Source of the DNA: an uncultured virus (IMG/VR IMGVR_UViG_3300022178_000020) | Lineage: Duplodnaviria > Heunggongvirae > Uroviricota > Caudoviricetes | Reading direction: 5' to 3' (one strand) | Length of the DNA stretch: 64,000 nt | Virus record (IMG/VR): IMGVR_UViG_3300022178_000020 | Shown here: in pieces, positions 1-64,000 of the stretch | How the letters are laid out: every line of letters begins with the position of its first letter | Numbering within the stretch: the first letter of the stretch is position 1 | The notes under the pieces: model-generated | Seen by the model: the letters and a program-made list of their open reading frames with translations, nothing else | Told to the model about the DNA's origin: nothing | The model's database searches: none | Made by a program: the position numbers and the translations under genes

Positions 1-51
1 TCCTAAAAAGGTTAATGCGTGTCTAACAATTCCTAATGTTTTTTCTTTCAT
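1..51 (-). CDS. Partial small membrane protein, putative holin (runs off the window edge; not in ORF track)
   Basis: Manual translation from ATG at 49-51: MKEKTLGIVRHALTFLG..., resembling small phage holin-like proteins with an RHxLT motif; ATATTTATA motif upstream at 75-83. Confidence 0.5.
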   Translation of the reverse strand, partial: MKEKTLGIVRHALTFLG

Positions 52-110
52 AATATTATGTTTTAAAATTCGTGTATAAATATGTCAACAGAGTGAAAAC
101 GTATAGCCAT

Positions 111-749
111 TTAAGCGCTGATTTTAGAGTGTTTATATTTAAAGGTATATCCTTTAGCATGGGTTATTGGATTTCCTGATGCTTTGTTTATATAACCATT
201 TAATGCGTTCCAAACCATAGTCCCACGGCACCCCACATAATCACCAACACGAGCCATGTTTGGGAATTCACCTACAAAATTCTTGTCTTTATCATAAACT
301 AAGATGGGGTTGCGTGGTGAGTTTCTTACTTTTTCTTTATATTCTTCTGTGTGTTGCCATTTCTTTCTGTTAGTACCAAAATCAGCTGGTTTGGGTTTGC
401 TATTAGCTTCGCTTATTTTTTGTTTTGATTCAGCTGTGTGTGAATTACAACCACTCCCACCACCATTAGAATTTAAGCCATTATAGAACGTATCTAACGT
501 TTTAATCCAATAACGTTCTCGTTTACGGAGCAAAGCATCACTTTGTCCCCTACTTAATAAAGAAGTATCAATTTCTTCTATCACTTCAAACAAATGAGAA
601 TCCCCACCATATTTGGTAAGGGATTCTCTTAATTTGTAATTTGTTTTGTGTTGGTTGTGTCTATGACTTTTCCATCGAGCTTCTATATTTTTGGAGTACC
701 CAACATATATTCTACCTTCGGGGTTTATGATTTTGTATATTCCTACCAT
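111..749 (-). CDS. Free-standing GIY-YIG homing endonuclease with NUMOD-like C-terminal region
   Basis: GIYKIINPEGRIYVG, ARWKSH, ERYWI, GLN catalytic-domain motifs; HTAESKQKIS NUMOD3-like segment; ATG at 749 is more likely than the called GTG at 785. Confidence 0.9.
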   Translation of the reverse strand: MVGIYKIINPEGRIYVGYSKNIEARWKSHRHNQHKTNYKLRESLTKYGGDSHLFEVIEEIDTSLLSRGQSDALLRKRERYWIKTLDTFYNGLNSNGGGSGCNSHTAESKQKISEANSKPKPADFGTNRKKWQHTEEYKEKVRNSPRNPILVYDKDKNFVGEFPNMARVGDYVGCRGTMVWNALNGYINKASGNPITHAKGYTFKYKHSKISA

Positions 750-784
750 GATTATACATACATGGAAGGAATTCAAAAGCGCCA

Positions 785-2494
785 CTACCCATCACAAGAA
801 ACACACTCACTTGTTCTACTGCCCAAATCGCCCTTTATTACGCTGTCCGTGCGGAGATAATAGAGTGTTTTGATCCCTAATTTCCAAGCTTCAGTATGAC
901 ATTGATTAATCCATTTAGGAGAATCGGTAGGGTCAAATGAAAGATTTAAAGATTGAGTTTGATCAATGTACTTTTGTCGGGTAGCTGCTTGTCTAACTAA
1001 TTCAAGTTGATTTACTTCGCTAAATGTTAAAAATACTTCCTTCTCTTCAGGAGTTAATATACTGTCTGGGAGGTTTTGGATAGAACCATTATCTGCTAAG
1101 ATAGCATCCCAAGTTTTTTCAGTATTATTTCCTTTCTCTTCGAGTAAAGCTTCTAATTCTTTATTTTTTACAATAAAGGTACCTTTAGCTCCATTAAAAG
1201 TATAGATATTAGCGGGGATAGGTTCAATACCTGCTGAACATCCATTTAATCTTGAATTTGATACAGTAGGAGCAATAGCTAATAAGTGAGTATTTCTCAT
1301 ACCAGTACCCTTACACCAGGTAGGTTCACCATATTCTTGAGCTAATTCTCTTGAAGTAGCTTCTGCTTTTTGTCTAATATCACTAAATAAAGTATGGGTC
1401 CAAGCTGTTGAAGATATAGAGTTAAATGGTAAGTTTTTCTTTTGGAGAAAAGTATGCCATCCCATAACTCCTAACCCAAGTGCTCTACCTTTTAAAGCAT
1501 GTCTGTGAGTACGAGCCATTGAGTCCTTACCATTTGACTTGTCTATAAATTCTTGCATAACCCCATCAAGGAACCTGATCGAGGTTTCAACAACATCTGT
1601 GTCCTTCCACTCATCATACTTTGCAAGGTTGAGAGAACTAAGACAACAGATGAAAGAATGTTCTTCATCGGTGTGTAATGTTATCTCTGTACAGATATTA
1701 GTCATACTAACGTCTAGATTGTTCATTCGATATGCTAGAGGATTATCTCTATTAACATTATCTTTAAACATGATATAGGGTTCACCCGTTTCTACACGCG
1801 TCTTAAGAATTTCCAGCCATAGCGTCATAGCTTCGGAGTCTCTGTCATGTAGACGCTTCATAAACGTATCATCCACAACTACACATTGGTGTAAGTTAAG
1901 ACATTGACGGTTAGGATCACCTTTAGGTCTACGAATCTGCATAAATTCCTTTATATCAAGATGATTGATATCTAAATTTACGGAGGCAGCACCCCTTCGA
2001 ACTGATCCTTGATTAGTAGCAATAATTGCTGAGTCATAGATTTTACACCAAGGTACTACTCCTTCACTCTTACCATTTCCAGTAATAGTAGTTCCTCTAG
2101 GACGTATTCTACTAACTGAAATTCCTACACCACCCCCTAGGGCAGTTAGTTTCATGAGTTCCGCATTAGTAAGACCAATTCCACGGACTGAATCAGGAGT
2201 ATCAATACCAAAACAAGATATGGGCAAACCACGATCGGTTCCGGTGTTAGATAGTACCGGACTAGCCAAACCAATCCAACCATTCCAAATATACTTAAAA
2301 AACTTATTTTCAAGTTCTGGGCGATGTATTCTGTCTGCGACCGCTTTGGCAACCCTTCTATATGCTTTTTTAGGTGTTTCATCCGGTAATAAGTATCCTT
2401 TAGATATTGTTGCTAGTCCTACTTCGTCTAACCATTCAGGGTAGTCTTTTCCTTTTACCCAGTTTGTTGTATCTGCTGTTAAGTTTCCGTCCAT
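785..2494 (-). CDS. nrdA: Ribonucleotide reductase class I alpha subunit (short, no ATP cone)
   Basis: SCF, NICTEI, CCLSSLNL, APTVSNS, KTLYY and C-terminal CVSCDG motifs. Confidence 0.97.
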   Translation of the reverse strand: MDGNLTADTTNWVKGKDYPEWLDEVGLATISKGYLLPDETPKKAYRRVAKAVADRIHRPELENKFFKYIWNGWIGLASPVLSNTGTDRGLPISCFGIDTPDSVRGIGLTNAELMKLTALGGGVGISVSRIRPRGTTITGNGKSEGVVPWCKIYDSAIIATNQGSVRRGAASVNLDINHLDIKEFMQIRRPKGDPNRQCLNLHQCVVVDDTFMKRLHDRDSEAMTLWLEILKTRVETGEPYIMFKDNVNRDNPLAYRMNNLDVSMTNICTEITLHTDEEHSFICCLSSLNLAKYDEWKDTDVVETSIRFLDGVMQEFIDKSNGKDSMARTHRHALKGRALGLGVMGWHTFLQKKNLPFNSISSTAWTHTLFSDIRQKAEATSRELAQEYGEPTWCKGTGMRNTHLLAIAPTVSNSRLNGCSAGIEPIPANIYTFNGAKGTFIVKNKELEALLEEKGNNTEKTWDAILADNGSIQNLPDSILTPEEKEVFLTFSEVNQLELVRQAATRQKYIDQTQSLNLSFDPTDSPKWINQCHTEAWKLGIKTLYYLRTDSVIKGDLGSRTSECVSCDG

Positions 2495-2496
2495 AA

Positions 2497-3123
2497 TTAT
2501 TGTTTTTTTATTGCTCCTACTTGATATCCTTGCATTACCATGTCATAAAGTTCATTATAAAAATTAAAAAAAACTTGTATTCCTAACATAGGGGAAGATA
2601 CTATATGGGATTGTTTAGGGTCTTTCCACCCATAATCATCAAATATTATCATACCTCCGGGGTTTAGTAGTTGGTGGGAGTAATAAGCATCTACTAAAGT
2701 ATCATCGGATCTATGAGAAGCATCTACATAAATAAAATCATATTTTTTACCTTGTTCTACTAATTTAGGAAGTTGGAGTTGAGATATGTTTTGATAAATG
2801 CTAAAATTAATCTTAGAATGGAAAGAGATATTATGTTTAAAATTATTAAAAATAAAATTATCTTGAGCTAATCTATCTTTAGTACCTAGCATTCCACTTT
2901 CTTCTAAAGAACCTCCAAAGGTATCTATTACATCATAGATTATATCTTTTTTTAAAAAATTATCTAATAAATACGTTGTAGCTCTTCCTTCATAACAACC
3001 TATTTCTAGTACATTATTTATACTATGATCTTTTAGGTATTGGGGAAATAATTGTTCCCAATTTGGTATGGAGGCATCAAACCAAGTTTCTGTAAAAGTA
3101 TATTTTTCTGGGTATGTATACAT
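2497..3123 (-). CDS. Class I SAM-dependent methyltransferase (Methyltransf_24-like)
   Basis: VLEIGCYEG, YDFIYVDASH, GGMIIFDDY motifs. Confidence 0.85.
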   Translation of the reverse strand: MYTYPEKYTFTETWFDASIPNWEQLFPQYLKDHSINNVLEIGCYEGRATTYLLDNFLKKDIIYDVIDTFGGSLEESGMLGTKDRLAQDNFIFNNFKHNISFHSKINFSIYQNISQLQLPKLVEQGKKYDFIYVDASHRSDDTLVDAYYSHQLLNPGGMIIFDDYGWKDPKQSHIVSSPMLGIQVFFNFYNELYDMVMQGYQVGAIKKQ

Positions 3124-3133
3124 TGTTTTATTT

Positions 3134-4117
3134 CTAAAATATTGATTCGTCCCAATTATGTGTACCTTTAGAGTAATTAGTTACTCTACTTGCAAAGAAG
3201 TCAGTGTGTTGTTTACCTGCTGATAAAGAATCAAACCATTTCATTCTTTGTAGTGCAGTAGGATCAATTCCATTAACTACACCTTCGTAACCTAAGTCTC
3301 CCATTTTTGTATTAACTCTATGTTTAATAAATGAGATTAAATCTTCTCTATTGCATCCCTCTAAATCTCCCATTTCATAAACTTTATTGATAAAGTCAAT
3401 TTCAAGTTGAAGTGAAAGTAAAGCAGCCTCAGTTATAGCTGTCTTAAGTTCGGGTGTTTTTAATTCAGGGTTTTCTTCGATTAAGGTTCTAAATAACCAA
3501 CATCCTGCTTCGGAGTGCATTGATTCATCTCTAATGGACCATTCAACAATTTGTCCAACTCCTTTAAGTTTGTTTCGCATTTTAAACGATAATAATATAG
3601 CGAAACTTGAAAATAGATTAACTCCTTCGGTAAAGGCCGAGAATATGGCCAAGCTCTTAGCAATTTCGTGCCAATCTTTTTCATCACCAAAACTATCCCT
3701 AACAGACATAAGGTTTTCAATTTTAGCCATCGTAGTTTCATCTTCAAGAAACTCTGAGAAGTCGTCCAGTCCAAGTTCTTCATTTAATAGTGAGTATGCT
3801 TCGGCGTGGATAGTTTCCATAGCACCAAAGGTGGTCGCCATTGCTATGATTTCTGGTTTTCTAAACCATTTAGTTACCAATCCAGTCCAATAGTCGTTTA
3901 CTACTGTTTCTGTTTGAGCAAATCCTTTAAGGATTGATCCAATTATATTTTTTTCTGTTTCGTTTAGATTTTGTTTCCAATCGTTTATATCACTCATCAT
4001 TGGGACTTCAGTATGAATCCAATGTGCTTGGTGTTGTTTAAGCCAATAATCGGCTGCTTCGGGATATTCGAAAGGTTTGTAGACGATTCTTTCCTCTTTT
4101 ATGTTCTTTTGAGACAT
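3134..4117 (-). CDS. nrdB: Ribonucleotide reductase class Ia beta subunit
   Basis: ETIHAEAY (radical Tyr), EGVNLFSSF, RDESMH, TDFFASRVTNY. Confidence 0.97.
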   Translation of the reverse strand: MSQKNIKEERIVYKPFEYPEAADYWLKQHQAHWIHTEVPMMSDINDWKQNLNETEKNIIGSILKGFAQTETVVNDYWTGLVTKWFRKPEIIAMATTFGAMETIHAEAYSLLNEELGLDDFSEFLEDETTMAKIENLMSVRDSFGDEKDWHEIAKSLAIFSAFTEGVNLFSSFAILLSFKMRNKLKGVGQIVEWSIRDESMHSEAGCWLFRTLIEENPELKTPELKTAITEAALLSLQLEIDFINKVYEMGDLEGCNREDLISFIKHRVNTKMGDLGYEGVVNGIDPTALQRMKWFDSLSAGKQHTDFFASRVTNYSKGTHNWDESIF

Positions 4118-4126
4118 TATTAAATT

Positions 4127-5488
4127 TTAGGTGTTTAGTGAAAAAAACTGTTGCGCTAATGCGTCTCGATCTAGAGTATTAAGATTTGTATTTGGGAGTT
4201 GTTGAACAGGGGCGGGTGCATCGCTATCATCAAAGTGGTGGTCTGAGACTTCAAAATGTCCTGTAGAAGTATCTGCTACCACTGAAAATGTCATTCCATC
4301 CATTCCGTATCTGTTTTTCATAATGTGAAATCTTCCTGTTCCATTTACTTTATCCTCCTTTTTACGTGAAAGAGATATAGCAATGTCGGTAACCATCATT
4401 TTGTCATAGCTACCGGCAGCTTTATCACCCTCAATTACATCATCTTTTGCTCCAGCTCGATTTACTTGAGAAACAGACCAAACTGGTAACTGTAATTCTT
4501 TAGCGAGCCCTTTAGTGCTTAGATAAATATCGTCTATTTCTCCTTTTCTATCACTAACTCGTTTTTTAGATGAAAGTAAGTCAACATAGTCAATAAGAAT
4601 TAAATCAGGTGCAAATTCTAAATCTTGACACTTTTGAATATGCGATCGAAGAGTATTAACTGTGGCCATTCCAGGTGAGAACTCTTTAATAATAAGTTGG
4701 CCTGGGAGTTGTTCTACTACTTCATCAATTCTAGCCCTATGTTTAGATAGCGTATCTACCGGCTTACCTGTGAAGAATGCATCGTAGCGTCGCCCTACAT
4801 AATCTTCGCCAAGTTCTAAAGTATAATGCAGTACATTATAACCCATTTTCACGGCGTACCCACCAAGAGCAACCAAAGTCCATGACTTACCTCCTCCAGG
4901 ATTACCAAATATAAGACCAAAATCTCCGTTACCAAGACCCCCCTGCATAAATTCATTAAATTTTTCCCAAGGAGTAGGGACAACTTTTCTAGCATCTTCT
5001 CTATAACGAGCTTCAGTGTCTTTAAGATATTCATGTCCTATGTTTTTATCATTACCTGCTTTTAAAGCATTATCAATAAGTCCTCTAATAGATTCAAAAT
5101 CACCCGAGTTAAGTAAATCTACACTATTAAGGAGGGCTTTTTTAAGTTGTTGATTTTTACAAAATGAAGAAAATTCCTTTTCAATATACTCTAAATCCGC
5201 TGTTGAGGATTGGTAAGCCTCACGAAGTTGTTCTTTAATTGAGAGTTGTAATACTTCATTTTCAACTTTTTTCATTTCTACTTTCAATACTTCCATTGTA
5301 GGAGTAGTATTGTATTGTTCGTAGTAATCTAAAATATGTTTAACAACCCATTTATGTGCTTGATTGTCAAAATATTCTTCACTCAATACATCATGCATTT
5401 GTTGGAGAAACTCCTTATGCGTAAGGAGTGAAGATAAAACCTTTATTTGAAAGGCTGTGCCGTATGTGGAAAGAGAGTTGAGAGTCAA
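4127..5488 (-). CDS. DnaB-like replicative helicase (T4 gp41-like), TTG start
   Basis: Walker A GNPGGGKS, ILIDYVDLL, SQVNR, KNRYG. Confidence 0.92.
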   Translation of the reverse strand: MTLNSLSTYGTAFQIKVLSSLLTHKEFLQQMHDVLSEEYFDNQAHKWVVKHILDYYEQYNTTPTMEVLKVEMKKVENEVLQLSIKEQLREAYQSSTADLEYIEKEFSSFCKNQQLKKALLNSVDLLNSGDFESIRGLIDNALKAGNDKNIGHEYLKDTEARYREDARKVVPTPWEKFNEFMQGGLGNGDFGLIFGNPGGGKSWTLVALGGYAVKMGYNVLHYTLELGEDYVGRRYDAFFTGKPVDTLSKHRARIDEVVEQLPGQLIIKEFSPGMATVNTLRSHIQKCQDLEFAPDLILIDYVDLLSSKKRVSDRKGEIDDIYLSTKGLAKELQLPVWSVSQVNRAGAKDDVIEGDKAAGSYDKMMVTDIAISLSRKKEDKVNGTGRFHIMKNRYGMDGMTFSVVADTSTGHFEVSDHHFDDSDAPAPVQQLPNTNLNTLDRDALAQQFFSLNT

Positions 5489-5492
5489 AACT

Positions 5493-6524
5493 TTAATGTG
5501 TTAATCGTGTAAATGTATCCTTTAACCAAAACTCTGTATTTTTAATATGGTGGTTTAACCCATCTTCACTGTATAAACTCATGAATTCCAAGATACGAAG
5601 TTCATTAAGCGGTTCCAATGGTAATTGAGAAAGATATTCCTTTTCTTCATCTGAGACCATGGGGGCTTCTAAATCCATAATTTTTTTAGTATTAATTAAT
5701 CTTTCCCAATCATGGACTACTCTGGCAAATACTACACTGTCTTTTAAGCGTTCCACACTTAGATCATATAACCTATCAAACGGCATTACACCTTCTGCTA
5801 ATTCGGGGAATCTTTTAAGCACTCCTTTTTTACCCAATCCCTTAATGCCGGGTACTTTATCTGAGGCATCTCCTAGTAGAACTTTATAATGAATAAAATT
5901 TTCAGGGACAATCCCAAATTTTTCTTTCACAGTAGCCACATCATAAAATTCTCTTTCTATAGGGCGATAGACTGTAATGTTTTTATCTACTAATTGGAGG
6001 AAATCCCTATCACTAGAAACAATATATGATTTTGAATCAAATCTTTTAGACATATCCTTAGCCATATATGCTATAATATCGTCTGCTTCTAATTTGTCAA
6101 TAGAAACAGTTTTAATAGGTAAGCATTTTAAGTATTGGATAAGCCTTGTGATTTGGTCTACTTTAGAATCATTTTCCTCGTCAATATTATCAAAGGCATC
6201 CCAATTAGTAATACGATTAGTATGTCTTCCAGATTTATATTCGGGAAGTAGGTACCTCCTATTAGTGGAGGCACCTACCCCATCGAATACAACGTACATG
6301 GCAGTTGGTTGGATTTGATTTATAAGAGCACCTAAAGAACGGAGAAAGCCTGCTAAGCCTCCTATGTGGTTACCGCTCCCGTTTATAAAATTTAGTACGG
6401 CAAAGTTTCTCAAAAATAAATTGAGACCATCTATGAAAATAACTCTATCGTGTTGCCCGGGTTTGGCAGAACTTTCCCCTTGCTCAATGTTATTGAGCAT
6501 CTTTAAGTAATCTTTTTTAATCAT
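5493..6524 (-). CDS. 5'-3' exonuclease / flap endonuclease (T4 RNase H-like)
   Basis: FIDGLN, YKSGR, EADDIIA, SSDRDFLQL, GDASDKVPGIKGLG. Confidence 0.92.
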   Translation of the reverse strand: MIKKDYLKMLNNIEQGESSAKPGQHDRVIFIDGLNLFLRNFAVLNFINGSGNHIGGLAGFLRSLGALINQIQPTAMYVVFDGVGASTNRRYLLPEYKSGRHTNRITNWDAFDNIDEENDSKVDQITRLIQYLKCLPIKTVSIDKLEADDIIAYMAKDMSKRFDSKSYIVSSDRDFLQLVDKNITVYRPIEREFYDVATVKEKFGIVPENFIHYKVLLGDASDKVPGIKGLGKKGVLKRFPELAEGVMPFDRLYDLSVERLKDSVVFARVVHDWERLINTKKIMDLEAPMVSDEEKEYLSQLPLEPLNELRILEFMSLYSEDGLNHHIKNTEFWLKDTFTRLTH

Positions 6525-7603
6525 TATTCAGGTTCTTTTTCGAAGTGTGAAATATCTTGTATTTCTTGGTCTTCAGATATAATATCAAAATCAGTACCTC
6601 CTAAAATCTTAGCCCACGCTTGAGAATGGTCAGTTTTATATTGTTTGATTTCTTTATCATCATCGTTAATAAACCCGTGTGGTGTCATAACAATTTTACC
6701 TCGTGTAGTAACTCCATTAATGTGGTTTTTATCAATCTGTAGGTTAGTGCGTTTAGCAAATTCTACCTGCTTACCATCTTTAATTGCTTTAATTTTAGAG
6801 GTACCTGCATTCATAATATTACCAAATGTTACTACAAATGTTGAATCAAACCACATAGCATATCCACCCTTGTTCATCAATTTGGGTTGACCCATAGGCG
6901 ATTCTGCCTTTGCAGTCCAAACCTTATTGATACAAACTAAAGTATTAGTATAAGGGCTACTTTCTTTACGTGAAAGAGTAATACGTTGATTTACGTTGTT
7001 ACCAAACTGTGTAGACATCGCACCCGCATTCCACTCATTATTGTTTTTATTAGACTTAATGGACATTTCGCAAGGTACTGAACCAATTGAATCCCATAAA
7101 AATAACAAATCATAAGGTAAATCACCTTTTTTCTGTTCGTCTAATAAATCTAAAATAAATGCGGCTACGTCTTCAATAGAATTAATAGTTTCTCTATCCA
7201 CATAAATGAACTGACCACTATAATTTAGAATTTCACCAGTCTCTTCATCGACTTCAGTATCTAATTCTAATCCCATTTGTTGAGCATGTTCCCAACTCCA
7301 TTTCATCTCAGTAATAATAAATACTGGAAGAATTTTACGTTTTTGAGCAGCTACGGCTGTTTCAATTAAAGCCGTTGTCTTACCTGTGTCCGAGTGTCCT
7401 CTTAATAGGACAATATGTCCTTGAGGAATCCCAGGAATTGAAGTTACGTCTTGGAATGCTTGTGAGAGAGGAATCCATTGTTGGTCTTTAAACTTAACAT
7501 TTGAGTTAAGCATTTTCTTCTCTTTAAACTTTCCAAGATCGAAGTTTGACTTCAATTCCTGGGAGACTGCAGCTGTTAGTGATGCTTTCTTTCCTCTAGG
7601 CAT
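6524..7603 (-). CDS. RecA/UvsX-like recombinase
   Basis: Walker A GHSDTGKT, WDSIGS Walker B region, KGGYAMWF; located between gp32 and the exonuclease. Confidence 0.85.
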   Translation of the reverse strand: MPRGKKASLTAAVSQELKSNFDLGKFKEKKMLNSNVKFKDQQWIPLSQAFQDVTSIPGIPQGHIVLLRGHSDTGKTTALIETAVAAQKRKILPVFIITEMKWSWEHAQQMGLELDTEVDEETGEILNYSGQFIYVDRETINSIEDVAAFILDLLDEQKKGDLPYDLLFLWDSIGSVPCEMSIKSNKNNNEWNAGAMSTQFGNNVNQRITLSRKESSPYTNTLVCINKVWTAKAESPMGQPKLMNKGGYAMWFDSTFVVTFGNIMNAGTSKIKAIKDGKQVEFAKRTNLQIDKNHINGVTTRGKIVMTPHGFINDDDKEIKQYKTDHSQAWAKILGGTDFDIISEDQEIQDISHFEKEPE

Positions 7604-8391
7604 TAGCTGAATAATTCGTCAAATTTATCAACTTTTGTCTCTTTAAGGGGGGCCTTTGCAGTGTAATTGTTTTGAGACCCCCCTTTATCAAAAGGGAGAT
7701 CGCTAGAGCTTCCTTCGTTAGTAGTTTCTTCTTCAGGAGCTAGGAATGTTTGAAGATTACTCTTCATATCTTCAAATGAGTGACGCTTGAAGACTTCAGT
7801 TGGATTTGCTTGATCCTCTAACCATTTCTGGATTTGGTCAGGCTCGCCAAGTGGTGTTTGCTTCGTTTTAACACGAACCGAAGACTTGTTATAAGCGGTA
7901 CCTGTAACATCAGGGCCTACAGTATCTACTGTAATGTCTCGTCCCTGATGGATGTCGGTGTAATCACCAATATCTTCATCATCAGCTAATGAAAGGAATT
8001 CTAGGTAAGTATTCTTACCGAACTGCCAAAGCTTAACACCTTGGTCTTCTTCCCCCCGAACAACTACGGGAACGAAAACACGCATTTTGGGGTCAAGCTT
8101 CTTAGCCAAACGCCAGTTTTCCTTATCGCTTGTTGTACGAAGTTGTTTCGCAAACTCTACGATTGGGTCCTTTTCATCAAAATTAATTGGTGAAATCATT
8201 GTACGTTCTCCAATCCCATAATGGAAGTATACTTCCGTAAAAGGATTAGACTTATTAAATTTGTTGGGAACAATACGAACTGTTTGTTTACCAATACTTG
8301 GTTTCCAAAACAAGCTCTTGCTGTTGTTTCCGTCTCCCTTGTTTGTTTGCTGCAAGGAGTTCAGCTTACTGCGAATTGCATTTAAATCCAT
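7603..8391 (-). CDS. Single-stranded DNA-binding protein (T4 gp32-like)
   Basis: FWKP...VRIVP, DPIVEF, GVKLWQFGK, acidic tail ending DKFDELFS. Confidence 0.85.
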   Translation of the reverse strand: MDLNAIRSKLNSLQQTNKGDGNNSKSLFWKPSIGKQTVRIVPNKFNKSNPFTEVYFHYGIGERTMISPINFDEKDPIVEFAKQLRTTSDKENWRLAKKLDPKMRVFVPVVVRGEEDQGVKLWQFGKNTYLEFLSLADDEDIGDYTDIHQGRDITVDTVGPDVTGTAYNKSSVRVKTKQTPLGEPDQIQKWLEDQANPTEVFKRHSFEDMKSNLQTFLAPEEETTNEGSSSDLPFDKGGSQNNYTAKAPLKETKVDKFDELFS

Positions 8392-8426
8392 GTGTAACTA
8401 AAATTTTAAAAATGTAACTTATTGCG

Positions 8427-8458
8427 TAAATATACGAACGCTAACTCAAAATACCAAA
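8427..8458 (-). promoter_or_regulatory. Bacteroidota-type primary-sigma promoter driving the replication operon
   Basis: Minus strand TTTG-N20-TATATTTA, close to the Bacteroidota -33/-7 consensus TTTG-N19-21-TAnnTTTG. Confidence 0.7.
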
Positions 8459-8845
8459 TTATAGTTCAATAATTTGATGAATTTTTGTCTTTAATTGATT
8501 CAACTCGTTGTGCTGGGTGAGTAAAATTGTATTGCGATAATGTTGCCAATTGACTTTATATCGTACATCTACTACTCCTCCATTTAACAGTTTTATTAGC
8601 TCATTTAGAGCATTTATTGTGTAAAGAGTATTGGACTCTTTTTTTCTATGTACTAAAATAGTGTTGGGTAAAATTGCTTCTATACTAGAAGGTTCTACAT
8701 TATAAGTACAGACATACTCGTCATTACTTTTTATATGGAGCACAAAAATTTTCTTATAAAGAATGTCGTAGCTAGATTTCACCTCCACTAGCGTTTTCTC
8801 CAACTCCTCTAATGTAGTAAAGGTGCAAAATAGCTTGTTATTCAT
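8459..8845 (-). CDS. Hypothetical phage protein
   Basis: 128-aa ORF filling the gap; ATATTTATA motif 3 nt before its ATG. Confidence 0.75.
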   Translation of the reverse strand: MNNKLFCTFTTLEELEKTLVEVKSSYDILYKKIFVLHIKSNDEYVCTYNVEPSSIEAILPNTILVHRKKESNTLYTINALNELIKLLNGGVVDVRYKVNWQHYRNTILLTQHNELNQLKTKIHQIIEL

Positions 8846-8856
8846 GTATATAAATA

Positions 8857-10131
8857 TTATACCCTCCCTAAAGAACCATAGGTGCTACCTGCGTCAACTT
8901 TTGTATTAAATTTAAATTCTTTGAACGTGTCCAAAATACACTCTATTGCCTCTTTCTCGGATTTATCCACATCTAAAAGAAATGAATCGTATGTGTAGTG
9001 AACTATACGGGTATTTTTATTCTTTAATATAGATATAATTTTCTCTAAAATAAGAACATTATAATACGTTTCCGTATTTTGAAGTATGTAATTAAACAGT
9101 TTCTCCTTCTTCATATCCGTTTTAAAGACGTATCCAGACTTACAGACAACTTCTTCTTTCCTACTTATATCATCTATATATTTTCCTACTCGCTTAAAGA
9201 ATTCTAAGTCTTTGTAGTTATCAAATACTCCTCCGTACAGCTGTTTGAACGTTAGTTCTTTAGCTTTCTTATAATCTACTCCGTACATATCAGCAAACGC
9301 TTGGTGTATGTCCTCGTGTTCGAATTCATAATCTACTAATTGTGCCGCTAGTGTAGGGTGGTAAGCACTAATGTCGATCTCCATTAAGAAATCATTATCG
9401 GGAATAAACGCATCTCTACAACCCGATTTTTTATCTAAAGCAGCATAATTAATTCCCCCAAATGAGTTTGAAGGTCTCGTAGTTGTCGTTTTTAGGTTAA
9501 ACTGGGAGTAAGTCCAATCTCGTTCTACACCAAAATGTTCTTCAAAGAGTTTAGGATCAACTCTAATTCCTTCTGCTTCAATCCAATAGAATACATTTGT
9601 CGCCTTGTGGTTGTAAAACTCAAAGTGCGGTGGTTTATCCATAGCGAACACATGTTTAACAGCGTTGTATAGCGTTTCACAGCGTTCATAATGCTTTACT
9701 ATCGGTATGATGCTACCTATGTTGGCTATGTGGGGGTATTTGTTATAGAAGAAATCGTGGCACGGGAACGAGTCGGGTATATCTGTAGGAGATATGAAAT
9801 GTATGTCGCTAAGCTGCTTTAAAGGTACTATATGGAGAAATTCCTTTCTATCTCTTACAAATATTTCTTTAAATCCTCCTAATAATTCGTATACTTTAGA
9901 TGAGTCACATGAAGTAGCTTCACTATGATTTATATTAAGAATAAAACCTTTTCTATGATTAATTTCTCTAATATAGAATCCTACTATACCCCTTAAAAAG
10001 GGGTGTTGATTGTCATTAGAGAAAAGGGGTTCAACGAATACTCGTTTAAATCCCTTTTCTTTAAATTCGTTTAGTTGTTTGTTATTTTCTATGAGCCAAA
10101 ACACATCACAAGATACGATCGATTCCTTCAA
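8857..10131 (-). CDS. Short, divergent family A DNA polymerase (start may be GTG at 10104)
   Basis: TTTTRPS, motif A EIDISAYHP, motif B KKAKELTFKQLYGG, LFNYILQ, motif C HYTYDS. Confidence 0.8.
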   Translation of the reverse strand: MKESIVSCDVFWLIENNKQLNEFKEKGFKRVFVEPLFSNDNQHPFLRGIVGFYIREINHRKGFILNINHSEATSCDSSKVYELLGGFKEIFVRDRKEFLHIVPLKQLSDIHFISPTDIPDSFPCHDFFYNKYPHIANIGSIIPIVKHYERCETLYNAVKHVFAMDKPPHFEFYNHKATNVFYWIEAEGIRVDPKLFEEHFGVERDWTYSQFNLKTTTTRPSNSFGGINYAALDKKSGCRDAFIPDNDFLMEIDISAYHPTLAAQLVDYEFEHEDIHQAFADMYGVDYKKAKELTFKQLYGGVFDNYKDLEFFKRVGKYIDDISRKEEVVCKSGYVFKTDMKKEKLFNYILQNTETYYNVLILEKIISILKNKNTRIVHYTYDSFLLDVDKSEKEAIECILDTFKEFKFNTKVDAGSTYGSLGRV

Positions 10132-12409
10132 TTACCAAGTCAGGAGTAATAGTCTCTATTTTATACCAATCTTCCATTAAATTTATTTTTTGGAAGGGAT
10201 ACCAATTCCAATTTGAAACATCCATTCTATGGGTGCTAAAATATCCTGAAGGGGAGGTGTCATTGTATATTCGGGTGGTGTTTGATTTGAACTCACAATG
10301 ATTTGGGTGGGTAAATGAAGAGATTAAAACTGTAGGGATGTTTAGAGCCCATGCTATCCAGGAAAGACCAGAACTAATACTAACATGGAATTCTGCCCCA
10401 CTAATTATAGACATTACTTCATCTAGGGGTTTGTTGTGGAAGTGGTAATCACATTGAGGGGAACTATTCATAAAATTTTTAATTCCAAAATTTTTATGTT
10501 GGTCTACTGCTATTACTTTATATCCTTTGTTTTGTAGATGCTTTACAATTTGTTCCCAACCCCCAGGATAATTCCAATATTTGCATTGTGATGTAGATTG
10601 GATAGCAATAGTTACGTATTTTTCTTTTATGGGGGAAATATTGGGAGATTTAAATCTAGGTATAATTTCTTTATATTCTAGTCCTAAAATATCAGATGAT
10701 GTTTTTTGAAGAGGTTGGGTTTTAATATTATGGGGGTGATAAGAAGTATTAATTTTATCATTTTCATAATACCACCCTATTCCATAAGAAGTATGTAAAT
10801 CTCCTACAGGGGTGCCAGGGGATACAAATTCTATTTGGGGATATTTTGACTGGAACCAATCGTTATGGAATGTAGAGCAAGTGACTTTGCAGTTATGTTT
10901 TTTTCTAAATTCTTCTACATAAGGGAACCATGCAATGGTGTCACCTATAGATTTACTATCTAAGTGTATGTAAACTTTTTTATCAGCTAGATCGAAAATA
11001 TGCTCATGAATTTTAGTATCGTTTTCCCAAATTTCTACTCTCCATTTTATAAAAGATTTATAATTGGGGGAAGTCCACATATTATTGGTAATAATACCCT
11101 CATGGATTAACTTATTATTAATATCATTATAAAATTTAATTTGGTAATCTTGATTTAGGGGGCCTAGAATTTCACACTTTGCTCCATCTGTAAAGTCAAG
11201 GAGAATTTCGTTTTTAAGCTTTTTAGTTTTAAAATCTTTTAAGGTATCTATGCCTATTTCTGCTACCTTATCCCAATTAAAATCTCGATGGATTAGTTTT
11301 GCTTCTTCTAAAGCCCGTTTTTTATGGTCTGTGTAGTTTTCAAAAGCGTCTCTCATTACACGTGCTAAGTCTTGGAAATCGGGTTCATAGTAATTACCTA
11401 CTGAAGAATTAAAATGGTTATAATCAGCATCCATTACGGGTTTTTCTCCTAATATCTTTACAGGAAGACCCTTTCCTTCAGCAAATTCCATTTGACCACT
11501 ACATGCTGAATAGATTGAAGGAGTACCACAAGCCATAGCCTCAATTAAGGGTAAATTCCATCCCTCACTTCTAGCACAGGATACAAATACATGACCATTT
11601 TTTAAATAAGTAATATAATCTTCTCTTGAGGGAAAATGTTTAATTTTTATTCTTTTATCAACAAGCCCATTGTGTTCTAAACGTTTTTCTGTAGTGCCGT
11701 GATTATCGCCTGAGAAGGGGTTATCAACTGATATAATTAAGTCTATAGGTTCGGATGGGTCAAATTCTTTAAGAAAAGTCTCTATAATTTCTTTAGTAGA
11801 TTTTCTGTAGTCCCATCTCCCAAATAAAACAAATTTAAATCTTTTATCTTTGTAATCTAGTTTTTTAGAAAAAGGAGAAGGTTTAAAAGTATTAATATCT
11901 ACCCCTTCAGGTACTACTTTAACCATATCAGGATCTGCTCCTTGTTTTATAGTACATTCAGCTTGCCATTTTGAGGGAACCCATATTTGATCATACTCCA
12001 ATAACTTTTTAAAAAAATGAGGAGGTTGGAGGGTAGATTCCCAAACATTATAGGCAATTTTGGGTTTGTTATAAGAATTATAAAAGTAGTGATGGTCTGT
12101 TTCTACTAAAACTAAATCAATATCTTGCTCAAACTTATTTTTATAATTGGGGTATATGGGAAATTCATCTCGTGTGTTCTTTCCCGTAGTTAGGGTTTGT
12201 TCTACTAATAATTTTTTATCTAAATTATCAAGGTATAATTCACCGTTGTGGGGTTCATCATTATTTCCTTTCCAACTTTTTCCTACAGTAAAATTACGAA
12301 TTTTTAAATCTACTTTTTCAGATAATTTTCTAAAAAAATCTCTAGAATGGTGATTATATCCGGTGGTTCCTATGTAAGAACAATGAACCTTTAATTTAGG
12401 TAATGACAT
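10106..12409 (-). CDS. Two-domain glycosyltransferase: N-terminal GT4 fused to a C-terminal TibC/Aah-type (autotransporter heptosyltransferase-like) protein O-glycosyltransferase
   Basis: GT4: FGRWDYRKS, SEGWNLPLIEAMACGTP. C-domain: SIGDTIAWFPYVEEF, YVTIAIQSTSQCKYWNYPGGW, ISSGLSWIAWA, VLISSFT. Confidence 0.82.
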   Translation of the reverse strand: MSLPKLKVHCSYIGTTGYNHHSRDFFRKLSEKVDLKIRNFTVGKSWKGNNDEPHNGELYLDNLDKKLLVEQTLTTGKNTRDEFPIYPNYKNKFEQDIDLVLVETDHHYFYNSYNKPKIAYNVWESTLQPPHFFKKLLEYDQIWVPSKWQAECTIKQGADPDMVKVVPEGVDINTFKPSPFSKKLDYKDKRFKFVLFGRWDYRKSTKEIIETFLKEFDPSEPIDLIISVDNPFSGDNHGTTEKRLEHNGLVDKRIKIKHFPSREDYITYLKNGHVFVSCARSEGWNLPLIEAMACGTPSIYSACSGQMEFAEGKGLPVKILGEKPVMDADYNHFNSSVGNYYEPDFQDLARVMRDAFENYTDHKKRALEEAKLIHRDFNWDKVAEIGIDTLKDFKTKKLKNEILLDFTDGAKCEILGPLNQDYQIKFYNDINNKLIHEGIITNNMWTSPNYKSFIKWRVEIWENDTKIHEHIFDLADKKVYIHLDSKSIGDTIAWFPYVEEFRKKHNCKVTCSTFHNDWFQSKYPQIEFVSPGTPVGDLHTSYGIGWYYENDKINTSYHPHNIKTQPLQKTSSDILGLEYKEIIPRFKSPNISPIKEKYVTIAIQSTSQCKYWNYPGGWEQIVKHLQNKGYKVIAVDQHKNFGIKNFMNSSPQCDYHFHNKPLDEVMSIISGAEFHVSISSGLSWIAWALNIPTVLISSFTHPNHCEFKSNTTRIYNDTSPSGYFSTHRMDVSNWNWYPFQKINLMEDWYKIETITPDLVIEGIDRIL

Positions 12410-12468
12410 AACAATTAATATAATTAATCTAATTTAGGAAAACAAATTATTATAGGAGAGTCTTAAAT

Positions 12469-14646
12469 TTATAGTTCTACCCAATCGTTGGATGGGTTAA
12501 AGAATACTAGGTTTGTGCCTACTTTATATCCCATTATTCTAACTACATCACCCGCTGCCGTAGGGGCTGTTGTAGTTAATCTTCCTGTAGCTGTTGATAG
12601 ATATACTACATCTCCTACTGACCCTCCAGGATCAGCAAATACATAGACAATGCCACGTATTACCATACCAGTATTAGAGTTGGTTGAGGTTGATACTCCC
12701 ATAAATCCTTTAGAAGTTGATACGGCATCGGCATCTGAGAAAGTCCAAGCAGAACTACCAAGATAATAAACTCCTCCTGCTACAACTGTGTTACTATAAA
12801 AAGTAACTGTTTCAGCATTAAATCCCTTATCGCCTGCAGATGATGCAGGACCCGCTGAGGATGCTATTTCACCTACTTCTAAAACAGATCCATTACCTGA
12901 AATGGTACTTGTAACAGTAATATCTCCGACAACAGACATAGTTGAGCCATTAAATGTAAAATTAGATTCAGCATTTAGAGTACCATTACCTACTGCTGTT
13001 ACTACTCTATTATTAGCATCATTTGCTATTGTAGGAGAAGTACCTGATGTACCTGAAGTACCTGAGGAACCGTCAGCACCGCTAGTTCTAGTTTTTACGT
13101 TACCACTACTATCTACTGTAAGGAATGTAGTTTCACTACCCACAGGAATAGAAGTAAATTGAGCATTTGATGCTGTTATAAATCCTCCAGCTTTAATATT
13201 ATCGGATACTTCTAATTTTTCACTAGGTGAAGTAGTACCTATACCAAAATTACCTGTAGTATTGATATAACTATCCTTTGAGGCATAAGTTCTAAATACT
13301 ATTTTTTCTGTATCATTATCAAAGATACGAAGTTCCCCAGCATTTGTATCAGGAGGTGCTTGTGTATCATTTCCAATTTTAATAATATTTTCATCCGCTT
13401 CATTTTTTATAAAAATTCGAGGATTTTGAAAACCCCCCATTTCTATACTAGAACTAACAGCTATTCCAATATTTTGGCTATCGTTAGCAAAAAGTCCGTG
13501 CCCTATTTCAATAGCTTTTAAATCCCTTTCAGGGAGGTTAGGTCCATCTACTTCCAATACTAAAGACCCATATTGAAATGATGATTGTTCTCCTAATACT
13601 CTAGAATATATAGCTCCGGTACTTCCGGATACTAATAATTTACTTCCACTAAGTGCAGTATCTTCTATAACAAATGCTAATCTACTAGATTCAGCTCCTT
13701 CAGTAACGGAGCCACTAGGTACTGATAATATAAAATCAGGGGCCTCTTTACTAGAACCTTGTCCTGTTTTAAGTTCAAAAGTAGAAGCAGGTTTATCAGT
13801 TCCTATGCCTATTCTCGCATCATCCCCTGATTTGGAAATAAAAAGGACTTCTTTAAGAACTTCATTAGTTTCTCCTACTAAAAATTTTATAGCTCTACTA
13901 GCTGTATCATAATTTATTTGGGCTGAGGCGCTTACAGGTTGTAGGGATCCTGAGATTGAAGCACTAGCGTCTGTATTAAAAAAATATATGTTGGGGACAG
14001 GGGTAAGTAATACTCCACTTCGAGGGTCGGGGGAGGATGAAGTAACACTACTTAAAGTAATTTGACCCCCTCCTATTACAAGATTAGGACCATGGTCATT
14101 CCCTCCTCCTCCGGTAGGTTCATGAGTATCGTCACCATCAGATCCTGAGGGGTAAATTGTAATGTCTTTATTGTAAATTATATAATTATTAGGGTATTCA
14201 CTTTGAGGTAGAACTCCTAATAAGAATATAGGTTTTTCTGTTTCTTGGGGGGTTACAAACGTGTATGCTAAGGATCCTTGTTCTCTAAATCCTGAGGTAG
14301 CATTAATTCCAGTTAAACCGTTGTAATCTAAGGGTTGGTTTGATAAAAAGAGAGAGGTGTTAGTAGTAATAAACCCATTATCCGTTACTCCTTGGAGAGT
14401 ATATTCGACATCTGCTACTCCACTACCGGCATCACTGACGTCACCATTTACAAAATTAAGTGTAGTTGTAGGGTTAACAGTAGCTGTAATAGGGGTAGTT
14501 TTGGTAATTAAAGTTCCTCCTCCTCCAATAGAACTTGTTAAGGCAAAACTACCACTTGAAGCGTCCCATATAACCGCTCTATCTACAGAGGGAAATTCGG
14601 TAGGATCTAGTTCTACTTTTACATTATAATTAGTTTTTGTAGCCAT
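12469..14646 (-). CDS. Tail fibre/spike-like virion protein
   Basis: IGIGTDKP and GNFGIGTTSPSEKLEV fibre repeats, short GSSGTSGTSG segment, C-terminal GDVVYLS...P...GDVVRIMGY domain. Confidence 0.7.
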   Translation of the reverse strand: MATKTNYNVKVELDPTEFPSVDRAVIWDASSGSFALTSSIGGGGTLITKTTPITATVNPTTTLNFVNGDVSDAGSGVADVEYTLQGVTDNGFITTNTSLFLSNQPLDYNGLTGINATSGFREQGSLAYTFVTPQETEKPIFLLGVLPQSEYPNNYIIYNKDITIYPSGSDGDDTHEPTGGGGNDHGPNLVIGGGQITLSSVTSSSPDPRSGVLLTPVPNIYFFNTDASASISGSLQPVSASAQINYDTASRAIKFLVGETNEVLKEVLFISKSGDDARIGIGTDKPASTFELKTGQGSSKEAPDFILSVPSGSVTEGAESSRLAFVIEDTALSGSKLLVSGSTGAIYSRVLGEQSSFQYGSLVLEVDGPNLPERDLKAIEIGHGLFANDSQNIGIAVSSSIEMGGFQNPRIFIKNEADENIIKIGNDTQAPPDTNAGELRIFDNDTEKIVFRTYASKDSYINTTGNFGIGTTSPSEKLEVSDNIKAGGFITASNAQFTSIPVGSETTFLTVDSSGNVKTRTSGADGSSGTSGTSGTSPTIANDANNRVVTAVGNGTLNAESNFTFNGSTMSVVGDITVTSTISGNGSVLEVGEIASSAGPASSAGDKGFNAETVTFYSNTVVAGGVYYLGSSAWTFSDADAVSTSKGFMGVSTSTNSNTGMVIRGIVYVFADPGGSVGDVVYLSTATGRLTTTAPTAAGDVVRIMGYKVGTNLVFFNPSNDWVEL

Positions 14647-14666
14647 TGATTATAAATATAAATAGT

Positions 14667-14930
14667 TTAAGTAGCAGCAATTTTAATACAATATTCAGCT
14701 GTTAGGTATTTAACAGGTTCATAACTAGCAAGCAAGCTAGCAGTTAAAGCGGCATTTAAAGTAGTAGTTAAAGAAGCATCTAGAGAAGCAGTTAAAGAAG
14801 CATTAAGTTCTTCAACATTCCACAATGTAGAATCTATTGTAAGGGTAGGAAAGTTAGATCCTAAAAGGGGACCTCCAACTATACCTGTTAAAATGGATCC
14901 TGTTAAACTTGCATCTAGATTACAACTCAT
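14667..14930 (-). CDS. Small hypothetical protein with xASL repeats
   Basis: 87 aa, DASLTGS...NASLTASLDASL; stop/start overlap with upstream gene. Confidence 0.55.
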   Translation of the reverse strand: MSCNLDASLTGSILTGIVGGPLLGSNFPTLTIDSTLWNVEELNASLTASLDASLTTTLNAALTASLLASYEPVKYLTAEYCIKIAAT

Positions 14931-15340
14931 TATATTGGTCTGTACCCATCAGAAGTAAATATTGATTTCTTAGGTATGAAGGTCCCTACGGCTGCTACTA
15001 AACTTGTATCTTCATCACCCGTAGGACTAACTACTAATTCGGTATAATATGTTACGTTTTCTGTTAGGACTCCACCACTATTTACAAAATCCGCTTGGGT
15101 AAAAAATACTTGGATTTGAGTTCCTCCGTTGGGGATAACAACTTGGAAGGGTGAAGAAGGCATACCTGGTACCCATACACTTGTGCATTTCTCTAATACT
15201 GATACTCCTCCTTCAGTTAAAGAACACCCCCACCATGCATCCCAGTTAGTATCAAAGTTGGAAGTTAAATCTGTGAAAGTATATAGTAAAAGAAAAGTAT
15301 CGTCTTCAAATTTTATAAAGTCTTGATTAAAAGATGCCAT
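14930..15340 (-). CDS. Hypothetical virion protein, paralog of 15380..16102
   Basis: Shares FED, WWGCS, GGVSxLEK, FTQ, TYY, SIF..GYRP with its neighbour. Confidence 0.7.
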   Translation of the reverse strand: MASFNQDFIKFEDDTFLLLYTFTDLTSNFDTNWDAWWGCSLTEGGVSVLEKCTSVWVPGMPSSPFQVVIPNGGTQIQVFFTQADFVNSGGVLTENVTYYTELVVSPTGDEDTSLVAAVGTFIPKKSIFTSDGYRPI

Positions 15341-15379
15341 TTTTTATTTTTTATATTATATTAATAAATATTGTAATGA

Positions 15380-16102
15380 TTAGGGTCTATATCCTTCAGC
15401 ACTAAAAATTGAGGGTCTTACTTGTAAAGTACCTTGAGCTATTACTTGGGTAGGTACATTGTAGATAGCACTATAATTTAAGGTTTCACCTGCAATCAAT
15501 TCCCAATAATAAGTTTCGCCTGTTTCTAAGGGGCCTCCACTAGCTTCGTAATCATCTTGGGTAAATTCTACAGTAACAAGAGCAGGACCCGTTCCATTAT
15601 CTGTAGCAGTAAGGTATATGTTTCCTGTAGAGGGAGGTATTTCCGTTGGGAGATTATTGGATGTTAAAGTTATAATAGCATCTGTAGTACTTCCAAGAGC
15701 AGATGATGGTAGGGTTAAAGTGTCTCCATCTTCATATCCTACTCCTCCATCATTTATAAAAGCATAAGTGATCACACCCGCAGTTTGTTGAGTAGTAATT
15801 TTAGCCCCACCACCATCTTCTCCGGGTAGAGTGGGTATGGTGTATTGAAAAAGATTGATGGTTGCATCTGTTGTATTAGTAGTAATAGAACTTAATATGT
15901 TTCCTGTAAAGATCCCTCCATCCCAGTTACTATTTGCCTTTTCTAAAATAGAAACACCTCCAAAAGTGGTAGAACATCCCCACCAAACATTATCATCTGC
16001 TGCTAAGTTATATTGAATATTATATTGAATAGGAATTACAGGAAATTCTACATTAAAAAATTCATCTTCAAATGTTATGATTTGTTGATTAAATGTATTC
16101 AT
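15380..16102 (-). CDS. Hypothetical virion protein, paralog of 14930..15340 with an inserted domain
   Basis: Same motifs plus an internal GGGA...DGGVGY module. Confidence 0.7.
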   Translation of the reverse strand: MNTFNQQIITFEDEFFNVEFPVIPIQYNIQYNLAADDNVWWGCSTTFGGVSILEKANSNWDGGIFTGNILSSITTNTTDATINLFQYTIPTLPGEDGGGAKITTQQTAGVITYAFINDGGVGYEDGDTLTLPSSALGSTTDAIITLTSNNLPTEIPPSTGNIYLTATDNGTGPALVTVEFTQDDYEASGGPLETGETYYWELIAGETLNYSAIYNVPTQVIAQGTLQVRPSIFSAEGYRP

Positions 16103-16112
16103 TTTTTAATTA

Positions 16113-19100
16113 TTACAAATCGTTAAAAATTCTAAATGTTAATGAATGCTTGTAGAATAAGCTATAATCAAGAGTATTGTATACTTTAAATCTTAGAATG
16201 TTGTTTGTAACATCAACATCCTCTGCTTGAATGTATATTTGTTCCAAGTTTAGTCTGGATTTAGTGTATTCAGGAACTAAGTATGGGATCGTAAGGTTTA
16301 ACACTACATCATCGGTGGATGTTGTTCCTCCTATATCGGCCCCATCAATTGTGATTGCTGTAGTTGTTGAATATCCACTTCCCCCATCTGTTACTATTAT
16401 TGAAGTAGCAAGTCCTGTATTTCCTATTACAACTGTGGCTTGTGCTCCTGTTCCTCCTCCTGTAATACCAACAGGACCATAGGACCCTTGGGTCTTATTT
16501 CCGGGGTCTGTGGCTACTATACTTATTAATTGGGTTTGAGCAATTTCAGTAGTTACACTTTGTGAAACGAATGTTCCATCTACTTCAGTAATAGTAAAAT
16601 CATATAGATAGTTTTTACTTAAAAATGCCCAAAGGGTACCTGTAAATTTCAATGTAGCACCTGCTCTGATGAAGGGGTCAGCAACGGTTCCTGTTCCGCT
16701 ATTATTTCCTTTTAATATAACCATTCCATCAAATTCAACTACATCGAATGTGCCAAAGCTAAGCCCCGTATTAAAAATATCAGTTCCTGGGTTACCCACG
16801 GATCCTGCAGGTACACTATCTAATATAGACCAATTTTCTGTGATTGATGTACCTGAAGTACCTGATGAGCCTGATGTGCCTGATGAACCACTAGTACCTG
16901 AAGAACCTGATGTGCCTGAAGAACCAGATGTACCCGAAGCTCCCGTCATACCTGAAGAGCCTGAAGTACCTGAAGAACCTGAAGTGCCTGAGGAACCACT
17001 AATACCTGAAGTACCTGAAGAGCCTGAGGTACCTGATGAGCCACTAGTACCTGAAGAACCTGAAGTACCTGATGAACCTGATGTGCCTGAAGCACCTGTC
17101 ATACCTGAGGAGCCAGAAGTGCCTGAAGAGCCTGAGGTGCCTGAGGAACCACTTGTACCTGATGAACCACTTATACCCGAAGTACCTGATGAACCACTTG
17201 TACCCGAAGAACCATCTATACCTGAAGTGCCTGATGAACCTGAAGTACCCGATGAACCATCTATACCTGAGGTACCCGATGAACCACTTGTACCTGAAGA
17301 ACCGTCTATACCTGAAGTACCTGATGAACCACTTGTGCCTGAAGAACCATCTATACCTGATGTACCTGATGAACCTGAAGTACCTGAAGAACCGTCTATA
17401 CCTGAAGTACCTGATGAACCACTTGTACCTGAAGAACCGTCTATGCCTGAAGTACCTGAAGAACCTGAAGTACCCGATGAACCGTCTGTGCCTGATGAAC
17501 CTGATGAACCTGAAGTACCGTCTATACCTGAAGTACCTGATGAACCACTTGTACCTGAAGAACCATCTATACCTGAAGTGCCTGAAGAACCTGAAGTACC
17601 TGAAGAACCATCTATACCTGATGTACCTGATGAACCACTTGTACCTGAAGAACCATCTATACCTGAAGTACCTGATGAACCACTTGTACCTGATGAACCA
17701 TCTATACCTGAGGTACCTGATGAGCCACTTGTACCTGATGAACCGTCTATACCTGATGTACCTGATGAACCTGAGGTACCCGATGAACCGTCTATACCTG
17801 ATGTACCTGATGAACCTGAAGTACCTGAAGAACCACTTGTTCCTGAGGTGCCGCTAGAACCTGAAGAGCCACTAGTACCCGAAGAGCCTGAAGTACCTGA
17901 GGCGCCTGTCATACCTGATGAACCGGATGTGCCTGAAGAGCCGTCTATACCTGCAATCCCTGAAGTACCCGATGAACCACTGGTGCCTGATAAACCACTT
18001 GTTCCTGAAGAACCTGAAGTGCCTGATGAGCCTGATGTACCTGAGGAACCACTAGTACCTGAAGAACCTGAAGTACCTGAAGCCCCTGTCATACCTGAAG
18101 AACCCGAAGTACCTGAAGAGCCTGAAGAGCCTGAAGTACCTGAAGAACCTGAGGTGCCCGATGAACCATCTATACCTGAAGTACCTGAAGTGCCTGAAGA
18201 ACCTGATGTACCTGAAGAACCTGATGCTCCTGGGGCTCCTGCTAGGTTTATACACCATGTATAAGAGGTAATTGAAGACCAAGACCCTGTGGAAGAAGTA
18301 ACATTAATTTCAATATTTCCAGTTCCTGAGTTATAATTGTTTACGGTACCCTCAATAAAATTAGAGGAATCAATTGCTAATATTATGTTCTGCCCCGCAG
18401 TATAAGCTAATCCGGATCCTATAGCAATAGTAAGAGGGGATGAAGGAGGGTTTGAAATTGTAAGGTTATTAACACATGCAGCATAGATATCTCCATCGGT
18501 TCCTGAAGCACCTGATGAGCCTGAGGTACCTGATGAGCCTGATGTGCCTGAAGAACCACTAGTACCTGAAGAGCCATCTATACCTGAAGTGCCTGAGGAG
18601 CCTGAGGTACCCGATGAGCCGGATGTGCCTGAAGCACCTGTCATACCTGATGAACCTGAAGTGCCTGAAGAACCTGAAGTGCCTGATGAACCCGAAGTGC
18701 CTGAAGTGCCTGAAGTACCTGATGAACCGTCTATACCTGAAGTGCCTGAAGAACCTGAAGTACCTGAGGCACCTGTCATACCTGAAGAACCTGAAGTGCC
18801 TGAAGTGCCCGATGTGCCAGAGGAACCCGATGTGCCTGATGAACCTGAAGTACCTGATGAACCTGAAGTACCTGAAATACCCGATGAACCTGAGGAACCA
18901 CTAGTACCTGAAGAACCACTAGTGCCTGAAGAACCTGAAGTACCCGAAGCTCCGGTCATACCTGAAGAGCCTGAGGTGCCTGATGAACCTGAAGTGCCTG
19001 AAGAACCATCAATACCTGAGGTGCCAGAAGAACCACCGGTACCTGAAGAACCTGAAGTACCTGAAGAACCACTAGTACCCGAAGAACCGCTAGTACCTGA

Positions 19101-22100
19101 TGAACCATTAATACCTGAAGTACCCGAAGAACCACTGGTGCCTGAAGAACCTGATGTACCTGATGAACCTGAAGTACCTGAAGCACCTGCCATACCCGAG
19201 GAACCTGAGGTACCTGAAGAGCCACTTCCACCTGTAGCTCCTGAGGTACCTGAAGAGCCACTAGTGCCTGAAGAACCACTAGTACCTGAAGAACCTGATG
19301 AACCTGCAGTACCTGATGTACCTGAAGAACCTGATGTTCCTGAGGCTCCTGTCATACCTGATGAACCCGAAGTGCCTGAAGAACCACTAGTACCTGAAGA
19401 GCCTGAGGTGCCTGATGAGCCACTTTCACCTGTTGCTCCTGATGAACCTGATGTACCCGATGAACCTGAAGTACCTGAAGAGCCGTCTATACCTGAAGTA
19501 CCTGATGAACCACTTGTACCTGAAGAACCATCTATACCTGAAGTACCTGAAGAACCACTAGTACCTGAGGAACCTGAAGTACCTGAGGAACCTGAAGTAC
19601 CTGAAGCTCCTGTCATACCTGAAGAGCCTGAGGTACCTGAGGAACCTGATAAACCTGATGTACCTGATGTACCTGAAGAACCACTGGTGCCTGAAGAACC
19701 ACTAGTACCTGATGAACCCGAAGTGCCTGAAGAACCTGATGTACCTGAAGAACCTGATGTTCCTGAGGCTCCTGTCATACCTGAAGAACCTGATGTGCCT
19801 GAAGAACCACTTATGCCTGAAGTACCTGATGAACCTGCAGCACCTGAAGTACCCGAAGAACCATCTATACCTGATGTTCCTGAAGAGCCTGAGGTACCTG
19901 AGGAACCTGATACACCTGATGTACCTGATGTACCTGAAGAACCACTAGTACCTGAGGAGCCACTGGTGCCTGAAGAACCTGATGTACCTGAAGAACCTGA
20001 TGTGCCTGAAGCTCCAGTCATACCTGAAGAACCTGATGTACCTGATGAACCCGATATACCTGATGTACCTGATGTACCTGAAGAACCAGATATACCTGAA
20101 GAGCCTGATGTACCTGAAGAACCTGAGGTACCTGATGAACCATTTATACCTGAAGTACCGGATGAACCACTAGTACCTGAAGAGCCTGATGTACCTGAAG
20201 AACCTGAGGTGCCCGATGAACCATCTATACCTGAAGTGCCTGATGAGCCTGATGTACCAGAGGTTCCTGATGAACCCGATGCCCCTGGGGCTCCTGCTAA
20301 GTTTAAACACCATTCTATAGTACCTGAGAATGTCCCCGTGTAAGTTAAATTAATTAATACTATTACCCCTGAATTGGGAGTATAACTATCTACTGTTCCT
20401 TCAATAAATTGGGTAGCACTATGTGCTAATATTACATTCTGTCCTGCGGTATAAGCTAAATCAGTAGCAAAAGTTAAAGTAAGTGATGGTGGAGGGGTAC
20501 CACTAGTAATAGTTTGATTTGCACAATCCGCGTATACATCACCATCCGCTCCAGCAGCTCCTGAAGAACCTGAAGTGCCTGAAGTGCCTGAAGAACCATC
20601 TATACCTGAAGTGCCTGATGAGCCTGATGTGCCTGATGAACCACTAGTACCTGAAGAACCTGATGTACCTGAAGCTCCAGTCATACCTGAAGAACCTGAT
20701 GTACCTGATGAACCCGATATACCTGAAGTACCTGATGAACCTGCAGTACCTGATGTACCTGAAGAACCTGAAGTGCCTGAGGCTCCTGTCATACCTGATG
20801 AACCCGAAGTGCCTGAAGAACCACTAATACCTGAAGAACCCGAAGTACCTGATGTACCTGATGAACCTGATGTACCCGATGAACCTGAGGTGCCTGAAGA
20901 GCCGTCTATACCTGAAGTACCTGATGAACCACTTGTACCTGAAGAACCATCTATACCTGAAGTACCTGAAGAACCACTAGTACCTGAGGAACCTGAAGTG
21001 CCTGAAGAACCTGATGTGCCTGAGGCACCTGTCATACCTGAGGAACCTGAGGTACCTGAAGAGCCACTTTCACCTGTAGCTCCTGATGTGCCTGAAGAAC
21101 CACTAATGCCTGAAGAGCCACTGGTGCCTGAAGAACCTGAAGTACCTGAAGAACCTGAAGTACCTGAAGCACCTGTTATACCCGAGGAACCTGAAGTTCC
21201 TGAAGAGCCACTTTCACCTGTAGCTCCTGAGGTGCCTGATGAACCTGACGTACCTGATGAACCTGATGTGCCTGATGAGCCATCCTCACCTGTAGCCCCT
21301 GAAGTACCTGACGAACCTGATGTACCTGAAGAACCACTAGTGCCTGAAGAACCATCTATACCTGAAGTGCCTGAGGAGCCTGAAGTACCCGATGAGCCTG
21401 ATGTGCCTGAAGAACCACTATCCCCTGTAGCTCCTGATGTACCCGAGGAACCACTAGTACCCGAAGAACCAGAAGTACCTGAGGCTCCAGTCATACCTGA
21501 TGAACCACTAGTACCTGATGAACCGCTAACACCTGAAGAGCCTGAAGTGCCTGAAGTGCCTGAAGAACCTGAAGTACCTGATGAACCGCTAAAACCTGAG
21601 GAGCCACTAGTACCTGAAGTACCTGATGAACCACTAGTACCTGATGAACCACTAGTACCTGATGAGCCTGAAGTACCCGATGAACCTGATGTACCAGAGG
21701 TACCTGATGAACCACTAATACCTGATGAGCCTGAAGTACCCGATGAACCTGATGTACCTGAAGAACCACTAGTACCTGAAGAACCTGATGTACCCGAAGT
21801 ACCTGAGGAGCCTGAAATACCCGATGAGCCTGATGTACCTGAAGTTCCCGATGAGCCCGAAATACCTGAGGAGCCTGATGTACCCGAAGCACCTGTCATA
21901 CCTGATGAACCGGAGGTGCCTGAAGAGCCACTAATACCTGATGAACCACTGGTGCCTGCAGAACCACTAGTACCTGATGAACCTGAAGTACCCGATGTAC
22001 CCGATGAACCTGATGTACCAGAGGTACCTGATGAACCACTAATGCCTGATGAGCCTGAAGTACCTGATGAACCTGAGGAACCACTAGTACCTGAGGAACC

Positions 22101-25100
22101 TGATGAGCCTGAAATGCCTGAACTACCTGAAGTTCCTGAAGAACCTGAAACACCTGAGGTGCCTGAAGAACCTGAGCTGCCTGAAGTACCTGATGAACCT
22201 GATGTGCCTGAGGCCCCTGTCATACCTGATGAACCACTAGTACCTGAAGAGCCTGATGTACCCGAAGTACCTGAGGAGCCACTAATACCTATGGCGCCTG
22301 AGGTGCCTGAGGTGCCTGATGAACCTGATGAACCTGAGGTGCCTGAGGAACCACTAATACCTGATGTGCCTGAAGAACCTGAAGTACCTGAGGCACCTGT
22401 CATACCTGAAGAACCTGATGTGCCTGAAGAACCACTTATGCCTGAAGTACCTGATGAACCTGCAGCACCTGAAGTGCCTGATGAACCTGAGATACCTGAT
22501 GTTCCTGAAGAACCTGAGATACCCGATGTACCCGAAGAACCTGATGCTCCGGGGGCTCCCGCTAGGTTTATACACCATTGTTGAGAACCACTAAAAGTCC
22601 CTGTAGAAGAGGTAACTATAATACTAATGCCCCCTGTTCCCGAATTATAGGACCCAACCGTTCCTTCAATTAGGTTATTAACATTACCTGGGGTAGCCAA
22701 TATTATACTTTGTCCCGTTGTATAAGCTAATCCAATTCCTATAACAAGATTAAGGGTACCCGAAGCGGGGGAAGTGAGGGATTGGGTACTACAATTGGCG
22801 TATATGTCACCATCCTCACCTGATGAACCCGAAGTACCCGAAGAACCACTAGTACCTGAAGAACCTGATGTACCTGAAGAACCTGATGTTCCTGAGGCAC
22901 CTGTCATACCTGAAGAACCTGATGTGCCTGAGGAACCTGAAGTACCTGATGAGCCAGCTGTACCTGAGGTACCAGATGAGCCTGATGTGCCTGAAGAGCC
23001 ACTAGTACCTGAAGAACCACTAGTGCCGGAAGAACCACTAGTACCTGAAGAGCCACTAGTACCTGAAGAGCCACTAGTACCTGAGGAACCCGAGATACCA
23101 CTAGTGCCTGAGGAACCACTAGTACCTGATGTACCTGAGGAACCACTAATACCCGATGTACCTGAAGAACCTGAAGTGCCAGATGAACCCGAAGTGCCTG
23201 AAGTTCCTGAAGAGCCATTTATCCCAGAGGTGCCGGAAGAACCTGAGGTACCCGAAGATCCTGAAGTGCCAGATGAACCATCGATACCCGAAGTACCTGA
23301 TGAACCTGATGTGCCCGAAGCCCCCGTCATTCCTGAGGAACCTGAGGTGCCTGATGATCCTGAAGAGCCGGCGGTGCCTGAGGTACCTGAAGAACCACTA
23401 GTACCTGAAGAACCTGAGGTACCTGAAGAACCATCTATACCTGAGGTACCTGATGATCCTGAAGAGCCGGAGGTGCCTGAGGTTCCTGAAGAACCACTAG
23501 TACCTGAAGAACCTGAGGCACCTGAAGAGCCTGATGTACCAGAGGTACCTGATGAACCACTAATGCCTGATGAGCCTGAAGTACCTGATGAACCTGATGT
23601 ACCTGAAGAACCACTAGTGCCTGAAGAACCACTAGTACCTGCAGAACCGCTAGTACCTGAAGAGCCTGAAGTACCTGAAGTACCCGAAGAACCGTCTATA
23701 CCTGAGGTACCCGACGATCCTGATGAACCTGAGGTGCCTGAAGAACCTGATGTGCCTGAAGAACCACTAGTACCTGCCGAACCGCTAGTACCTGAAGAGC
23801 CTGAAGTACCTGATGCACCCGTCATACCCGAAGAACCTGAAGTACCTGATGAACCTGCAGTACCTGAAGAGCCATCTATGCCTGAAGTGCCCGATGAACC
23901 TGAAGTGCCTGATGAACCACTAATACCTGATGAACCACTAGTACCTGAAGTGCCTGATGAACCACTAGTACCTGATGTGCCTGATGAGCCACTAGTACCT
24001 GAAGAGCCACTGATGCCTGATGATCCCGATGTGCCTGAGCTACCTGAGGTGCCTGAGGAGCCTGAAAAACCTGAAGTGCCTGATGAGCCGGATGTACCTG
24101 ATGTACCTGATGAGCCTGAAGAACCACTAGTACCTGAAGAACCTGAGGTACCTGAAGAGCCATCTATACCTGAAGTACCCGAAGAACCACTAGTACCTGA
24201 GGAACCATCTATACCTGAGGTGCCTGAGGAACCTGAGGAACCTGAGGTACCTGACGAACCTGATGAGCCTGATGAACCCGAGGTACCTGAGGCACCTGTC
24301 ATACCTGAAGAACCTGAAGTACCTGATGAGCCTGATTCTCCAGATGTACCTGAAGTACCTGATGAACCTGATATTCCAGATGAACCTGAAGTACCTGATG
24401 AACCTGATGTGCCTGAAGAACCTGAAGAACCTGAAGTGCCTGAGGAACCGTCTATGCCTGAGGTACCTGAAGAACCTGAAGAACCTGAAGTACCAGATGA
24501 ACCTGAAGTACCCGATGAACCCGATATACCTGAAGTGCCCGATGAGCCTGAGGTGCCAGATGAGCCTGAGGAGCCAGATGTGCCCGAACTACCTGAAGTA
24601 CCTGAAGAACCGGATGTACCTGAAGCACCTGTCATACCTGATGAACCGCTAGTACCCGATGAACCCGATGATCCTGAAGTGCCTGAAGTGCCTGATGATC
24701 CTGCTGCTCCTGGAGCTCCCTCTAGGTTTATACACCATTGTAGAGAAGTAGGGGTAGGCCAATTCCCTGTTTGGGAAGTAATATCGATTTCTATATCCCC
24801 ATTTGATGAGTTATATGAATTAACTATTCCTACTATATACTGTGTGGCACTATATGCTAGTATTACAGTTTGACCTACTGTATATGCTAGTCCTGCGGCT
24901 ATGTTTATATTAAGGGGGTCTCCAGGGGGATCGGTAATGGTTTGAGTGCTACAATCGGCATATATGTCACCATCTTCACCAGATGAACCCGAAGTGCCTG
25001 AAGTACCTGAAGTACCTGAGGAGCCTTCGGCACCCGATGATCCTGATGTACCTGATGAGCCGCTTCCTCCTCCTCCTGTTCCGTCATTATAATCTAATAC

Positions 25101-25463
25101 AATACAAACTTCTTCCTCAGCATTTAATGGAAAATTACCAGATTGAGCACTAGCTCCTGCAGTTATTGTAAAAGATATATAATTAGTATTATCCGTTACA
25201 GCTGTGTAAGGAAAAACTGCGTAGTTAGCAGGATATTTTTTACTGTGTATTGTTAAATTACCTTTAGTACTATCTTTTAGGTAATCCGATATGTTAATAT
25301 TATTAAGGTCCGATATGTTAATATCAACACGAGTTGTATTTCTAACATCTAAACTACTATAAAGACTTAATCTACCAGGGGAGGGGATTGTAGAGGGAGT
25401 TGAAACCTTGTAAGGTATACAAAATGCTCCTAAATCTCTATCTATAATAAATTTTTGTGCCAT
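16113..25463 (-). CDS. Giant collagen-like (Gly-X-Y, X/Y mostly Ser/Thr) fibre protein, 3116 aa, with four repeated globular knob domains
   Basis: Gly at every third residue through long GSS/GTS/GID/GMT/GAS runs; non-repetitive N- and C-termini; ATATTTATA motif upstream at 25482-25490. Confidence 0.85.
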   Translation of the reverse strand: MAQKFIIDRDLGAFCIPYKVSTPSTIPSPGRLSLYSSLDVRNTTRVDINISDLNNINISDYLKDSTKGNLTIHSKKYPANYAVFPYTAVTDNTNYISFTITAGASAQSGNFPLNAEEEVCIVLDYNDGTGGGGSGSSGTSGSSGAEGSSGTSGTSGTSGSSGEDGDIYADCSTQTITDPPGDPLNINIAAGLAYTVGQTVILAYSATQYIVGIVNSYNSSNGDIEIDITSQTGNWPTPTSLQWCINLEGAPGAAGSSGTSGTSGSSGSSGTSGSSGMTGASGTSGSSGTSGSSGTSGSSGSSGTSGSSGTSGISGSSGTSGSSGTSGSSGSSGTSGIDGSSGTSGSSGSSGTSGSSGTSGSSGISGSSGTSGTSGESGSSGTSGSSGMTGASGTSGSSGSSGSSGTSGSSGSSGTSGIDGSSGTSGSSGTSGIDGSSGTSGSSGTSGSSGSSGTSGTSGSSGTSGFSGSSGTSGSSGTSGSSGISGSSGTSGSSGTSGTSGSSGTSGTSGSSGISGSSGTSGSSGTSGIDGSSGTAGSSGTSGSSGMTGASGTSGSSGTSGSAGTSGSSGTSGSSGTSGSSGSSGTSGIDGSSGTSGTSGSSGTSGSAGTSGSSGTSGSSGTSGSSGTSGSSGISGSSGTSGTSGSSGASGSSGTSGSSGTSGTSGSSGSSGTSGIDGSSGTSGSSGTSGSSGTSGTAGSSGSSGTSGSSGMTGASGTSGSSGTSGIDGSSGTSGSSGTSGSSGTSGINGSSGTSGTSGSSGTSGSSGTSGISGSSGTSGTSGSSGTSGISGSSGTSGSSGTSGSSGTSGSSGTSGSSGTSGSSGTSGSSGTSGTAGSSGTSGSSGTSGSSGMTGASGTSGSSGTSGSSGTSGSSGTSGSSGEDGDIYANCSTQSLTSPASGTLNLVIGIGLAYTTGQSIILATPGNVNNLIEGTVGSYNSGTGGISIIVTSSTGTFSGSQQWCINLAGAPGASGSSGTSGISGSSGTSGISGSSGTSGAAGSSGTSGISGSSGTSGSSGMTGASGTSGSSGTSGISGSSGTSGSSGSSGTSGTSGAIGISGSSGTSGTSGSSGTSGSSGMTGASGTSGSSGTSGSSGSSGTSGVSGSSGTSGSSGISGSSGSSGTSGSSGSSGTSGSSGISGSSGTSGTSGSSGTSGTSGSSGTSGSAGTSGSSGISGSSGTSGSSGMTGASGTSGSSGISGSSGTSGTSGSSGISGSSGTSGTSGSSGTSGSSGTSGSSGTSGSSGISGSSGTSGTSGSSGTSGSSGTSGSSGTSGSSGTSGTSGSSGFSGSSGTSGSSGTSGTSGSSGVSGSSGTSGSSGMTGASGTSGSSGTSGSSGTSGATGDSGSSGTSGSSGTSGSSGTSGIDGSSGTSGSSGTSGSSGTSGATGEDGSSGTSGSSGTSGSSGTSGATGESGSSGTSGSSGITGASGTSGSSGTSGSSGTSGSSGISGSSGTSGATGESGSSGTSGSSGMTGASGTSGSSGTSGSSGTSGSSGTSGIDGSSGTSGSSGTSGIDGSSGTSGSSGTSGSSGTSGTSGSSGISGSSGTSGSSGMTGASGTSGSSGTSGTAGSSGTSGISGSSGTSGSSGMTGASGTSGSSGTSGSSGTSGSSGTSGIDGSSGTSGTSGSSGAAGADGDVYADCANQTITSGTPPPSLTLTFATDLAYTAGQNVILAHSATQFIEGTVDSYTPNSGVIVLINLTYTGTFSGTIEWCLNLAGAPGASGSSGTSGTSGSSGTSGIDGSSGTSGSSGTSGSSGTSGSSGTSGINGSSGTSGSSGTSGSSGISGSSGTSGTSGISGSSGTSGSSGMTGASGTSGSSGTSGSSGTSGSSGTSGSSGTSGTSGVSGSSGTSGSSGTSGIDGSSGTSGAAGSSGTSGISGSSGTSGSSGMTGASGTSGSSGTSGSSGTSGSSGTSGSSGTSGSSGTSGTSGLSGSSGTSGSSGMTGASGTSGSSGTSGSSGTSGSSGTSGIDGSSGTSGSSGTSGIDGSSGTSGSSGTSGSSGATGESGSSGTSGSSGTSGSSGTSGSSGMTGASGTSGSSGTSGTAGSSGSSGTSGSSGTSGSSGTSGATGGSGSSGTSGSSGMAGASGTSGSSGTSGSSGTSGSSGTSGINGSSGTSGSSGTSGSSGTSGSSGTGGSSGTSGIDGSSGTSGSSGTSGSSGMTGASGTSGSSGTSGSSGTSGSSGSSGISGTSGSSGTSGSSGTSGSSGTSGTSGTSGSSGMTGASGTSGSSGTSGIDGSSGTSGTSGTSGSSGTSGSSGTSGSSGMTGASGTSGSSGTSGSSGTSGIDGSSGTSGSSGTSGSSGTSGSSGASGTDGDIYAACVNNLTISNPPSSPLTIAIGSGLAYTAGQNIILAIDSSNFIEGTVNNYNSGTGNIEINVTSSTGSWSSITSYTWCINLAGAPGASGSSGTSGSSGTSGTSGIDGSSGTSGSSGTSGSSGSSGTSGSSGMTGASGTSGSSGTSGSSGTSGSSGTSGSSGTSGLSGTSGSSGTSGIAGIDGSSGTSGSSGMTGASGTSGSSGTSGSSGSSGTSGTSGSSGTSGSSGTSGIDGSSGTSGSSGTSGIDGSSGTSGSSGTSGIDGSSGTSGSSGTSGIDGSSGTSGSSGTSGIDGSSGTSGSSGTSGIDGSSGTSGSSGTSGIDGTSGSSGSSGTDGSSGTSGSSGTSGIDGSSGTSGSSGTSGIDGSSGTSGSSGTSGIDGSSGTSGSSGTSGIDGSSGTSGSSGTSGIDGSSGTSGSSGTSGIDGSSGTSGSSGTSGISGSSGTSGSSGTSGSSGTSGSSGMTGASGTSGSSGTSGSSGTSGSSGTSGSSGTSGISGSSGTSGSSGTSGSSGMTGASGTSGSSGTSGSSGTSGSSGTSGSSGTSGTSITENWSILDSVPAGSVGNPGTDIFNTGLSFGTFDVVEFDGMVILKGNNSGTGTVADPFIRAGATLKFTGTLWAFLSKNYLYDFTITEVDGTFVSQSVTTEIAQTQLISIVATDPGNKTQGSYGPVGITGGGTGAQATVVIGNTGLATSIIVTDGGSGYSTTTAITIDGADIGGTTSTDDVVLNLTIPYLVPEYTKSRLNLEQIYIQAEDVDVTNNILRFKVYNTLDYSLFYKHSLTFRIFNDL
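16850..25080. repeat. Degenerate 9-bp coding tandem repeat array (cctgaagta / cctgatgaa type) broken by four knob domains
   Basis: Visible directly; synonymous variation between units. Confidence 0.95.
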
Positions 25464-25490
25464 AGATTAGTGGTTCTTCGTTATAAATAT

Positions 25491-26087
25491 TCAAGGTTTA
25501 TAGTACCTTAAATATTTCTCTTGAAGATATTTTCCTAATCCATAAAAACCTTCATTTTTTTCTTTTAATTTTACTATACTATGATTTGTACGATATACTT
25601 GATTTTCATCTCCTGTTAATGTCCAAGGTATATTAAAAGGTACCCAGTTTTGGAAATCTATAGTTGGACTATTTTGAACTAATGCGTTATAGTCAGATTC
25701 GGAAGTTTCTAAATAAATAAATTCATTTCTACTTTTACAAAAAAATCTTCTAAATTCACCAAGTTGGTAATCCTGTTCAGTGGGTTGTGTAAAGAATAGT
25801 TGGGGGGAATTTCGTAAATTATTTCCTGAGATTCCTCTTAAGAGTTTATAATTTTCATTTTCAACATTGTCTTTAATATAGACTTGAGTTTGGTTAGCTT
25901 GTACTGGTTCAGGAATTGGGATTAGGAGTCTATTGGGTTTATTATCAGGATTTTTTCCTGTAAATAATTGGCCCTTATATGTTTTGTAGTAGTACCCAAT
26001 GTAAGGTTGGGTTGTTCCTTTGATTACATAGTTCTTTCCCGCAGTATACAGATTAGTTTGAATTCTACTTTTGGGAACATAGGGCAT
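25491..26087 (-). CDS. Hypothetical structural (baseplate-region) protein
   Basis: 198-aa ORF in the tail block, preceded by the late motif. Confidence 0.65.
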   Translation of the reverse strand: MPYVPKSRIQTNLYTAGKNYVIKGTTQPYIGYYYKTYKGQLFTGKNPDNKPNRLLIPIPEPVQANQTQVYIKDNVENENYKLLRGISGNNLRNSPQLFFTQPTEQDYQLGEFRRFFCKSRNEFIYLETSESDYNALVQNSPTIDFQNWVPFNIPWTLTGDENQVYRTNHSIVKLKEKNEGFYGLGKYLQEKYLRYYKP

Positions 26088-26102
26088 ATTGATAAATATT
26101 AA

Positions 26103-28550
26103 TTAAAACTGATTTTGGGGGCCCGTAAAGAGGGGATTATCCTCTGTAATAGGTTCACTTAGTCTAGCTTTGGGCATAAACTGCCCTTCAACATTAGTAA
26201 TCCATCCTGAACCATCTATGGTATGGTTTATGCCTTTAATAATAAATTCTATATTATCCCTATAACTTTGGGGGAGAAATTCATCTGTGATAGTGTATTT
26301 TTGAAAAATTTTCATTCCAGAAAGACCATCCATAGTAAGAGATAATGAAATAGGAATTAAAACGGGAGATGTTAAAGAATTATCCTTTTTTATATTTTCA
26401 GAAGATCGTATTTCAAAGTATTTATTTATGGCTGTAGAAAGTTTGTAAAGATTCGCACTATAACTAAAGGTACTATTAAGCATAACTGCTATTTCTGTAC
26501 TTTTTACAGTTTCAGCATATTTTAATCTTCTATCCTGCCTAATTTGTTCTTCTTTTGCTGTTGTTGATTCAGCAGAAGTTTTTTTATCTAAAACTATTCT
26601 GTCTGTGTATCCCCTATTCCAATTTGAAAAAGAAAAGGAATTTTGGTCTACGCTAGTGTTGTTAGCTTGAGCCCCTATTGCTATTTGGGTTGCAAAATTA
26701 GGAGGGATTGTTGAGTTTATAGAAATATTTTTTACAAAACTACCCTTTTGAATACCTGTTATGTTTCCTTGCCCACTATTATAAAATCCTATTTGGAATT
26801 TTGAAGCTTCCTTTTCAGAATCAGGTAAAATGTTATTCGAGTTTCTTTTATTAACTATATATAAAATATTATCATCGGTATCATGGAATGGGGTTAATTC
26901 GGTTGCATTAGATAAAGATGAATTTATTTGGGTGCACAAAGCTAGTAGAAAGTCAATTAAAGCTAAGTTTCCTGCGCTGTTTATGTTTTTATCAAGTATA
27001 TTAAAAATTAAATCTATATTTAAATGAATATGCATAAAATTATAAGTAAATTTATCATTTTTTTTATCTTTACTAGTTAAAAAATCTGATCCTAAAATCT
27101 GGTTAATTTTTTTGAAATCAAAAGTATTTTCAAATCCTAATTCATCGGAACCTTCAAGAGAAAATTCTACTACTCCGGTTTTAAATCTAGAGGGTATTAA
27201 GCAAGTACGAGGATCTGATGAAAATAAATCTTCAAGGGGGATAAAGCATTGATTTTCATCATATTCCCAATTTATACCTATTATAGGAGTAGAATTTTCG
27301 GTAGTATTATATAATAGAAGAAAATTTTGAATTATCCTTAATAACGCCCCAAATTTAATATAATAAAAAGCTTCGTCTGAGTTTTCTCCTTCAAGTTTTA
27401 TTAATTCTTTAAGGGGTTGAGATGAAGGGGGAGAAATAATTTCATCTTTGTAGGGATTTAAATCTTCTAGGTTGGCACTTAATTTTATAGAGTCATTGGT
27501 AAGGTTAGAATTAAAATAAGATGCCTTACGTGGGGTTGGAACAACAATACCACTATATACGCCCAAATTTTCAGTTTTAAGTTCTCCAAGAGGGGAATCA
27601 TCGCTTGAAAAAATAGAGACACCATCAAGACGTTTTTTAAAGTCTCCCAATATTCTTCCTATAGTTGTTGATTCAATTTTATTTTCTATTCCCGAAGAAG
27701 GGGAATCGGGTTCTGAACGTTTGTCACCGGGTAGATTTGTAGATATAGAAAGAGATTCTATAATATCTCCTGGGGAAAGAACTTTTACAGTTATATTATA
27801 TTCCCCTTCAGGAGTAACTTCCCAATTATAATTGAGCACTCTACCTAACATACCATCATAGTTACCTGAGGAATCTGATCTAGTTTGTTTTATTTTATTT
27901 TGTATGTAAGTTTGAGGGTCTTCATCATTTCCACTTTTAGCTTGAAGAAACTCTTTATATACCTGGTTACCCGAGGTGACATCACTTTCGAGGGATTTAT
28001 CATTTTTAAAATATATAGTGTGTCCCCATTCTAAAAGTAAAGTATATCCTAATCTCAAGTAAAGAGCTTCAATATGATTAAATTGTTGTACGTTATAGCA
28101 TTTAATTTTAATTTCTCCTTCTATTAAAGAACCATTATTTTTAGGTTTAATATTAAAAGAAGTAACACCTGGGAGTGGAGTTAAGCCATAATTTGCAGTT
28201 GAATCAAATCCATAGGAAGCATTTTTTAATATAGAATCAGTATAATTGTCTACAATTCCTCCTTTAGGTTTTGAAGAAGTTGTAGTATTATTGGCCCCCC
28301 CAAATAAAACATATCTCTCAGCTAACCCAGATCCCTCAGGAATTCCACCTTTTCCGATGGGGGTGCCGGGGAGGTTGTTAAGTCTAGTTTGGTCTATGTT
28401 AACTCCTGATGTTAGGCGTAACCAACTATCTTTACTTGTAGTATATGAAATAAGTTCGTTATCGTAAGTAGTAGATCCTAATTTTTCTTGTCTAACTTTT
28501 ATTTGTTTATCTACAAAAGGAGCGAAATTTTCACCTATAATTTTCCCCAT
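26103..28550 (-). CDS. Putative baseplate hub protein (gp27/late control D-like)
   Basis: LLLEWGH, C-terminal SLTMDGLSG...FIIKGINHTIDGSGWITNVEG; position downstream of the tape measure. Confidence 0.55.
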   Translation of the reverse strand: MGKIIGENFAPFVDKQIKVRQEKLGSTTYDNELISYTTSKDSWLRLTSGVNIDQTRLNNLPGTPIGKGGIPEGSGLAERYVLFGGANNTTTSSKPKGGIVDNYTDSILKNASYGFDSTANYGLTPLPGVTSFNIKPKNNGSLIEGEIKIKCYNVQQFNHIEALYLRLGYTLLLEWGHTIYFKNDKSLESDVTSGNQVYKEFLQAKSGNDEDPQTYIQNKIKQTRSDSSGNYDGMLGRVLNYNWEVTPEGEYNITVKVLSPGDIIESLSISTNLPGDKRSEPDSPSSGIENKIESTTIGRILGDFKKRLDGVSIFSSDDSPLGELKTENLGVYSGIVVPTPRKASYFNSNLTNDSIKLSANLEDLNPYKDEIISPPSSQPLKELIKLEGENSDEAFYYIKFGALLRIIQNFLLLYNTTENSTPIIGINWEYDENQCFIPLEDLFSSDPRTCLIPSRFKTGVVEFSLEGSDELGFENTFDFKKINQILGSDFLTSKDKKNDKFTYNFMHIHLNIDLIFNILDKNINSAGNLALIDFLLALCTQINSSLSNATELTPFHDTDDNILYIVNKRNSNNILPDSEKEASKFQIGFYNSGQGNITGIQKGSFVKNISINSTIPPNFATQIAIGAQANNTSVDQNSFSFSNWNRGYTDRIVLDKKTSAESTTAKEEQIRQDRRLKYAETVKSTEIAVMLNSTFSYSANLYKLSTAINKYFEIRSSENIKKDNSLTSPVLIPISLSLTMDGLSGMKIFQKYTITDEFLPQSYRDNIEFIIKGINHTIDGSGWITNVEGQFMPKARLSEPITEDNPLFTGPQNQF

Positions 28551-28553
28551 AAT

Positions 28554-28853
28554 TTATTTATTTAAAACTTTATATGCCTCTATAATATCAGAAATATTAG
28601 AGGGTATTCTTATTTGGTGGCCCAATGTAGGGTACAAACTATTAGGTTTGAATCTAGGGTTTGCGGATGATATAACCCACCATAAAGTAACATCCCCATA
28701 GTATTGATAAGCTAATAGATCGTATCTATCCCCTTCTTCGGCTATAACGTAGAAATCATTATCGCTAAAGGGAATTTCAGGATATTTTACATTAGCTCTA
28801 TATCTTTTCCCTACAGGAGTACGAAATATGGGAATATTATTATATCTATTCAT
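28554..28853 (-). CDS. LysM-like baseplate wedge / tail X protein (gp53-like)
   Basis: EGDRYDLLAYQYYGDVTLWWVISSAN...GHQIRIP. Confidence 0.8.
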   Translation of the reverse strand: MNRYNNIPIFRTPVGKRYRANVKYPEIPFSDNDFYVIAEEGDRYDLLAYQYYGDVTLWWVISSANPRFKPNSLYPTLGHQIRIPSNISDIIEAYKVLNK

Positions 28854-30526
28854 TATTGATATGAAATAAATTTGCTATCACTGCTTACTAATCCTTTACT
28901 ATTATCAGTTATTGGAGTAAAATTAAACCCACTTACTTTAATGGATTTTGGGAGTTGTTTCCCCTTATCTATATCAAACCCAGCTTCAAATATTGGAGAT
29001 AATGTAAAACCAGTTACAATTCCGGGTACGTCATTCAAATAATCTCCAAATGTCAATTTAACAAAATTTCCACGTATATAACCGCTATTACTGTAGTTAG
29101 GGGCTAAATTTTGTATTAATTTATTTAATTTAGCATAAATAGGAATTATTTGATTTGGATTTTCGGCTACTATTGTAAAGTCTAAATTTATTGCCCTACT
29201 AAACCCCTTATACTTATATGAAGGATATCCTCTACCGGTATAAGTGTATTCATCATATTGGGCTCCTATAGAATCTGAGAAGTTGTCTACATAAGCTTGC
29301 CAGTAAAGGTATTCGTTATCAGAGGGGTTATCAGGGTTAAGAAGATTTAAATAAAATTTAAATAATTGGGATTCTCCAAGTTCTTCTGCGCTTGACCCAC
29401 TACTAACATTTAATAAGTTGGTATTTGTTGCACTAAATTTATCCCCTGTGTAAGTATATTGTTTACTCCCACTTACAGGAGATGCTAAGTTACCATACTT
29501 TCTAAGTATAAAATCTGGGTTGGATTGATATGAACGTTGGGTATAACTAGTGACAGAGTCATTAGTTAACTCATTAGGAGAGTTTGGATGGTATTCAATA
29601 GAGCTTCCATCAGGTTTTTTGTATGCCGTAGTAAGTGTTACAATAGAGCCAGAATTAACTACCCCCTTAGGAAAGTTTTCAGCACTATTGTATGTGCCTG
29701 CTTCAATTCCCTTTAAAGTAATTGGACCTAAAGGTGTATTAATTTCTTGTTCTTTAGAAGAGTAATTAGTATTAAAATAAGTTTGAGCTGCTGATACTTT
29801 GTTGAAGGAATTGTCTAAAAAAGATCCAGTAGTCCACCCGTATTCATTTTTGCCTGTAGTATAGGTTGCTCTTTTAGTTATAGTCTTACCTACACCTAAT
29901 GTGGATCCCGGCCCCCCACTATAAGATAGTATATTAAGGTCACTAGAAGCAACTAGAGGGTTTTTAGGAAATAGTGAACCTAAAATTTTAGTATCATATA
30001 AAGATACTAATCTATTATTACTACTATCTCCTAATTGATTATTTTGGTCGTGGACCGCTTGTTCATATCTAATAAGACCCCCTCCAGGGAATAACCCTCC
30101 TTCAACTATCCCAGCCATGGGAGAAGTTGGATCCAAGCCTAATAAATTTAAATGAGTGCCTCCAAATCCAGCCACAACTTGAGCTAGGGTAGAAGAGGGA
30201 ACATAAACTCCTTGATTAATGGTACCTGCAGCGTAAGCAGGGCCGGTAGTTGCTTCTGTTTTTACTGATGTTCTAGATAGAAGATTAGTAGTAGTTGTAA
30301 AGTTAAGACCTTTAGTAGTAGAAAAAAGTAATTTAGTTAATCTTGAAACATCTTCAACTCCTCTTCCGATAGCTCCTTGGCGTAGGAGAAAGTCGTTAGA
30401 AGCCCCAGGAGTTTCCCCTTCCGGAATAGGTTCTGTAATAAAAGGTTCTTTACTACTACCCCCACCAGGGCGATCCTTTCCATAGGTTAGAGACTTAAGG
30501 TCTGTTTTAAGATCAATTAAGGGCAT
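28853..30526 (-). CDS. Putative baseplate tube-initiator protein
   Basis: C-terminal tube-like domain (YTGRGYPSYKYKGFSRAINLDF, VKLTFGDY); synteny. Confidence 0.55.
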   Translation of the reverse strand: MPLIDLKTDLKSLTYGKDRPGGGSSKEPFITEPIPEGETPGASNDFLLRQGAIGRGVEDVSRLTKLLFSTTKGLNFTTTTNLLSRTSVKTEATTGPAYAAGTINQGVYVPSSTLAQVVAGFGGTHLNLLGLDPTSPMAGIVEGGLFPGGGLIRYEQAVHDQNNQLGDSSNNRLVSLYDTKILGSLFPKNPLVASSDLNILSYSGGPGSTLGVGKTITKRATYTTGKNEYGWTTGSFLDNSFNKVSAAQTYFNTNYSSKEQEINTPLGPITLKGIEAGTYNSAENFPKGVVNSGSIVTLTTAYKKPDGSSIEYHPNSPNELTNDSVTSYTQRSYQSNPDFILRKYGNLASPVSGSKQYTYTGDKFSATNTNLLNVSSGSSAEELGESQLFKFYLNLLNPDNPSDNEYLYWQAYVDNFSDSIGAQYDEYTYTGRGYPSYKYKGFSRAINLDFTIVAENPNQIIPIYAKLNKLIQNLAPNYSNSGYIRGNFVKLTFGDYLNDVPGIVTGFTLSPIFEAGFDIDKGKQLPKSIKVSGFNFTPITDNSKGLVSSDSKFISYQ

Positions 30527-30529
30527 CTA

Positions 30530-30760
30530 TTAGAATGATCTATTTTCAGGAGCGTTATCCCTATAATTATCTGCAGGAGTAATGCCTCGCAAACCTAGAG
30601 AGGTTGGAGAGGGTAAACTAGGTAATTTAGGATTAGCATTTAAAGAATACTCATCATGGAGTTTTGATAAATTAGTTCCAAAAAATGAGCCTGCAGGAAC
30701 CGTTGGGGGTCTACTTGCAAGATCAGAAGGTGATGTGTTGTATAGGTTAATAATTGACAT
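30530..30760 (-). CDS. Small hypothetical protein
   Basis: 76 aa; late motif at 30775-30783. Confidence 0.6.
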   Translation of the reverse strand: MSIINLYNTSPSDLASRPPTVPAGSFFGTNLSKLHDEYSLNANPKLPSLPSPTSLGLRGITPADNYRDNAPENRSF

Positions 30761-30787
30761 GATTGTGATTTTGTTATAAATATTAAA

Positions 30788-32926
30788 TTATTGTAATTTA
30801 TAAGATCCTACTGTTAAGGCAGTTCCTACTTTTGTACCATCCAATGTAACCGTACCCTCTTTACCTAAAATAGCATTTAAGGTAGCATTCATTTTATTCA
30901 TTTGTTCTACTAAAGGAGCTATGTTTATTGAGGTAGGAGAACTTTCAGTATTGTTATTATTATTAGTAACAGTTTCAGTATTGTTATTATTTGTAATAGT
31001 TTCAGTTATACCCATTTGTGGGGGTGATACTATATCATCTCCCATTTTTAAATCAGTACCTGCTACTATAGTATCTTTATCATTTAGGGAAATTGCACCT
31101 TCAGGACCAAATAAGGTACGTTTACCGTATCCTGATCCTCCTTGTGATGGAGAGATAATATCGTCTCCCTGGAATGTGCCTAAAAGTGCTGCTGTTGCTA
31201 ATCCCGCAGTGGCTGCCATAGCAATTGCAGCTATAGGACCAAAGAAAATTCCTGTTAAAGCTCCTGCAAAAACAGCGGCAGCTATAGCAGAAAATTCTAA
31301 TATTCCTGCCAATTTTTCAGCAGCACCCGCTAATCTTTGTTGGACCGATAATGCTGTAGCTGCTTCTTCTGCTCCTTCGGCAGTTCGTTCCGTAAATTTA
31401 TCTGCTTCTGATGATATGCTTTCTTGAGTTCTAAGAGAATTAGCTAATTCATCAGCAGTTAATCCAACAGCATCCGCTAACGCTTGTTGTTGAATTACAT
31501 TCATAGCTTGGAATTCAGCAGCACTACCTACTTGTTTAGCTATTTCAGCGGCCGCTCCTGCTGTATCTCCATTTAATGCTAGTAATCTAGCTTGTTCAAG
31601 ATTAAGTTGTTTACCAGTTAAAAGTTCAGCTTGCATTTCAGCTTCAATACTTGATTCAAAATCAAGTAACTTTCCAGCCATTTTAGCAGTTTGCTCTACT
31701 TCTAAACCTAAAGCAGTTGCTTGAGCTACCGCTTTAACTAAACCTCCAGGGGTTTTTTCTAGGTTTAGTCTTAGGGCTCCTGATATTTTGTTAGCTTTAT
31801 CTAAAGCGGCATTTGTGTTTAAGTTAACTTTTAAGGTTTTTTCAGCTGCTACTAAAGATTCTAATTGGTAATTTTTTATACTTTCTAAAGAACGACCCGT
31901 AGCTAATGCTTCTTTAGTAACATTACCTAAAGCTTCTTCAGACATATTAAATCTTTCTCTTAAAAAGGTAGCAGATACTAGTAAATCTTCATCAAATATT
32001 ATAGCAGTACCTCCTAATGATGAGTTTAAATCATTAACGGATTTAGTAAGGGTATCAACATTAACTCCTATTTTGTTGCTCGTGAAAGCGGTCATAGCAA
32101 GTTTATCATTTAGGTTAGTAGCTTCACCAGCACTTAATCCTAAATTTTTTCTTAAACCTACTACTCTAGTATCTATTTTTTTAAGAGCTTGGGAACTTTT
32201 AACTAAAAGAGCAGTAAATATATCAGTGGGTTTAATGTTTGATAATAAGTTTTTACCTATTTGTTTAATAAAAAATCCTAATTTTTTAGAATTTGAAATT
32301 TCCTTACTACTTATTTTTAATCTACGACTCATAACATCTGTCATACGAGATGTTTGATTAGTAGCCCCCTCTATATCTAAAATAGAAGATAATTTTCCAG
32401 ACTTATCAAAGTTTTTTAGAATTCCATTTAACCCCCCCGTAAGTTTTCCTACAAGGCCTAAAGATTTACCTCTTTCATCATTTTGTTCTTCTAAATCCTT
32501 TAAAATTTTACGTTCTAACTTAATTTGATTTTGAAGTTCTACTGTAAGTTCTTCGCTTATTCCTACTCCATTCATCTGAAGTAAATTAATACGGGATTGG
32601 AGTGCTACTATGTTTTGTTCGCTTTTTTCTCTAATAGAAAGAATTTCTTTACTTATATCTTGACCTTTGTTTATCTTTCTTTGAAGATCAAGTTGAGTAT
32701 CCAGGCTACTGACTATTCCCTTAACGGATTTAGTTAAATCCCTTTCATAAGTTTTAGCTATTTTTTGGCTAATTTTATCTAACCCTTGAGCAGAGTCAAT
32801 AGCATCCGTAATAGCATCCGTAATAGTAACACCTAATGAAGAAAAGGCATCAATTAAAAAAGTGGTTTCTTGAGTTAATTTTTGAGTTTCTTCTCTAGCT
32901 CTATTGATGTCGTCTCCTGCTGCCAT
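30788..32926 (-). CDS. Tape measure protein-like
   Basis: Long Ala/Leu-rich helical protein with a hydrophobic segment near the C-terminus; follows tube and chaperone genes. Confidence 0.7.
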   Translation of the reverse strand: MAAGDDINRAREETQKLTQETTFLIDAFSSLGVTITDAITDAIDSAQGLDKISQKIAKTYERDLTKSVKGIVSSLDTQLDLQRKINKGQDISKEILSIREKSEQNIVALQSRINLLQMNGVGISEELTVELQNQIKLERKILKDLEEQNDERGKSLGLVGKLTGGLNGILKNFDKSGKLSSILDIEGATNQTSRMTDVMSRRLKISSKEISNSKKLGFFIKQIGKNLLSNIKPTDIFTALLVKSSQALKKIDTRVVGLRKNLGLSAGEATNLNDKLAMTAFTSNKIGVNVDTLTKSVNDLNSSLGGTAIIFDEDLLVSATFLRERFNMSEEALGNVTKEALATGRSLESIKNYQLESLVAAEKTLKVNLNTNAALDKANKISGALRLNLEKTPGGLVKAVAQATALGLEVEQTAKMAGKLLDFESSIEAEMQAELLTGKQLNLEQARLLALNGDTAGAAAEIAKQVGSAAEFQAMNVIQQQALADAVGLTADELANSLRTQESISSEADKFTERTAEGAEEAATALSVQQRLAGAAEKLAGILEFSAIAAAVFAGALTGIFFGPIAAIAMAATAGLATAALLGTFQGDDIISPSQGGSGYGKRTLFGPEGAISLNDKDTIVAGTDLKMGDDIVSPPQMGITETITNNNNTETVTNNNNNTESSPTSINIAPLVEQMNKMNATLNAILGKEGTVTLDGTKVGTALTVGSYKLQ

Positions 32927-32963
32927 GTTAAGGATTTATTATAAATATTTAAAAATAAAACCT

Positions 32964-33290
32964 TTATCGATATGTGGTTCGTTTTAAATGTTCTGGGGAT
33001 TTGACCTTTCCAGATGAATCTATTACTGTGGTTTGGTTAGGGGTTTTAGATTGGGATTCTTTAGCATTGTTAGATTTTTGATTATAATAATCTTTAATTT
33101 GCTCAAAAGTAAATTTTTTAAGCCATAAGGGCATATTATACACAGTTTCCCAATCATATCCCCCTTGCCCATGAAATACTATTTCATGTATTTGAGTAAA
33201 TGTAGACTTTCTTAAATAAGCTGCCTTACTCGAAGTCAGGATAAAAAAAGCGGATACCAATTGGGAGGGGGAAAGAATCCCCTCCATCAT
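32964..33290 (-). CDS. Putative tail assembly chaperone, C-terminal part (possibly reached by frameshift)
   Basis: QIHEIVFHGQGGYDWETVYNMPLWLKKF; overlaps the 3' end of 33226..33960 in the +1 frame. Confidence 0.55.
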   Translation of the reverse strand: MMEGILSPSQLVSAFFILTSSKAAYLRKSTFTQIHEIVFHGQGGYDWETVYNMPLWLKKFTFEQIKDYYNQKSNNAKESQSKTPNQTTVIDSSGKVKSPEHLKRTTYR

Positions 33291-33960
33291 CGGGAAAAAA
33301 AGTTAAATCAACGTCGGGTTGAAATTCAAGAACATATTTTCTAAAAGCTCTGGCATCTTTAGCTAGTAAGTAATTATCTACAAATTCTCTTATATCCTTA
33401 GGTTCCCTACTTTCCCCTACTGAAGTAATGATATACTTTAATCTTGTAGAACCATCGGGATTAGATTGGTTTAGTTTTTTAATACCTGCAAGTTCTTTTT
33501 GGATTTTTTTCTCATCACCATGGGATAGTAATTTAAAAGTGATGTCGGTATCTGTATGAGGTAAGGTATAACTAAATTCATTTACTCCGGAGGTAAAAAG
33601 AGATTCATCGAAGGGTTTATTTTCAATTTGGGTAAGATCTACAATATGAGTAGTATCTCCTACAGTAAACTCATAGTCTTTACCATACCCCAATACACGT
33701 GCTGCTATTAAAATTGCGTTTTTATCCCCAATTAATAAGTCATCATACTTAATACTTGAAACTATTAAAGATTGAAGAAGTTTATCAATTACTGTTCCGT
33801 TTTTAATGTAAGCAGAGTTGGTTAAAATATCTTCTTCCCTAGCAGTCATATACTTCATTTCTATGGTTCCGGAAGAAAGGGGGTTGTCTTTTGGGTATAA
33901 AAGACCTTTTGAAGGGAGTTCTACAGTTTCTGTAGGTAACTTTAGGTTGTCGAGTGCCAT
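33226..33960 (-). CDS. Baseplate hub assembly / tail chaperone protein (T4 gp26-like)
   Basis: LPSKG, MTAREEDIL, GDKNAILIAARVLGYG, C-terminal FFYP. Confidence 0.75.
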   Translation of the reverse strand: MALDNLKLPTETVELPSKGLLYPKDNPLSSGTIEMKYMTAREEDILTNSAYIKNGTVIDKLLQSLIVSSIKYDDLLIGDKNAILIAARVLGYGKDYEFTVGDTTHIVDLTQIENKPFDESLFTSGVNEFSYTLPHTDTDITFKLLSHGDEKKIQKELAGIKKLNQSNPDGSTRLKYIITSVGESREPKDIREFVDNYLLAKDARAFRKYVLEFQPDVDLTFFPDDGGDSFPLPIGIRFFYPDFE

Positions 33961-34000
33961 TATGGATAACTATTTGTTTGATATAAATATATAATAAAAT

Positions 34001-34028
34001 AAAAAGAGCGCACTTTCGTACGCTCTTT
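34001..34028 (-). terminator. Intrinsic terminator after the tail tube gene
   Basis: Minus strand AAAGAGCGTAC-GAAA-GTGCGCTCTTT followed by a T-rich tract. Confidence 0.85.
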
Positions 34029-34049
34029 CTTTATATTTTGTATTTTGTA

Positions 34050-34535
34050 TTAGAAATTCAATACACAGTAATCAGGTTGTACTGTCATTGAGATTTCAAC
34101 AGCACCCTCACTATCGTAATTGTAATCACCAAATGTTGCTTCGGTAATTATAGCTCCTTTAATGATCCATTCTGAGACTACATCACCTACAGGACCCAAG
34201 ACATTTACTGTCATATCCTTTTTATAGAAATCAGAATAACCATCTCGGCCTGTTACTGATTCGTGGTGTAATCTTACCCATTCCATTACTGATTGAGCTC
34301 CAGAAGGAGTAATTGCATCAAATAATGTCATTGATATGGTACCCCAAGTGGTTTTGCCTTTTACAAACCTTTGAACGTTAATGTGATTCAAAGGAATTGT
34401 TGCTTGGGATACTGAAACTGCTCCTAATCCTTTAATAAGGTAAGCGGGAAATCCATCTACATACAAAACAAATCTATTTTGTTGTTTTGGTTCAAACGGG
34501 GTGAAAAATATTTCGTTGGGATCTAATACTGCCAT
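34050..34535 (-). CDS. Tail tube protein (gp19-like)
   Basis: FEPKQQNRF, VMEWVR, TGRDGYSDFYKKD, LGPVGDVVSEW. Confidence 0.9.
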   Translation of the reverse strand: MAVLDPNEIFFTPFEPKQQNRFVLYVDGFPAYLIKGLGAVSVSQATIPLNHINVQRFVKGKTTWGTISMTLFDAITPSGAQSVMEWVRLHHESVTGRDGYSDFYKKDMTVNVLGPVGDVVSEWIIKGAIITEATFGDYNYDSEGAVEISMTVQPDYCVLNF

Positions 34536-34575
34536 TGTCGTGTTTTGTTATAAATATTACAAATTCAATTTCTTA

Positions 34576-36291
34576 TTATGCGGGGAATTCAGCTCCTGTT
34601 GGCAATACGTTGAAATCGAGGATTATAAATTCTGCTGTTCTGGTTGGCTGTAAGAATATCTGGCCTACCATTTGATTTCTATCGATTACATCAGGAGTGT
34701 TATTAGACGCATCCATTACTACCTTAAAGGCATATACACCTTGTCTTTGTTGCACACTTTCCATGTATGGATTTACTTGGGCTAAGAAGTTATTTCTAGT
34801 AGCTGCAGTATTTTGTTCAAATACTAAGTTGTTAGCAACTTGACCAATATAGCTCTTAAGGGCAATTAATAACCTTCTAACATTTACACGATCAAGTGCA
34901 GATGCTTTCTTTTGTAATGTCTTTTGTCCAAATACTACTGTTCCGGTTGCAGGGAAATTAGCAATTGGGTTTACATTGCTCTCGTACAAAGTATCTCTTT
35001 GTGATCTTTGTAATTTTCTTTCAGGACGGATTACTTGAGATAAACCTCCTCTATTAATACCTGCAGGTGCAAACCACGGTTCAGAAGCATTGTCATTAAA
35101 GGCATATACACCTGGGATTAATGTTGATGCTGGAACCCAATTAGTTTTTCCTGTATTAGGATTAATAATCTGACACCAAGGCCAGTATGAAGCTGCATAG
35201 CTAGAGTTAATGCCTGAAGTTTGGTTTGTGGTAGAAGTAATAGTAGATCCATATTTTGTAAGATCAACTACAGCGATCGCATCTCCTCTATTTTGAGTAT
35301 TAGCTATTAATGTGTTTAATACGCCAGTATGTGCTGCTATACCGTGGAACAATCCAGGAGCGGTGATTACGTTGTATTGGTATTCGTCGTTGTTAGTTAA
35401 CAAACTAAATGCGTCGCTATAATCCTCAGCTCTTAAGCCTTGAGTATTAGTATCAATTTTTTCATTAAATAAAGCTTGTTCACTGCCTGTTAATTCACCT
35501 AAGCCTTGTAAGAAAGATCCACTTGCAACTACAGGGATAGATTCTTCATAAGCAACACTTGCAGCGGACCCTGTGTTATTAAAGAAATTAGGGGTAGGTT
35601 GCAATACTTCACTTACATAAACATAATTACTTTTATTAGGATAAGATCCAGTTACTTGTAAATACTTATTTCCATCACTATCAGATAGGAGTTGTTGAGA
35701 ACTGTCACCTATTACTTTAGCTACATAATTATCTTGGAAAGGATCTAATGATACTCCGGCATAAGTTTCTAATACAGATTTGTCGTTGGTTAAATCGTTA
35801 CCCTGTCTAATTAAAAGATTAAAAGTTCCAGATCCTGTGTCTGAAAAAGATACTTCCCATCTTACATTGCTATCAGTTCCATTTGGTAAATCCCCATCAT
35901 TTCCTTCAACTCCCCCACCACTATTCATAATAGTACCTTCAGAAATAGTTTTAAGTATAAGAGATGTAGATGAGTCTCCGTCAATCCTGGATTCAGCAGA
36001 CGTAAATGAACCTGTTACAACTCTAGTTACCAACAAAGTATTACCTCCGTTTTGGAAGTAATTATATGCTGATACCGCTGTTAAATGGGAATAAACTTGC
36101 CCACCACTTACAAAAGTTGAGCCAAATCTATTTTGGTATTCACTATAAGAAGTAACTATAGTTGGGATTTCAACAGGGCCTAAAACAGTAGGGCCTACAA
36201 TTGCAGCTCCTACTTCTACAGGTTGTTGTGTGATAAATGACTGGTCGTTTTCTCTTGTGAATACTCCAGGTGATACTATTTGTTCTGCCAT
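34576..36291 (-). CDS. Contractile tail sheath protein (gp18-like)
   Basis: SPGVFTRE, PWFAPAGINRG, FGQKTLQ, LDRVNVRRLL, PTRTAEFIILDF. Confidence 0.95.
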   Translation of the reverse strand: MAEQIVSPGVFTRENDQSFITQQPVEVGAAIVGPTVLGPVEIPTIVTSYSEYQNRFGSTFVSGGQVYSHLTAVSAYNYFQNGGNTLLVTRVVTGSFTSAESRIDGDSSTSLILKTISEGTIMNSGGGVEGNDGDLPNGTDSNVRWEVSFSDTGSGTFNLLIRQGNDLTNDKSVLETYAGVSLDPFQDNYVAKVIGDSSQQLLSDSDGNKYLQVTGSYPNKSNYVYVSEVLQPTPNFFNNTGSAASVAYEESIPVVASGSFLQGLGELTGSEQALFNEKIDTNTQGLRAEDYSDAFSLLTNNDEYQYNVITAPGLFHGIAAHTGVLNTLIANTQNRGDAIAVVDLTKYGSTITSTTNQTSGINSSYAASYWPWCQIINPNTGKTNWVPASTLIPGVYAFNDNASEPWFAPAGINRGGLSQVIRPERKLQRSQRDTLYESNVNPIANFPATGTVVFGQKTLQKKASALDRVNVRRLLIALKSYIGQVANNLVFEQNTAATRNNFLAQVNPYMESVQQRQGVYAFKVVMDASNNTPDVIDRNQMVGQIFLQPTRTAEFIILDFNVLPTGAEFPA

Positions 36292-36313
36292 TTTGATATA
36301 TTGTTAAAATATT

Positions 36314-36568
36314 TTATTCCGTTTTTGAAAACATCCCCGATTCTAAATCGACGGTTCCGTTCCCATATTTTTCTGTTAAGTCTTGTCCTGTTTTTGTTTC
36401 TCTAGTTTGTAACTCACCCATAGCTTCTACTAATTGGTCTTTTTGCAACTCTAACAACTGCATTTGGTATTCTAATTGCCCAAATTGGGTAATAAGATTC
36501 TGTTGCTGGGATTGTAACTCTTTAATAGAATTTATTTCTTCTTGAGATAGTTTAATTTGTTCACTCAT
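36314..36568 (-). CDS. Small coiled-coil hypothetical protein
   Basis: 84 aa heptad-rich, ends EKYGNGTVDLESG. Confidence 0.7.
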   Translation of the reverse strand: MSEQIKLSQEEINSIKELQSQQQNLITQFGQLEYQMQLLELQKDQLVEAMGELQTRETKTGQDLTEKYGNGTVDLESGMFSKTE

Positions 36569-36635
36569 TTTTGATAAATATTAAATTTTTATTGAAACTG
36601 TTTGTCATAAATATTAACTTTTTTCTAAAAAAACA

Positions 36636-37559
36636 TTAAAGAAAAATATTTGTATCAGTATTTTGAGGATTTCTGGTGTCGATGGGTTGGTTGATTTGGG
36701 CTTGATTAAGATCATTTAAATTAGCTACAGTTTCTTGTTGTACGACAAACTGAGCTTGGCTGAATCTTTTCTTATCTACTGTAAGGTCTTTTTGAGGGAT
36801 ATCAGGAATGATATACCCCATTAGATTTACATCAAAATTAGCTCTAACAGTACGATCTTTCCCAGCACTTACTTCAGTTACTGTAGTGAAGGAATTAATA
36901 GTTGCTTTAAATTTAAATCTTTCGGGATTTCCCCAATATGAATCTGCAGCATAATTTACAGATTCAATTATTTTATTTAATTGTTCTACATAATATGTGT
37001 ATACTATGCAGCTATAAGTCATTTGAACGTAGTTGGGGACTACAATAGTATGAAATTCTCTAACAGGAACCCTATTATTAAGAATATTAAACTTATCATA
37101 CGCATTTTGTTTATTATAAGAAGTTTGCGAATAAGCTACGTTAACCGGGTGGTTAGCATCCAATTTATTATACTGCCCCTTAATAGGAGTAAGTGAATTA
37201 CGTTTAAACATAATTACAGGAGACATAAGTTTACCTCTCTGGTCTCTCATGTATCCATCACGTTGGACTGTTTTCCATCTTTCAGGAGAACCATATATTA
37301 AAGGAACTTCAATACGTTGTCCATTTTGCATTACAAAAGGTTTAATAACGTTTTGGAAGTAATACATTATAGACTCATCTATATCCTTAATGCCTACTGA
37401 AAAAGGCTTAGCAGTGTCATCTCTAAGAGATGTTTTATTACCTCTATTTAAATCTTGAGGTTGGTTTGGATTACCCCTTGCAGTATCAAAGGGTTCAATA
37501 AAGCTATTAGCTATCTCTGCTTGAGTTTTTGGTATTGGTATTCTTCCTTGTGTAGCCAT
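36636..37559 (-). CDS. Putative tail terminator / sheath stabiliser (gp15-like)
   Basis: VPLIYGSPERW, EQLNKIIE; lies between neck and sheath genes. Confidence 0.6.
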   Translation of the reverse strand: MATQGRIPIPKTQAEIANSFIEPFDTARGNPNQPQDLNRGNKTSLRDDTAKPFSVGIKDIDESIMYYFQNVIKPFVMQNGQRIEVPLIYGSPERWKTVQRDGYMRDQRGKLMSPVIMFKRNSLTPIKGQYNKLDANHPVNVAYSQTSYNKQNAYDKFNILNNRVPVREFHTIVVPNYVQMTYSCIVYTYYVEQLNKIIESVNYAADSYWGNPERFKFKATINSFTTVTEVSAGKDRTVRANFDVNLMGYIIPDIPQKDLTVDKKRFSQAQFVVQQETVANLNDLNQAQINQPIDTRNPQNTDTNIFL

Positions 37560-38071
37560 TATAATCTTTCTTTAGTTATGCCGGGTTTATCACCAGGGAC
37601 ATAATGAGTTTCACAAATAATAGAAAAATTAGATCCAAAAATTTCTAAGCCTGGGTTGAGTGGATTTACATTATATGGGTAATCCGGGTCTTTACCTACA
37701 ATAAATTGGTTAGCATTAGTGTTTTCTATCTCATAGTAACCTCCATAATATAAAATTATATCTCCTACTTCGGGAACTAATTTGGCATCTTGTAAATCTT
37801 CACGAAGAAATCTAAAGGTAATGGGCCATTCAAAATCAGGAAGACCCATATCATCTATGGGGTTTGCTTGGACTTGTCTTTCAATTAAACAATTGAATAA
37901 AACCGGCCCATCGTAATACTTATCTTCAGCAGATTCACCATATATGTTTATAGTAGTCTGGTTTAGGTTATATTTGTAAAATGCACATTCTTGGGTTATA
38001 ATATTCCCTAACAACTCTCTATTGACAGTTGTAAATAAATTTACATCTCGTGTTCGTCCAAAAAATGCCAT
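37559..38071 (-). CDS. Putative neck / head-closure protein (gp14-like)
   Basis: NIYGES, PEVGDII, YYEI; synteny. Confidence 0.6.
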   Translation of the reverse strand: MAFFGRTRDVNLFTTVNRELLGNIITQECAFYKYNLNQTTINIYGESAEDKYYDGPVLFNCLIERQVQANPIDDMGLPDFEWPITFRFLREDLQDAKLVPEVGDIILYYGGYYEIENTNANQFIVGKDPDYPYNVNPLNPGLEIFGSNFSIICETHYVPGDKPGITKERL

Positions 38072-39225
38072 TAGCCTATAAAGATTGTCCAGGGTGCTGC
38101 ACTAAGATCCTTTTGTATAAACTCGGCGTTTGCTGCTTTCTTTTCTAATAACCTATTTCTTGATGTTTCTTCTAGATATGCTCTTAATCTTTCAATTAAA
38201 GCTGTTTTATCTGTAGTGGCGGATTGGATTAGATCTGCCTGGTTGAGGGTTACTTCAGCTCCCGGGATAGGTACTGTTGTATATTTACCTCTTACATAAC
38301 CTAATATTTCTTTAGATAGAGCTAAAGTGTATTCAAATATCCATTGTCTGCCAATAGAATTAATGTATGAATAAGTTGGATTTGTATAGGGTACTGTGGA
38401 GATATCTGTTACTACTCCTATTCCCATACTTCCAGATACTACTGCCCTATTTCTATCAGTTTTTAAAATGTATTTAAAACGTAGCTTTCCGGGACCATTA
38501 GGAATAGGGAATATTCTTAGTTGATTATTTATTAATTCAAAACTATAGTTAGATCTTCTAATAGTATCATTAAGCTCAATAGCTTGTAAGACTTGTAAGT
38601 CATAGTTAATGGGCATCATCATGAAATTGATACCCGGAGACATGTTTCCAAATCCGAATTGGTCCATCATCCCTCCTACATCAGAACCTCCAACACCTGC
38701 GTAGGGGTCAAAGAATCTTACAATAGCGGGAGTAGATTCATAAAATATTTGTTTAATTTCTAAATTGCCTGCTTCTATACCTGAACCCGTTGCCCAGGCT
38801 GTCATGTCATAAGTTTGAACATTAGCTGATAGATCGAGGCTACCATCTCTCCAAGTTACAGTACCTCCTACACCTGCTTCTTCACCATATTGTTCAGATA
38901 AACGAACAATTCCTGCTAAGTTAGGTTGTTGTAGTTTATAATTTAATAGTGATCCCGTTGTCGACCCCTCTAGTGAGAGATAGTTTTCACTCGCTTGAAA
39001 CGCGTATACTTCATTACCATACGTGGTTACTGCTTCCTCAAACGCAGCATAAAAGCTAATATCTTGCAATTCAACATCTGTTAAAGGGTATCCTAAACGG
39101 CGAGCACAAAATACAGATACGGCATCAGCATCAGTTTGGAATTCAACATCACTGTCATAAAAACCGAATGGTGTTTCACCCGGGGCAAATGAAGATGAAC
39201 CGGGCCAGATGGGAGTATTGGGCAT
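38071..39225 (-). CDS. Putative neck protein (gp13-like)
   Basis: RRLGYPLTDVEL, WIFEYTLALSKEILGYVRGKY, PIPGAEVTLN. Confidence 0.7.
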   Translation of the reverse strand: MPNTPIWPGSSSFAPGETPFGFYDSDVEFQTDADAVSVFCARRLGYPLTDVELQDISFYAAFEEAVTTYGNEVYAFQASENYLSLEGSTTGSLLNYKLQQPNLAGIVRLSEQYGEEAGVGGTVTWRDGSLDLSANVQTYDMTAWATGSGIEAGNLEIKQIFYESTPAIVRFFDPYAGVGGSDVGGMMDQFGFGNMSPGINFMMMPINYDLQVLQAIELNDTIRRSNYSFELINNQLRIFPIPNGPGKLRFKYILKTDRNRAVVSGSMGIGVVTDISTVPYTNPTYSYINSIGRQWIFEYTLALSKEILGYVRGKYTTVPIPGAEVTLNQADLIQSATTDKTALIERLRAYLEETSRNRLLEKKAANAEFIQKDLSAAPWTIFIG

Positions 39226-39285
39226 GTTGTTTTGTTATAAATATAGCAGGATTTTAAAGGAGGTTAGGTTTTAATTATTTATAAA

Positions 39286-39561
39286 TTAAATAGGGTACCA
39301 TTCATTAGGATTAGGAGGGTAAGGGATACGTACGTCATCTCTCCAATACCAATCACTAATCCCATTAATCAATTCAATATAATCAGCAAGGGATTGTTCA
39401 TCATTAAAAATACTTAAAAATTGTTGACCTGTGGTTAATGTTTGTTCAGGTTCTATATAACCAATTTGTTGGGGTGTTAGCTCAATTCCATTAGAATATG
39501 CAACCCAAAATTTGGGTCCTGTTTCTTCTGTGCATTGGAAAGTAGTAGTAGTTAATTGCAT
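39286..39561 (-). CDS. Hypothetical protein
   Basis: 91-aa ORF downstream of the DUF285 gene. Confidence 0.6.
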   Translation of the reverse strand: MQLTTTTFQCTEETGPKFWVAYSNGIELTPQQIGYIEPEQTLTTGQQFLSIFNDEQSLADYIELINGISDWYWRDDVRIPYPPNPNEWYPI

Positions 39562-39576
39562 TTTTTAATTTAAAGA

Positions 39577-41592
39577 TTATTGACCATTATCACCCGCATC
39601 TAAAATAGTCCACCCGTAAGTACCGGTAAGAGTGTTTCGTGCAGAACTTGCAATGGATCCTGAGTATTGGGTTAAATTAGCCTCAAGGGTTACATTAGAT
39701 TGTATATTAGGAGCTTGGGCAGCCCATCCTATAAGAATATTACTATAGTTTTCGTCTGAAAGGTTAGGTACATTTCTAAACATTCTAGACATATTAGTTA
39801 CACCACTTATATCCCAACTTCCTAAATCTTGGTTAAATCCAGTTCCTGTAGGGGCACCAAATCCTGCTCTAAAAAACATATCTTGAAATGTAGTAGCGGC
39901 ACTTGTGTTCCAATTAGATATATCTTGATCAAAATCACGACAATCATAAAACATACTAGTAAAATTAGTAACATTAGATACATCCCAACTGCTAATATCT
40001 TGATCAAAAGCATCGGCATTATAAAATACCCGTTGCATACTTGTTAAATTACTTACATCCCAACTTGATATATCCTGATTAAAAGATGTTGCATTAAAAA
40101 ATATAGTATCTATAGTAGAAACATTACTAATAGAACTTGACCAACTTGTGAGGGGTTGATCAAAATTAGTACAACCATTAAACATTCCATAAAGAGAACC
40201 CCCAGAAATATTCCAATTATCAATATTTTGGTTAAAGCTAGAACAATTTTCAAACATTTCAAAAAATGTAGTTCCGCTAGAAACATCCCAAGTTGTAACA
40301 TTTCCATTAAAAGCAGTGGCACCTGTAAAAACTTCAGTAAAATTAGTAATGTTACTCACATCCCACCCTGAAAGGCTTTGGTTAAATGATGTAGCTCCTT
40401 GGAACATTCTACGCATAGAAGTAGCAGTAGAACTTAAAGTCCAATTACCTATGGGTTGGTTAAATACGGGGGCGAAATTAAACATAAATTCATAGGTTGA
40501 CGCGCTACTGACATCCCAATTTGATATATCAGCATTGAATATAGGATTTTCTTGAATAAATCTTAGGAAATCTGTAACATTACTCACATCCCATAAAGAA
40601 ACATCAGGATTGAATGATATTCCTGCAAACATGTAACTCATAGCTGTTAAAGAACCCACATCCCAACTACTAATATCTTGATTGAATGAGGAGGCATTTA
40701 GGAACATGGACCTCATATCCGTTACACTACTTACATCCCAACCTGAAATATCCTGGTTAAATGAAGTAGCTCCGTTGAACATCGCATTCATTCTAGTTAT
40801 TAAACTTGTATTAAAATTTACAATCTCGGGATTATTATAAACAGTATTTCCGGCAAATAGTGAGTTAAATGAAGTTACATTACTAATGTCCCAATTAGAT
40901 ATAGATCCTGTAAATTGGGTATCTTGAAATACTCCCTCCATTGCGTATGGGGGTGAAGTACTTGAAAGTCCTATGGTAGCATGAAAATTAATATTTGGGT
41001 TGTCAGATCCTTGTGCAAATTGTCTAAAGTCTCCTGTTATAGGGCTCCCAGAAGTACCCCAAGAAGTAAAATCACCTACAAGAGAATTATTATTTATAAA
41101 GGTTTGATAATTACCACCTCGAGGAATATCTTTAGATCCAAAATTAGGAACATCCGTAGCAGTCATATACCAGTTTTCACAATTTTGAAAAATTTTATCA
41201 GAAAGATATATTTTTACAGGACCCCAAGATTTTACATTTATTAATTTAAGCCTATCATTAGCAGCAGTTGCTGTACTGCCATCTTGGGCTGCCCATGAAA
41301 TATGGTCAACCCCATTAGAAATATTTTCAGAAATAATGATATCATATATCCCAACAGAATTATACGTGTGAACAACTTCAGATTGATTCCAAGAAGTGAT
41401 ATTATCAGAGGTACCATCACCCCAAGAAACACTAAAATCATAAGTTCCTGTAGATATTGTGGGAAGTCTATATTGAAATATTGTGGTACTTCCAACTTCA
41501 GTATTTCTAGTATCTATAGTAAAATTAAAAGGTAAAACATTTGTTGATGTTCTTGGATAAGCGGCAGCAGATAATTCAAAAAGAAAAGCCAT
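39577..41592 (-). CDS. BspA/DUF285-type leucine-rich-repeat surface protein with an N-terminal PKD-like domain
   Basis: Many ~25-aa FNQDISSWDVSNVTxMxxMF repeats; VSWGDG PKD motif; ATG at 41592. Confidence 0.88.
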   Translation of the reverse strand: MAFLFELSAAAYPRTSTNVLPFNFTIDTRNTEVGSTTIFQYRLPTISTGTYDFSVSWGDGTSDNITSWNQSEVVHTYNSVGIYDIIISENISNGVDHISWAAQDGSTATAANDRLKLINVKSWGPVKIYLSDKIFQNCENWYMTATDVPNFGSKDIPRGGNYQTFINNNSLVGDFTSWGTSGSPITGDFRQFAQGSDNPNINFHATIGLSSTSPPYAMEGVFQDTQFTGSISNWDISNVTSFNSLFAGNTVYNNPEIVNFNTSLITRMNAMFNGATSFNQDISGWDVSSVTDMRSMFLNASSFNQDISSWDVGSLTAMSYMFAGISFNPDVSLWDVSNVTDFLRFIQENPIFNADISNWDVSSASTYEFMFNFAPVFNQPIGNWTLSSTATSMRRMFQGATSFNQSLSGWDVSNITNFTEVFTGATAFNGNVTTWDVSSGTTFFEMFENCSSFNQNIDNWNISGGSLYGMFNGCTNFDQPLTSWSSSISNVSTIDTIFFNATSFNQDISSWDVSNLTSMQRVFYNADAFDQDISSWDVSNVTNFTSMFYDCRDFDQDISNWNTSAATTFQDMFFRAGFGAPTGTGFNQDLGSWDISGVTNMSRMFRNVPNLSDENYSNILIGWAAQAPNIQSNVTLEANLTQYSGSIASSARNTLTGTYGWTILDAGDNGQ

Positions 41593-41594
41593 TA

Positions 41595-43457
41595 TCAAGT
41601 AGTTGCTCGTTCACCTGTTAAAGTCCATGTATTAGTACTGACTCTTTTTAAAGCTATAACAGCATATTGACCTGACGTTACAAGAGTTGCTGAGGAATTA
41701 ATTGTAACTCCGCTCCCTGCTGCTATAGTAATAGGAAAGGCATTACCCTGTTCAAAAGCTACTTCACATGAATCAGGCCATGAAACATCTGATTGGGGAG
41801 GGACTGTGTAAGTAGCTCCTGGGGAGGAAGGAGAACATTTTATATAGGTTAAATTATCACTTAAAGCAAGTGTTCTTCCTGTACTTTCTAAAGAAACTGA
41901 AAAAGAAGTACCAGCTTGCCCTGCGGGGCCTGCTGGTCCAGCAGGACCTTGTAAAGCGGGATTATCTACTTTAGTTAATTGAAAATATCCTTGTTGGGCG
42001 TTGCAAGTACCGCTTGCTGCATAGTTAGCTACTTTAATTTCTATTTGTTCATTACCGCCAGGACAATAAATAATTCTAGAAAGAGTACAACTAGCCTCAT
42101 CAGCCCCACTAGCATTTCTTATATAACCATAAGCTCTACCTTGTACTTCAACCCCATTAATAAAGATATTCATTCCAGGAGTAGTTCTTGCCCCACCTGT
42201 ATTAAAGGCAACTGCAGCATCTACTTGGTAATATCCTGCTTCAGAAATAGTAATTACTGATGTATTACTCCCTGTTGAAGGGGTTAAAGAACTTCCTTGG
42301 TTGTATTCAATTTGGTCAAACTGAACATTTATAGGGGTAGTTACGTTATAGTTTACTGAAGTATTTATAAAAAAAAGTCCTGCGGACTTAAATGCAGGTT
42401 CTAAACCTAGATTAATAGAAGATGCTAAAGAAAAATCTACAATAGAACCTGATGTGATAAGTGAACCTGTAATGTTAGTATCTCCTATTACCTCTAAACT
42501 ACCACTAATTATAGCACTTCCTGTATATGGGAATGGATCTTCATTAAATGATGATGTAGGTGTTGCAACCGCATTCCAGGTACTATCTCCTACCCAAGCA
42601 TAACCTGGTTGGAGGTTAGGTATATCATTACTTCTCCCCGCTCCTAATACTGTTATTTCTCCATTATTGGCAACTCTTCCTACTCTAGCGATTTTTTGGA
42701 TTAAAGCAGAACCTGTTGGTCTGTTAGGAGTTAAGATTCCTTCACCTACATATAAACTTTGATTAATTGAATACCCATTAGTATCAACCCCTCTTACGGC
42801 ACCTAATAAAGTAGCATAACCCTGATCGTTGGCATTTAATGTTTGGTCTAAAATACCAATAGAGGGCATGGTGTTAGCTTCTGAAGCAGAAGCAGGGGCA
42901 ATTTGAAATATAGAAGCTCCCTGGAAGCCACTTATGTATACAGGTGTTCCTATAGGTAAGGTTATCCCATATGTATTTTTTACATCTATGTTAGTTCTAT
43001 CAGACCAATCAAAACTTAGATTACCACTACCATCAGTAGTAATAAATTGTTTTTCACCCCCATCAATAGCAGGGTAGTTAAGTCCTGAGGCTGTTAAGTA
43101 TTGTATTTCTGTAGATCCAGTAACTACTAAACTACCACTAATTATAGCACTCCCTGTGTATGGGAATGTATCAGGGGAGTTTAAAGCATAAGAAGCTGTT
43201 AAAGCATAAGAGGCAGATATGGAGGAGGTGGATAATCCTGATTCTTTGGCGTAATCGGCATAAGAAGAGGATACTTCTTTTATAATCTCATGGGAAGCAG
43301 ATACAGCATATTCAGCATAAGAAGCAGTTACCGCGTAAGAAGCACTTATAGGGAGAAAAACTGACCCAGTACCATCATATATAACAGTGCCATCAGTTTG
43401 TAATACCCTTTGATAAGTATTTTCTATATTTTGCCCTGTTAAATCAGGTAATGCCAT
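41595..43457 (-). CDS. Mosaic fibre/adhesin protein with a C1q-like domain and short GPA collagen segment
   Basis: ASYA repeats, duplicated FPYTGSAIISGSL, VITISEAGYYQV, GPAGPAGPAGQAG, C-terminal GVTIN...NTWTLTG. Confidence 0.65.
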   Translation of the reverse strand: MALPDLTGQNIENTYQRVLQTDGTVIYDGTGSVFLPISASYAVTASYAEYAVSASHEIIKEVSSSYADYAKESGLSTSSISASYALTASYALNSPDTFPYTGSAIISGSLVVTGSTEIQYLTASGLNYPAIDGGEKQFITTDGSGNLSFDWSDRTNIDVKNTYGITLPIGTPVYISGFQGASIFQIAPASASEANTMPSIGILDQTLNANDQGYATLLGAVRGVDTNGYSINQSLYVGEGILTPNRPTGSALIQKIARVGRVANNGEITVLGAGRSNDIPNLQPGYAWVGDSTWNAVATPTSSFNEDPFPYTGSAIISGSLEVIGDTNITGSLITSGSIVDFSLASSINLGLEPAFKSAGLFFINTSVNYNVTTPINVQFDQIEYNQGSSLTPSTGSNTSVITISEAGYYQVDAAVAFNTGGARTTPGMNIFINGVEVQGRAYGYIRNASGADEASCTLSRIIYCPGGNEQIEIKVANYAASGTCNAQQGYFQLTKVDNPALQGPAGPAGPAGQAGTSFSVSLESTGRTLALSDNLTYIKCSPSSPGATYTVPPQSDVSWPDSCEVAFEQGNAFPITIAAGSGVTINSSATLVTSGQYAVIALKRVSTNTWTLTGERATT

Positions 43458-43459
43458 TC

Positions 43460-44032
43460 TTAACCTATTTTAGACAACCCTGTTAATACTCCTTCAATGA
43501 TGGTTTCCTTTTGATTAGAGGCAATTTCATTTTCTTGTAAGTAAGTACCAACAAGATTGTTGAGTTTATCTTTTTTAATAGAGAGATTTTCTAAATTAAT
43601 ATCTTCCTTAATCAACAACCGTAGTAGGGTAATGATATGTTCCCTTTCGTGGAGAGACACGCTATTTTTAACATTCTCTACAGAGACTGTAGGTTTTGAT
43701 TCAGTTAAGACTTCTAAATCTTCTTGAGATTTAACTTCTACGGTAATCTTTCGTGAAGTATCTACTGTAAATTTTGATTTCCATGGGGTAAAATAAGTAT
43801 CATCCGCAATTACTTCCAATTTGATATCTCCACTGATGTTTTCATCTAAGAGACCTTTTAATTTTTTAATAGGAATTTGGCATTTGCCTGTTGAACTTAT
43901 AGTGCCCTTAAACATAAGGTTTAAGCCTTCAGATTCTACTAATAGACGTGCTTGACTATTCTTTAAAGAAGCCCCTTCTAATTTTATATTACACTCAAAG
44001 AGTTCGGTTTTGTCAGTAAATAATTTGTACAT
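43460..44032 (-). CDS. Hypothetical protein
   Basis: 190-aa ORF, translationally coupled to neighbours. Confidence 0.65.
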   Translation of the reverse strand: MYKLFTDKTELFECNIKLEGASLKNSQARLLVESEGLNLMFKGTISSTGKCQIPIKKLKGLLDENISGDIKLEVIADDTYFTPWKSKFTVDTSRKITVEVKSQEDLEVLTESKPTVSVENVKNSVSLHEREHIITLLRLLIKEDINLENLSIKKDKLNNLVGTYLQENEIASNQKETIIEGVLTGLSKIG

Positions 44033-44349
44033 TATATGTCTATTTTTAAATCTATTCCTAATACTTCCTTAGCAACTAGCGCTACATCCGTAATACGTAT
44101 TTGCCTTTCCTTTACCTCTTTAGTTTCTTTGTATTCTACGCCTTCTATTTGGCATATGAGTTTTATAAAGCGTTTTTTCTTTTTTTTATCTTTAAATACT
44201 TCACCATAAGCTCTTCCGGCTTGTATTACTTCTTCAACTAGAGCGCAATCGTCCCATGTAAAGGGGTTACGGCTTTGTCTTGCTCCAAATGGGTTAGTGT
44301 TCCAGGCAAAATTAGCATTACCCCATTCAAATGGTATTCTAGAAGACAT
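44032..44349 (-). CDS. Hypothetical protein
   Basis: 105-aa ORF, TAATG overlap with the downstream gene. Confidence 0.6.
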   Translation of the reverse strand: MSSRIPFEWGNANFAWNTNPFGARQSRNPFTWDDCALVEEVIQAGRAYGEVFKDKKKKKRFIKLICQIEGVEYKETKEVKERQIRITDVALVAKEVLGIDLKIDI

Positions 44350-44355
44350 TAATTA

Positions 44356-46752
44356 TTATCCTAATGAAATTTTTAAGTTAACTCCATCTCTCCATACTTG
44401 GCCTATAAATTCGGGGTCTGATGTGGGTAAGCTTTGAGCATCTAAGAATATTGAAGCCGTATTGATTACTACAATATTTTTTCTACTTCCATCGTTAGTA
44501 CCATTACTTACAATAAATAAAGCTTCATCGATTTTTCCTATCCCATCAGCATCACCGAATTTTGTAAATTTACCTACCGCAGTTGAGTAATCCCTTTGGG
44601 CAATTGTATTATCACCTGTAGAAAATGAACCGGTACCTTGGGCTCTTGATCCAGAACCTGCTGCAAATGAGTAAGAACCATTTGCTAGAGTTGTGAATCC
44701 TTGAGCATGTGATGATTCTCCTATAGCTAGTGTAAGGGTACCTTCAGCATGGGAAAAATCACCTGAGGCGGATGTGAAAGATCCTTCGGTATGGGATCCC
44801 CTTCCAAAGGCAAATGTATCGTACCCTTCAGCATGGGTAAATGATCCTGTTGCATGGGTGCTATAACCTCCAGCATGAGATCCCCTCCCTGAGGCAAGTG
44901 TGGCTTCGCCTTCAGTATGAGAGAATTGACCTGATGCTGTAGTTAGGTAACCTTCAGCGTGAGAGTAGTTCCCTAAAGTTTGGGTTTCACGGCCCTCAGT
45001 GTGGGAGTAAACTCCATTAGTTTTTGTAGTGCGTCCTTCAGCATGAGATCCTTCAGCCCCCGCTACGGTTCCATTTCCTTCAGCATGTGAATATCCTGCT
45101 TGTGTTATAGTATCATATCCTTGTGCATGGGAGTATAAACCTCCAACAATGTTAAATTGGCCTTGAGCTAAACTTCCTGTGATAACTACAGTTCGGGAAG
45201 AAGTAACATTTAAATTATCAGCGGTTATATACCAATCAGTATCTTCCCCTCCACTCCCCCCAGAAGAATATGAACCTGTATATTCGAATTGACCTGTTGT
45301 AGGATCATATACTACAACATTAGTACCACTACTATTAGTATCTTCAGGGATAGCGGCATATAAAGCACCACTAGCTGAGATGAGAGATGCTGTAAGGTCG
45401 TTTTTAAATTCAATGCCATTAGAATTAAATAAAGCTAAGTCACTTCTAGCTCCATCGCTAACACCGTTTCCTATAATCATTAAGGAAGTAGTATTATCAT
45501 GGGTATTATATTTACCTTGAACGTGTTGAGCTGACCCCGATGCTATGGTATAAAATCCTTCAGCATGAGAGGAAACTCCTAGTGCTATAGTTCCAAATCC
45601 TTCGGTATGAGATGTAGCCCCATATGCTATAGTTAAGTAACCTTCAGCATGGGAAGCTTCACCACTTGCTATAGTTTCTTTACCTTCGGAATGCTGTCCT
45701 CCTCCTGATGAGCCTGTGGTTAGAGTATTTAGACCTTCAGCATGTGAATAAAATGCAGAAGCTGTGCTATATGATCCTTCAGCGTGGGCATAAGCACCAA
45801 ATCCATATACTGTAGGGCCTAAGACTGCATCCGTAGAAGGATTAGTTGTTGTGTGATGTCCTTCAGCATGAGAGTAGTATCCTGCTATTGTTTGGAATCC
45901 TGTAGTTAGAGAGTTAGATCCTGAGATTTTACTTTGGTAACCTAAGTTAGCAAAAGAAGAAAAAGAAGATGTTCCGTTATTGTACATCCATATTTGATCG
46001 TTTCCTGAAGCAAGGGCACCCAAAAAGGTTTCATCTGCAAAGGGACTTAAGGGAAAGATACCTCCCCCTGATCCTGTTTCTCCTGCTCCCAGCACAAGGT
46101 CTCCTAAAGATAAAATGCCTGGGGAATTAGATTTAACTATAATAGATCCTGTTACTTCGATACTCCCAGAAGGAATATGAAGATTTCCATAAAGTGTGTT
46201 AGTACTAGAAGAACCACTTAAACCTATTAAAACTTGAGAGCCTGTAAGGTCTAATAAAAGGTTTGATCCTATAGATGTATAAATTCTATCTGGGCCTAGT
46301 CTGAAGTAGCTAGTATCAACCCCTTCAGAAAATATTGCTTGAGTTGTAATCCATGAACCCGAATTAATTCCCCCTTTTGATCCTGTAGAAGCGGATTTAC
46401 CTTCTTTTATTGAGTCTAACTCCGCTTTAGTAAAAGAAGATATATTTGACCCCGATACAAAATTTATAGATCCATCGGATACATAAATTTCGCTCCATGC
46501 CGAGTTAGGTCCCCCTAAACTAAAAGAAGAAACGGTTTCACCCGGTGCGGTATTGGGTATTATACTACTTGAGATATAAATAGTGCCTGAGATAAATTGG
46601 CTTCCTGTTGGGGAAGAGCCTGTGTTTCCAGTTTGGGCCTCTATTATATCATATAAGGTGTTAACTGAGGTTTTGGTTTCGTTAAATATAGATGCACTAA
46701 CCTCACTGTTAGATCCAGAGTCTGCTCTATTAGCCCATTCAATTTTTGCCAT
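44356..46752 (-). CDS. Fibre/adhesin with YadA-head-like 14-residue SHAEG repeats
   Basis: Two blocks of GxxSHAEGxxTxAx repeats, each capped by an IGNG/VSNG...R motif. Confidence 0.75.
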   Translation of the reverse strand: MAKIEWANRADSGSNSEVSASIFNETKTSVNTLYDIIEAQTGNTGSSPTGSQFISGTIYISSSIIPNTAPGETVSSFSLGGPNSAWSEIYVSDGSINFVSGSNISSFTKAELDSIKEGKSASTGSKGGINSGSWITTQAIFSEGVDTSYFRLGPDRIYTSIGSNLLLDLTGSQVLIGLSGSSSTNTLYGNLHIPSGSIEVTGSIIVKSNSPGILSLGDLVLGAGETGSGGGIFPLSPFADETFLGALASGNDQIWMYNNGTSSFSSFANLGYQSKISGSNSLTTGFQTIAGYYSHAEGHHTTTNPSTDAVLGPTVYGFGAYAHAEGSYSTASAFYSHAEGLNTLTTGSSGGGQHSEGKETIASGEASHAEGYLTIAYGATSHTEGFGTIALGVSSHAEGFYTIASGSAQHVQGKYNTHDNTTSLMIIGNGVSDGARSDLALFNSNGIEFKNDLTASLISASGALYAAIPEDTNSSGTNVVVYDPTTGQFEYTGSYSSGGSGGEDTDWYITADNLNVTSSRTVVITGSLAQGQFNIVGGLYSHAQGYDTITQAGYSHAEGNGTVAGAEGSHAEGRTTKTNGVYSHTEGRETQTLGNYSHAEGYLTTASGQFSHTEGEATLASGRGSHAGGYSTHATGSFTHAEGYDTFAFGRGSHTEGSFTSASGDFSHAEGTLTLAIGESSHAQGFTTLANGSYSFAAGSGSRAQGTGSFSTGDNTIAQRDYSTAVGKFTKFGDADGIGKIDEALFIVSNGTNDGSRKNIVVINTASIFLDAQSLPTSDPEFIGQVWRDGVNLKISLG

Positions 46753-46776
46753 GTTAAGTCGATTTATTTATAAATA

Positions 46777-47475
46777 TTAGAAAATGGGGTTATCTTCATA
46801 ATAATCACGTAAATCTTCTACAATTTCATTGCGGTGGTTAGATTGGAGTGTAATAGCTTCAAGATTTTTAATTTTTCGTGATGCTTTGTAAAGATATTTA
46901 AATCCAGAGTCTGATTTTTTCTTTAAATCTGTTTGGTGAGCATCACCACATACCATCATTTTGGACCTTAAACCCAGACGTGTTGTAATCATTTCCATTT
47001 GATCGTGGGTTACATTTTGAGCTTCATCTACAATAACACATGCATCTAAAAATGTTCTACCTCTCATAAATGAAACAGGTACAATTTCTATTTTACCATC
47101 TGCTATAAGTTTTTCGATTTTAGCCTTATCATATAACATAAATAAATTTTGATAAATAGGTTGCACCCAGGGGTCCATTTTTTCTCTTAAATCACCTGGG
47201 AGGAAACCGATTTCTTCTTTACTTACTGTAGGACGAGTAATAATGATTTTGGTGTAGATTCTTCTAAGTAAACCATCTAAAGCTACTTGACAAGCTAATA
47301 GGGTTTTACCTGATCCTGCTTGACCCGCTAATAGTGTAATTGTGTTGTCTAGTATTAGTTGTTTTGCTTCTTTCTGTTCATCGTTTAATTGTATTTTAAA
47401 CTTTATAGGGTTTTTTGCTACTTTTTTTTCTCTAAAAATTTCTTTAGCTTCTTCGGTCGTATTGAAATGGGTCAT
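46777..47475 (-). CDS. phoH: PhoH-family ATPase
   Basis: GQAGSGKT, ITRP, GFLPGDLREKMDPW, MRGRTF, DEAQN, GDAHQTD. Confidence 0.95.
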   Translation of the reverse strand: MTHFNTTEEAKEIFREKKVAKNPIKFKIQLNDEQKEAKQLILDNTITLLAGQAGSGKTLLACQVALDGLLRRIYTKIIITRPTVSKEEIGFLPGDLREKMDPWVQPIYQNLFMLYDKAKIEKLIADGKIEIVPVSFMRGRTFLDACVIVDEAQNVTHDQMEMITTRLGLRSKMMVCGDAHQTDLKKKSDSGFKYLYKASRKIKNLEAITLQSNHRNEIVEDLRDYYEDNPIF

Positions 47476-48193
47476 TATTAAAGTTAATTTTAACTAGTTT
47501 ATCTAATCCGGCGTTTACATGCATTTCATTCTCTAAAACAAGGTCAAAGTTAAATCTATCATCCAGTGGTAAAACTAGGTCAACTTGTGAGCCCCATCTT
47601 ATAAGTGAAAAACGTTCATTTTGTGATACAGGTGAATTCTGGTCATTAATGAAGGGAGCTATAACATTTACGTCCTCGTCTGCTATTTGGACTAAGTAAT
47701 AAGTATAATCTAATTGTGGAGAGTAAATTTTATTCCACATTCTTTCATTATACTTAAGATATTCTAAATTATTAGGGTTAATAGCAGCATTTAAAATATC
47801 TTTTTCTATAGCTAACATAGGTTTGTTAGTAGATTCTATAGGATCTAAACCTTTATATTGTAATATACCAGGGTAGGGTATTCTATTTATATGAACATCA
47901 TAAAATGACATAAATATGCCAATTACAAGAGAAGGTTTATCGTAAGTTTTATCCCCAAGTACATCTTGAATTGTATAATTCATACCCTTAATTTCTACTA
48001 TAGGGTCAGTAGCGTTTTGAACTACCTTTTGATATAAAATTGTTCCGTCGGCTGGGGAGTAAAAGTGTCTGTGGTCTACATAGTTAGGGCGCATTGGGTC
48101 TCTAAAAAAGAAAGTATTTGATAATTCACCTACTTCCAATTTTGATAATTCTGCAACCTCCCCCTCTAACCAGTCTTCTAAATATTGAGCCAT
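47444..48193 (-). CDS. Phosphatidylserine decarboxylase-family pyruvoyl enzyme (short type, no membrane anchor)
   Basis: FFFRDPMR, SPADG, IFMSFYDVHINRIP, autocleavage-site-like IRWGSQVDL. Confidence 0.85.
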   Translation of the reverse strand: MAQYLEDWLEGEVAELSKLEVGELSNTFFFRDPMRPNYVDHRHFYSPADGTILYQKVVQNATDPIVEIKGMNYTIQDVLGDKTYDKPSLVIGIFMSFYDVHINRIPYPGILQYKGLDPIESTNKPMLAIEKDILNAAINPNNLEYLKYNERMWNKIYSPQLDYTYYLVQIADEDVNVIAPFINDQNSPVSQNERFSLIRWGSQVDLVLPLDDRFNFDLVLENEMHVNAGLDKLVKINFNNDPFQYDRRS

Positions 48194-49119
48194 TATAGGA
48201 GGGATTTATCGTAATCTACATAATTCAAATGCATTATCATACAGCTTAACATAGCTCCTGACTTCATGTATTCTGAGATATTGAAAAATACTGGTTCGAG
48301 TCCTTCGTTAAAGCAGATTTTTTCTAAGCTTTCAATTTTATGTTTTTCTGCTTCATAATTTTCATCTGCTCTAGTCATTTCAGAAATATTTGAAGCACAT
48401 AAAATTGTGTTGCCCAAACGTACTGAATTTGCCATTCCGTTAAGGGCGTCGTCACCTTCTATGTTTATTACGTCAGTATATTGTGATAATTCAGCTAATT
48501 CAACATCATCATATAGTTCCGTGCAAACCAATGTTTTTTCTTTAGTTAACGGGAAAATAGAACAATCTAAGTGGTATAGATATTCATCAACCATCTCAAG
48601 TTTAATGATTTTCATACCAAATTCTTTTTCCATCCATTCATAGGCTTGAATATCTGAGCGCATTCCATAACCCCCTACATAAACATTGTCATAGAGATAT
48701 TTTAAATCTGCTTCACCTTCCCATTTAAAGGGACACATATGAACTTTATAACCCATGGATTCAAAAAATGGTTTTCCAACTTCTTCTTCCCCTTGTCGAG
48801 GTTCAGAAGTAAAGTTTGCCATAATAATATTATTTGAATCTTTAATATGAGGTAAATAAATACCTAAATTTGCTACATATACCAAATCTTGGAAATCTCC
48901 ATCAGCGGGTAGTACATAAGCTAAGCTATTGCCTGCTACAAATTGATATAAATCTAAAAATTGACGATAAGCAGTTCCTTTATTTATTTTAAGTGCTTCT
49001 TCTTCCATTTCTTGCATCCAAATATTATTGGGGTTTGCAGTAGATAATGTGAAGGGAAAATTCATAACGAATGCCGGTATAGGCAGTTGTGAGGGGGTCT
49101 CTTTCATTTTATATAACAT
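48193..49119 (-). CDS. Amidinotransferase-superfamily enzyme (DDAH / arginine dihydrolase-like)
   Basis: DLVYVAN, RQGE, WEGEAD, YHLDC, SEYMKSGAMLSCM (catalytic Cys). Confidence 0.85.
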   Translation of the reverse strand: MLYKMKETPSQLPIPAFVMNFPFTLSTANPNNIWMQEMEEEALKINKGTAYRQFLDLYQFVAGNSLAYVLPADGDFQDLVYVANLGIYLPHIKDSNNIIMANFTSEPRQGEEEVGKPFFESMGYKVHMCPFKWEGEADLKYLYDNVYVGGYGMRSDIQAYEWMEKEFGMKIIKLEMVDEYLYHLDCSIFPLTKEKTLVCTELYDDVELAELSQYTDVINIEGDDALNGMANSVRLGNTILCASNISEMTRADENYEAEKHKIESLEKICFNEGLEPVFFNISEYMKSGAMLSCMIMHLNYVDYDKSLL

Positions 49120-49159
49120 TTTTAATTACGTGTATACATATAGTATACTACTAGAGAAT

Positions 49160-49186
49160 AAAAAAGCCCCGCATAAGCGGGGCTTT
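49160..49186 (-). terminator. Intrinsic terminator after the major capsid gene
   Basis: AAAGCCCCGC-TTAT-GCGGGGCTTT then TTT on the minus strand. Confidence 0.9.
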
Positions 49187-49210
49187 CTCTTAGTATATTC
49201 TAAAGTCTAA

Positions 49211-50848
49211 TTAGAGGGTATTCAAACCGTTCACATAGATCTTAGCATAGTATTCAGGTCTTAACATCTTCTTAGCATAGCGAGTCAAGAGGCCTTTACG
49301 TGGAGTGAAGGTCTGTGGATCGTATACAAGAGGAGTCATGATCAATGGAATATAAGGAGCAAAAGTAGCACCTGTTTCCAAGAACTGAGAACCTCTAAAT
49401 CCTAATAGGATAGTGTTTTCAGTCATATATGGGTTCTTATAAACATCAAACTTGGTGTTTAAGTTACCTACTTTTTGGATACCAAACGCGTAGTTCATAG
49501 TATCAGCATCCGCTCCATCTGTAGCAGCAAATCCTGGGATTGATTCCAAGATAGTACCGATTGTTGGAGAACATACCATAAAGTTAGCGCCTCCTCTCAA
49601 AGTTAACTGGTGGATCTTGTTAGATACCTTGTTTAACTTAGTACCTAGAGTTTGGAACCATTGGCCTTGAGTATTATAGAAAGTACCATTGTTGGTTTCA
49701 CCATTAGCATCAAATGTTTCATTGTTCCTAGCTGACCAGTAGTCAGTAGTAAGAGCATTTTCAATTAACATACCTAGGATCTCCAAATCAATTTCAAGAG
49801 CAATGTACTCACTCATGATGCTTGTCAATTCAGCTTCAGCATCCAAAGAATGGTAAGCGTTCAAATCTTGAGCAAATTCTGGAGTCCATACAGCCTTAAG
49901 TTTCTTAGTCTTAGCAACGATTGCTTCAGACTTCATCTTAATGTTGATTTCTGGGATATCGATCGGGTTGTTATTTCCGTTCAAAGTGGTGTTACCATCT
50001 TCGAAATCACCTCTTCGGTTATCCTGTGGTGCCTGTACATAAGTGATAGTAAAGGCAGTTGGGTCAGTGGCACCCGCGGTACCTTGAACGTATAAAACAA
50101 TATCATTAGCACTTCCTGAGGCATAATTGTATTGAGGAATATTAACTCCAACACTAGTACCGTCTACAACGAATCCTCTAACACCATCAAGGTCTGGGAA
50201 GGCGAATGATGATGAGTTGAATACTAGTCTCTTTAAGGTACTAGCAGTTCCTGCAATAGAAGCAGATAACGCTGAGTCGAATCCAACTTCGGCCCATGAG
50301 GCTGAGCTGATACTCGCAGCGGTTGCAATTGGGCCTGATGAAGTTACATTGGTAGAGTAAGTCCACTTACCTGCACCGTATAAACCATCAGTAGGGGCAC
50401 CCTCAGTGTTAGTAACACCATACATAGAGCCTGCACCAAATACATCACCACCTACATTGAATTTAGAACCAGACTTAGCTGTTCCATATTGAAAATCGAG
50501 GAAGAAAACAAGTCCTGAAGGTAAGCTCATAGGTTGAACACTTACGAAATCTTTCGCAGCAATCATACCGAATACTTTTCTTACCAAAGGAAGAGCAACT
50601 CCTGCCCATTGTTCACCTGTTCCAGGAGTAAATGAAGCACCTGCTACACCACCACCAGTTTGTGAAGATTCAACAACAAGCTGTTTAGCTTGGTTTTCGA
50701 GAATCAAAGCCATATTGTTTTTGTCAGTCTCACTATTGAGTCCTTCTAACAATCCTGTCTGATTCCATTTGTTAGCTAATCTAGCGGAGTCCGATTGGAC
50801 GTTTTTCCACTGATTTGCGCTCTCTAAAAGAGAATTTAAATTTGACAT
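49211..50848 (-). CDS. Major capsid protein (T4 gp23-like)
   Basis: LILENQ, LPLVRKVF, VQPMSLPSGLVF, KKLKAVWTPEFAQDL, APYIPL, TRYA. Confidence 0.95.
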   Translation of the reverse strand: MSNLNSLLESANQWKNVQSDSARLANKWNQTGLLEGLNSETDKNNMALILENQAKQLVVESSQTGGGVAGASFTPGTGEQWAGVALPLVRKVFGMIAAKDFVSVQPMSLPSGLVFFLDFQYGTAKSGSKFNVGGDVFGAGSMYGVTNTEGAPTDGLYGAGKWTYSTNVTSSGPIATAASISSASWAEVGFDSALSASIAGTASTLKRLVFNSSSFAFPDLDGVRGFVVDGTSVGVNIPQYNYASGSANDIVLYVQGTAGATDPTAFTITYVQAPQDNRRGDFEDGNTTLNGNNNPIDIPEINIKMKSEAIVAKTKKLKAVWTPEFAQDLNAYHSLDAEAELTSIMSEYIALEIDLEILGMLIENALTTDYWSARNNETFDANGETNNGTFYNTQGQWFQTLGTKLNKVSNKIHQLTLRGGANFMVCSPTIGTILESIPGFAATDGADADTMNYAFGIQKVGNLNTKFDVYKNPYMTENTILLGFRGSQFLETGATFAPYIPLIMTPLVYDPQTFTPRKGLLTRYAKKMLRPEYYAKIYVNGLNTL

Positions 50849-50872
50849 TTTGTTTGTTTTTAAAGTTTAAAA

Positions 50873-51970
50873 TTAATTAATACCTGCTAATCTTTTAAAG
50901 CGTGACACCATAGCATCCTCTGGAATGATATTCTCAGTTAGAGGGCGTTTTGGAGCTACACCTGCAGGCTTGGAAGCCATACCCATTGCTTCTCTTATAT
51001 TAGACTTAGGAGATTTAACAACTAAGTTTTCGCTAAGAGTAGAATAAATAGCTTTAGCTTCTTTTACTGTTTCGGCTCTATCAAAAGCCTTTAAAACCTT
51101 AATTTTCTGATTTTCTGTTAAGGTTTTAGCCTTGAAAATCTTATTAGTATAGAGTAACTTGGAATTTAATAAATTGACTTCATTAAGTTCAGAACGTAAA
51201 TGAGAAATTGCGGATTGGGATTCTTTAAGATCTTTTTCAAGCTTCTTCTTTTCATCAGCCTTTCCATCTAGATAGCCTTCTTCTTCGGCATCTGTTCTAG
51301 CATTTTCTTCCAATTCAATTTCTTCAGTATCAGTAACATCAACTGTTACGTCTACATCTTCAATTTCCTCTTCGTCATCAACAAATTCAACAGCGTCTCC
51401 GCCTGCTTCTAAGTCGCCTGAGGATACCATGTCTTCGATTACATCTTCGATCATAGCTTTTAATTCCTCTTCACTCATATCGTCCAGATCAATTTCATCA
51501 TCGTCCTCACCTGCTTCTTTGCCCTTTTCGTATTCAAACTTGTCTACGTCAGCGCGTTCAGCTTCTGATTCCTCTGATAAATCTTCCTTTTCGTCTTTCA
51601 TGCCATCTAAATAGCCCTCTTCTTCGGCATCTGTTCTAGCATTCTCATCTAAACCTTCTAGCTCAGCTAGAATTTCATCAAGGTTGAATTCCTCATCGAG
51701 TTCCTCTTCCTCTTTGATTTTTCGCATCTTCATAGTTTCGGCTTCCGCCTTATTATCGTAAGTGCGATCATCTCCTTCTGCCTTTTCTTTTTTAGTCATG
51801 TATTCTTTCTTTTCGTCGAGTTCCTCCATTTCGTGGATTTTCTCAGAAAGCATGTCTTTAAGATGAGGTGTGAAGGCTTCTTCTAAAGCTGCTTTCGCAT
51901 TAGCGATAGCAGTTTCTCTGACAGCTTTTGCATCAGCAATAGCTTCTTCTAACAAATTTCTATTTGCCAT
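50873..51970 (-). CDS. Prohead core scaffold protein (gp22-like)
   Basis: Very acidic, many L-x-E sites, LNEVNLLNSKLLY, C-terminal RFKRLAGI; between protease and capsid genes. Confidence 0.8.
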   Translation of the reverse strand: MANRNLLEEAIADAKAVRETAIANAKAALEEAFTPHLKDMLSEKIHEMEELDEKKEYMTKKEKAEGDDRTYDNKAEAETMKMRKIKEEEELDEEFNLDEILAELEGLDENARTDAEEEGYLDGMKDEKEDLSEESEAERADVDKFEYEKGKEAGEDDDEIDLDDMSEEELKAMIEDVIEDMVSSGDLEAGGDAVEFVDDEEEIEDVDVTVDVTDTEEIELEENARTDAEEEGYLDGKADEKKKLEKDLKESQSAISHLRSELNEVNLLNSKLLYTNKIFKAKTLTENQKIKVLKAFDRAETVKEAKAIYSTLSENLVVKSPKSNIREAMGMASKPAGVAPKRPLTENIIPEDAMVSRFKRLAGIN

Positions 51971-52083
51971 TGTTCCTAAATTTTTTTGGAAAATACGCTT
52001 ATTCTGTAGAAGCGTAATAGTGATTAATAATTTAAATCAAATGTTGTATAGACTGACAACATATTCTTGTGATAAATATATAG

Positions 52084-52118
52084 AAAAAAAGAGAGACACA
52101 ATTTCTTGCATCTCTCTT
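52084..52118 (-). terminator. Intrinsic terminator after the prohead protease gene
   Basis: Minus strand GAGAGATGCAA-GAAA-TTGTGTCTCTC followed by T7. Confidence 0.75.
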
Positions 52119-52140
52119 ACTCTTCTATACCTAGAAAAAA

Positions 52141-52758
52141 TTATATAATAGGGCACTGTCCATTATTACAAAGGATCTCTGTAATAATTTCGTTTATTTT
52201 ATGATATGTGTTGGGAACCGTAGTAGAGGGGTCTAAACCTTCACTTATAGGGTGGACATATGCTCCTGGGGTAGAGGGAGTTGATACAAAATCCCAACAT
52301 AGTAATTCGAAATCATCTTGTACTTCTTGGACTCCATTAGAATTAGGTTGTAAACTACCCATTCCTCTAGATGAAACACCGACTGTAATCCCGTTTCGGA
52401 ATAACTCTGTTAGAATATTACCTGATGGGGTGGGGAGGATTTCAATAGTGCCTACTACATCATCACCTTCCCAACGGATATTTTTTATATTATGTGAAAC
52501 ATTTTTTAAATTGATAATAGAGGAATCAGGGTGATCTAATTCACCTAATGCTCTATTTTCTTTAATAGGACCATCAATATAGTTTTTTACTTCTCTTTCT
52601 AAAATTTCTCTAGGATAGTACCTACCATTACCGTTTTTTGTTTCGGCGGTTTGTAGTCTACCCTCAACTATTAAATTACCATTATCCGTTTTAAGGGCTT
52701 CGGTAATTGCTTGGGGTGCAATTTTAAAAAACTGAGTATCTATGAGGGTCTGTCTCAT
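52141..52758 (-). CDS. Prohead core protease (gp21-like)
   Basis: NGNGRYYP, ALGELDHP, GVSSRGMGS, DFVSTPS. Confidence 0.95.
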   Translation of the reverse strand: MRQTLIDTQFFKIAPQAITEALKTDNGNLIVEGRLQTAETKNGNGRYYPREILEREVKNYIDGPIKENRALGELDHPDSSIINLKNVSHNIKNIRWEGDDVVGTIEILPTPSGNILTELFRNGITVGVSSRGMGSLQPNSNGVQEVQDDFELLCWDFVSTPSTPGAYVHPISEGLDPSTTVPNTYHKINEIITEILCNNGQCPII

Positions 52759-53609
52759 TATCCCATAGTATTAGCGTCAGCCGTTACTTCCATTAACTTT
52801 TTTTCTAATAAAGCAACTTCTTTTTGGACTGATTGTACTGCTGATTGGTTAATGAATTCAGAAATAGATTCATCTTCGTTTACCATAAGAGCACTTTTTC
52901 TTTCAGCAATAGCTCTTTCGTAGATTTTAGCTTCAACTCTTTTTTTAGCTACTTCTCCTAGACGTTTTGCTTCTTTCATAATGTCTTTCATACCCATTCG
53001 GCCCTCTTTCTTAGCTTCTTTTTTCTTATCTTTCTTTTCGTCTTTCATGCCATCTAAATAGCCCTCTTCTTCGGCATCTGTTCTAGCATTCTCGGATAAA
53101 TAAGCTTCAAATTTAGTTTCATAAGAGGTTTGTTTGCGTTCTGCAAATGGGTTTCCTATTGAGGGGATACCTGCTACTGCTTCTTCTAATAGTTCTTTTA
53201 ATTGTTCGGACTTTTTCATGTTATTTTCTTTTATATCTCCATAGCCGGAGGATTTATGTTCACCTTTAGGTTCTTCTTGTAATTTAGATTCTTCATAACC
53301 TATACCATCAACTTGAAATGCTGCATTTTTCATATAGTATGTAGGGTCTTCTCCTAATTTTTTAACTACTATGTCTATAGCTTCATCTTTGTGGAGTTTA
53401 GGGTTTTGTCTAATTTCAAAAGATACCCCATTATGAAGCTGGCCAGGGTTTAGATTATTAAAAAGTTTATGGTCTTCATAATCCCACCCTTTAGTATCCT
53501 GCTCGTTTGCTTTTTTAGTAGCTTTCTTTTTAGTAGCTTTCTTTTTAGTAGATTTCGTTTCCGCTTCTGCTAAATAGTTTTTAAAATTATATATGATATT
53601 GCTTGACAT
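52758..53609 (-). CDS. Putative internal head / core protein
   Basis: Highly charged, KKKAT repeats, L-x-E sites, shares a cassette with the scaffold gene. Confidence 0.6.
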   Translation of the reverse strand: MSSNIIYNFKNYLAEAETKSTKKKATKKKATKKANEQDTKGWDYEDHKLFNNLNPGQLHNGVSFEIRQNPKLHKDEAIDIVVKKLGEDPTYYMKNAAFQVDGIGYEESKLQEEPKGEHKSSGYGDIKENNMKKSEQLKELLEEAVAGIPSIGNPFAERKQTSYETKFEAYLSENARTDAEEEGYLDGMKDEKKDKKKEAKKEGRMGMKDIMKEAKRLGEVAKKRVEAKIYERAIAERKSALMVNEDESISEFINQSAVQSVQKEVALLEKKLMEVTADANTMG

Positions 53610-53620
53610 GGTGATAAATA

Positions 53621-54148
53621 TTAATCTTTATACAAATCTATATAATCAACGGCTTTAGATTTTTTTCTAAGTTCTTTTTGATTAACGGGTTTGTATCCTA
53701 TTGAGGTGTATTGAGAGGTATTGGCTTTACCAAACGCATAAGGAGTATTGTACCCCATTCCTGCCATTTCTTTAATGCTACTTTTTACTAAGGAGTATTG
53801 ATCCGGATAATTTTTTCTAAAATAAGTCCTAAATGAGTTAAATGTATCAATTACTTGGTTAGCTTCTTTTTGAAAGGGTACATCTCCTTTTAAATCGGGG
53901 CTTGAATAAAGGGATTTAGCTGAGTTTTTGGCTTGTCCTAGATTTTTATATAAGTCAACAAAACTAGCTAAACGCAATACTAGATGTTCTTTGCCTCCTC
54001 CTTCTGATTTATATTTGGGGTTATATTTGTAATAAGTAGCTAAGTTCGGGCTAAAGAAATCTTCTTCAACATTAACTTCCCCATACCGATCTTCAACCCT
54101 TTTAAGGAATTCAGGTGATAAATCTTTAGGTTTAATAATTTCAGCCAT
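53621..54148 (-). CDS. Hypothetical head-block protein
   Basis: 175 aa, GYNTPYAFGK near the C-terminus. Confidence 0.6.
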   Translation of the reverse strand: MAEIIKPKDLSPEFLKRVEDRYGEVNVEEDFFSPNLATYYKYNPKYKSEGGGKEHLVLRLASFVDLYKNLGQAKNSAKSLYSSPDLKGDVPFQKEANQVIDTFNSFRTYFRKNYPDQYSLVKSSIKEMAGMGYNTPYAFGKANTSQYTSIGYKPVNQKELRKKSKAVDYIDLYKD

Positions 54149-55005
54149 TATTTAGTTGTTTTAGATAATTCCTCAGTTAATTCATAATACTGTAGGAGGT
54201 TAATTAAATCATTATTGTTAATTCTTGAACCTTTATCTATTTCTTTAAGCAATTTTACTACTTCCAACAATTTAATTTTAGTAACACTATCTTCTACTTT
54301 TTCAGCTTGAGTATTTAGTGTCACTTTCACTTCAGCAATTTTAGTATTATATATTTCTTTTAAACGTGGAGTATTATCAATAGAGTTAATGAATTCTCTA
54401 AGAATTTCTTTTTGCCCTTCATTTAAATTAGAGTATTTACCATTAAATTTTTCAAGCATTACTTTGTAAGTAAGAATTCTTAAATCTTTATCATACTTAC
54501 CAAATTCTTCTATTAAGTTTTCTTTAACTTTTTTTTCATTTACTATTTTTTCTGTTAAGTTTTCTAATATAGTTACTTTATTAGAAATAATTTCATCAGT
54601 TTCAGATAGTTTGTCTGAGTTGTAGATTTCTACTAATTTATATAATGCAGCGTATCCTTTATAATTAGGAACTTGGTGTTTAAAAAATTCCTCTAAATTA
54701 TAATTTTTACGAATCTCGTTTATTAAATTGTATTTTTCCCTTCTTAAGGTACTCCTATTTAATTTTCGAGCAGCTTCTAATACAGTATTTAGTGTAATTT
54801 CAGCTTTGGTTTCACTAATATTTTTATTTTTAAATAAAGTTTCGTAAAGTTTATATTCTTTTCCTAATTCAGTCTTAGCAAATGATTTTTTTAGAATTTT
54901 AAGTGAGGCAGATTCACCTCCTGATAGGGCATCAGCAGTTATCTGTCTTACTAAAAGCTCAAATAAAAGGCCGGTGTTTTTATACTTAGAATGTTTGATT
55001 CTCAT
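54148..55005 (-). CDS. Hypothetical head-block protein
   Basis: KHSKYKNTGLLFELLVRQIT; immediately downstream of the portal gene. Confidence 0.7.
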   Translation of the reverse strand: MRIKHSKYKNTGLLFELLVRQITADALSGGESASLKILKKSFAKTELGKEYKLYETLFKNKNISETKAEITLNTVLEAARKLNRSTLRREKYNLINEIRKNYNLEEFFKHQVPNYKGYAALYKLVEIYNSDKLSETDEIISNKVTILENLTEKIVNEKKVKENLIEEFGKYDKDLRILTYKVMLEKFNGKYSNLNEGQKEILREFINSIDNTPRLKEIYNTKIAEVKVTLNTQAEKVEDSVTKIKLLEVVKLLKEIDKGSRINNNDLINLLQYYELTEELSKTTK

Positions 55006-55037
55006 CGATGGGCTTTTTTATAAATATATAAAGATTT

Positions 55038-56939
55038 TCACTCCTTTAAGTTACCTTCATCTAATAATGACTCATCTTGCTCAAATACTAATTGTTTGCG
55101 ATTAACAGGTATTTTTTTAAGCATATCTTTATTCTGCAGATATGTTGTTTTGGCTTCTAAAGCTAAAGGAGAATTTCCTTTATATGTAGATTTTCTAGAA
55201 TCAGACTCATTTTCAACACCTTTCATAGCCTTTACACCTAATCTATCTTTACCAAAGGCGTTATCTTGAGTATTACGATTTGATGAATTTTCTTTGGGTC
55301 TGCCTAGATCACTTTGATTATAATCAGTAGGTACATTATCAGGTTCATCATAATATCTACCTTTACCATACATAGTAGCTAAATCATGTGGAGTACCATA
55401 TGAAGCTCCGGTTTCTTGAGGATCGTTTCCTTCGGTTTCGATTTGCGCGTTACGGAAGGCACGTTTAGCATCCTCTCTAACCAAATCTCTAAATTCTACA
55501 TACTCATCTTCACTCATATCAAACAGGTGATCATAAATAAAGTCTGTAGGGAATAGCTTAGTCTCCATCATTTGAGCTGCTAAGTCCATTTTTTCTTTCA
55601 TTAATACAACTCTCTCCTGTTCATAAATGATAGAAGGTATAGTTAAATTAAGTTCGAAATTTGTTAATTCTTCCCCATCATAACCTTGGGTGTAGAGGTG
55701 AACAACTGCAATTTTATATAATTCTGAGAGAACGATCTTTTGGATACGTTCTACAGTGCGTGCAAATCTAATATCTTCTGATGCTAAAGTTGCTTTACCT
55801 CCTGTGTTTTCATCATATCCTAAAAATGCCTTTGGTACTTTAAGAGCTGCAAATAATTTATCTCTTAAGTATTCAACGTCTTGAATTCCATCATATTGTA
55901 AGCCTGGGGTGGTATCAATTTTAGTAGTGGTGTCATTACCTCTCATAGGAATATAAAAATCCTCTAACATGTTTTGCATGTTATATTTGAGATTATAGTC
56001 CCCAGTTTCTTGATCCATATAGGGAGTGCGTTTCATTTTTGAAATAGTCTTCTGCATGAAGTTTTCTATTTCAGCAGGTGGTATAGCTCCTACATTTATA
56101 TAAAAAATACGTTTTTCAGGTGCTCTTACAATTCTATGTACTAACATAGCATCCTCCATTAAAACATACTGTTTAAAGAGTTTACGTGCGGGTTCTATGT
56201 AGCTTCTACCATATGGGAGGTAGTTTACATCTGAGAGTAGTCTAAAGTGGGCAATTTCATAATTGTCAAAGTAAATAGCATTCCGATTGTTATAGTCTGA
56301 AGTTGAGGTTGAGGTTCCATAGTAACCCCCGTATTCACCACCCCCACTTAACCCATCAGGATCAAATTTAAATTTGACTTCTACATCATGTTTATTTTCT
56401 CCAATTTTTTCTTCTCTTATGATATTATAAGCAGTATAAGGTATAACATTATATACACCAAATTTATCTGCTATTTCCAATTTAAGAAAAAAGTCACCAT
56501 ACTTACACATTTGGCGAACCCACATCCATAAATTAAATTCTATATTTAATACATCATAAAATAAATTATATAGAATTTTTTGTAAATGCTCATCAGAACT
56601 TTTTATTTGGATCACCTCACCCATTGAATTTTTAAGAGTGGATTCATCAGCTATTATATCAAGGGCTGATGCTACTATAGCATCAGTATCCATAGCTTCG
56701 TAATCCCTATAAAGTTGTGGTCTAAGGGTTTGGTAATTTATTCCAGGGTTGTAAATTCCTATTGAGTTAGTAGTATACAAACGATTGTACCTATCAACCA
56801 TGGAATTAGTTTCTAATTGACCTGCTTGTTGAAATTCATCAAAGTCTAAAACTTTAAGTTGATTTCCTCCGGTATTGCGGATTATTACATCCGTAGAGAA
56901 TAATCTCTTTAATCTTGTAAATATGCTTGTATCGGCCAT
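55038..56939 (-). CDS. Portal protein (gp20-like)
   Basis: MEDAMLVHRIVRAPEKRIFYI, MLEDFYIP, LFAALKVP, EDIRFAR. Confidence 0.95.
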   Translation of the reverse strand: MADTSIFTRLKRLFSTDVIIRNTGGNQLKVLDFDEFQQAGQLETNSMVDRYNRLYTTNSIGIYNPGINYQTLRPQLYRDYEAMDTDAIVASALDIIADESTLKNSMGEVIQIKSSDEHLQKILYNLFYDVLNIEFNLWMWVRQMCKYGDFFLKLEIADKFGVYNVIPYTAYNIIREEKIGENKHDVEVKFKFDPDGLSGGGEYGGYYGTSTSTSDYNNRNAIYFDNYEIAHFRLLSDVNYLPYGRSYIEPARKLFKQYVLMEDAMLVHRIVRAPEKRIFYINVGAIPPAEIENFMQKTISKMKRTPYMDQETGDYNLKYNMQNMLEDFYIPMRGNDTTTKIDTTPGLQYDGIQDVEYLRDKLFAALKVPKAFLGYDENTGGKATLASEDIRFARTVERIQKIVLSELYKIAVVHLYTQGYDGEELTNFELNLTIPSIIYEQERVVLMKEKMDLAAQMMETKLFPTDFIYDHLFDMSEDEYVEFRDLVREDAKRAFRNAQIETEGNDPQETGASYGTPHDLATMYGKGRYYDEPDNVPTDYNQSDLGRPKENSSNRNTQDNAFGKDRLGVKAMKGVENESDSRKSTYKGNSPLALEAKTTYLQNKDMLKKIPVNRKQLVFEQDESLLDEGNLKE

Positions 56940-56946
56940 AGTATAT

Positions 56947-56978
56947 TAAATATACGAATAAATATTACAAAAGCCAAC
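56947..56978 (-). promoter_or_regulatory. Host-type promoter candidate with a nested late motif, upstream of the portal gene
   Basis: GTTG-N20-TATATTTA, with ATATTTAT inside the spacer. Confidence 0.5.
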
Positions 56979-58536
56979 TAAAATCCTCAGTTCCCCCTTT
57001 TCCATCATCCATAGTATAAGGATTATCTAGTCCTGTAGAGAAGTAAGCTCCTTGGTAGTTGGTTGTGGTTTTTGAAAAGGATCCTAAAGCTGCCTTTGTT
57101 ATATCTACTCCGTGTTGTTTAAATTTTAATGCTGTGTCTCTAACGTATAATCCCATACCAAAACTCATAATTAAATCGTCATTATAGCCTCCTTGAGCTT
57201 CAGCCCTGCCATGTTTCCATATAAACGTTTTCATTTCTTCTAGTAAGCGTTTTGATTGGATTGTAACACCTCTATCTGCTACATATTCTTGAAATTTACC
57301 TATTACCATAGGGCGAGTTCTTGTTGACATAGTAAAACCTGCAGTCATACTTGAATTATTTTCATAATTTTGTAAATAAGAATCTACATTTATATTATCG
57401 GATTTAGGTGAGTAGTATAAATTAGAATAATTACGTTCAATAATAGTTTGAATTGTACTCCATCCAATGTTAGCATTTTCCACTATGAGTAGGGCATTGT
57501 TATATTCGGTAGCAATTGCTGTAAGAATATTACCAAAGTCTTTAGTACCTACTTGGCCTTTATATTCACCTACTTGAGTAGCCGATTCTACATCAAAAAT
57601 GTGAAAAGCTGAGTAATCCTTACCATCTCCTCTAGCTACGTCTGCTGAGATAAGGTATTGTCTTGAATAATCGGCTGATTCCCAAATCCATAAATTTTGG
57701 TCTGCACCTCTTCTTTCTAAAGGTTCTTTAAGTGTAGATTTTTCTATAAATTCTAGATATTCAGGGTAAAATACAATGTCACCTGAGGTGCTAAAGTCGC
57801 AGTCACATTCTTGTGCTGCCATTCTAGGATCTCCTAGTAGTTCATCTTGTCTATCTCTCCACACTTGGTCTCGTTCAGGGTGGACATACCAAGGTAATTT
57901 AATAGGTAAGAATTCATTTTCTGAGGATTCTGCTCTAACCCATGTTTGGTGGAACCAATTTCCAGTACCATAAGGTGTTGAAAGAGCAATACACCCTCCA
58001 CCAGTAGCAAGTGTTTGCTGTGCTGAGGCCCATATTTCTCCAATATTATCAATGAAGGCAGCCTCATCAATTAGCAAAAGGGAAACTGCTTCGGATCTAC
58101 CTGCATCACTAGATGCTGATGTGGCTTTAATTTGAGACCCGTTTGTTAGTCGAAGGGTTAGTTTGTTGTTTTCTTCAAAATCTACTTTAAGCCAAGAAGG
58201 TAAATTTTCATACATAAATTTAACCTTTGTAACCATGTTTTTAGCGGTTTCTTGCTTGGTAGCTATGCATAAAATATTTTTATCTTCATGGAAAATCATC
58301 ATCCATAGCGAGTACCCCGCAGATAGTGTTGAAATGCCTAATTGACGCGATTTTAAAATAATAGAATAAGGATTGTCTTCAAATAGTTTTAAGACTTTTT
58401 CTTGAAAAGGGTATAAATGGAACTGTATTCTACCCCTTTGTGGGTGTTGAATCATACAATACTTCTTCATGAAGTGTATAGGATCCTGGGCGCACTTTAC
58501 ATATTCTTGCCTTATTATTTTTTTAAGGTTACTCAT
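56965..58536 (-). CDS. Terminase large subunit (gp17-like)
   Basis: LYPFQ, KSRQLGIST, LIDEAAFI, STPYG, ADVARGDGKDYS, NDDLIM. Confidence 0.95.
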   Translation of the reverse strand: MSNLKKIIRQEYVKCAQDPIHFMKKYCMIQHPQRGRIQFHLYPFQEKVLKLFEDNPYSIILKSRQLGISTLSAGYSLWMMIFHEDKNILCIATKQETAKNMVTKVKFMYENLPSWLKVDFEENNKLTLRLTNGSQIKATSASSDAGRSEAVSLLLIDEAAFIDNIGEIWASAQQTLATGGGCIALSTPYGTGNWFHQTWVRAESSENEFLPIKLPWYVHPERDQVWRDRQDELLGDPRMAAQECDCDFSTSGDIVFYPEYLEFIEKSTLKEPLERRGADQNLWIWESADYSRQYLISADVARGDGKDYSAFHIFDVESATQVGEYKGQVGTKDFGNILTAIATEYNNALLIVENANIGWSTIQTIIERNYSNLYYSPKSDNINVDSYLQNYENNSSMTAGFTMSTRTRPMVIGKFQEYVADRGVTIQSKRLLEEMKTFIWKHGRAEAQGGYNDDLIMSFGMGLYVRDTALKFKQHGVDITKAALGSFSKTTTNYQGAYFSTGLDNPYTMDDGKGGTEDFSWLL

Positions 58537-58901
58537 TTAGGAAGTGTATAATCTACAGCATTTAAAAAAAGTATAGTGCCTACTACCCCTATCCAGGGTT
58601 TATTGTACCATTTATCTACTTGATTTAAACGTTTATCATACAATTCAATTTGTTCATTTAATAGTTGAACTTCTTGATTTTTATAAGATAATAATAAACT
58701 ATCTTGTGTGGTTAAATTTTTAAGTAAAACCAATTCAGTTTCTAAATTAGAAATATAAATAGTTTTAATAGAATCTTGAGTTTGTAAAGTATCTAGGGCT
58801 AAGAAAAACTCCTCAAGTTCCGATGAAGGAATTTGAAGAGTATCTTGTGAATAGCAAATACTAGATATTCCTAATAGTAATAACGTTAGTAATTGCTTCA
58901 T
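58533..58901 (-). CDS. Signal-peptide coiled-coil protein with a C-terminal hydrophobic tail
   Basis: MKQLLTLLLLGISSICYSQ signal; PWIGVVGTILFL tail. Confidence 0.6.
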   Translation of the reverse strand: MKQLLTLLLLGISSICYSQDTLQIPSSELEEFFLALDTLQTQDSIKTIYISNLETELVLLKNLTTQDSLLLSYKNQEVQLLNEQIELYDKRLNQVDKWYNKPWIGVVGTILFLNAVDYTLPK

Positions 58902-59212
58902 GATTTAGTTTTTGGACGGCCCGGGCCTTTTTTACGATATTTATCTTCAAAATTTTTAACCGTTTTTTTAGCAGTAGTAGTATCCTTAACTTTAGCTTTT
59001 ATTTCGGATGTCTTAATTTTTTGATTTTTAATAGCTTTTTTAGTTTCTACTTTTTTAGTTTCTACTTTTTTAGCTTGAGTTTTTATAACTTTTATTTCTT
59101 CTTTATTATCTTTTATTTGATTTTTAGTTACTTTTTTGTTTTTAAAGTAAATAAAAGTAAACAAAAGTACGAAAAGTAAATTAATAATAACGTATATTTT
59201 CCAAGATTCCAT
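58898..59212 (-). CDS. N-terminally membrane-anchored Lys-rich protein
   Basis: Hydrophobic residues ~6-23 followed by KKVET repeats. Confidence 0.6.
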   Translation of the reverse strand: MESWKIYVIINLLFVLLFTFIYFKNKKVTKNQIKDNKEEIKVIKTQAKKVETKKVETKKAIKNQKIKTSEIKAKVKDTTTAKKTVKNFEDKYRKKGPGRPKTKS

Positions 59213-59223
59213 GATTATAAATA

Positions 59224-59745
59224 TTAATATTTAATAGTTTTTAAAACCTGGTTAATGCGTTCTTCAGTTGTTCCACTAATAGTATAAAAGACAGGACGAT
59301 GTTTAGATAAAAGTTTTTGAATAGTTTTATCAATTTCATTTCTATATTCAATATTTGTTTCACGTACCCCATTATCTTCAATATCTAGTCCCTCTGGGGA
59401 GATATAGAATATGTAATCGTATTGGTAAAGGAAGCGCTTAGCATATGTTTCAAAGGCATCAGCATCTATATAACTCGTATAAGTAGCACAATTAGTAAAA
59501 GCCATTACATCAAGAATCGTTCTATCAGTAACAATTTTTTCTTGCATTAATTCAGTAACACGTTCTGCTAAAAATATAGTTTGCCCTTCAATAGTAGTTT
59601 TATGATTCAATGGTATCCCCAATGAATTAAGATATTTACTACGTTCTGTTGCAAATTTATAACCCTTAAATTCAGGTAATTCTTTCAACGCATTTACAAG
59701 CGTTGTTTTACCTACTGACATTGTTCCACAAAAACCTATTTTCAT
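59224..59745 (-). CDS. P-loop NTPase / nucleotide-kinase-like (AAA_28)
   Basis: GTMSVGKTT, DRTILD, YDYIFY, EDNGVR. Confidence 0.8.
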   Translation of the reverse strand: MKIGFCGTMSVGKTTLVNALKELPEFKGYKFATERSKYLNSLGIPLNHKTTIEGQTIFLAERVTELMQEKIVTDRTILDVMAFTNCATYTSYIDADAFETYAKRFLYQYDYIFYISPEGLDIEDNGVRETNIEYRNEIDKTIQKLLSKHRPVFYTISGTTEERINQVLKTIKY

Positions 59746-59746
59746 T

Positions 59747-60004
59747 TTAACCAGCGTTTCGGGTTGATTCTCTCATTGCAGGATTCTTGTACCAAGGTAC
59801 ACCATTCTTTTCTCTTTTAACTTCCTTCCATTCATCTTCAGTATGGTAGATACCGTAAATATAATATTCCCTTTGCCGGTAAACACCCTTACGTATAAGA
59901 GCAGGCCCTTCCCAATTATGTAATTTACCATCCCAATGGTGTACTATAGTTCCATCAGGAGTTTTAGTTCGTTTTGGCTTAGGCCATTTGTTATTTTGTT
60001 CCAT
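59747..60004 (-). CDS. Hypothetical protein
   Basis: GKLHNWEGPALI...EYYIYG. Confidence 0.65.
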   Translation of the reverse strand: MEQNNKWPKPKRTKTPDGTIVHHWDGKLHNWEGPALIRKGVYRQREYYIYGIYHTEDEWKEVKREKNGVPWYKNPAMRESTRNAG

Positions 60005-61376
60005 TTTCTTTTAATATTTGTTCTGCTACTAATGTACCCTGTGCTCCTGATACTGTTATACCTCTAGCACTTAATGCATCTCCTACAAAATGTACATTAG
60101 GGTATGTAGTTAAACTTAAATCCTCATAGTTTACAAGTGGTTCAGGTGAAAGGTACTTAACTTCAGGTACATAAATTCCCCAATCATCTCCAAGTGTTGG
60201 GAATACTTTTTTCATATCCCCAATAAAGTCTTCAATATATTTAAAATATCCTTTAAATGCGTCTCTTACTTCTTGAAGACCTGATTCACCAATGTAATGT
60301 GCTTTAACCCAATCACCTTCAGATGTAAGTGTTTTATCTTTACCTGCAGGACTATAATAAAGACCTGCTTGATACTTTATTTGGAAACGACCTAGTGCTT
60401 TTTGACCACTCCCTCCTTCATTAGATACAATAGTATTCCTTTGTACTTTAGAAACTAACTCACGTGACCAATCAAATGGTTTATCAATACCTTTAACTTC
60501 CATTAAGATACCAAAATTAGTCATATTGTTTCTATGTTCTTCTCCTTTTTTAGCATGACCATTGTAGCTATAATCACCATATGTTTCTTCTAGGGCCACA
60601 TAAGCTGCATTGTTATTAGTGCAGAATGAACGAAGTGATACACCTTCATCTTCAAACTTACGATACAATTTAAAATCATAACTTACATCAATTAGTTTTT
60701 GGAAGTGTTTTTGTGGTGCTTCAAATCTAACACCAATTTGTACTGGTTTTGATTCCGTTGGTAATTCATATTGTTCAGCTAATTTTTTACCAAAGTCAAT
60801 TCCAGATTTACCTACACCAAAAATGAGTTTATCATATCCTACCCAATCATTATCTTCTGTACTTTTATCAGTGTGGAGTTGTTGAGCATCAAAATCAATT
60901 GATGTTACCTTAGTTTTCCAAATAAATTTAACACCTTTATCACAAAGAAAATCATACCAATTTTTACCAATTTCATGCAAGTAATCTGTACCAACGTGCC
61001 ATACAGGAAATAAACGGAGTCCAAAATATGGTTTAATAAAATCAGGTTCTGCTACAGGATTAGAACATTGTACTTCTTCTGGCTTAGGGTGGAAGCGTTT
61101 AAAGTTGGTAATTACCTGATCCATTAACTCCATTGCTTTTTCATCGCCCGTATACTTAGTTAAATGACCACCTATTGAAGTATGGTATGTAAGTTTACCA
61201 TCACTCCACCCACCAGCACCCATAAACCCTGTCATTACTTCTTCAGGTTTCCTATTGTACGGATCATTACCCATATCAATAATTGTGATACAACTTCCAT
61301 CGTATCCATTATCTACTAATTTAGTTGCAGCATTAACACCTGCCACACCGGCTCCAATTATTACTATTTTTTCCAT
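59991..61376 (-). CDS. FAD-dependent oxidoreductase
   Basis: IIGAGVAG, GAGGWSDGKL, IGVRFE, RSFC, FVGD..ARGI; likely ATG at 61376. Confidence 0.88.
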   Translation of the reverse strand: MEKIVIIGAGVAGVNAATKLVDNGYDGSCITIIDMGNDPYNRKPEEVMTGFMGAGGWSDGKLTYHTSIGGHLTKYTGDEKAMELMDQVITNFKRFHPKPEEVQCSNPVAEPDFIKPYFGLRLFPVWHVGTDYLHEIGKNWYDFLCDKGVKFIWKTKVTSIDFDAQQLHTDKSTEDNDWVGYDKLIFGVGKSGIDFGKKLAEQYELPTESKPVQIGVRFEAPQKHFQKLIDVSYDFKLYRKFEDEGVSLRSFCTNNNAAYVALEETYGDYSYNGHAKKGEEHRNNMTNFGILMEVKGIDKPFDWSRELVSKVQRNTIVSNEGGSGQKALGRFQIKYQAGLYYSPAGKDKTLTSEGDWVKAHYIGESGLQEVRDAFKGYFKYIEDFIGDMKKVFPTLGDDWGIYVPEVKYLSPEPLVNYEDLSLTTYPNVHFVGDALSARGITVSGAQGTLVAEQILKENGTK

Positions 61377-61394
61377 TATTGTATTAATATTATG

Positions 61395-61426
61395 TAAATA
61401 TACGAACAAAAAGTGACGTCTCCAAA
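61395..61426 (-). promoter_or_regulatory. Bacteroidota-type primary-sigma promoter
   Basis: TTTG-N20-TATATTTA on the minus strand. Confidence 0.7.
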
Positions 61427-61437
61427 GGAGACGCCAC
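61408..61437 (-). terminator. Intrinsic terminator overlapping that promoter
   Basis: GTGGCGTCTCC-TTT-GGAGACGTCAC-TTTTT. Confidence 0.85.
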
Positions 61438-61489
61438 AGATGTCATGTTTTTTTAGTTACGACTGGCTATGAATCAGTCTATATGTTTT

Positions 61490-61660
61490 TTACTTCTTAT
61501 CTTCAGCTACAGATGCTTTACGATATTCAGTTACTAATTTTTTAATTTCACCTAAGCATTTACGAGCTCTGCCGTGTGCTGCTTTAGATTTACCTTCATG
61601 TTCGGTTTTAAATGTTTCATATAAACCTTCGATTTGTTCAAATAACTCTTGAGTATTCAT
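61490..61660 (-). CDS. Histone H1-like (Hc1-type) small DNA-binding protein, 56 aa (not in ORF track)
   Basis: Manual translation MNTQELFEQIEGLYETFKTEHEGKSKAAHGRARKCLGEIKKLVTEYRKASVAEDKK; KAAxxRARK...EYRKAS motif; ATGA overlap with the upstream gene. Confidence 0.8.
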   Translation of the reverse strand: MNTQELFEQIEGLYETFKTEHEGKSKAAHGRARKCLGEIKKLVTEYRKASVAEDKK

Positions 61661-61908
61661 TTTTTTATAATTTTTATTGTTAAATTTTCGCTACCTTTTA
61701 TTATCCTATGTAAATATCCACAAGGGATGTCAAAATTGAGATTTTCTGTGAGTTCAAATGGGAGTTCTTCATCAAATTGGAATTTCCATCCATTCCCTTC
61801 TATAACTTCTATTGTTCTATCTTCTTGATCTTCATGCCAAATTAACGACATTGGGTCTACATTTTCTGAGAATGTTCTTATGTTTGAATTATCTGTGTAT
61901 GGGTTCAT
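61657..61908 (-). CDS. Small cupin-like protein
   Basis: WHEDQEDR, GWKFQFD, HRIIKG. Confidence 0.6.
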   Translation of the reverse strand: MNPYTDNSNIRTFSENVDPMSLIWHEDQEDRTIEVIEGNGWKFQFDEELPFELTENLNFDIPCGYLHRIIKGSENLTIKIIKK

Positions 61909-63035
61909 TAACTTAGTCTTGTTGCTGTAATTTTAACAGCAGGTGTTGCTGGTCTAGTAGGGGTAGATGATGCTGCAGTGTATTTTAATATCATATCCGT
62001 ATCATCGGTTGCCCAATAGAATTGAATATAATCTCCTGCTTCAAGTACTATTACAAGATTTCTATCTAATAAGGTTGCAGCAGTACCGGTATTTCCTGTT
62101 ATGTCTATGTTGTTATTTGAATTTGGAACATCTACTCCATTTTTCTTTGCCCAAAAATACATGGAGGCGGTGCCTGAACTTGAAACTCTGTTTATTTGGG
62201 ATATCATTGTAAATTCATATAATCCAGGGGTTGATACTGTAAGTTTAGAATTATCTACAAGTGTTATTCCGCTCTGTACCTGTGGGGTATCTATATCTAT
62301 AAGAGTTTCTGTATTAGCAATAGACGCAGTATGGTTGGATAGGTTATACCCAATTGCGTATTGTGGGTATTCAAAACCACTTCGAACATTAACATATAGT
62401 GAACCTGTTGTTGCAGAGTTATCAATAACATAACCCATTATTACTGTAAGGGCAGGAGGAGTAGGGGGTATATTTACTAATTCACCATTAGATCCACCTA
62501 AATATAAAGTATCACCTGCTGTGTATGCACTCATATCTACATTTCTAACTAAACCTTGAGTAGTTACAAATCCTAAATCTCCACTGCCTATGTTCTCGGT
62601 TACAATTCCTATAGTATTTTCTGAAGCTTTTCTTGATAAATTATCAGCTAAATTTACGGACGGATAATTACCGACTGACCCGCTAATGAAAACAGCCTTA
62701 TATTCTGATTCTAGAAGTGGTGCTCCTGTATTATTACGAGTATAGATTACATTCTCTTGACCTATTTGTAATGTAACGTTTCCCCCTTTAAGGGTTAAAT
62801 CTAATGTACCGTCATTATCGTTCCATCTTAATCTACCGGGTTTACCTGTTACTGAAGCTGTAGTATTAAAATCTACAAAATCTGAGATTATACCGCTAGA
62901 GGTAATGGGTAGATTTGCATTGAGTATATCTTGTACTGTTTGTTGTTTTGTAACCCCACCTTGAACATTAACTAATAATTCTGTTCCGTCTAATGATGTT
63001 ACGGCAGGTAATCCTGAAATTGATAAGTTAGCCAT
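61908..63035 (-). CDS. Virion fibre / decoration-like protein with a C1q/BclA-like C-terminal domain
   Basis: N-terminal ISGLP, GFVTTQGLV...GDTLYL, LTVSTPGLYEF, VLEAGDYIQ. Confidence 0.6.
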   Translation of the reverse strand: MANLSISGLPAVTSLDGTELLVNVQGGVTKQQTVQDILNANLPITSSGIISDFVDFNTTASVTGKPGRLRWNDNDGTLDLTLKGGNVTLQIGQENVIYTRNNTGAPLLESEYKAVFISGSVGNYPSVNLADNLSRKASENTIGIVTENIGSGDLGFVTTQGLVRNVDMSAYTAGDTLYLGGSNGELVNIPPTPPALTVIMGYVIDNSATTGSLYVNVRSGFEYPQYAIGYNLSNHTASIANTETLIDIDTPQVQSGITLVDNSKLTVSTPGLYEFTMISQINRVSSSGTASMYFWAKKNGVDVPNSNNNIDITGNTGTAATLLDRNLVIVLEAGDYIQFYWATDDTDMILKYTAASSTPTRPATPAVKITATRLS

Positions 63036-63038
63036 ATC

Positions 63039-63308
63039 TTATGTTATTATTATTTTATTATTATCTTCTTGTAGAATATCAAATCCATCTTCTTGTAAGA
63101 GAAAACCTACATCTTGAACGGGTTGTTCGGGTTTAATTCCTCCCCTATTACCCTCAAGCCAATTTAACTGTTGGATATAATGTTGGCGTCGGTTTTGTAA
63201 CTCATTTAAATATTGATTGTAGTGGTTTACCTGCTCATTGAGAGATAAACTACGCACTTCATTCAACTTGATGAATTGGGGCCACAATATTTCATTAAAT
63301 ATATCCAC
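63039..63308 (-). CDS. Hypothetical protein (GTG start)
   Basis: C-terminal LLQEDG...ILQED motif seen in small virion proteins. Confidence 0.55.
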   Translation of the reverse strand: MDIFNEILWPQFIKLNEVRSLSLNEQVNHYNQYLNELQNRRQHYIQQLNWLEGNRGGIKPEQPVQDVGFLLQEDGFDILQEDNNKIIIT

Positions 63309-63345
63309 TATTTATTTATCTTGAATTTTTCTGTGTATGGGTTCA

Positions 63346-63927
63346 TTATCCTCCTATGTCTGCTATTACATCCTTAAAAATGGAATGAACTTCTTTACCT
63401 TTAACGGCTGATTTGAGTCCGTATAATCCTCCCTTAAGGTAACTTGCTTTTTTAAGATAGGAAGCAGCATCACCTCCTGCTTGACCCGCCATCAATAGAA
63501 TTACAATAGCGTAAAGAATTTCTGAAATTTGTTTCTTCTTTTTTTCATCCTTAGTAAACAGTCCTACTATTCTTTTAATTGGAGCTTGAAATGCTTTCTC
63601 ATTATCGTGAGTCCATTTATAGATATTTTTTGCTGCTTCTTCACCTTTACCCCAATTGTATTTTTTAGACATTTTTTGGGCAAACTTAGCAAGCATATTA
63701 GCTACAGTATTAGATAATAGGATATAACCTATAATACCTACTACACCTGCAACCTCATCTAATTTTTCTTCTTTACCTTTTAATTCACCTTTTATAGCGG
63801 TAGCTAATTGAGCTCCTAAAGCATCAAATTCATTATCAAATGCTTTTTCTTCGGATCCATTATCTTCTAATTCTTCTTTAAGAAGAGGATTATTTTTTAA
63901 ATATGCTTTGTAATCGAAAGTATCCAT
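63346..63927 (-). CDS. Hypothetical protein, possibly head-packaged, with hydrophobic helices
   Basis: MDTFDYKAYLKNNPLLKEE N-terminus; ATG at 63927 overlaps the upstream TAA. Confidence 0.65.
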   Translation of the reverse strand: MDTFDYKAYLKNNPLLKEELEDNGSEEKAFDNEFDALGAQLATAIKGELKGKEEKLDEVAGVVGIIGYILLSNTVANMLAKFAQKMSKKYNWGKGEEAAKNIYKWTHDNEKAFQAPIKRIVGLFTKDEKKKKQISEILYAIVILLMAGQAGGDAASYLKKASYLKGGLYGLKSAVKGKEVHSIFKDVIADIGG

Positions 63928-64000
63928 TACCAATAGGTATTCATTTTAGGTCCTAAACCGAGAGCGGGAGCATATCTAGGGAGATTACAACTCCAATATC
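63927..64000 (-). CDS. 3' end of a gene entering from beyond the window
   Basis: Manual translation ...YWSCNLPRYAPALGLGPKMNTYW*; TAATG overlap. Confidence 0.55.
   Translation of the reverse strand, partial: YWSCNLPRYAPALGLGPKMNTYW

What the first reader, a model, noticed from the sequence alone, without database searches (positions are those of the whole stretch)
10106..25463. Candidate phage-encoded virion O-glycosylation system: GT4-TibC/Aah fusion beside a giant Ser/Thr collagen fibre
Seen: a 767-aa enzyme fusing a GT4 domain (~11230-12409) to a domain with TibC/Aah signatures (~10106-11210). It sits at the end of a fibre cluster whose main gene carries roughly 2400 residues of GSS/GTS triplets; 12469..14646 has a short copy of the same repeat. 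Known: TibC/Aah-family enzymes heptosylate Ser residues of autotransporter adhesins, and glycosylated Thr can replace hydroxyproline in stabilising a collagen triple helix (vent-worm cuticle collagen). Inference: the TibC-like domain primes Ser/Thr and the GT4 domain extends the glycan, giving a mucin-like fibre in which sugars stabilise a proline-free helix and may serve adhesion or shielding. Bacteroidota LPS cores often lack heptose, so the donor may be a different sugar.
Basis: partly seen in the sequence, partly recalled or inferred. Interest (0 to 1): 0.88.

Follow-up and report, generated by a model that had tools for sequence, protein, structure and literature searches.

The report
Phage TibC-like enzyme beside serine-collagen fibre
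An uncultured phage, probably of marine Flavobacteria, encodes a giant proline-free collagen-like fibre and, a few genes away, a two-part sugar-transferase related to the enzyme that sugar-coats E. coli adhesins, so the phage probably sugar-coats its own fibre, though no sugar has been seen.

Summary
The gene at 10106-12409 (- strand) encodes a 767-aa fusion. Its GT4 domain has an invariant EX7E motif. Its C-terminal domain passes NCBIfam's TibC/Aah model (258 bits, cut-off 200) and matches the TibC crystal structure sequence (E 7e-48). The gene at 16113-25463 encodes a 3116-aa protein with 810 Gly-X-Y triplets, 638 of them GSS or GTS and none with a run of proline. Three independent contigs reproduce it.

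TibC-like genes travel with Gly-[Ser/Thr]-Ser repeat genes:
- 21 of 48 viral records picked by the repeat alone carry one, including 5 of 6 near-complete records.
- 38 of 55 bacterial or archaeal loci picked by the enzyme alone carry the repeat, against 0 of 22 control loci.
- 0 of 18 capsid-related phage contigs without the repeat carry the enzyme.

The enzyme is not a classical autotransporter heptosyltransferase. It lies in a separate, repeat-linked clade. It has lost all four iron-finger cysteines and lacks the adenine-contacting arginine. The likely host family shows no ADP-heptose enzyme, so the donor sugar is unknown.

No glycan, target or helix stabilisation has been shown. This scan noted the same module on other DNA (73 notes). 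My literature searches found no description of it.

The parts
10106..12409 (-). P0001, a 767-aa bifunctional glycosyltransferase (GT4 domain plus TibC-like GT9 domain). It overlaps the next gene (8857-10131) by 26 bases.
11234..12409 (-). GT4 (retaining-type) domain, residues 1-392. The EX7E motif E282...E290 is invariant in 38 aligned relatives.
10109..11233 (-). TibC-like domain, residues 393-767. The catalytic Asp (D490) and T606, K610 and W684 are kept. The Arg-286 equivalent is V665. The iron-finger cysteines are replaced by P720, Y723 and Y737, and the tail has no Cys.
12469..14646 (-). P0002, a 725-aa tail fibre with five Gly-X-Y triplets. Its last 116 residues are 38% identical to the annotated tail fiber protein of Flavobacterium phage immuto.
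14667..16102 (-). Three small ORFs (87, 136 and 240 aa) of unknown function between the two fibre genes. No family match. They were matched (at 100%) only in L002 and L003, contigs of the window's own phage; no other locus gave a hit.
16113..25463 (-). P0003, a 3116-aa collagen-like fibre protein.
25071..25463 (-). P0003 N-terminal non-repeat domain (residues 1-131).
22803..24719 (-). Gly-X-Y segment 1 (residues 249-887, 213 triplets). A short 12-triplet run precedes it at 24963-25070.
20535..22559 (-). Gly-X-Y segment 2 (residues 969-1643, 225 triplets).
18486..20294 (-). Gly-X-Y segment 3 (residues 1724-2326, 201 triplets).
16845..18239 (-). Gly-X-Y segment 4 (residues 2409-2873, 155 triplets).
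24720..24962 (-). First of four ~81-aa two-cysteine spacer domains that interrupt the Gly-X-Y runs. The others lie at 22560-22802, 20295-20534 and 18240-18485.
16116..16844 (-). P0003 C-terminal non-repeat domain (residues 2874-3116). It was found only in contigs of the same phage.
25491..28853 (-). Upstream neighbours: 198-aa and 815-aa proteins without family matches, and a 99-aa baseplate wedge subunit (phrog_7145). They place the fibre cluster at the end of the tail module.

Best explanation
The cluster is a phage-encoded fibre-glycosylation module. In the infected cell, the TibC-like domain of P0001 would transfer a sugar from a nucleotide sugar onto serine hydroxyls of the Gly-[Ser/Thr]-Ser triplets of the fibre protein P0003, and perhaps onto the five triplets of P0002. 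This domain is an inverting GT-B enzyme with Asp-490 as the base. The fused GT4 domain, a retaining enzyme with an EX7E motif, would then add a second sugar. The product would be a very long, densely O-glycosylated collagen-like fibre with four globular nodes, about 0.7 micrometre long if it is a straight triple helix.

Shown here: the domains, their intact catalytic residues, the repeat, and the genomic pairing.

Inferred: the target, the order of the two steps, the triple helix, and any role of the sugars in stability, adhesion or shielding.

The donor is unknown. It is probably not ADP-heptose in this phage.
For: 1. Enzyme identity. TIGR04414 scores 257.7 bits against a cut-off of 200. TibC structures match at E 6.6e-48 with the single sequence and 4.4e-69 with a profile, whereas LPS heptosyltransferases reach only E about 1e-3.

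2. Catalytic residues named in the TibC paper (passages read) are conserved in 120 fusion proteins: Asp-110 equivalent 120/120, Thr-226 120/120, Lys-230 117/120, Trp-305 120/120. The GT4 motif E282/E290 is invariant in 38 sequences.

3. Pairing, starting from the repeat. A pattern for GSSGTSGSSGTS in viral contigs gave 58 contigs. A TibC-like domain lies within 10 kb in 11 of them. In whole records, 21 of 48 searched score over the cut-off, and 5 of 6 records that are at least 80% complete do so.

4. Pairing, control. Among 23 contigs of at least 30 kb chosen by capsid similarity, TIGR04414 occurs in 2, and both carry the repeat. It occurs in 0 of the 18 contigs without the repeat. The nearest cultured relative, Flavobacterium phage immuto, has neither. 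Cultured Microcystis phage Mel-JY01 has both.

5. Pairing, starting from the enzyme in cellular genomes. 38 of 55 loci (30 of 35 loci of at least 15 kb) have a Ser/Thr-rich, proline-free Gly-X-Y ORF within 10 kb. None of 22 control loci does. In the Methylobacter chromosome the two genes are adjacent among housekeeping genes.

6. The partner repeat has the same make-up everywhere. Position Y is Ser in 73% of cellular triplets, 86% of phage triplets and 88% of this window's triplets.

7. Sister phages place the fusion in cassettes with collagen-modifying types of enzyme: 2OG-Fe(II) oxygenase, GT25, GT2, FkbM methyltransferase and sulfotransferase. These sit next to collagen genes rich in GPK and GPT.

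8. Synteny collagen-fibre-GT is kept in relatives whose GT is 75-82% identical.
Against: - No glycan, glycopeptide or enzyme activity has been observed for any member of this clade.
- The pairing is not absolute. One complete 268-kb phage record (G064) and one 84%-complete record (G005) have the repeat but no TIGR04414 match.
- 10 of 13 further contigs that carry the fusion show no Ser/Thr repeat pattern in the record. They are 7-50% complete. They include an 82-kb contig, and a 58.7-kb contig where the neighbour is a proline-type collagen with few Ser/Thr.
- Related phages share gene order by descent, so the contig counts are not independent events.
- P0001 lacks the iron finger. In TibC the finger is needed for the dodecamer, for substrate contact and for activity.
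- The gene sits at the border with the replication genes, and its timing of expression is unknown.
- The window holds other possible targets: a YadA-head-repeat protein at 44356-46752 and a DUF285 protein at 39577-41598.
Confidence: 0.6

Rival explanations
1. The enzyme glycosylates a different virion protein, not the collagen-like repeat. Candidates are the fibre P0002, the YadA-head-repeat protein (44356-46752) or the DUF285 repeat protein (39577-41598). The collagen gene would be only a syntenic neighbour.
For: - Classical TibC and Aah act on beta-helical adhesins, not on collagen.
- The window encodes adhesin-like repeat proteins.
- In L018 the fusion lies downstream of YadA_head/Peptidase_S74 fibres with no collagen in the locus.
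- 10 of 13 further fusion-bearing contigs show no Ser/Thr repeat.
Against: The only feature that recurs beside TibC-like genes across phages, bacteria and archaea is the Gly-[Ser/Thr]-Ser repeat. This includes the minimal two-gene pair in Methylobacter. YadA-like or DUF285 proteins were not seen as constant neighbours, though I did not count them systematically.
Confidence: 0.13
2. The enzyme acts on the host envelope (LPS core, capsule or a host surface protein) during infection, for example to block superinfection or to alter receptors. It has nothing to do with the virion.
For: - GT9 and GT4 families are mostly envelope-polysaccharide enzymes (Pfam names).
- PHROGs files the GT4 part under 'moron, auxiliary metabolic gene and host takeover'.
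- In L023 and L026 the fusion is flanked by nucleotide-sugar enzymes rather than fibres.
- The gene abuts the replication module.
Against: - The domain matches the protein-directed TibC far better than the LPS heptosyltransferases: E 4e-69 against about 1e-3.
- The match covers TibC's N-terminal barrel region.
- Envelope modification does not explain the co-occurrence with the repeat genes.
Confidence: 0.1
3. The repeat is not a collagen triple helix. It would be a flexible, mucin-like Ser/Thr linker. The enzyme still glycosylates it, giving a bottle-brush rather than a sugar-stabilised helix.
For: - There is no proline and there are almost no charged residues in X or Y. These are the usual stabilisers of bacterial collagens (recalled).
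- No model or experiment here shows a helix.
Against: Gly is kept at every third position through runs of up to 225 triplets. This holds despite diverged synonymous codons and many X/Y substitutions (GID, GAS, GIS, GMT), which points to selection on the period. Sister phages have ordinary proline-type collagens in the same genomic position.
Confidence: 0.12
4. The TibC-like domain of this subclade is a decayed, inactive remnant after loss of the iron finger, and only the GT4 domain works.
For: In TibC, mutating any one of the four cysteines abolished heptosylation. Here all four are gone.
Against: - The catalytic and phosphate-binding residues are invariant.
- The segment that replaces the finger is itself conserved across the subclade, which is about 35 of the 120 fusions.
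- The subclade still sits beside Ser/Thr collagens in L005, L006, L007, L011 and L020.
Confidence: 0.05

Closest known systems
TibC-TibA and Aah-AIDA-I of E. coli (bacterial autotransporter heptosyltransferases, BAHT; TIGR04414; PDB 4RAP/4RB4; PMC4358343)
   Same: The architecture is the same: N-terminal barrel plus GT-B lobes. The catalytic Asp and the Thr, Lys and Trp of the sugar-phosphate site are shared. Both are cytoplasmic enzymes presumed to hyper-glycosylate serines of a long repetitive surface protein encoded next door.
   Different: - It lies in a separate clade, split from two classical BAHTs by a 100/99 branch.
- It gets less than half the HMM score of a classical BAHT: 258 against 604 bits.
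- The partner is a Gly-Ser/Thr-Ser collagen-like protein, not a beta-helical autotransporter.
- It is fused to a GT4 domain.
- The iron-finger cysteines and the adenine-contacting Arg are absent in this window's enzyme.
- The donor is unknown.
BclA, the collagen-like exosporium glycoprotein of Bacillus anthracis
   Same: It is a microbial collagen-like region whose hydroxy-amino acids carry O-linked oligosaccharides and which forms surface filaments. [quoted passage not shown] The rest is recalled.
   Different: BclA repeats are GPT-type with proline (recalled). Its glycosyltransferases are not TibC-like as far as I recall. BclA is a spore protein, not a virion protein. The GPT-rich collagens of sister phage L015 come closer to it.
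Mimivirus L230 (lysyl hydroxylase plus glucosyltransferase acting on viral collagen-like proteins; PMC9614988, passages read)
   Same: A virus-encoded bifunctional enzyme that modifies the virus's own collagen-like proteins. The 2OG-oxygenase, GT25 and GT2 genes beside the fusion in sister phages L015 and L018 resemble this kit.
   Different: L230 works through hydroxylysine. The window's fibre has no Lys in its triplets and the window has no oxygenase gene. The enzyme families differ: GT25-like plus PLOD-like against GT4 plus GT9.
Riftia pachyptila cuticle collagen
   Same: Glycosylated threonine, rather than hydroxyproline, is associated with triple-helix stability (review passage and the title of Mann et al. 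1996).
   Different: It is an animal collagen with proline. There the Thr is at Y (recalled), whereas here Ser is at Y and Ser/Thr at X. Nothing about stability was tested here.
Virion glycosylation in mycobacteriophages (Freeman et al. 2023, Cell Host Microbe)
   Same: Phage-encoded glycosyltransferases that decorate virion proteins. I saw the paper only as reference 80. It is not held, so its content is recalled.
   Different: There the targets are capsid and tail-tube proteins (recalled). No collagen-like repeats and no TibC-like enzyme are involved.

Membership tests
BAHT (TibC/Aah autotransporter O-heptosyltransferases, TIGR04414) | Score over the curated cut-off of the family model | tested here: met
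   257.7 bits against a cut-off of 200. A classical BAHT scores 604 bits and other repeat-linked homologues score 307-310.
BAHT (TibC/Aah autotransporter O-heptosyltransferases, TIGR04414) | Catalytic base Asp-110 and the donor-binding residues Thr-226, Lys-230 and Trp-305 | tested here: met
   They map to D490, T606, K610 and W684. In the fusion family they are conserved in 120/120, 120/120, 117/120 and 120/120 sequences. Residue roles come from PMC4358343.
BAHT (TibC/Aah autotransporter O-heptosyltransferases, TIGR04414) | Arg-286 contacting adenine N1, the basis of ADP-sugar specificity | tested here: not met
   The equivalent is V665. Across the 120 fusions it is Val 99, Thr 12, Ile 4, Ala 3 and Arg 2. 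It is Arg in 2 of 2 classical BAHTs and in 11 of 52 other rows.
BAHT (TibC/Aah autotransporter O-heptosyltransferases, TIGR04414) | Iron finger: four Cys (339, 342, 358, 370) | tested here: not met
   The equivalents are P720, Y723 and Y737, and the tail has no Cys. The finger is kept in about 83 of 120 fusions and in all other repeat-linked rows that aligned well, so the loss is specific to this subclade.
BAHT (TibC/Aah autotransporter O-heptosyltransferases, TIGR04414) | Beta-hairpin thumb with two hydrophobic tip residues (Phe-265, Val-266), and a dodecamer | tested here: inconclusive
   The region is present without a deletion. The tip aligns to N645-F646 (mapped by hand). In the family these positions are Gly/Asn and Val/Phe/Thr. 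The oligomeric state is not testable here.
BAHT (TibC/Aah autotransporter O-heptosyltransferases, TIGR04414) | Encoded next to its autotransporter substrate | tested here: not met
   No autotransporter is in the window. Classical loci L316 and L317 have one directly downstream.
BAHT (TibC/Aah autotransporter O-heptosyltransferases, TIGR04414) | Placement inside the classical BAHT clade | tested here: not met
   In an IQ-TREE of 52 rows, the 2 classical BAHTs plus one Schwartzia row are split from the 49 repeat-linked and phage rows by a branch with 100/99 support. Two poorly aligned rows, L293 and L306, were left out.
BAHT (TibC/Aah autotransporter O-heptosyltransferases, TIGR04414) | Heptosyl transfer from ADP-heptose to serine | not testable with these tools
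   Indirect evidence only. The ADP-heptose adenylyltransferase model TIGR02199 scored over its cut-off in 0 of 61 genomes of the family of a Winogradskyella MAG and in 0 of 14 phage records.
GT4 glycosyltransferases (Pfam Glycos_transf_1) | Family model over the cut-off, and an EX7E motif | tested here: met
   PF00534 scores 44.9 bits against a cut-off of 26.4. E282 and E290 are invariant in 38 sequences. The PDB gives only generic GT4 matches (5i45, 6kih, 2r60).
Collagen triple-helix repeat proteins (Pfam PF01391) | Uninterrupted Gly-X-Y period over long runs | tested here: met
   Runs of 213, 225, 201 and 155 triplets. PF01391 scores 999.8 bits.
Collagen triple-helix repeat proteins (Pfam PF01391) | Actual trimeric triple-helix formation | not testable with these tools
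   No fold could be predicted. The usual stabilisers, Pro and charged pairs, are nearly absent: Pro is 1 of 810 residues at X and 4 of 810 at Y.
Serine-rich-repeat adhesin glycosylation (GtfA/GtfB type, GT4) | A GT4 enzyme that primes Ser-rich repeats with GlcNAc, with a GtfB partner and accessory Sec genes | not tested
   Considered from memory only as an alternative priming route. No specific GtfA-type family appeared among the matches.

The most novel reading that the evidence does not exclude
A sister clade of the autotransporter heptosyltransferases has switched substrate to collagen-like Gly-[Ser/Thr]-Ser chains. Together, enzyme and substrate define an undescribed class of 'glyco-collagen', found in many phages and as a two-gene module in bacteria and archaea. 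In this class O-glycosylated serine takes the stabilising role of hydroxyproline. In this window the system is reduced to one metal-free fusion enzyme that uses a non-ADP donor to build a disaccharide coat on a fibre about 0.7 micrometre long.
Probability: 0.3. Interest if true: 0.82.

Novelty: new variant of a known kind. Interest (0 to 1): 0.63.

Why it matters
If true, protein O-glycosylation by TibC-type enzymes is not a speciality of enterobacterial adhesins. It would be a widespread way of building sugar-coated collagen-like fibres on phage particles and on bacterial surfaces.

That would give a second microbial route, besides BclA and Mimivirus L230, to collagen without hydroxyproline. 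It would explain how proline-free Gly-Ser-Ser chains could fold. It would also identify a new layer of phage-host recognition or shielding in abundant aquatic myoviruses.

Test systems exist: the cultured Microcystis phage Mel-JY01, and the two-gene pair in Methylobacter isolates. The iron-finger-less, GT4-fused form in this window is a compact candidate for in-vitro glycosylation of designed collagen peptides.

Tried and rejected
- Reverse search with the fibre's C-terminal domain found only 4 loci, all the same phage. It gave no test of co-occurrence.
- The promoter and terminator scan of 8000-26500 found fewer sites than the shuffles, so it says nothing about operon structure.
- ESM Atlas look-ups of a spacer domain and of the C-terminal domain gave only collagen-repeat viral clusters or scores of 0.83 and below.
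- The heptose pathway was sought with TIGR02199. No match over the cut-off was found in 14 phage records; four sub-threshold nucleotidyltransferase-like hits scored 59-96 bits.
- The Mel-JY01 'cytidylyltransferase like protein' matched no Pfam or NCBIfam family.
- The stringent six-triplet pattern in three methanotroph genomes hit only one distant locus in one genome. The partner next to the enzyme contains Asn and Leu triplets and escapes that pattern, so this count was not used.
- The first literature query (TibC + phage) returned only unrelated uses of the letters 'TIBC'.
- A comparison of P0002 with the end of P0003 failed on a frame error and was not repeated.
Which enzymes, if any, sit beside their collagen genes remains open.
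- DNA glycosylation was considered and rejected. There is no similarity to phage DNA glucosyltransferases in any search, and the best matches are protein- and LPS-directed enzymes.

Full report
**What the window is.** All long ORFs lie on the - strand. PHROG and Pfam matches give the layout of a contractile-tailed phage:
- terminase (56965-58536), portal, protease, major capsid protein (49211-50848);
- sheath (34576-36291), tube, baseplate hub and wedge;
- the fibre cluster discussed here;
- a replication block: gp32-like SSB, UvsX-like recombinase, exonuclease, DnaB-like helicase and ribonucleotide reductase.

The capsid protein is 56% identical to that of Flavobacterium phage immuto and 47.5% identical to that of Microcystis phage Mel-JY01. 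The last 116 residues of fibre P0002 are 38% identical to the immuto tail fiber protein. In the enzyme tree the nearest non-phage rows come from Flavobacteriales MAGs. A Flavobacteriia host is therefore likely, but it is inferred. The window's own assembly is not held; the nearest record is a 62.5-kb fragment judged 42% complete.

**The observation.** It is confirmed in all parts.
- P0001 (10106-12409) is 767 aa.
  - Its N-terminal half is a GT4 glycosyltransferase: Pfam Glycos_transf_1 matches residues 182-310 and phrog_2170 matches residues 85-384. The EX7E glutamates E282 and E290 are invariant in 38 relatives.
  - Residues 394-741 pass NCBIfam's TibC/Aah model (257.7 bits, cut-off 200). 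They align to TibC of PDB 4rap/4rb4 at E about 1e-47, or 4e-69 with a family profile.
- P0003 (16113-25463) is 3116 aa.
  - It has a 131-aa head, a 12-triplet run, and four Gly-X-Y segments of 213, 225, 201 and 155 triplets.
  - The segments are separated by four ~81-aa two-cysteine domains. A 243-aa C-terminal region follows and itself holds one more run of four triplets.
  - Of 810 triplets, 322 are GSS and 316 are GTS. Ser fills 709 of 810 Y positions. Pro fills 1 X position and 4 Y positions.
- The gene is real. Three contigs from different samples give the same length with at most 5 residue differences. Synonymous codons are well mixed, which argues for old repeats held in period by selection.
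- P0002 carries five such triplets.

**Is the C-domain a TibC/Aah enzyme?** I read passages of the TibC structure paper (PMC4358343) and mapped its named residues.
- The catalytic base and three donor-binding residues are kept: D490, T606, K610 and W684. They are nearly invariant in 120 fusion proteins.
- Two defining features are missing.
  - Arg-286 hydrogen-bonds adenine N1 and explains ADP-sugar use. Here it is Val, as in 99 of 120 family members.
  - All four iron-finger cysteines are replaced (P720, Y723, Y737, and no Cys in the tail).
- The cysteine loss is specific to the window's subclade, about 35 of 120 fusions. The other fusions, ten other phage TibC-like domains and nearly all cellular homologues keep the four cysteines.
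- The segment that replaces the finger is conserved within the subclade, so the domain does not look decayed.
- Two classical BAHTs were fetched with their autotransporters. They keep both features, score 604 bits against the same model, and are separated from all 49 other rows by a 100/99 branch in a 52-row tree. Two badly aligned rows were left out of that tree.
- The enzyme is therefore TibC-like in fold and chemistry, but it is not a member of the autotransporter-linked family in the strict sense.

1. From the enzyme.
   - The fusion is common: 2426 hits, and the best 120 are mostly 759-796 aa (one of 977), 53-82% identical apart from one row at 74% over half the query, from marine and freshwater sources.
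   - Thirty viral loci were fetched. Fourteen have at least 4 kb upstream.
   - Of these, 6 have a Ser/Thr-type Gly-X-Y ORF (two are the window's own phage and two are near-duplicates), 3 have a proline-type collagen, and 5 have none.
2. From the repeat alone.
   - A TibC-like domain lies within 10 kb in 11 of them.
   - In whole records, 21 of the 48 searched carry one. I submitted 50 of the 58 contigs and 2 were not held.
   - Among the 6 records at least 80% complete, 5 have it.
   - Some of these enzymes are ~700-aa fusions with a diverged GT4 domain, and others are stand-alone ~400-aa proteins.
3. Control within the lineage.
   - Of 80 capsid-related loci I submitted the 24 contigs of at least 30 kb; 23 were searched.
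   - TIGR04414 occurs in 2 and the repeat in 5. Both enzyme-bearing contigs have the repeat, and none of the 18 repeat-less contigs has the enzyme.
   - Of the three contigs with 'repeat only', two are cut at or just after the collagen gene. One of these two is the window's own phage. The third is a complete 268-kb genome that truly lacks the enzyme.
   - Phage immuto has neither gene. Mel-JY01 has both.

**Cellular genomes.** Following a lead from earlier notes of this scan, I searched one genome per species with a profile of the domain.
- The search returned 55 loci, mostly from MAGs but also from Methylobacter and Methylomicrobium isolates.
- A Ser/Thr-rich, proline-free Gly-X-Y ORF of at least 12 triplets lies within 10 kb in 38 of 55 loci, and in 30 of 35 loci of at least 15 kb.
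- It lies in 0 of 22 control loci: 20 arbitrary 20-kb pieces of the same three methanotroph genomes, and the two classical BAHT loci.
- In the Methylobacter chromosome a 281-aa protein with a signal-peptide-like start and GT[S/N] triplets sits directly upstream of the enzyme gene, among GrpE, Hsp70, MiaB-like and PhoH genes. This is not a prophage.
- The partner repeats share one signature. X is Ser or Thr. Y is Ser in 73% of cellular triplets and 86% of phage triplets.
- This recurring minimal pair is the strongest argument that the repeat is the substrate and that the TibC-like enzyme is the protein-directed, priming transferase.

**Sister cassettes.** In more distant phages (fusion 48-55% identical) the gene lies just upstream of the sheath and tube genes, inside larger cassettes.
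- These hold 2OG-Fe(II) oxygenases, a GT4+GT25 protein, GT2 proteins (one fused to an oxygenase), an FkbM methyltransferase, a sulfotransferase, and nucleotide-sugar epimerase, aminotransferase and deacetylase genes.
- In L015 they follow two collagen genes whose commonest triplets are GPT and GPK.
- An oxygenase plus GT25 or GT2 beside Lys-bearing collagen recalls Mimivirus L230 and animal collagen glycosylation (passages of PMC9614988).
- This fits a general theme of phage collagen-fibre modification. It also shows that the fusion is not tied exclusively to Ser/Thr repeats. L024 has a collagen rich in GPI, GAI and GPR with few Ser/Thr and no Ser/Thr pattern in 58.7 kb.

**Donor.**
- The window has no sugar-nucleotide gene, but it covers less than half of the genome.
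- The ADP-heptose adenylyltransferase model TIGR02199 scores over its cut-off in the three methanotroph genomes.
- It scores over the cut-off in 0 of 61 sampled genomes of the family of a Winogradskyella MAG and in 0 of 14 phage records, Mel-JY01 included.
- With Arg-286 replaced, ADP-heptose is unlikely here. GDP-heptose routes were not tested, and the host is inferred.

**Mechanism proposed.** The TibC-like domain would put the first sugar on Ser of the triplets in the cytoplasm, and the GT4 domain would extend it. The glycosylated chains would then trimerise into a fibre.
- At 0.286 nm per residue (the textbook rise of a collagen helix), 2430 residues would span about 0.7 micrometre, interrupted by four nodes. 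This length is inference.

**Novelty.**
- No paper in the searched library holds 'collagen-like', 'heptosyltransferase' and 'phage' together.
- 'Autotransporter heptosyltransferase' with 'bacteriophage' gave two unrelated papers.
- Phage virion glycosylation is known from mycobacteriophages. I saw that paper only in a reference list, and it is not held.
- This scan noted the same module before on other DNA: 73 notes in at least 65 genomes.
- New in this window are the iron-finger-less subclade, the adenine-Arg replacement across the fusion family, the 3116-aa four-node fibre, and the negative heptose-pathway survey.

**Limits.**
- No structure prediction was available.
- Contig counts are not phylogenetically independent.
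- Most contigs are fragments, so an absence in them means little.
- The neighbourhoods of the two repeat-bearing records without the enzyme were not examined.

Noticed in passing
window 111-785 and 2497-3123: A GIY-YIG homing-endonuclease gene lies just downstream of the ribonucleotide reductase large-subunit gene (785-2494). A 208-aa methyltransferase-domain ORF sits between the large- and small-subunit genes.
   Followed up: no
window 47444-49119: Two metabolic-looking genes lie inside the structural block, between PhoH and the capsid gene. One is a phosphatidylserine-decarboxylase-like protein (PF02666). The other is an arginine dihydrolase/dimethylargininase-like protein.
   Followed up: no
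window 39577-41598 and 44356-46752: Two further adhesin-like virion candidates: a 673-aa protein with five DUF285 repeats (366 bits) and a 798-aa protein with YadA-head repeats. They are possible alternative glycosylation targets.
   Followed up: partly
window 16669-24873, + strand: ORFs of 531-699 aa lie on the strand opposite the collagen gene. They are by-products of the repeat's codon make-up, not genes. G+C rises to 48-50% here against about 34% elsewhere.
   Followed up: partly
L001 (Microcystis phage Mel-JY01, PP395634.1) 1-3052: An open frame on the + strand runs from the first base of the record to 3049. It holds 606 residues of Ser/Thr-rich Gly-X-Y, while the record annotates two opposite-strand hypothetical CDSs (1-651, 739-2298) over it. 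The collagen-like gene probably spans the record's arbitrary start and is mis-annotated. The 1226-aa 'methyltransferase FkbM' is the GT4-TibC-like fusion with an insert.
   Followed up: partly
L015 61-13182 and L018 368-12289 (viral contigs): These are large collagen-modification cassettes. L015 has two GPT/GPK-rich collagens, a GT4+GT25 protein, a 2OG-Fe(II) oxygenase and an FkbM methyltransferase. L018 has a sulfotransferase, two oxygenases (one fused to GT2) and an FAD amine-oxidase-like protein. In both, the GT4-TibC-like fusion follows, and after it (in L015 after one further 307-aa ORF) the tail sheath gene.
   Followed up: partly
L261 8974-11158 (Methylobacter sp. chromosome): A minimal two-gene module lies among housekeeping genes. 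It consists of a 281-aa protein with a signal-peptide-like start and GT[S/N] triplets, directly followed by a stand-alone TibC-like gene. A second GTS-repeat locus lies about 0.49 Mb away in the same genome.
   Followed up: partly
viral records G064 (268,739 bases, complete) and G005 (147,929 bases, 84%): These phage records carry Ser/Thr collagen-like repeats but have no TIGR04414 match. They are exceptions to the pairing. Their collagen neighbourhoods were not examined.
   Followed up: no
window 8857-10131: A 424-aa ORF overlaps the end of the glycosyltransferase gene by 26 bases. It has only a weak PHROG match to part of a DNA polymerase family (E 8e-8). It is conserved at 81-86% identity directly downstream of the fusion in relatives.
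   Followed up: partly

Follow-up and report, generated by a model that had tools for sequence, protein, structure and literature searches.

A conserved gene pair of phages and bacteria encoding an ArgZ/AgrE-like enzyme and a soluble protein of the phosphatidylserine decarboxylase fold, with a possible role in arginine-to-diamine conversion

Closest known enzymes and layout of the phage locus

Polyamines serve to neutralise the DNA packaged by phages and also to support translation. Putrescine is known to be made through PLP-dependent enzymes, the pyruvoyl ADC of the archaeal type or decarboxylases derived from AdoMetDC, in combination with an agmatinase or deiminase step. Arginine dihydrolases convert L-arginine to L-ornithine, CO2 and two NH3, and those closest to the locus described here are ArgZ (Synechocystis Sll1336) and AgrE (Anabaena Alr4995), compared here through their N-terminal domain (PDB 6JUY-6JV1 and 6LRF-6LRH). 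Among decarboxylases, the closest systems are E. coli Psd (6L06/7CNW) and the short phosphatidylserine decarboxylases (PSDs) of the PRK05305/TIGR00164 type, together with two fungal enzymes, Ao-ADC1 of Aspergillus oryzae (arginine; 9JF5) and PsiD of Psilocybe (tryptophan; 8X4Q), that use the PSD fold and a pyruvoyl group on a soluble amino acid. We know of no partner enzyme for either Ao-ADC1 or PsiD.

Phages are known to encode enzymes of di- and polyamine metabolism, some of them repurposed pyruvoyl enzymes (PMC9992855; PMC10407285), though the folds of the virus polyamine enzymes (PMC9992855) and of the AdoMetDC-derived pyruvoyl ornithine/arginine decarboxylases (PMC10407285) differ from those of the pair. 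The terms phosphatidylserine, dihydrolase and amidinotransferase are not mentioned in PMC9992855, PMC10407285 or PMC13625781, and our literature search found no paper treating both genes together. The PE-biosynthesis part of a survey of ocean AMGs (PMC11360552) counts viral psd as a lipid gene.

The window, a stretch of DNA of 64,000 nucleotides, comes from an uncultured, T4-like, marine phage in which the enzyme gene pair lies directly behind the capsid gene and amid late structural genes. The features of the locus are as follows.

46777..47475, minus strand: PhoH-like ATPase, 232 aa (PF02562, E 3.8e-62); the ORF shares 32 nt with the 3' end of the PSD-like gene
47444..48193, minus strand: predicted soluble PSD-fold pyruvoyl-type decarboxylase, 249 aa (PF02666, 86.9 bits; phrog_12670, E 1e-43), with predicted self-cleavage between G201 and S202
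48193..49119, minus strand: ArgZ/AgrE-like guanidino-group-modifying enzyme (GME), 308-aa ORF (phrog_12759, E 1.6e-61; match to AgrE 6lrf)
49133..49141, minus strand: ATATGTATA, a weak look-alike of the recurrent motif ATATTTATAA and candidate late promoter; site ATATGTATAC
49160..49183, minus strand: intrinsic terminator after the capsid gene, a GCCCCGC-TTAT-GCGGGGC hairpin (7-bp G+C stem, TTAT loop) followed by a T-run
49211..50848, minus strand: major capsid protein gene of the gp23 type (PF07068 Gp23, E 3.4e-72; phrog_138 major head protein), upstream context outside the cassette

A preliminary description of this DNA had proposed that the two enzyme genes are coupled by a TAATG overlap, and the sequence confirms it: the GME and PSD-like genes have base 48193 in common, within ...CCTATAATGGCT..., as a TAATG stop/start. 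Their placement behind a capsid terminator likewise held, as the hairpin at 49160-49183 folds at -26.1 kcal/mol (z -6.39) and was equalled by none of 200 shuffles, although it is absent from the output of a simple consensus scanner. The variant of a late motif that had been proposed upstream of the pair fared less well. The window's recurrent upstream motif, ATATTTATAA, occurs in nine exact copies, all on the minus strand and mostly in gaps immediately 5' of genes; ATATGTATA is indeed present at 49133-49141, but the site before the GME gene, ATATGTATAC, departs from the motif at two of 10 bases and falls outside the 46 matches with at most one mismatch, so that ATATGTATA is possibly a late promoter and a weak candidate. 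As for riboswitches or other RNA clues, Rfam gave nothing in the window and just two tRNAs in eight bacterial loci.

Sequence and fold of the two enzymes

Relatives of the GME are 304 aa long and start with MKETPSQ, which makes the second ATG, at 49107, the probable true start. In sequence searches its best PDB match was AgrE 6lrf (E 5e-18; 1.2e-27 by profile), and its predicted model (pLDDT 92.2) has the same fold as the ArgZ/AgrE N-terminal domain, with ArgZ 6jv0 matched by Foldseek at E 3.6e-22 (TMq 0.79, TMt 0.88, rmsd 2.4 A). The runner-up family was DDAH (E 1.6e-12), and the matches to SxtG, HsvA and AGAT (E 2.5e-11 to 5e-10) were about 11 orders of magnitude weaker than that to ArgZ. 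The GME differs from ArgZ/AgrE, to which it is 22-23% identical, in standing alone without their C-terminal ornithine-cyclodeaminase-like domain, in an extra helix before the catalytic Cys and in having a decarboxylase partner.

Nine residues are invariant in the GME family (32 sequences, 304-aa numbering): D74, N80, R104, E107, E130, R150, H179, D181 and C289. The first eight are the counterparts of AgrE D65, N71, R90, E93, E118, R139, H168 and D170, so that every mappable AgrE residue is kept, and the ninth is the C-terminal Cys, assigned from its location where the fold ends, as the HMMER alignment reaches no further than AgrE residue 234. According to the titles of the PDB entries, the mutated key residues of ArgZ/AgrE are N71 and C264. 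By analogy with DDAH-type enzymes, we take R104 and R150 (AgrE R90 and R139) to hold the alpha-carboxylate of the substrate, and the conservation of both arginines therefore favours an amino-acid substrate. The Cys, His and acidic motifs had been described as intact, and Cys289, His179, D74, E130 and D181 bear this out.

The name amidinotransferase, also used in the preliminary description, has no backing from Pfam, which returned no family for the window protein at E <= 0.01. The protein also falls under the curated NCBIfam cut-offs for arginine dihydrolase (NF052232, 83.1 vs 450 bits; NF052231, 82.3 vs 1025) and for DDAH (NF045659, 82 vs 300 bits). On the side of DDAH, PF19420 is precomputed on many close relatives and reached 30.2 bits in one bacterial homologue, and was not found by the Pfam search on the window protein. 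Sequence, profile and fold nonetheless agree in supporting the ArgZ/AgrE arginine dihydrolases as its nearest relatives.

The PSD-like protein shares with E. coli Psd and the short PSDs the core fold, PF02666 (86.9 bits vs a cut-off of 22, profile positions 6-193 of 198) and the Gly-Ser site. The SPADG, DVH and WGS motifs, reported earlier as kept, were found at residues 46-50, 99-101 and 200-202, and across 63 aligned PSD-like sequences G50 never varies, while P47, H101, G201 and S202 each reach a conservation of 90% or more. Passages of a study of the E. coli enzyme (PMC7952604) give its self-cleavage triad as D90/D142-H144-S254, the counterparts of which are D49/D99-H101-S202. Its predicted model (pLDDT 93.9) has just two short helices ahead of the core, and Foldseek matched it to E. 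coli PSD (E 1.3e-6), PsiD (6.7e-5) and the A. oryzae arginine decarboxylase (9jf5; 2e-3).

Unlike E. coli Psd, to which it aligns with a TM of about 0.5, the PSD-like protein has no membrane-binding N-terminal domain. The acidic N-terminus without an anchor that had been pointed out earlier is evident from the first 30 residues, with seven acidic and one basic, and from a top 19-residue Kyte-Doolittle mean of 0.95, with no hydrophobic segment; some stretch averages 1.6 or higher in eight of the 63 family members. All 15 listed NCBIfam models of PSD or archaetidylserine decarboxylase scored under cut-off, the best PSD model at 71 bits vs 183, and N123, M126, E130, N149, R151, D172 and Q191 are conserved specifically in this family as against PSD. 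A search of the ESM Atlas returned 'PSD family' clusters only, mostly viral. All five pair-bearing bacterial genomes analysed for it encode a separate canonical PSD, scoring 145-197 bits vs 83-92 for that of the pair. These results support the PSD homologue being a soluble paralogue, distinct from the housekeeping lipid enzyme.

Reuse of the PSD fold for free amino acids, cited as a precedent in the preliminary description, is represented among the fold matches by PsiD and the A. oryzae enzyme and is also treated in passages of PMC12904898. By analogy, the phage protein probably works like Ao-ADC1 and PsiD, although these are fungal proteins of 350-480 aa that are 12-13% identical to it and belong to another subfamily. 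The PSD-like domain also occurs fused to Acb1 (anti-CBASS) in P0246 and at the head of proteins of 412-1114 aa, one of which, P0248, also has an ADP-ribosyltransferase domain; such fusions made up five of 12 long matches scanned, taken from the best 150 of 614 matches.

Conservation of the pair in phages and bacteria

The GME gene lies directly 5' of the PSD-like gene, at a constant 3-nt offset, in 78 of 80 related IMG/VR loci, the remaining two of which start at the PSD gene. Across these loci the PSD-like protein is 74-80% identical where the capsid protein is down to 55-60%. Among GenBank phages, the GME is found in 47 records, 45 of which hold both genes (GME/PSD-like counts: Campylobacter, 40/39; Bacteroides, 6/6; Xanthomonas, 1/0), and the carriers of the pair are Campylobacter Fletchervirus and the Bacteroides DAC phages. 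Campylobacter phage NCTC12673 retains both genes at a distance of about 43 kb from each other; here and in Bacteroides phage DAC19 they lie amid replication genes. The main text of a screen of NCTC12673 ORFs (PMC13091555) has no mention of decarboxylase, amidinotransferase, gp44 or gp85.

A scan of genome contigs queried with an alignment of nine PSD-like sequences gave 79 loci from many phyla, and a GME homologue (35-68% identity; 35-55% in bacterial loci) adjoins the PSD-like gene in 75 of them. One of the four loci without it ends 146 nt past the PSD gene. The trees of the PSD and of the GME have matching sub-clades. With joint conservation found by the gene-neighbourhood check that had been proposed, in the viral loci and in the genome scan alike, the two enzyme genes are supported as a conserved functional pair. 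PhoH, which the preliminary description had added to the unit, does not share this distribution. The window protein is a full match to its family (PF02562, 209.9 bits, profile positions 6-205 of 205) and its gene lies downstream of the pair in 79 of the 80 related viral loci, but tblastn found PhoH in none of the 79 loci of the genome scan, and it is adjacent to neither gene in DAC19 or NCTC12673; its link to the pair is confined to the marine phage lineage of the window.

The neighbours of the bacterial pair are mixed and lineage-specific. Exporter homologues were the most frequent (MATE in 43 and an ABC exporter in 16 of the 79 loci), and since an exporter is joined to the cassette, the product in these bacteria is probably exported. 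Homologues of polyamine genes were a PotD-like binding protein (11 loci), agmatine deiminase (seven) and aminopropyltransferase (two), and in Hoeflea the genome's sole Spermine_synth match is inside the cassette, so that the polyamine link proposed earlier finds support in genes beside the pair in some bacteria. No third conserved biosynthetic gene besides the exporters emerged from a crude clustering of ORFs, whose calling is noisy in high-GC bacterial loci, and from Pfam searches on 52 neighbouring ORFs. The pair as sole source of diamine in bacteria was not borne out: PF02784 decarboxylase-family matches numbered 2-6 in four of five pair-bearing genomes and one in the fifth, a count that does not separate ornithine/arginine decarboxylase from the DAP decarboxylase of the lysine pathway, which PF02784 also covers.

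Possible routes from arginine

We infer the substrates, step order, product and gain for the phage as follows. The GME would bind free L-arginine and hydrolyse its guanidino group through the Cys-His-acid site to give ornithine (or citrulline) plus free ammonia and CO2, and the PSD-fold protein would cleave itself between Gly201 and Ser202 to form a pyruvoyl group, with which it would decarboxylate the amino acid from the first step to putrescine. As a separate unit past the capsid terminator, the pair may be expressed together with the late genes and would raise the polycation pool during DNA packaging and late protein synthesis; in the bacterial cassettes with a MATE or ABC exporter, the product would probably leave the cell. 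Five phage genomes, three of them 92-100% complete, each encode one GME and had no spermidine synthase, AdoMetDC or CN-hydrolase, which suggests that in the phage the two steps would suffice. The exact route, from L-arginine through ornithine to putrescine, is put forward tentatively; taken loosely, with citrulline for ornithine or a similar diamine for putrescine, and acting late in infection, it comes close to an even chance. In the broadest sense, an amine derived from arginine would also be the outcome of the decarboxylase-first and amidino-transfer alternatives below.

If true, putrescine would have one more, convergent route, combining an ArgZ-like hydrolase and a PSD-fold decarboxylase, and a widespread misannotation would be corrected, given that the labels 'phosphatidylserine decarboxylase', 'DDAH' and 'amidinotransferase' sit on thousands of marine-virome and bacterial proteins (2379 and 1968 at E <= 1e-5). 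The cassette is small, and among its carriers are systems that can be cultured (Bacteroides DAC phages, Campylobacter Fletchervirus, Hoeflea and Amycolatopsis).

Several observations speak against the arginine-to-putrescine route. Both proteins fall far under the cut-offs of their nearest named families, the in-operon agmatine-deiminase homologue of seven loci suits an agmatine route better, and a housekeeping polyamine route would not usually have an exporter next to it. The PF02784 matches mean that the pair is not the sole possible source of diamine, the fusions to Acb1 and to long tails with an ADP-ribosyltransferase domain point to host conflict and not to metabolism, a single partner occurs in four of 79 genome loci and in one Xanthomonas phage, and neither riboswitches nor other RNA clues turned up. 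A broader reading, which we regard as rather unlikely, is that of a widespread arginine pathway, not previously described, shared by many bacterial phyla and no fewer than three lineages of phage, whose product would be a dedicated exported cation (a guanidino-amine or another arginine-derived diamine) and not plain putrescine, made late by phages as a DNA counter-ion or an anti-defence weapon. Were this the case, the pair would include the first PSD-fold enzyme from a bacterium or virus to take a free amino acid as substrate, and the Acb1 and ADP-ribosyltransferase fusion proteins would share the same conflict role.

The order of the two steps could also be reversed, with the PSD-fold enzyme making agmatine from arginine, as Ao-ADC1 does, and the GME acting as an 'agmatine dihydrolase' that forms N-carbamoylputrescine, or directly putrescine, by hydrolysis of agmatine or of one of its derivatives (aminopropylagmatine, for example). 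Organic cations are typical cargo of MATE pumps, so the exporters fit, as do the in-operon homologues of agmatine deiminase (7/79 loci) and aminopropyltransferase (2/79). A PSD-fold arginine decarboxylase is known (9jf5; passages of PMC12904898), but the match to it is remote (E 2e-3, 13% identity), the CN-hydrolase that would complete a deiminase route was found in none of the five phages, and the GME invariantly keeps the counterparts of AgrE R90 and R139, which presumably hold an alpha-carboxylate that agmatine lacks. We consider this order of steps unlikely.

Somewhat less likely still is amidino transfer, in which the decarboxylase would yield an amine and the GME would place on it the amidino group of L-arginine, the guanidino-amine being exported by bacteria and accumulated by phages. 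The superfamily does include amidinotransferases, with SxtG, HsvA (a polyamine amidinotransferase) and AGAT among the fold matches, the Campylobacter phage gene is annotated as an amidinotransferase in GenBank, adjacent exporters would suit a secreted special metabolite and an in-operon deiminase could recycle the guanidino-amine. The hydrolases ArgZ/AgrE are, however, far ahead of the transferases (E 3.6e-22 vs 2.5e-11), Pfam offers no match at E <= 0.01, the key Asn of ArgZ (N71 in the PDB titles) is invariant in the GME family and no further tailoring genes are conserved near the pair.

Phage-host conflict or the modification of a macromolecule, in place of metabolic supply, would have the pair, for example, deplete arginine, make or destroy a signal, or decarboxylate groups on DNA, protein or envelope that bear serine or another amino acid. 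The fusions in P0246 and in the long proteins including P0248 agree with this, as does the position of the gene amid late structural genes in the window and replication genes in DAC19 and NCTC12673, and the abstract of PMC13091555 reports that deoxyinosine replaces dG in Fletchervirus DNA. Against it, the fusions are few, the GME retains those residues that a free amino acid as substrate would call for, no hydroxymethylase or set of base-modifying kinases or transferases was found in the scanned parts of the window, and the bacterial pair keeps company with small-molecule exporters and polyamine genes and not with genes of DNA modification or defence. DNA hypermodification (serine or an amine on DNA, with a link to deoxyinosine) was set aside because of these bacterial neighbours, and we hold the conflict or modification reading as a whole to be improbable. 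A true PSD, raising the output of phosphatidylethanolamine during infection while the GME serves an unrelated purpose, is very improbable: PF02666 is matched over the Pfam cut-off, JGI and GenBank annotate the protein as PSD and the window protein and most of the family have a Tyr at the counterpart of Tyr137, a phosphate-binding residue in E. coli PSD, but the protein is under every NCBIfam PSD cut-off, it has no hydrophobic or amphipathic membrane domain where the E. coli enzyme requires three N-terminal amphipathic helices and does not take soluble serine compounds as substrates (passages of PMC7952604, also for Tyr137), the five pair-bearing bacteria already have a canonical PSD, and the strict pairing with a guanidino enzyme would be left unexplained.

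Two minor observations concern the fusion proteins. P0248 had no relative in the viral contigs searched, and two ParB-like motifs were spotted in it by eye. The same contigs matched the Acb1 half of P0246 alone, at two loci.

Gene layout and the upstream motif

The window covers part of the genome of a distant T4-like myovirus, with all genes on the minus strand, a G+C content of ~0.35, and genes encoding a gp23-type capsid protein, portal, terminase, head protease, sheath, tube, and baseplate parts, as well as ribonucleotide reductase, a DnaB-like helicase, a UvsX-like recombinase, and SSB. As stated in the preliminary description, the pair under study, encoding a guanidino-modifying enzyme (GME) and a protein resembling phosphatidylserine decarboxylase (PSD-like), is placed behind the terminator of the capsid gene. 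This hairpin, which is not reported by a simple consensus scanner, folds at −26.1 kcal/mol (z −6.39), and 0/200 shuffles fold equally well.

49211-50848, minus strand: capsid gene, directly 5′ of the terminator
49160-49183, minus strand: strong hairpin terminator, directly after the capsid gene
48193-49119, minus strand: GME gene, first of three tightly packed genes after the terminator
47444-48193, minus strand: PSD-like gene, second of the three
46777-47475, minus strand: PhoH gene, third of the three
14650, 25481, 30774, 32939, 34548, 39235, 46768, 55018, and 59215, minus strand: exact copies of ATATTTATAA

The reported coupling of the GME and PSD-like genes by a TAATG stop/start overlap at 48193 is likewise present, and the PhoH open reading frame (ORF) overlaps the final 32 nt of the PSD-like gene. 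The true GME start is probably at 49107, because its relatives are 304 aa long and begin with MKETPSQ.

The recurrent motif ATATTTATAA occurs nine times without mismatch, always on the coding strand and mostly in short gaps just upstream of genes, and allowing ≤1 mismatch there are 46 matches in the window vs 27.5 ± 4.6 expected. It is probably the late promoter of this phage and differs from the T4 late promoter, TATAAATA. The site 5′ of the GME gene, ATATGTATAC, had been taken for a variant of this late motif, but is just a weak look-alike because it differs from ATATTTATAA at two of ten positions; late expression of the pair is instead inferred from its position among head genes.

Elsewhere in the window, a single ORF of 3116 aa (16113-25463, minus strand), with an exact ATATTTATAA just upstream, is made up for the most part of collagen triple-helix repeats (18 stretches matching PF01391) and is probably a giant fibre; G+C is 0.42–0.50 over 16–26 kb (0.48–0.50 in the core, 18–24 kb) vs ~0.35 elsewhere. 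A 767-aa protein near the replication genes (10106-12409, minus strand) has two glycosyltransferase domains, one of them matching ‘GT4 in conflict systems’ (PF20706), and a GIY-YIG-type homing endonuclease (111-785, minus strand) adjoins the ribonucleotide reductase genes.

Residues and folds of the two proteins

No Pfam family matches the GME at E ≤ 0.01; among proteins of solved structure, the arginine dihydrolases AgrE and ArgZ are closest to it (E 5e-18; profile search, 1.2e-27). The structural model (pLDDT 92.2) superimposes on ArgZ (TM 0.79/0.88; rmsd 2.4 Å; E 3.6e-22), with weaker fold matches to DDAH (1.6e-12) and to amidinotransferases (~1e-10 or weaker). Counted along sequence alignments, AgrE residues D65, N71, R90, E93, E118, R139, H168, and D170 correspond to GME D74, N80, R104, E107, E130, R150, H179, and D181, all of which are unchanged across 32 sequences from phages and bacteria, as is C289 at the C-terminal end; N71 and C264 are the mutated key residues named in PDB titles for ArgZ/AgrE. 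The protein had been described as an amidinotransferase with intact Cys/His/acidic motifs, of which the motifs stand, while the name is not backed by Pfam. R104 and R150 are presumed, from DDAH-type structures, to hold the substrate α-carboxylate. By residues and model, the GME appears to be a hydrolase-type pentein that keeps what would be expected for free L-arginine.

The PSD-like protein matches PF02666 with 86.9 bits, while all NCBIfam PSD models fall far under cut-off (best, 71 vs 183). The motifs noted preliminarily are in place (SPADG, 46–50; DVH, 99–101; WGS, 200–202); G50 is shared by all of 63 relatives, and P47, H101, G201, and S202 each by ≥90% of them. In a HMMER alignment, D49, D99, and H101 pair with D90, D142, and H144 of E. 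coli PSD, the maturation of which proceeds via D90/D142-H144-S254 according to excerpts of its description (PMC7952604). The same excerpts assign membrane binding to three N-terminal amphipathic helices and state that soluble serine compounds are not substrates (PMC7952604). In contrast, the PSD-like protein is without a membrane domain: as had been claimed, the N-terminus is acidic and lacks a hydrophobic anchor, with a mean hydropathy of 0.95 in the most hydrophobic 19-residue window and only two short helices preceding the core of the model (pLDDT 93.9). Fold matches include E. coli PSD (E 1.3e-6; TM ~0.5), the tryptophan decarboxylase PsiD (E 6.7e-5), and an Aspergillus oryzae arginine decarboxylase (9JF5; E 2e-3), described in excerpts of PMC12904898 as a PSD-family pyruvoyl enzyme acting on free arginine. 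The PSD-like protein is a putative soluble pyruvoyl decarboxylase with a fold known to accept free amino acids.

Co-occurrence of the two genes in phages and bacteria

Conservation of the pair, on which the preliminary proposal of a polyamine route turned, was recovered by gene-neighbourhood survey in phages and bacteria alike. With the PSD-like protein as query, 80 IMG/VR loci were retrieved, and in 78 the GME gene lies directly upstream of the PSD-like gene at an identical 3-nt offset; the remaining two begin at the PSD gene. The order capsid-GME-PSD-PhoH is kept where capsid identity is just 55–60% and the PSD-like proteins still share 74–80%. GenBank phage records contain the GME in 47 cases and the PSD-like gene in 45 (Campylobacter, 40 vs 39; Bacteroides, 6 vs 6; Xanthomonas, 1 vs 0). 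The pair is adjacent among replication genes in Bacteroides phage DAC19, while in Campylobacter phage NCTC12673 the GME and PSD-like genes are ~43 kb apart (beside helicase/clamp genes and GroES, respectively) and both are kept, so co-retention is independent of linkage. In DAC19 (4895-12869), the neighbouring ORFs, all annotated ‘hypothetical’, were named by eye as DnaB-like helicase, dUTPase-like, primase-like, large endonuclease-like, dCTP-deaminase-like, and IMPDH/GMP-reductase-like.

Among 1.84 billion representatives, 614 matched the PSD-like protein at E ≤ 1e-3, the best being a chromosomal protein of Agarilytica rhodophyticola (53% identity). A genome scan (one genome per species; motif [IV]R[WFY]GSQ...) yielded 255 relatives, and among the best 80, representing 79 distinct loci, a GME homologue adjoins the PSD-like gene in 75 loci (35–68% identity; bacterial loci, 35–55%). 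Of the four others, one stops 146 nt past the PSD-like gene. Three loci (L085, L086, and L155) appear to be phage contigs that ended up in MAG bins. The bacterial loci span Actinomycetota, Verrucomicrobiota, Acidobacteriota, Gemmatimonadota, Campylobacterota, Pseudomonadota, Planctomycetota, and others, and have the order PSD then GME, opposite to that in phages, except for L094 (GME first) and L111 and L119 (GME on the opposite strand).

By the pair, the 79 loci contain MATE homologues (43) and ABC exporter homologues (16), with both in L139 and an exporter not adjoining the pair in L085 and L139. Homologues of agmatine deiminase (7), aminopropyltransferase (2), and a PotD-like binding protein (11, Verrucomicrobiales) also occur, all under equivalog cut-offs, and no further conserved gene was found around the bacterial pair. 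The sole Spermine_synth match of the Hoeflea genome is the cassette copy. Allokutzneria oryzae carries three separate pairs (L097, L101, and L156), its genome having three PSD-like matches and one canonical PSD. The 1.7-Mb genome of the endosymbiont Candidatus Glomeribacter gigasporarum (L161) retains the pair and an ABC exporter, with only one PF02784 match and no spermidine synthase found.

PhoH, a clear PhoH-family ATPase that had been grouped with the pair, lies 3′ of it in 79/80 related viral loci but was not found by tblastn in any of the 79 genome loci and does not adjoin the pair in DAC19 or NCTC12673; it is a neighbour within this lineage, outside the cassette.

In a quick tree of PSD-like proteins, from which rows with matches covering <85% of the query (DAC19 included) were dropped, a single branch (SH-aLRT 92) splits 14 phage rows from 75 bacterial rows. 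The bacterial sub-clades recur in the quick GME tree (79 rows, seven dropped), which also has a clade of marine phages (98); the long DAC19 and L155 branches are placed elsewhere, unreliably.

Candidate reactions of the pair

Together, the GME and PSD-like protein could provide a complete two-step conversion of arginine to a diamine, a reading suggested by the GME residues, the soluble pyruvoyl partner, the exporter and polyamine context, and the lack of another phage polyamine enzyme (spermidine synthase, AdoMetDC, and CN-hydrolase each 0/5 in five phage genomes, three of them 92–100% complete). Because the presumed carboxylate-binding arginines are conserved, the best-fitting route would be arginine to ornithine to putrescine, which, taken a little loosely, is plausible if somewhat short of probable; the exact route is more tentative. 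The exporters beside the pair, which suggest a special secreted product, and the presence of other candidate decarboxylases in pair-bearing bacteria count against this reading.

A literature search found no paper treating the two genes together, and term counts in the main text of three articles gave no mention of phosphatidylserine, dihydrolase, or amidinotransferase (PMC9992855, on virosphere polyamines; PMC10407285; PMC13625781, from 2026). The superfamilies are known, as is this type of phage auxiliary function; their combination is undescribed.

Decarboxylation first, by way of agmatine, is unlikely, even with the deiminase homologues of seven operons fitting it better than the ornithine route. 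Slightly less likely is amidino transfer, for which the fold matches are weaker than those to ArgZ. A conflict or modification role is a still fainter prospect, hinted at by PSD-like domains joined to Acb1 (anti-CBASS; P0246, 390 aa) or heading long proteins (the P0248, P0256, and P0261 group, 412–1114 aa), fusions known from protein records alone, with which inteins in two PSD-like proteins were counted. P0248 has an ADP-ribosyltransferase domain and two motifs that are ParB-like by eye, Lys/Glu-rich linkers occur in P0248 and P0256, and the inteins (P0243 and P0388), with a LAGLIDADG endonuclease, are inserted shortly after SPADG. A true lipid PSD, the sense in which viral psd is handled in excerpts of an ocean AMG survey (PMC11360552), is very improbable; all five pair-bearing genomes tested have a separate, higher-scoring PSD (145–197 bits vs 83–92 bits for the PSD-like paralogues).
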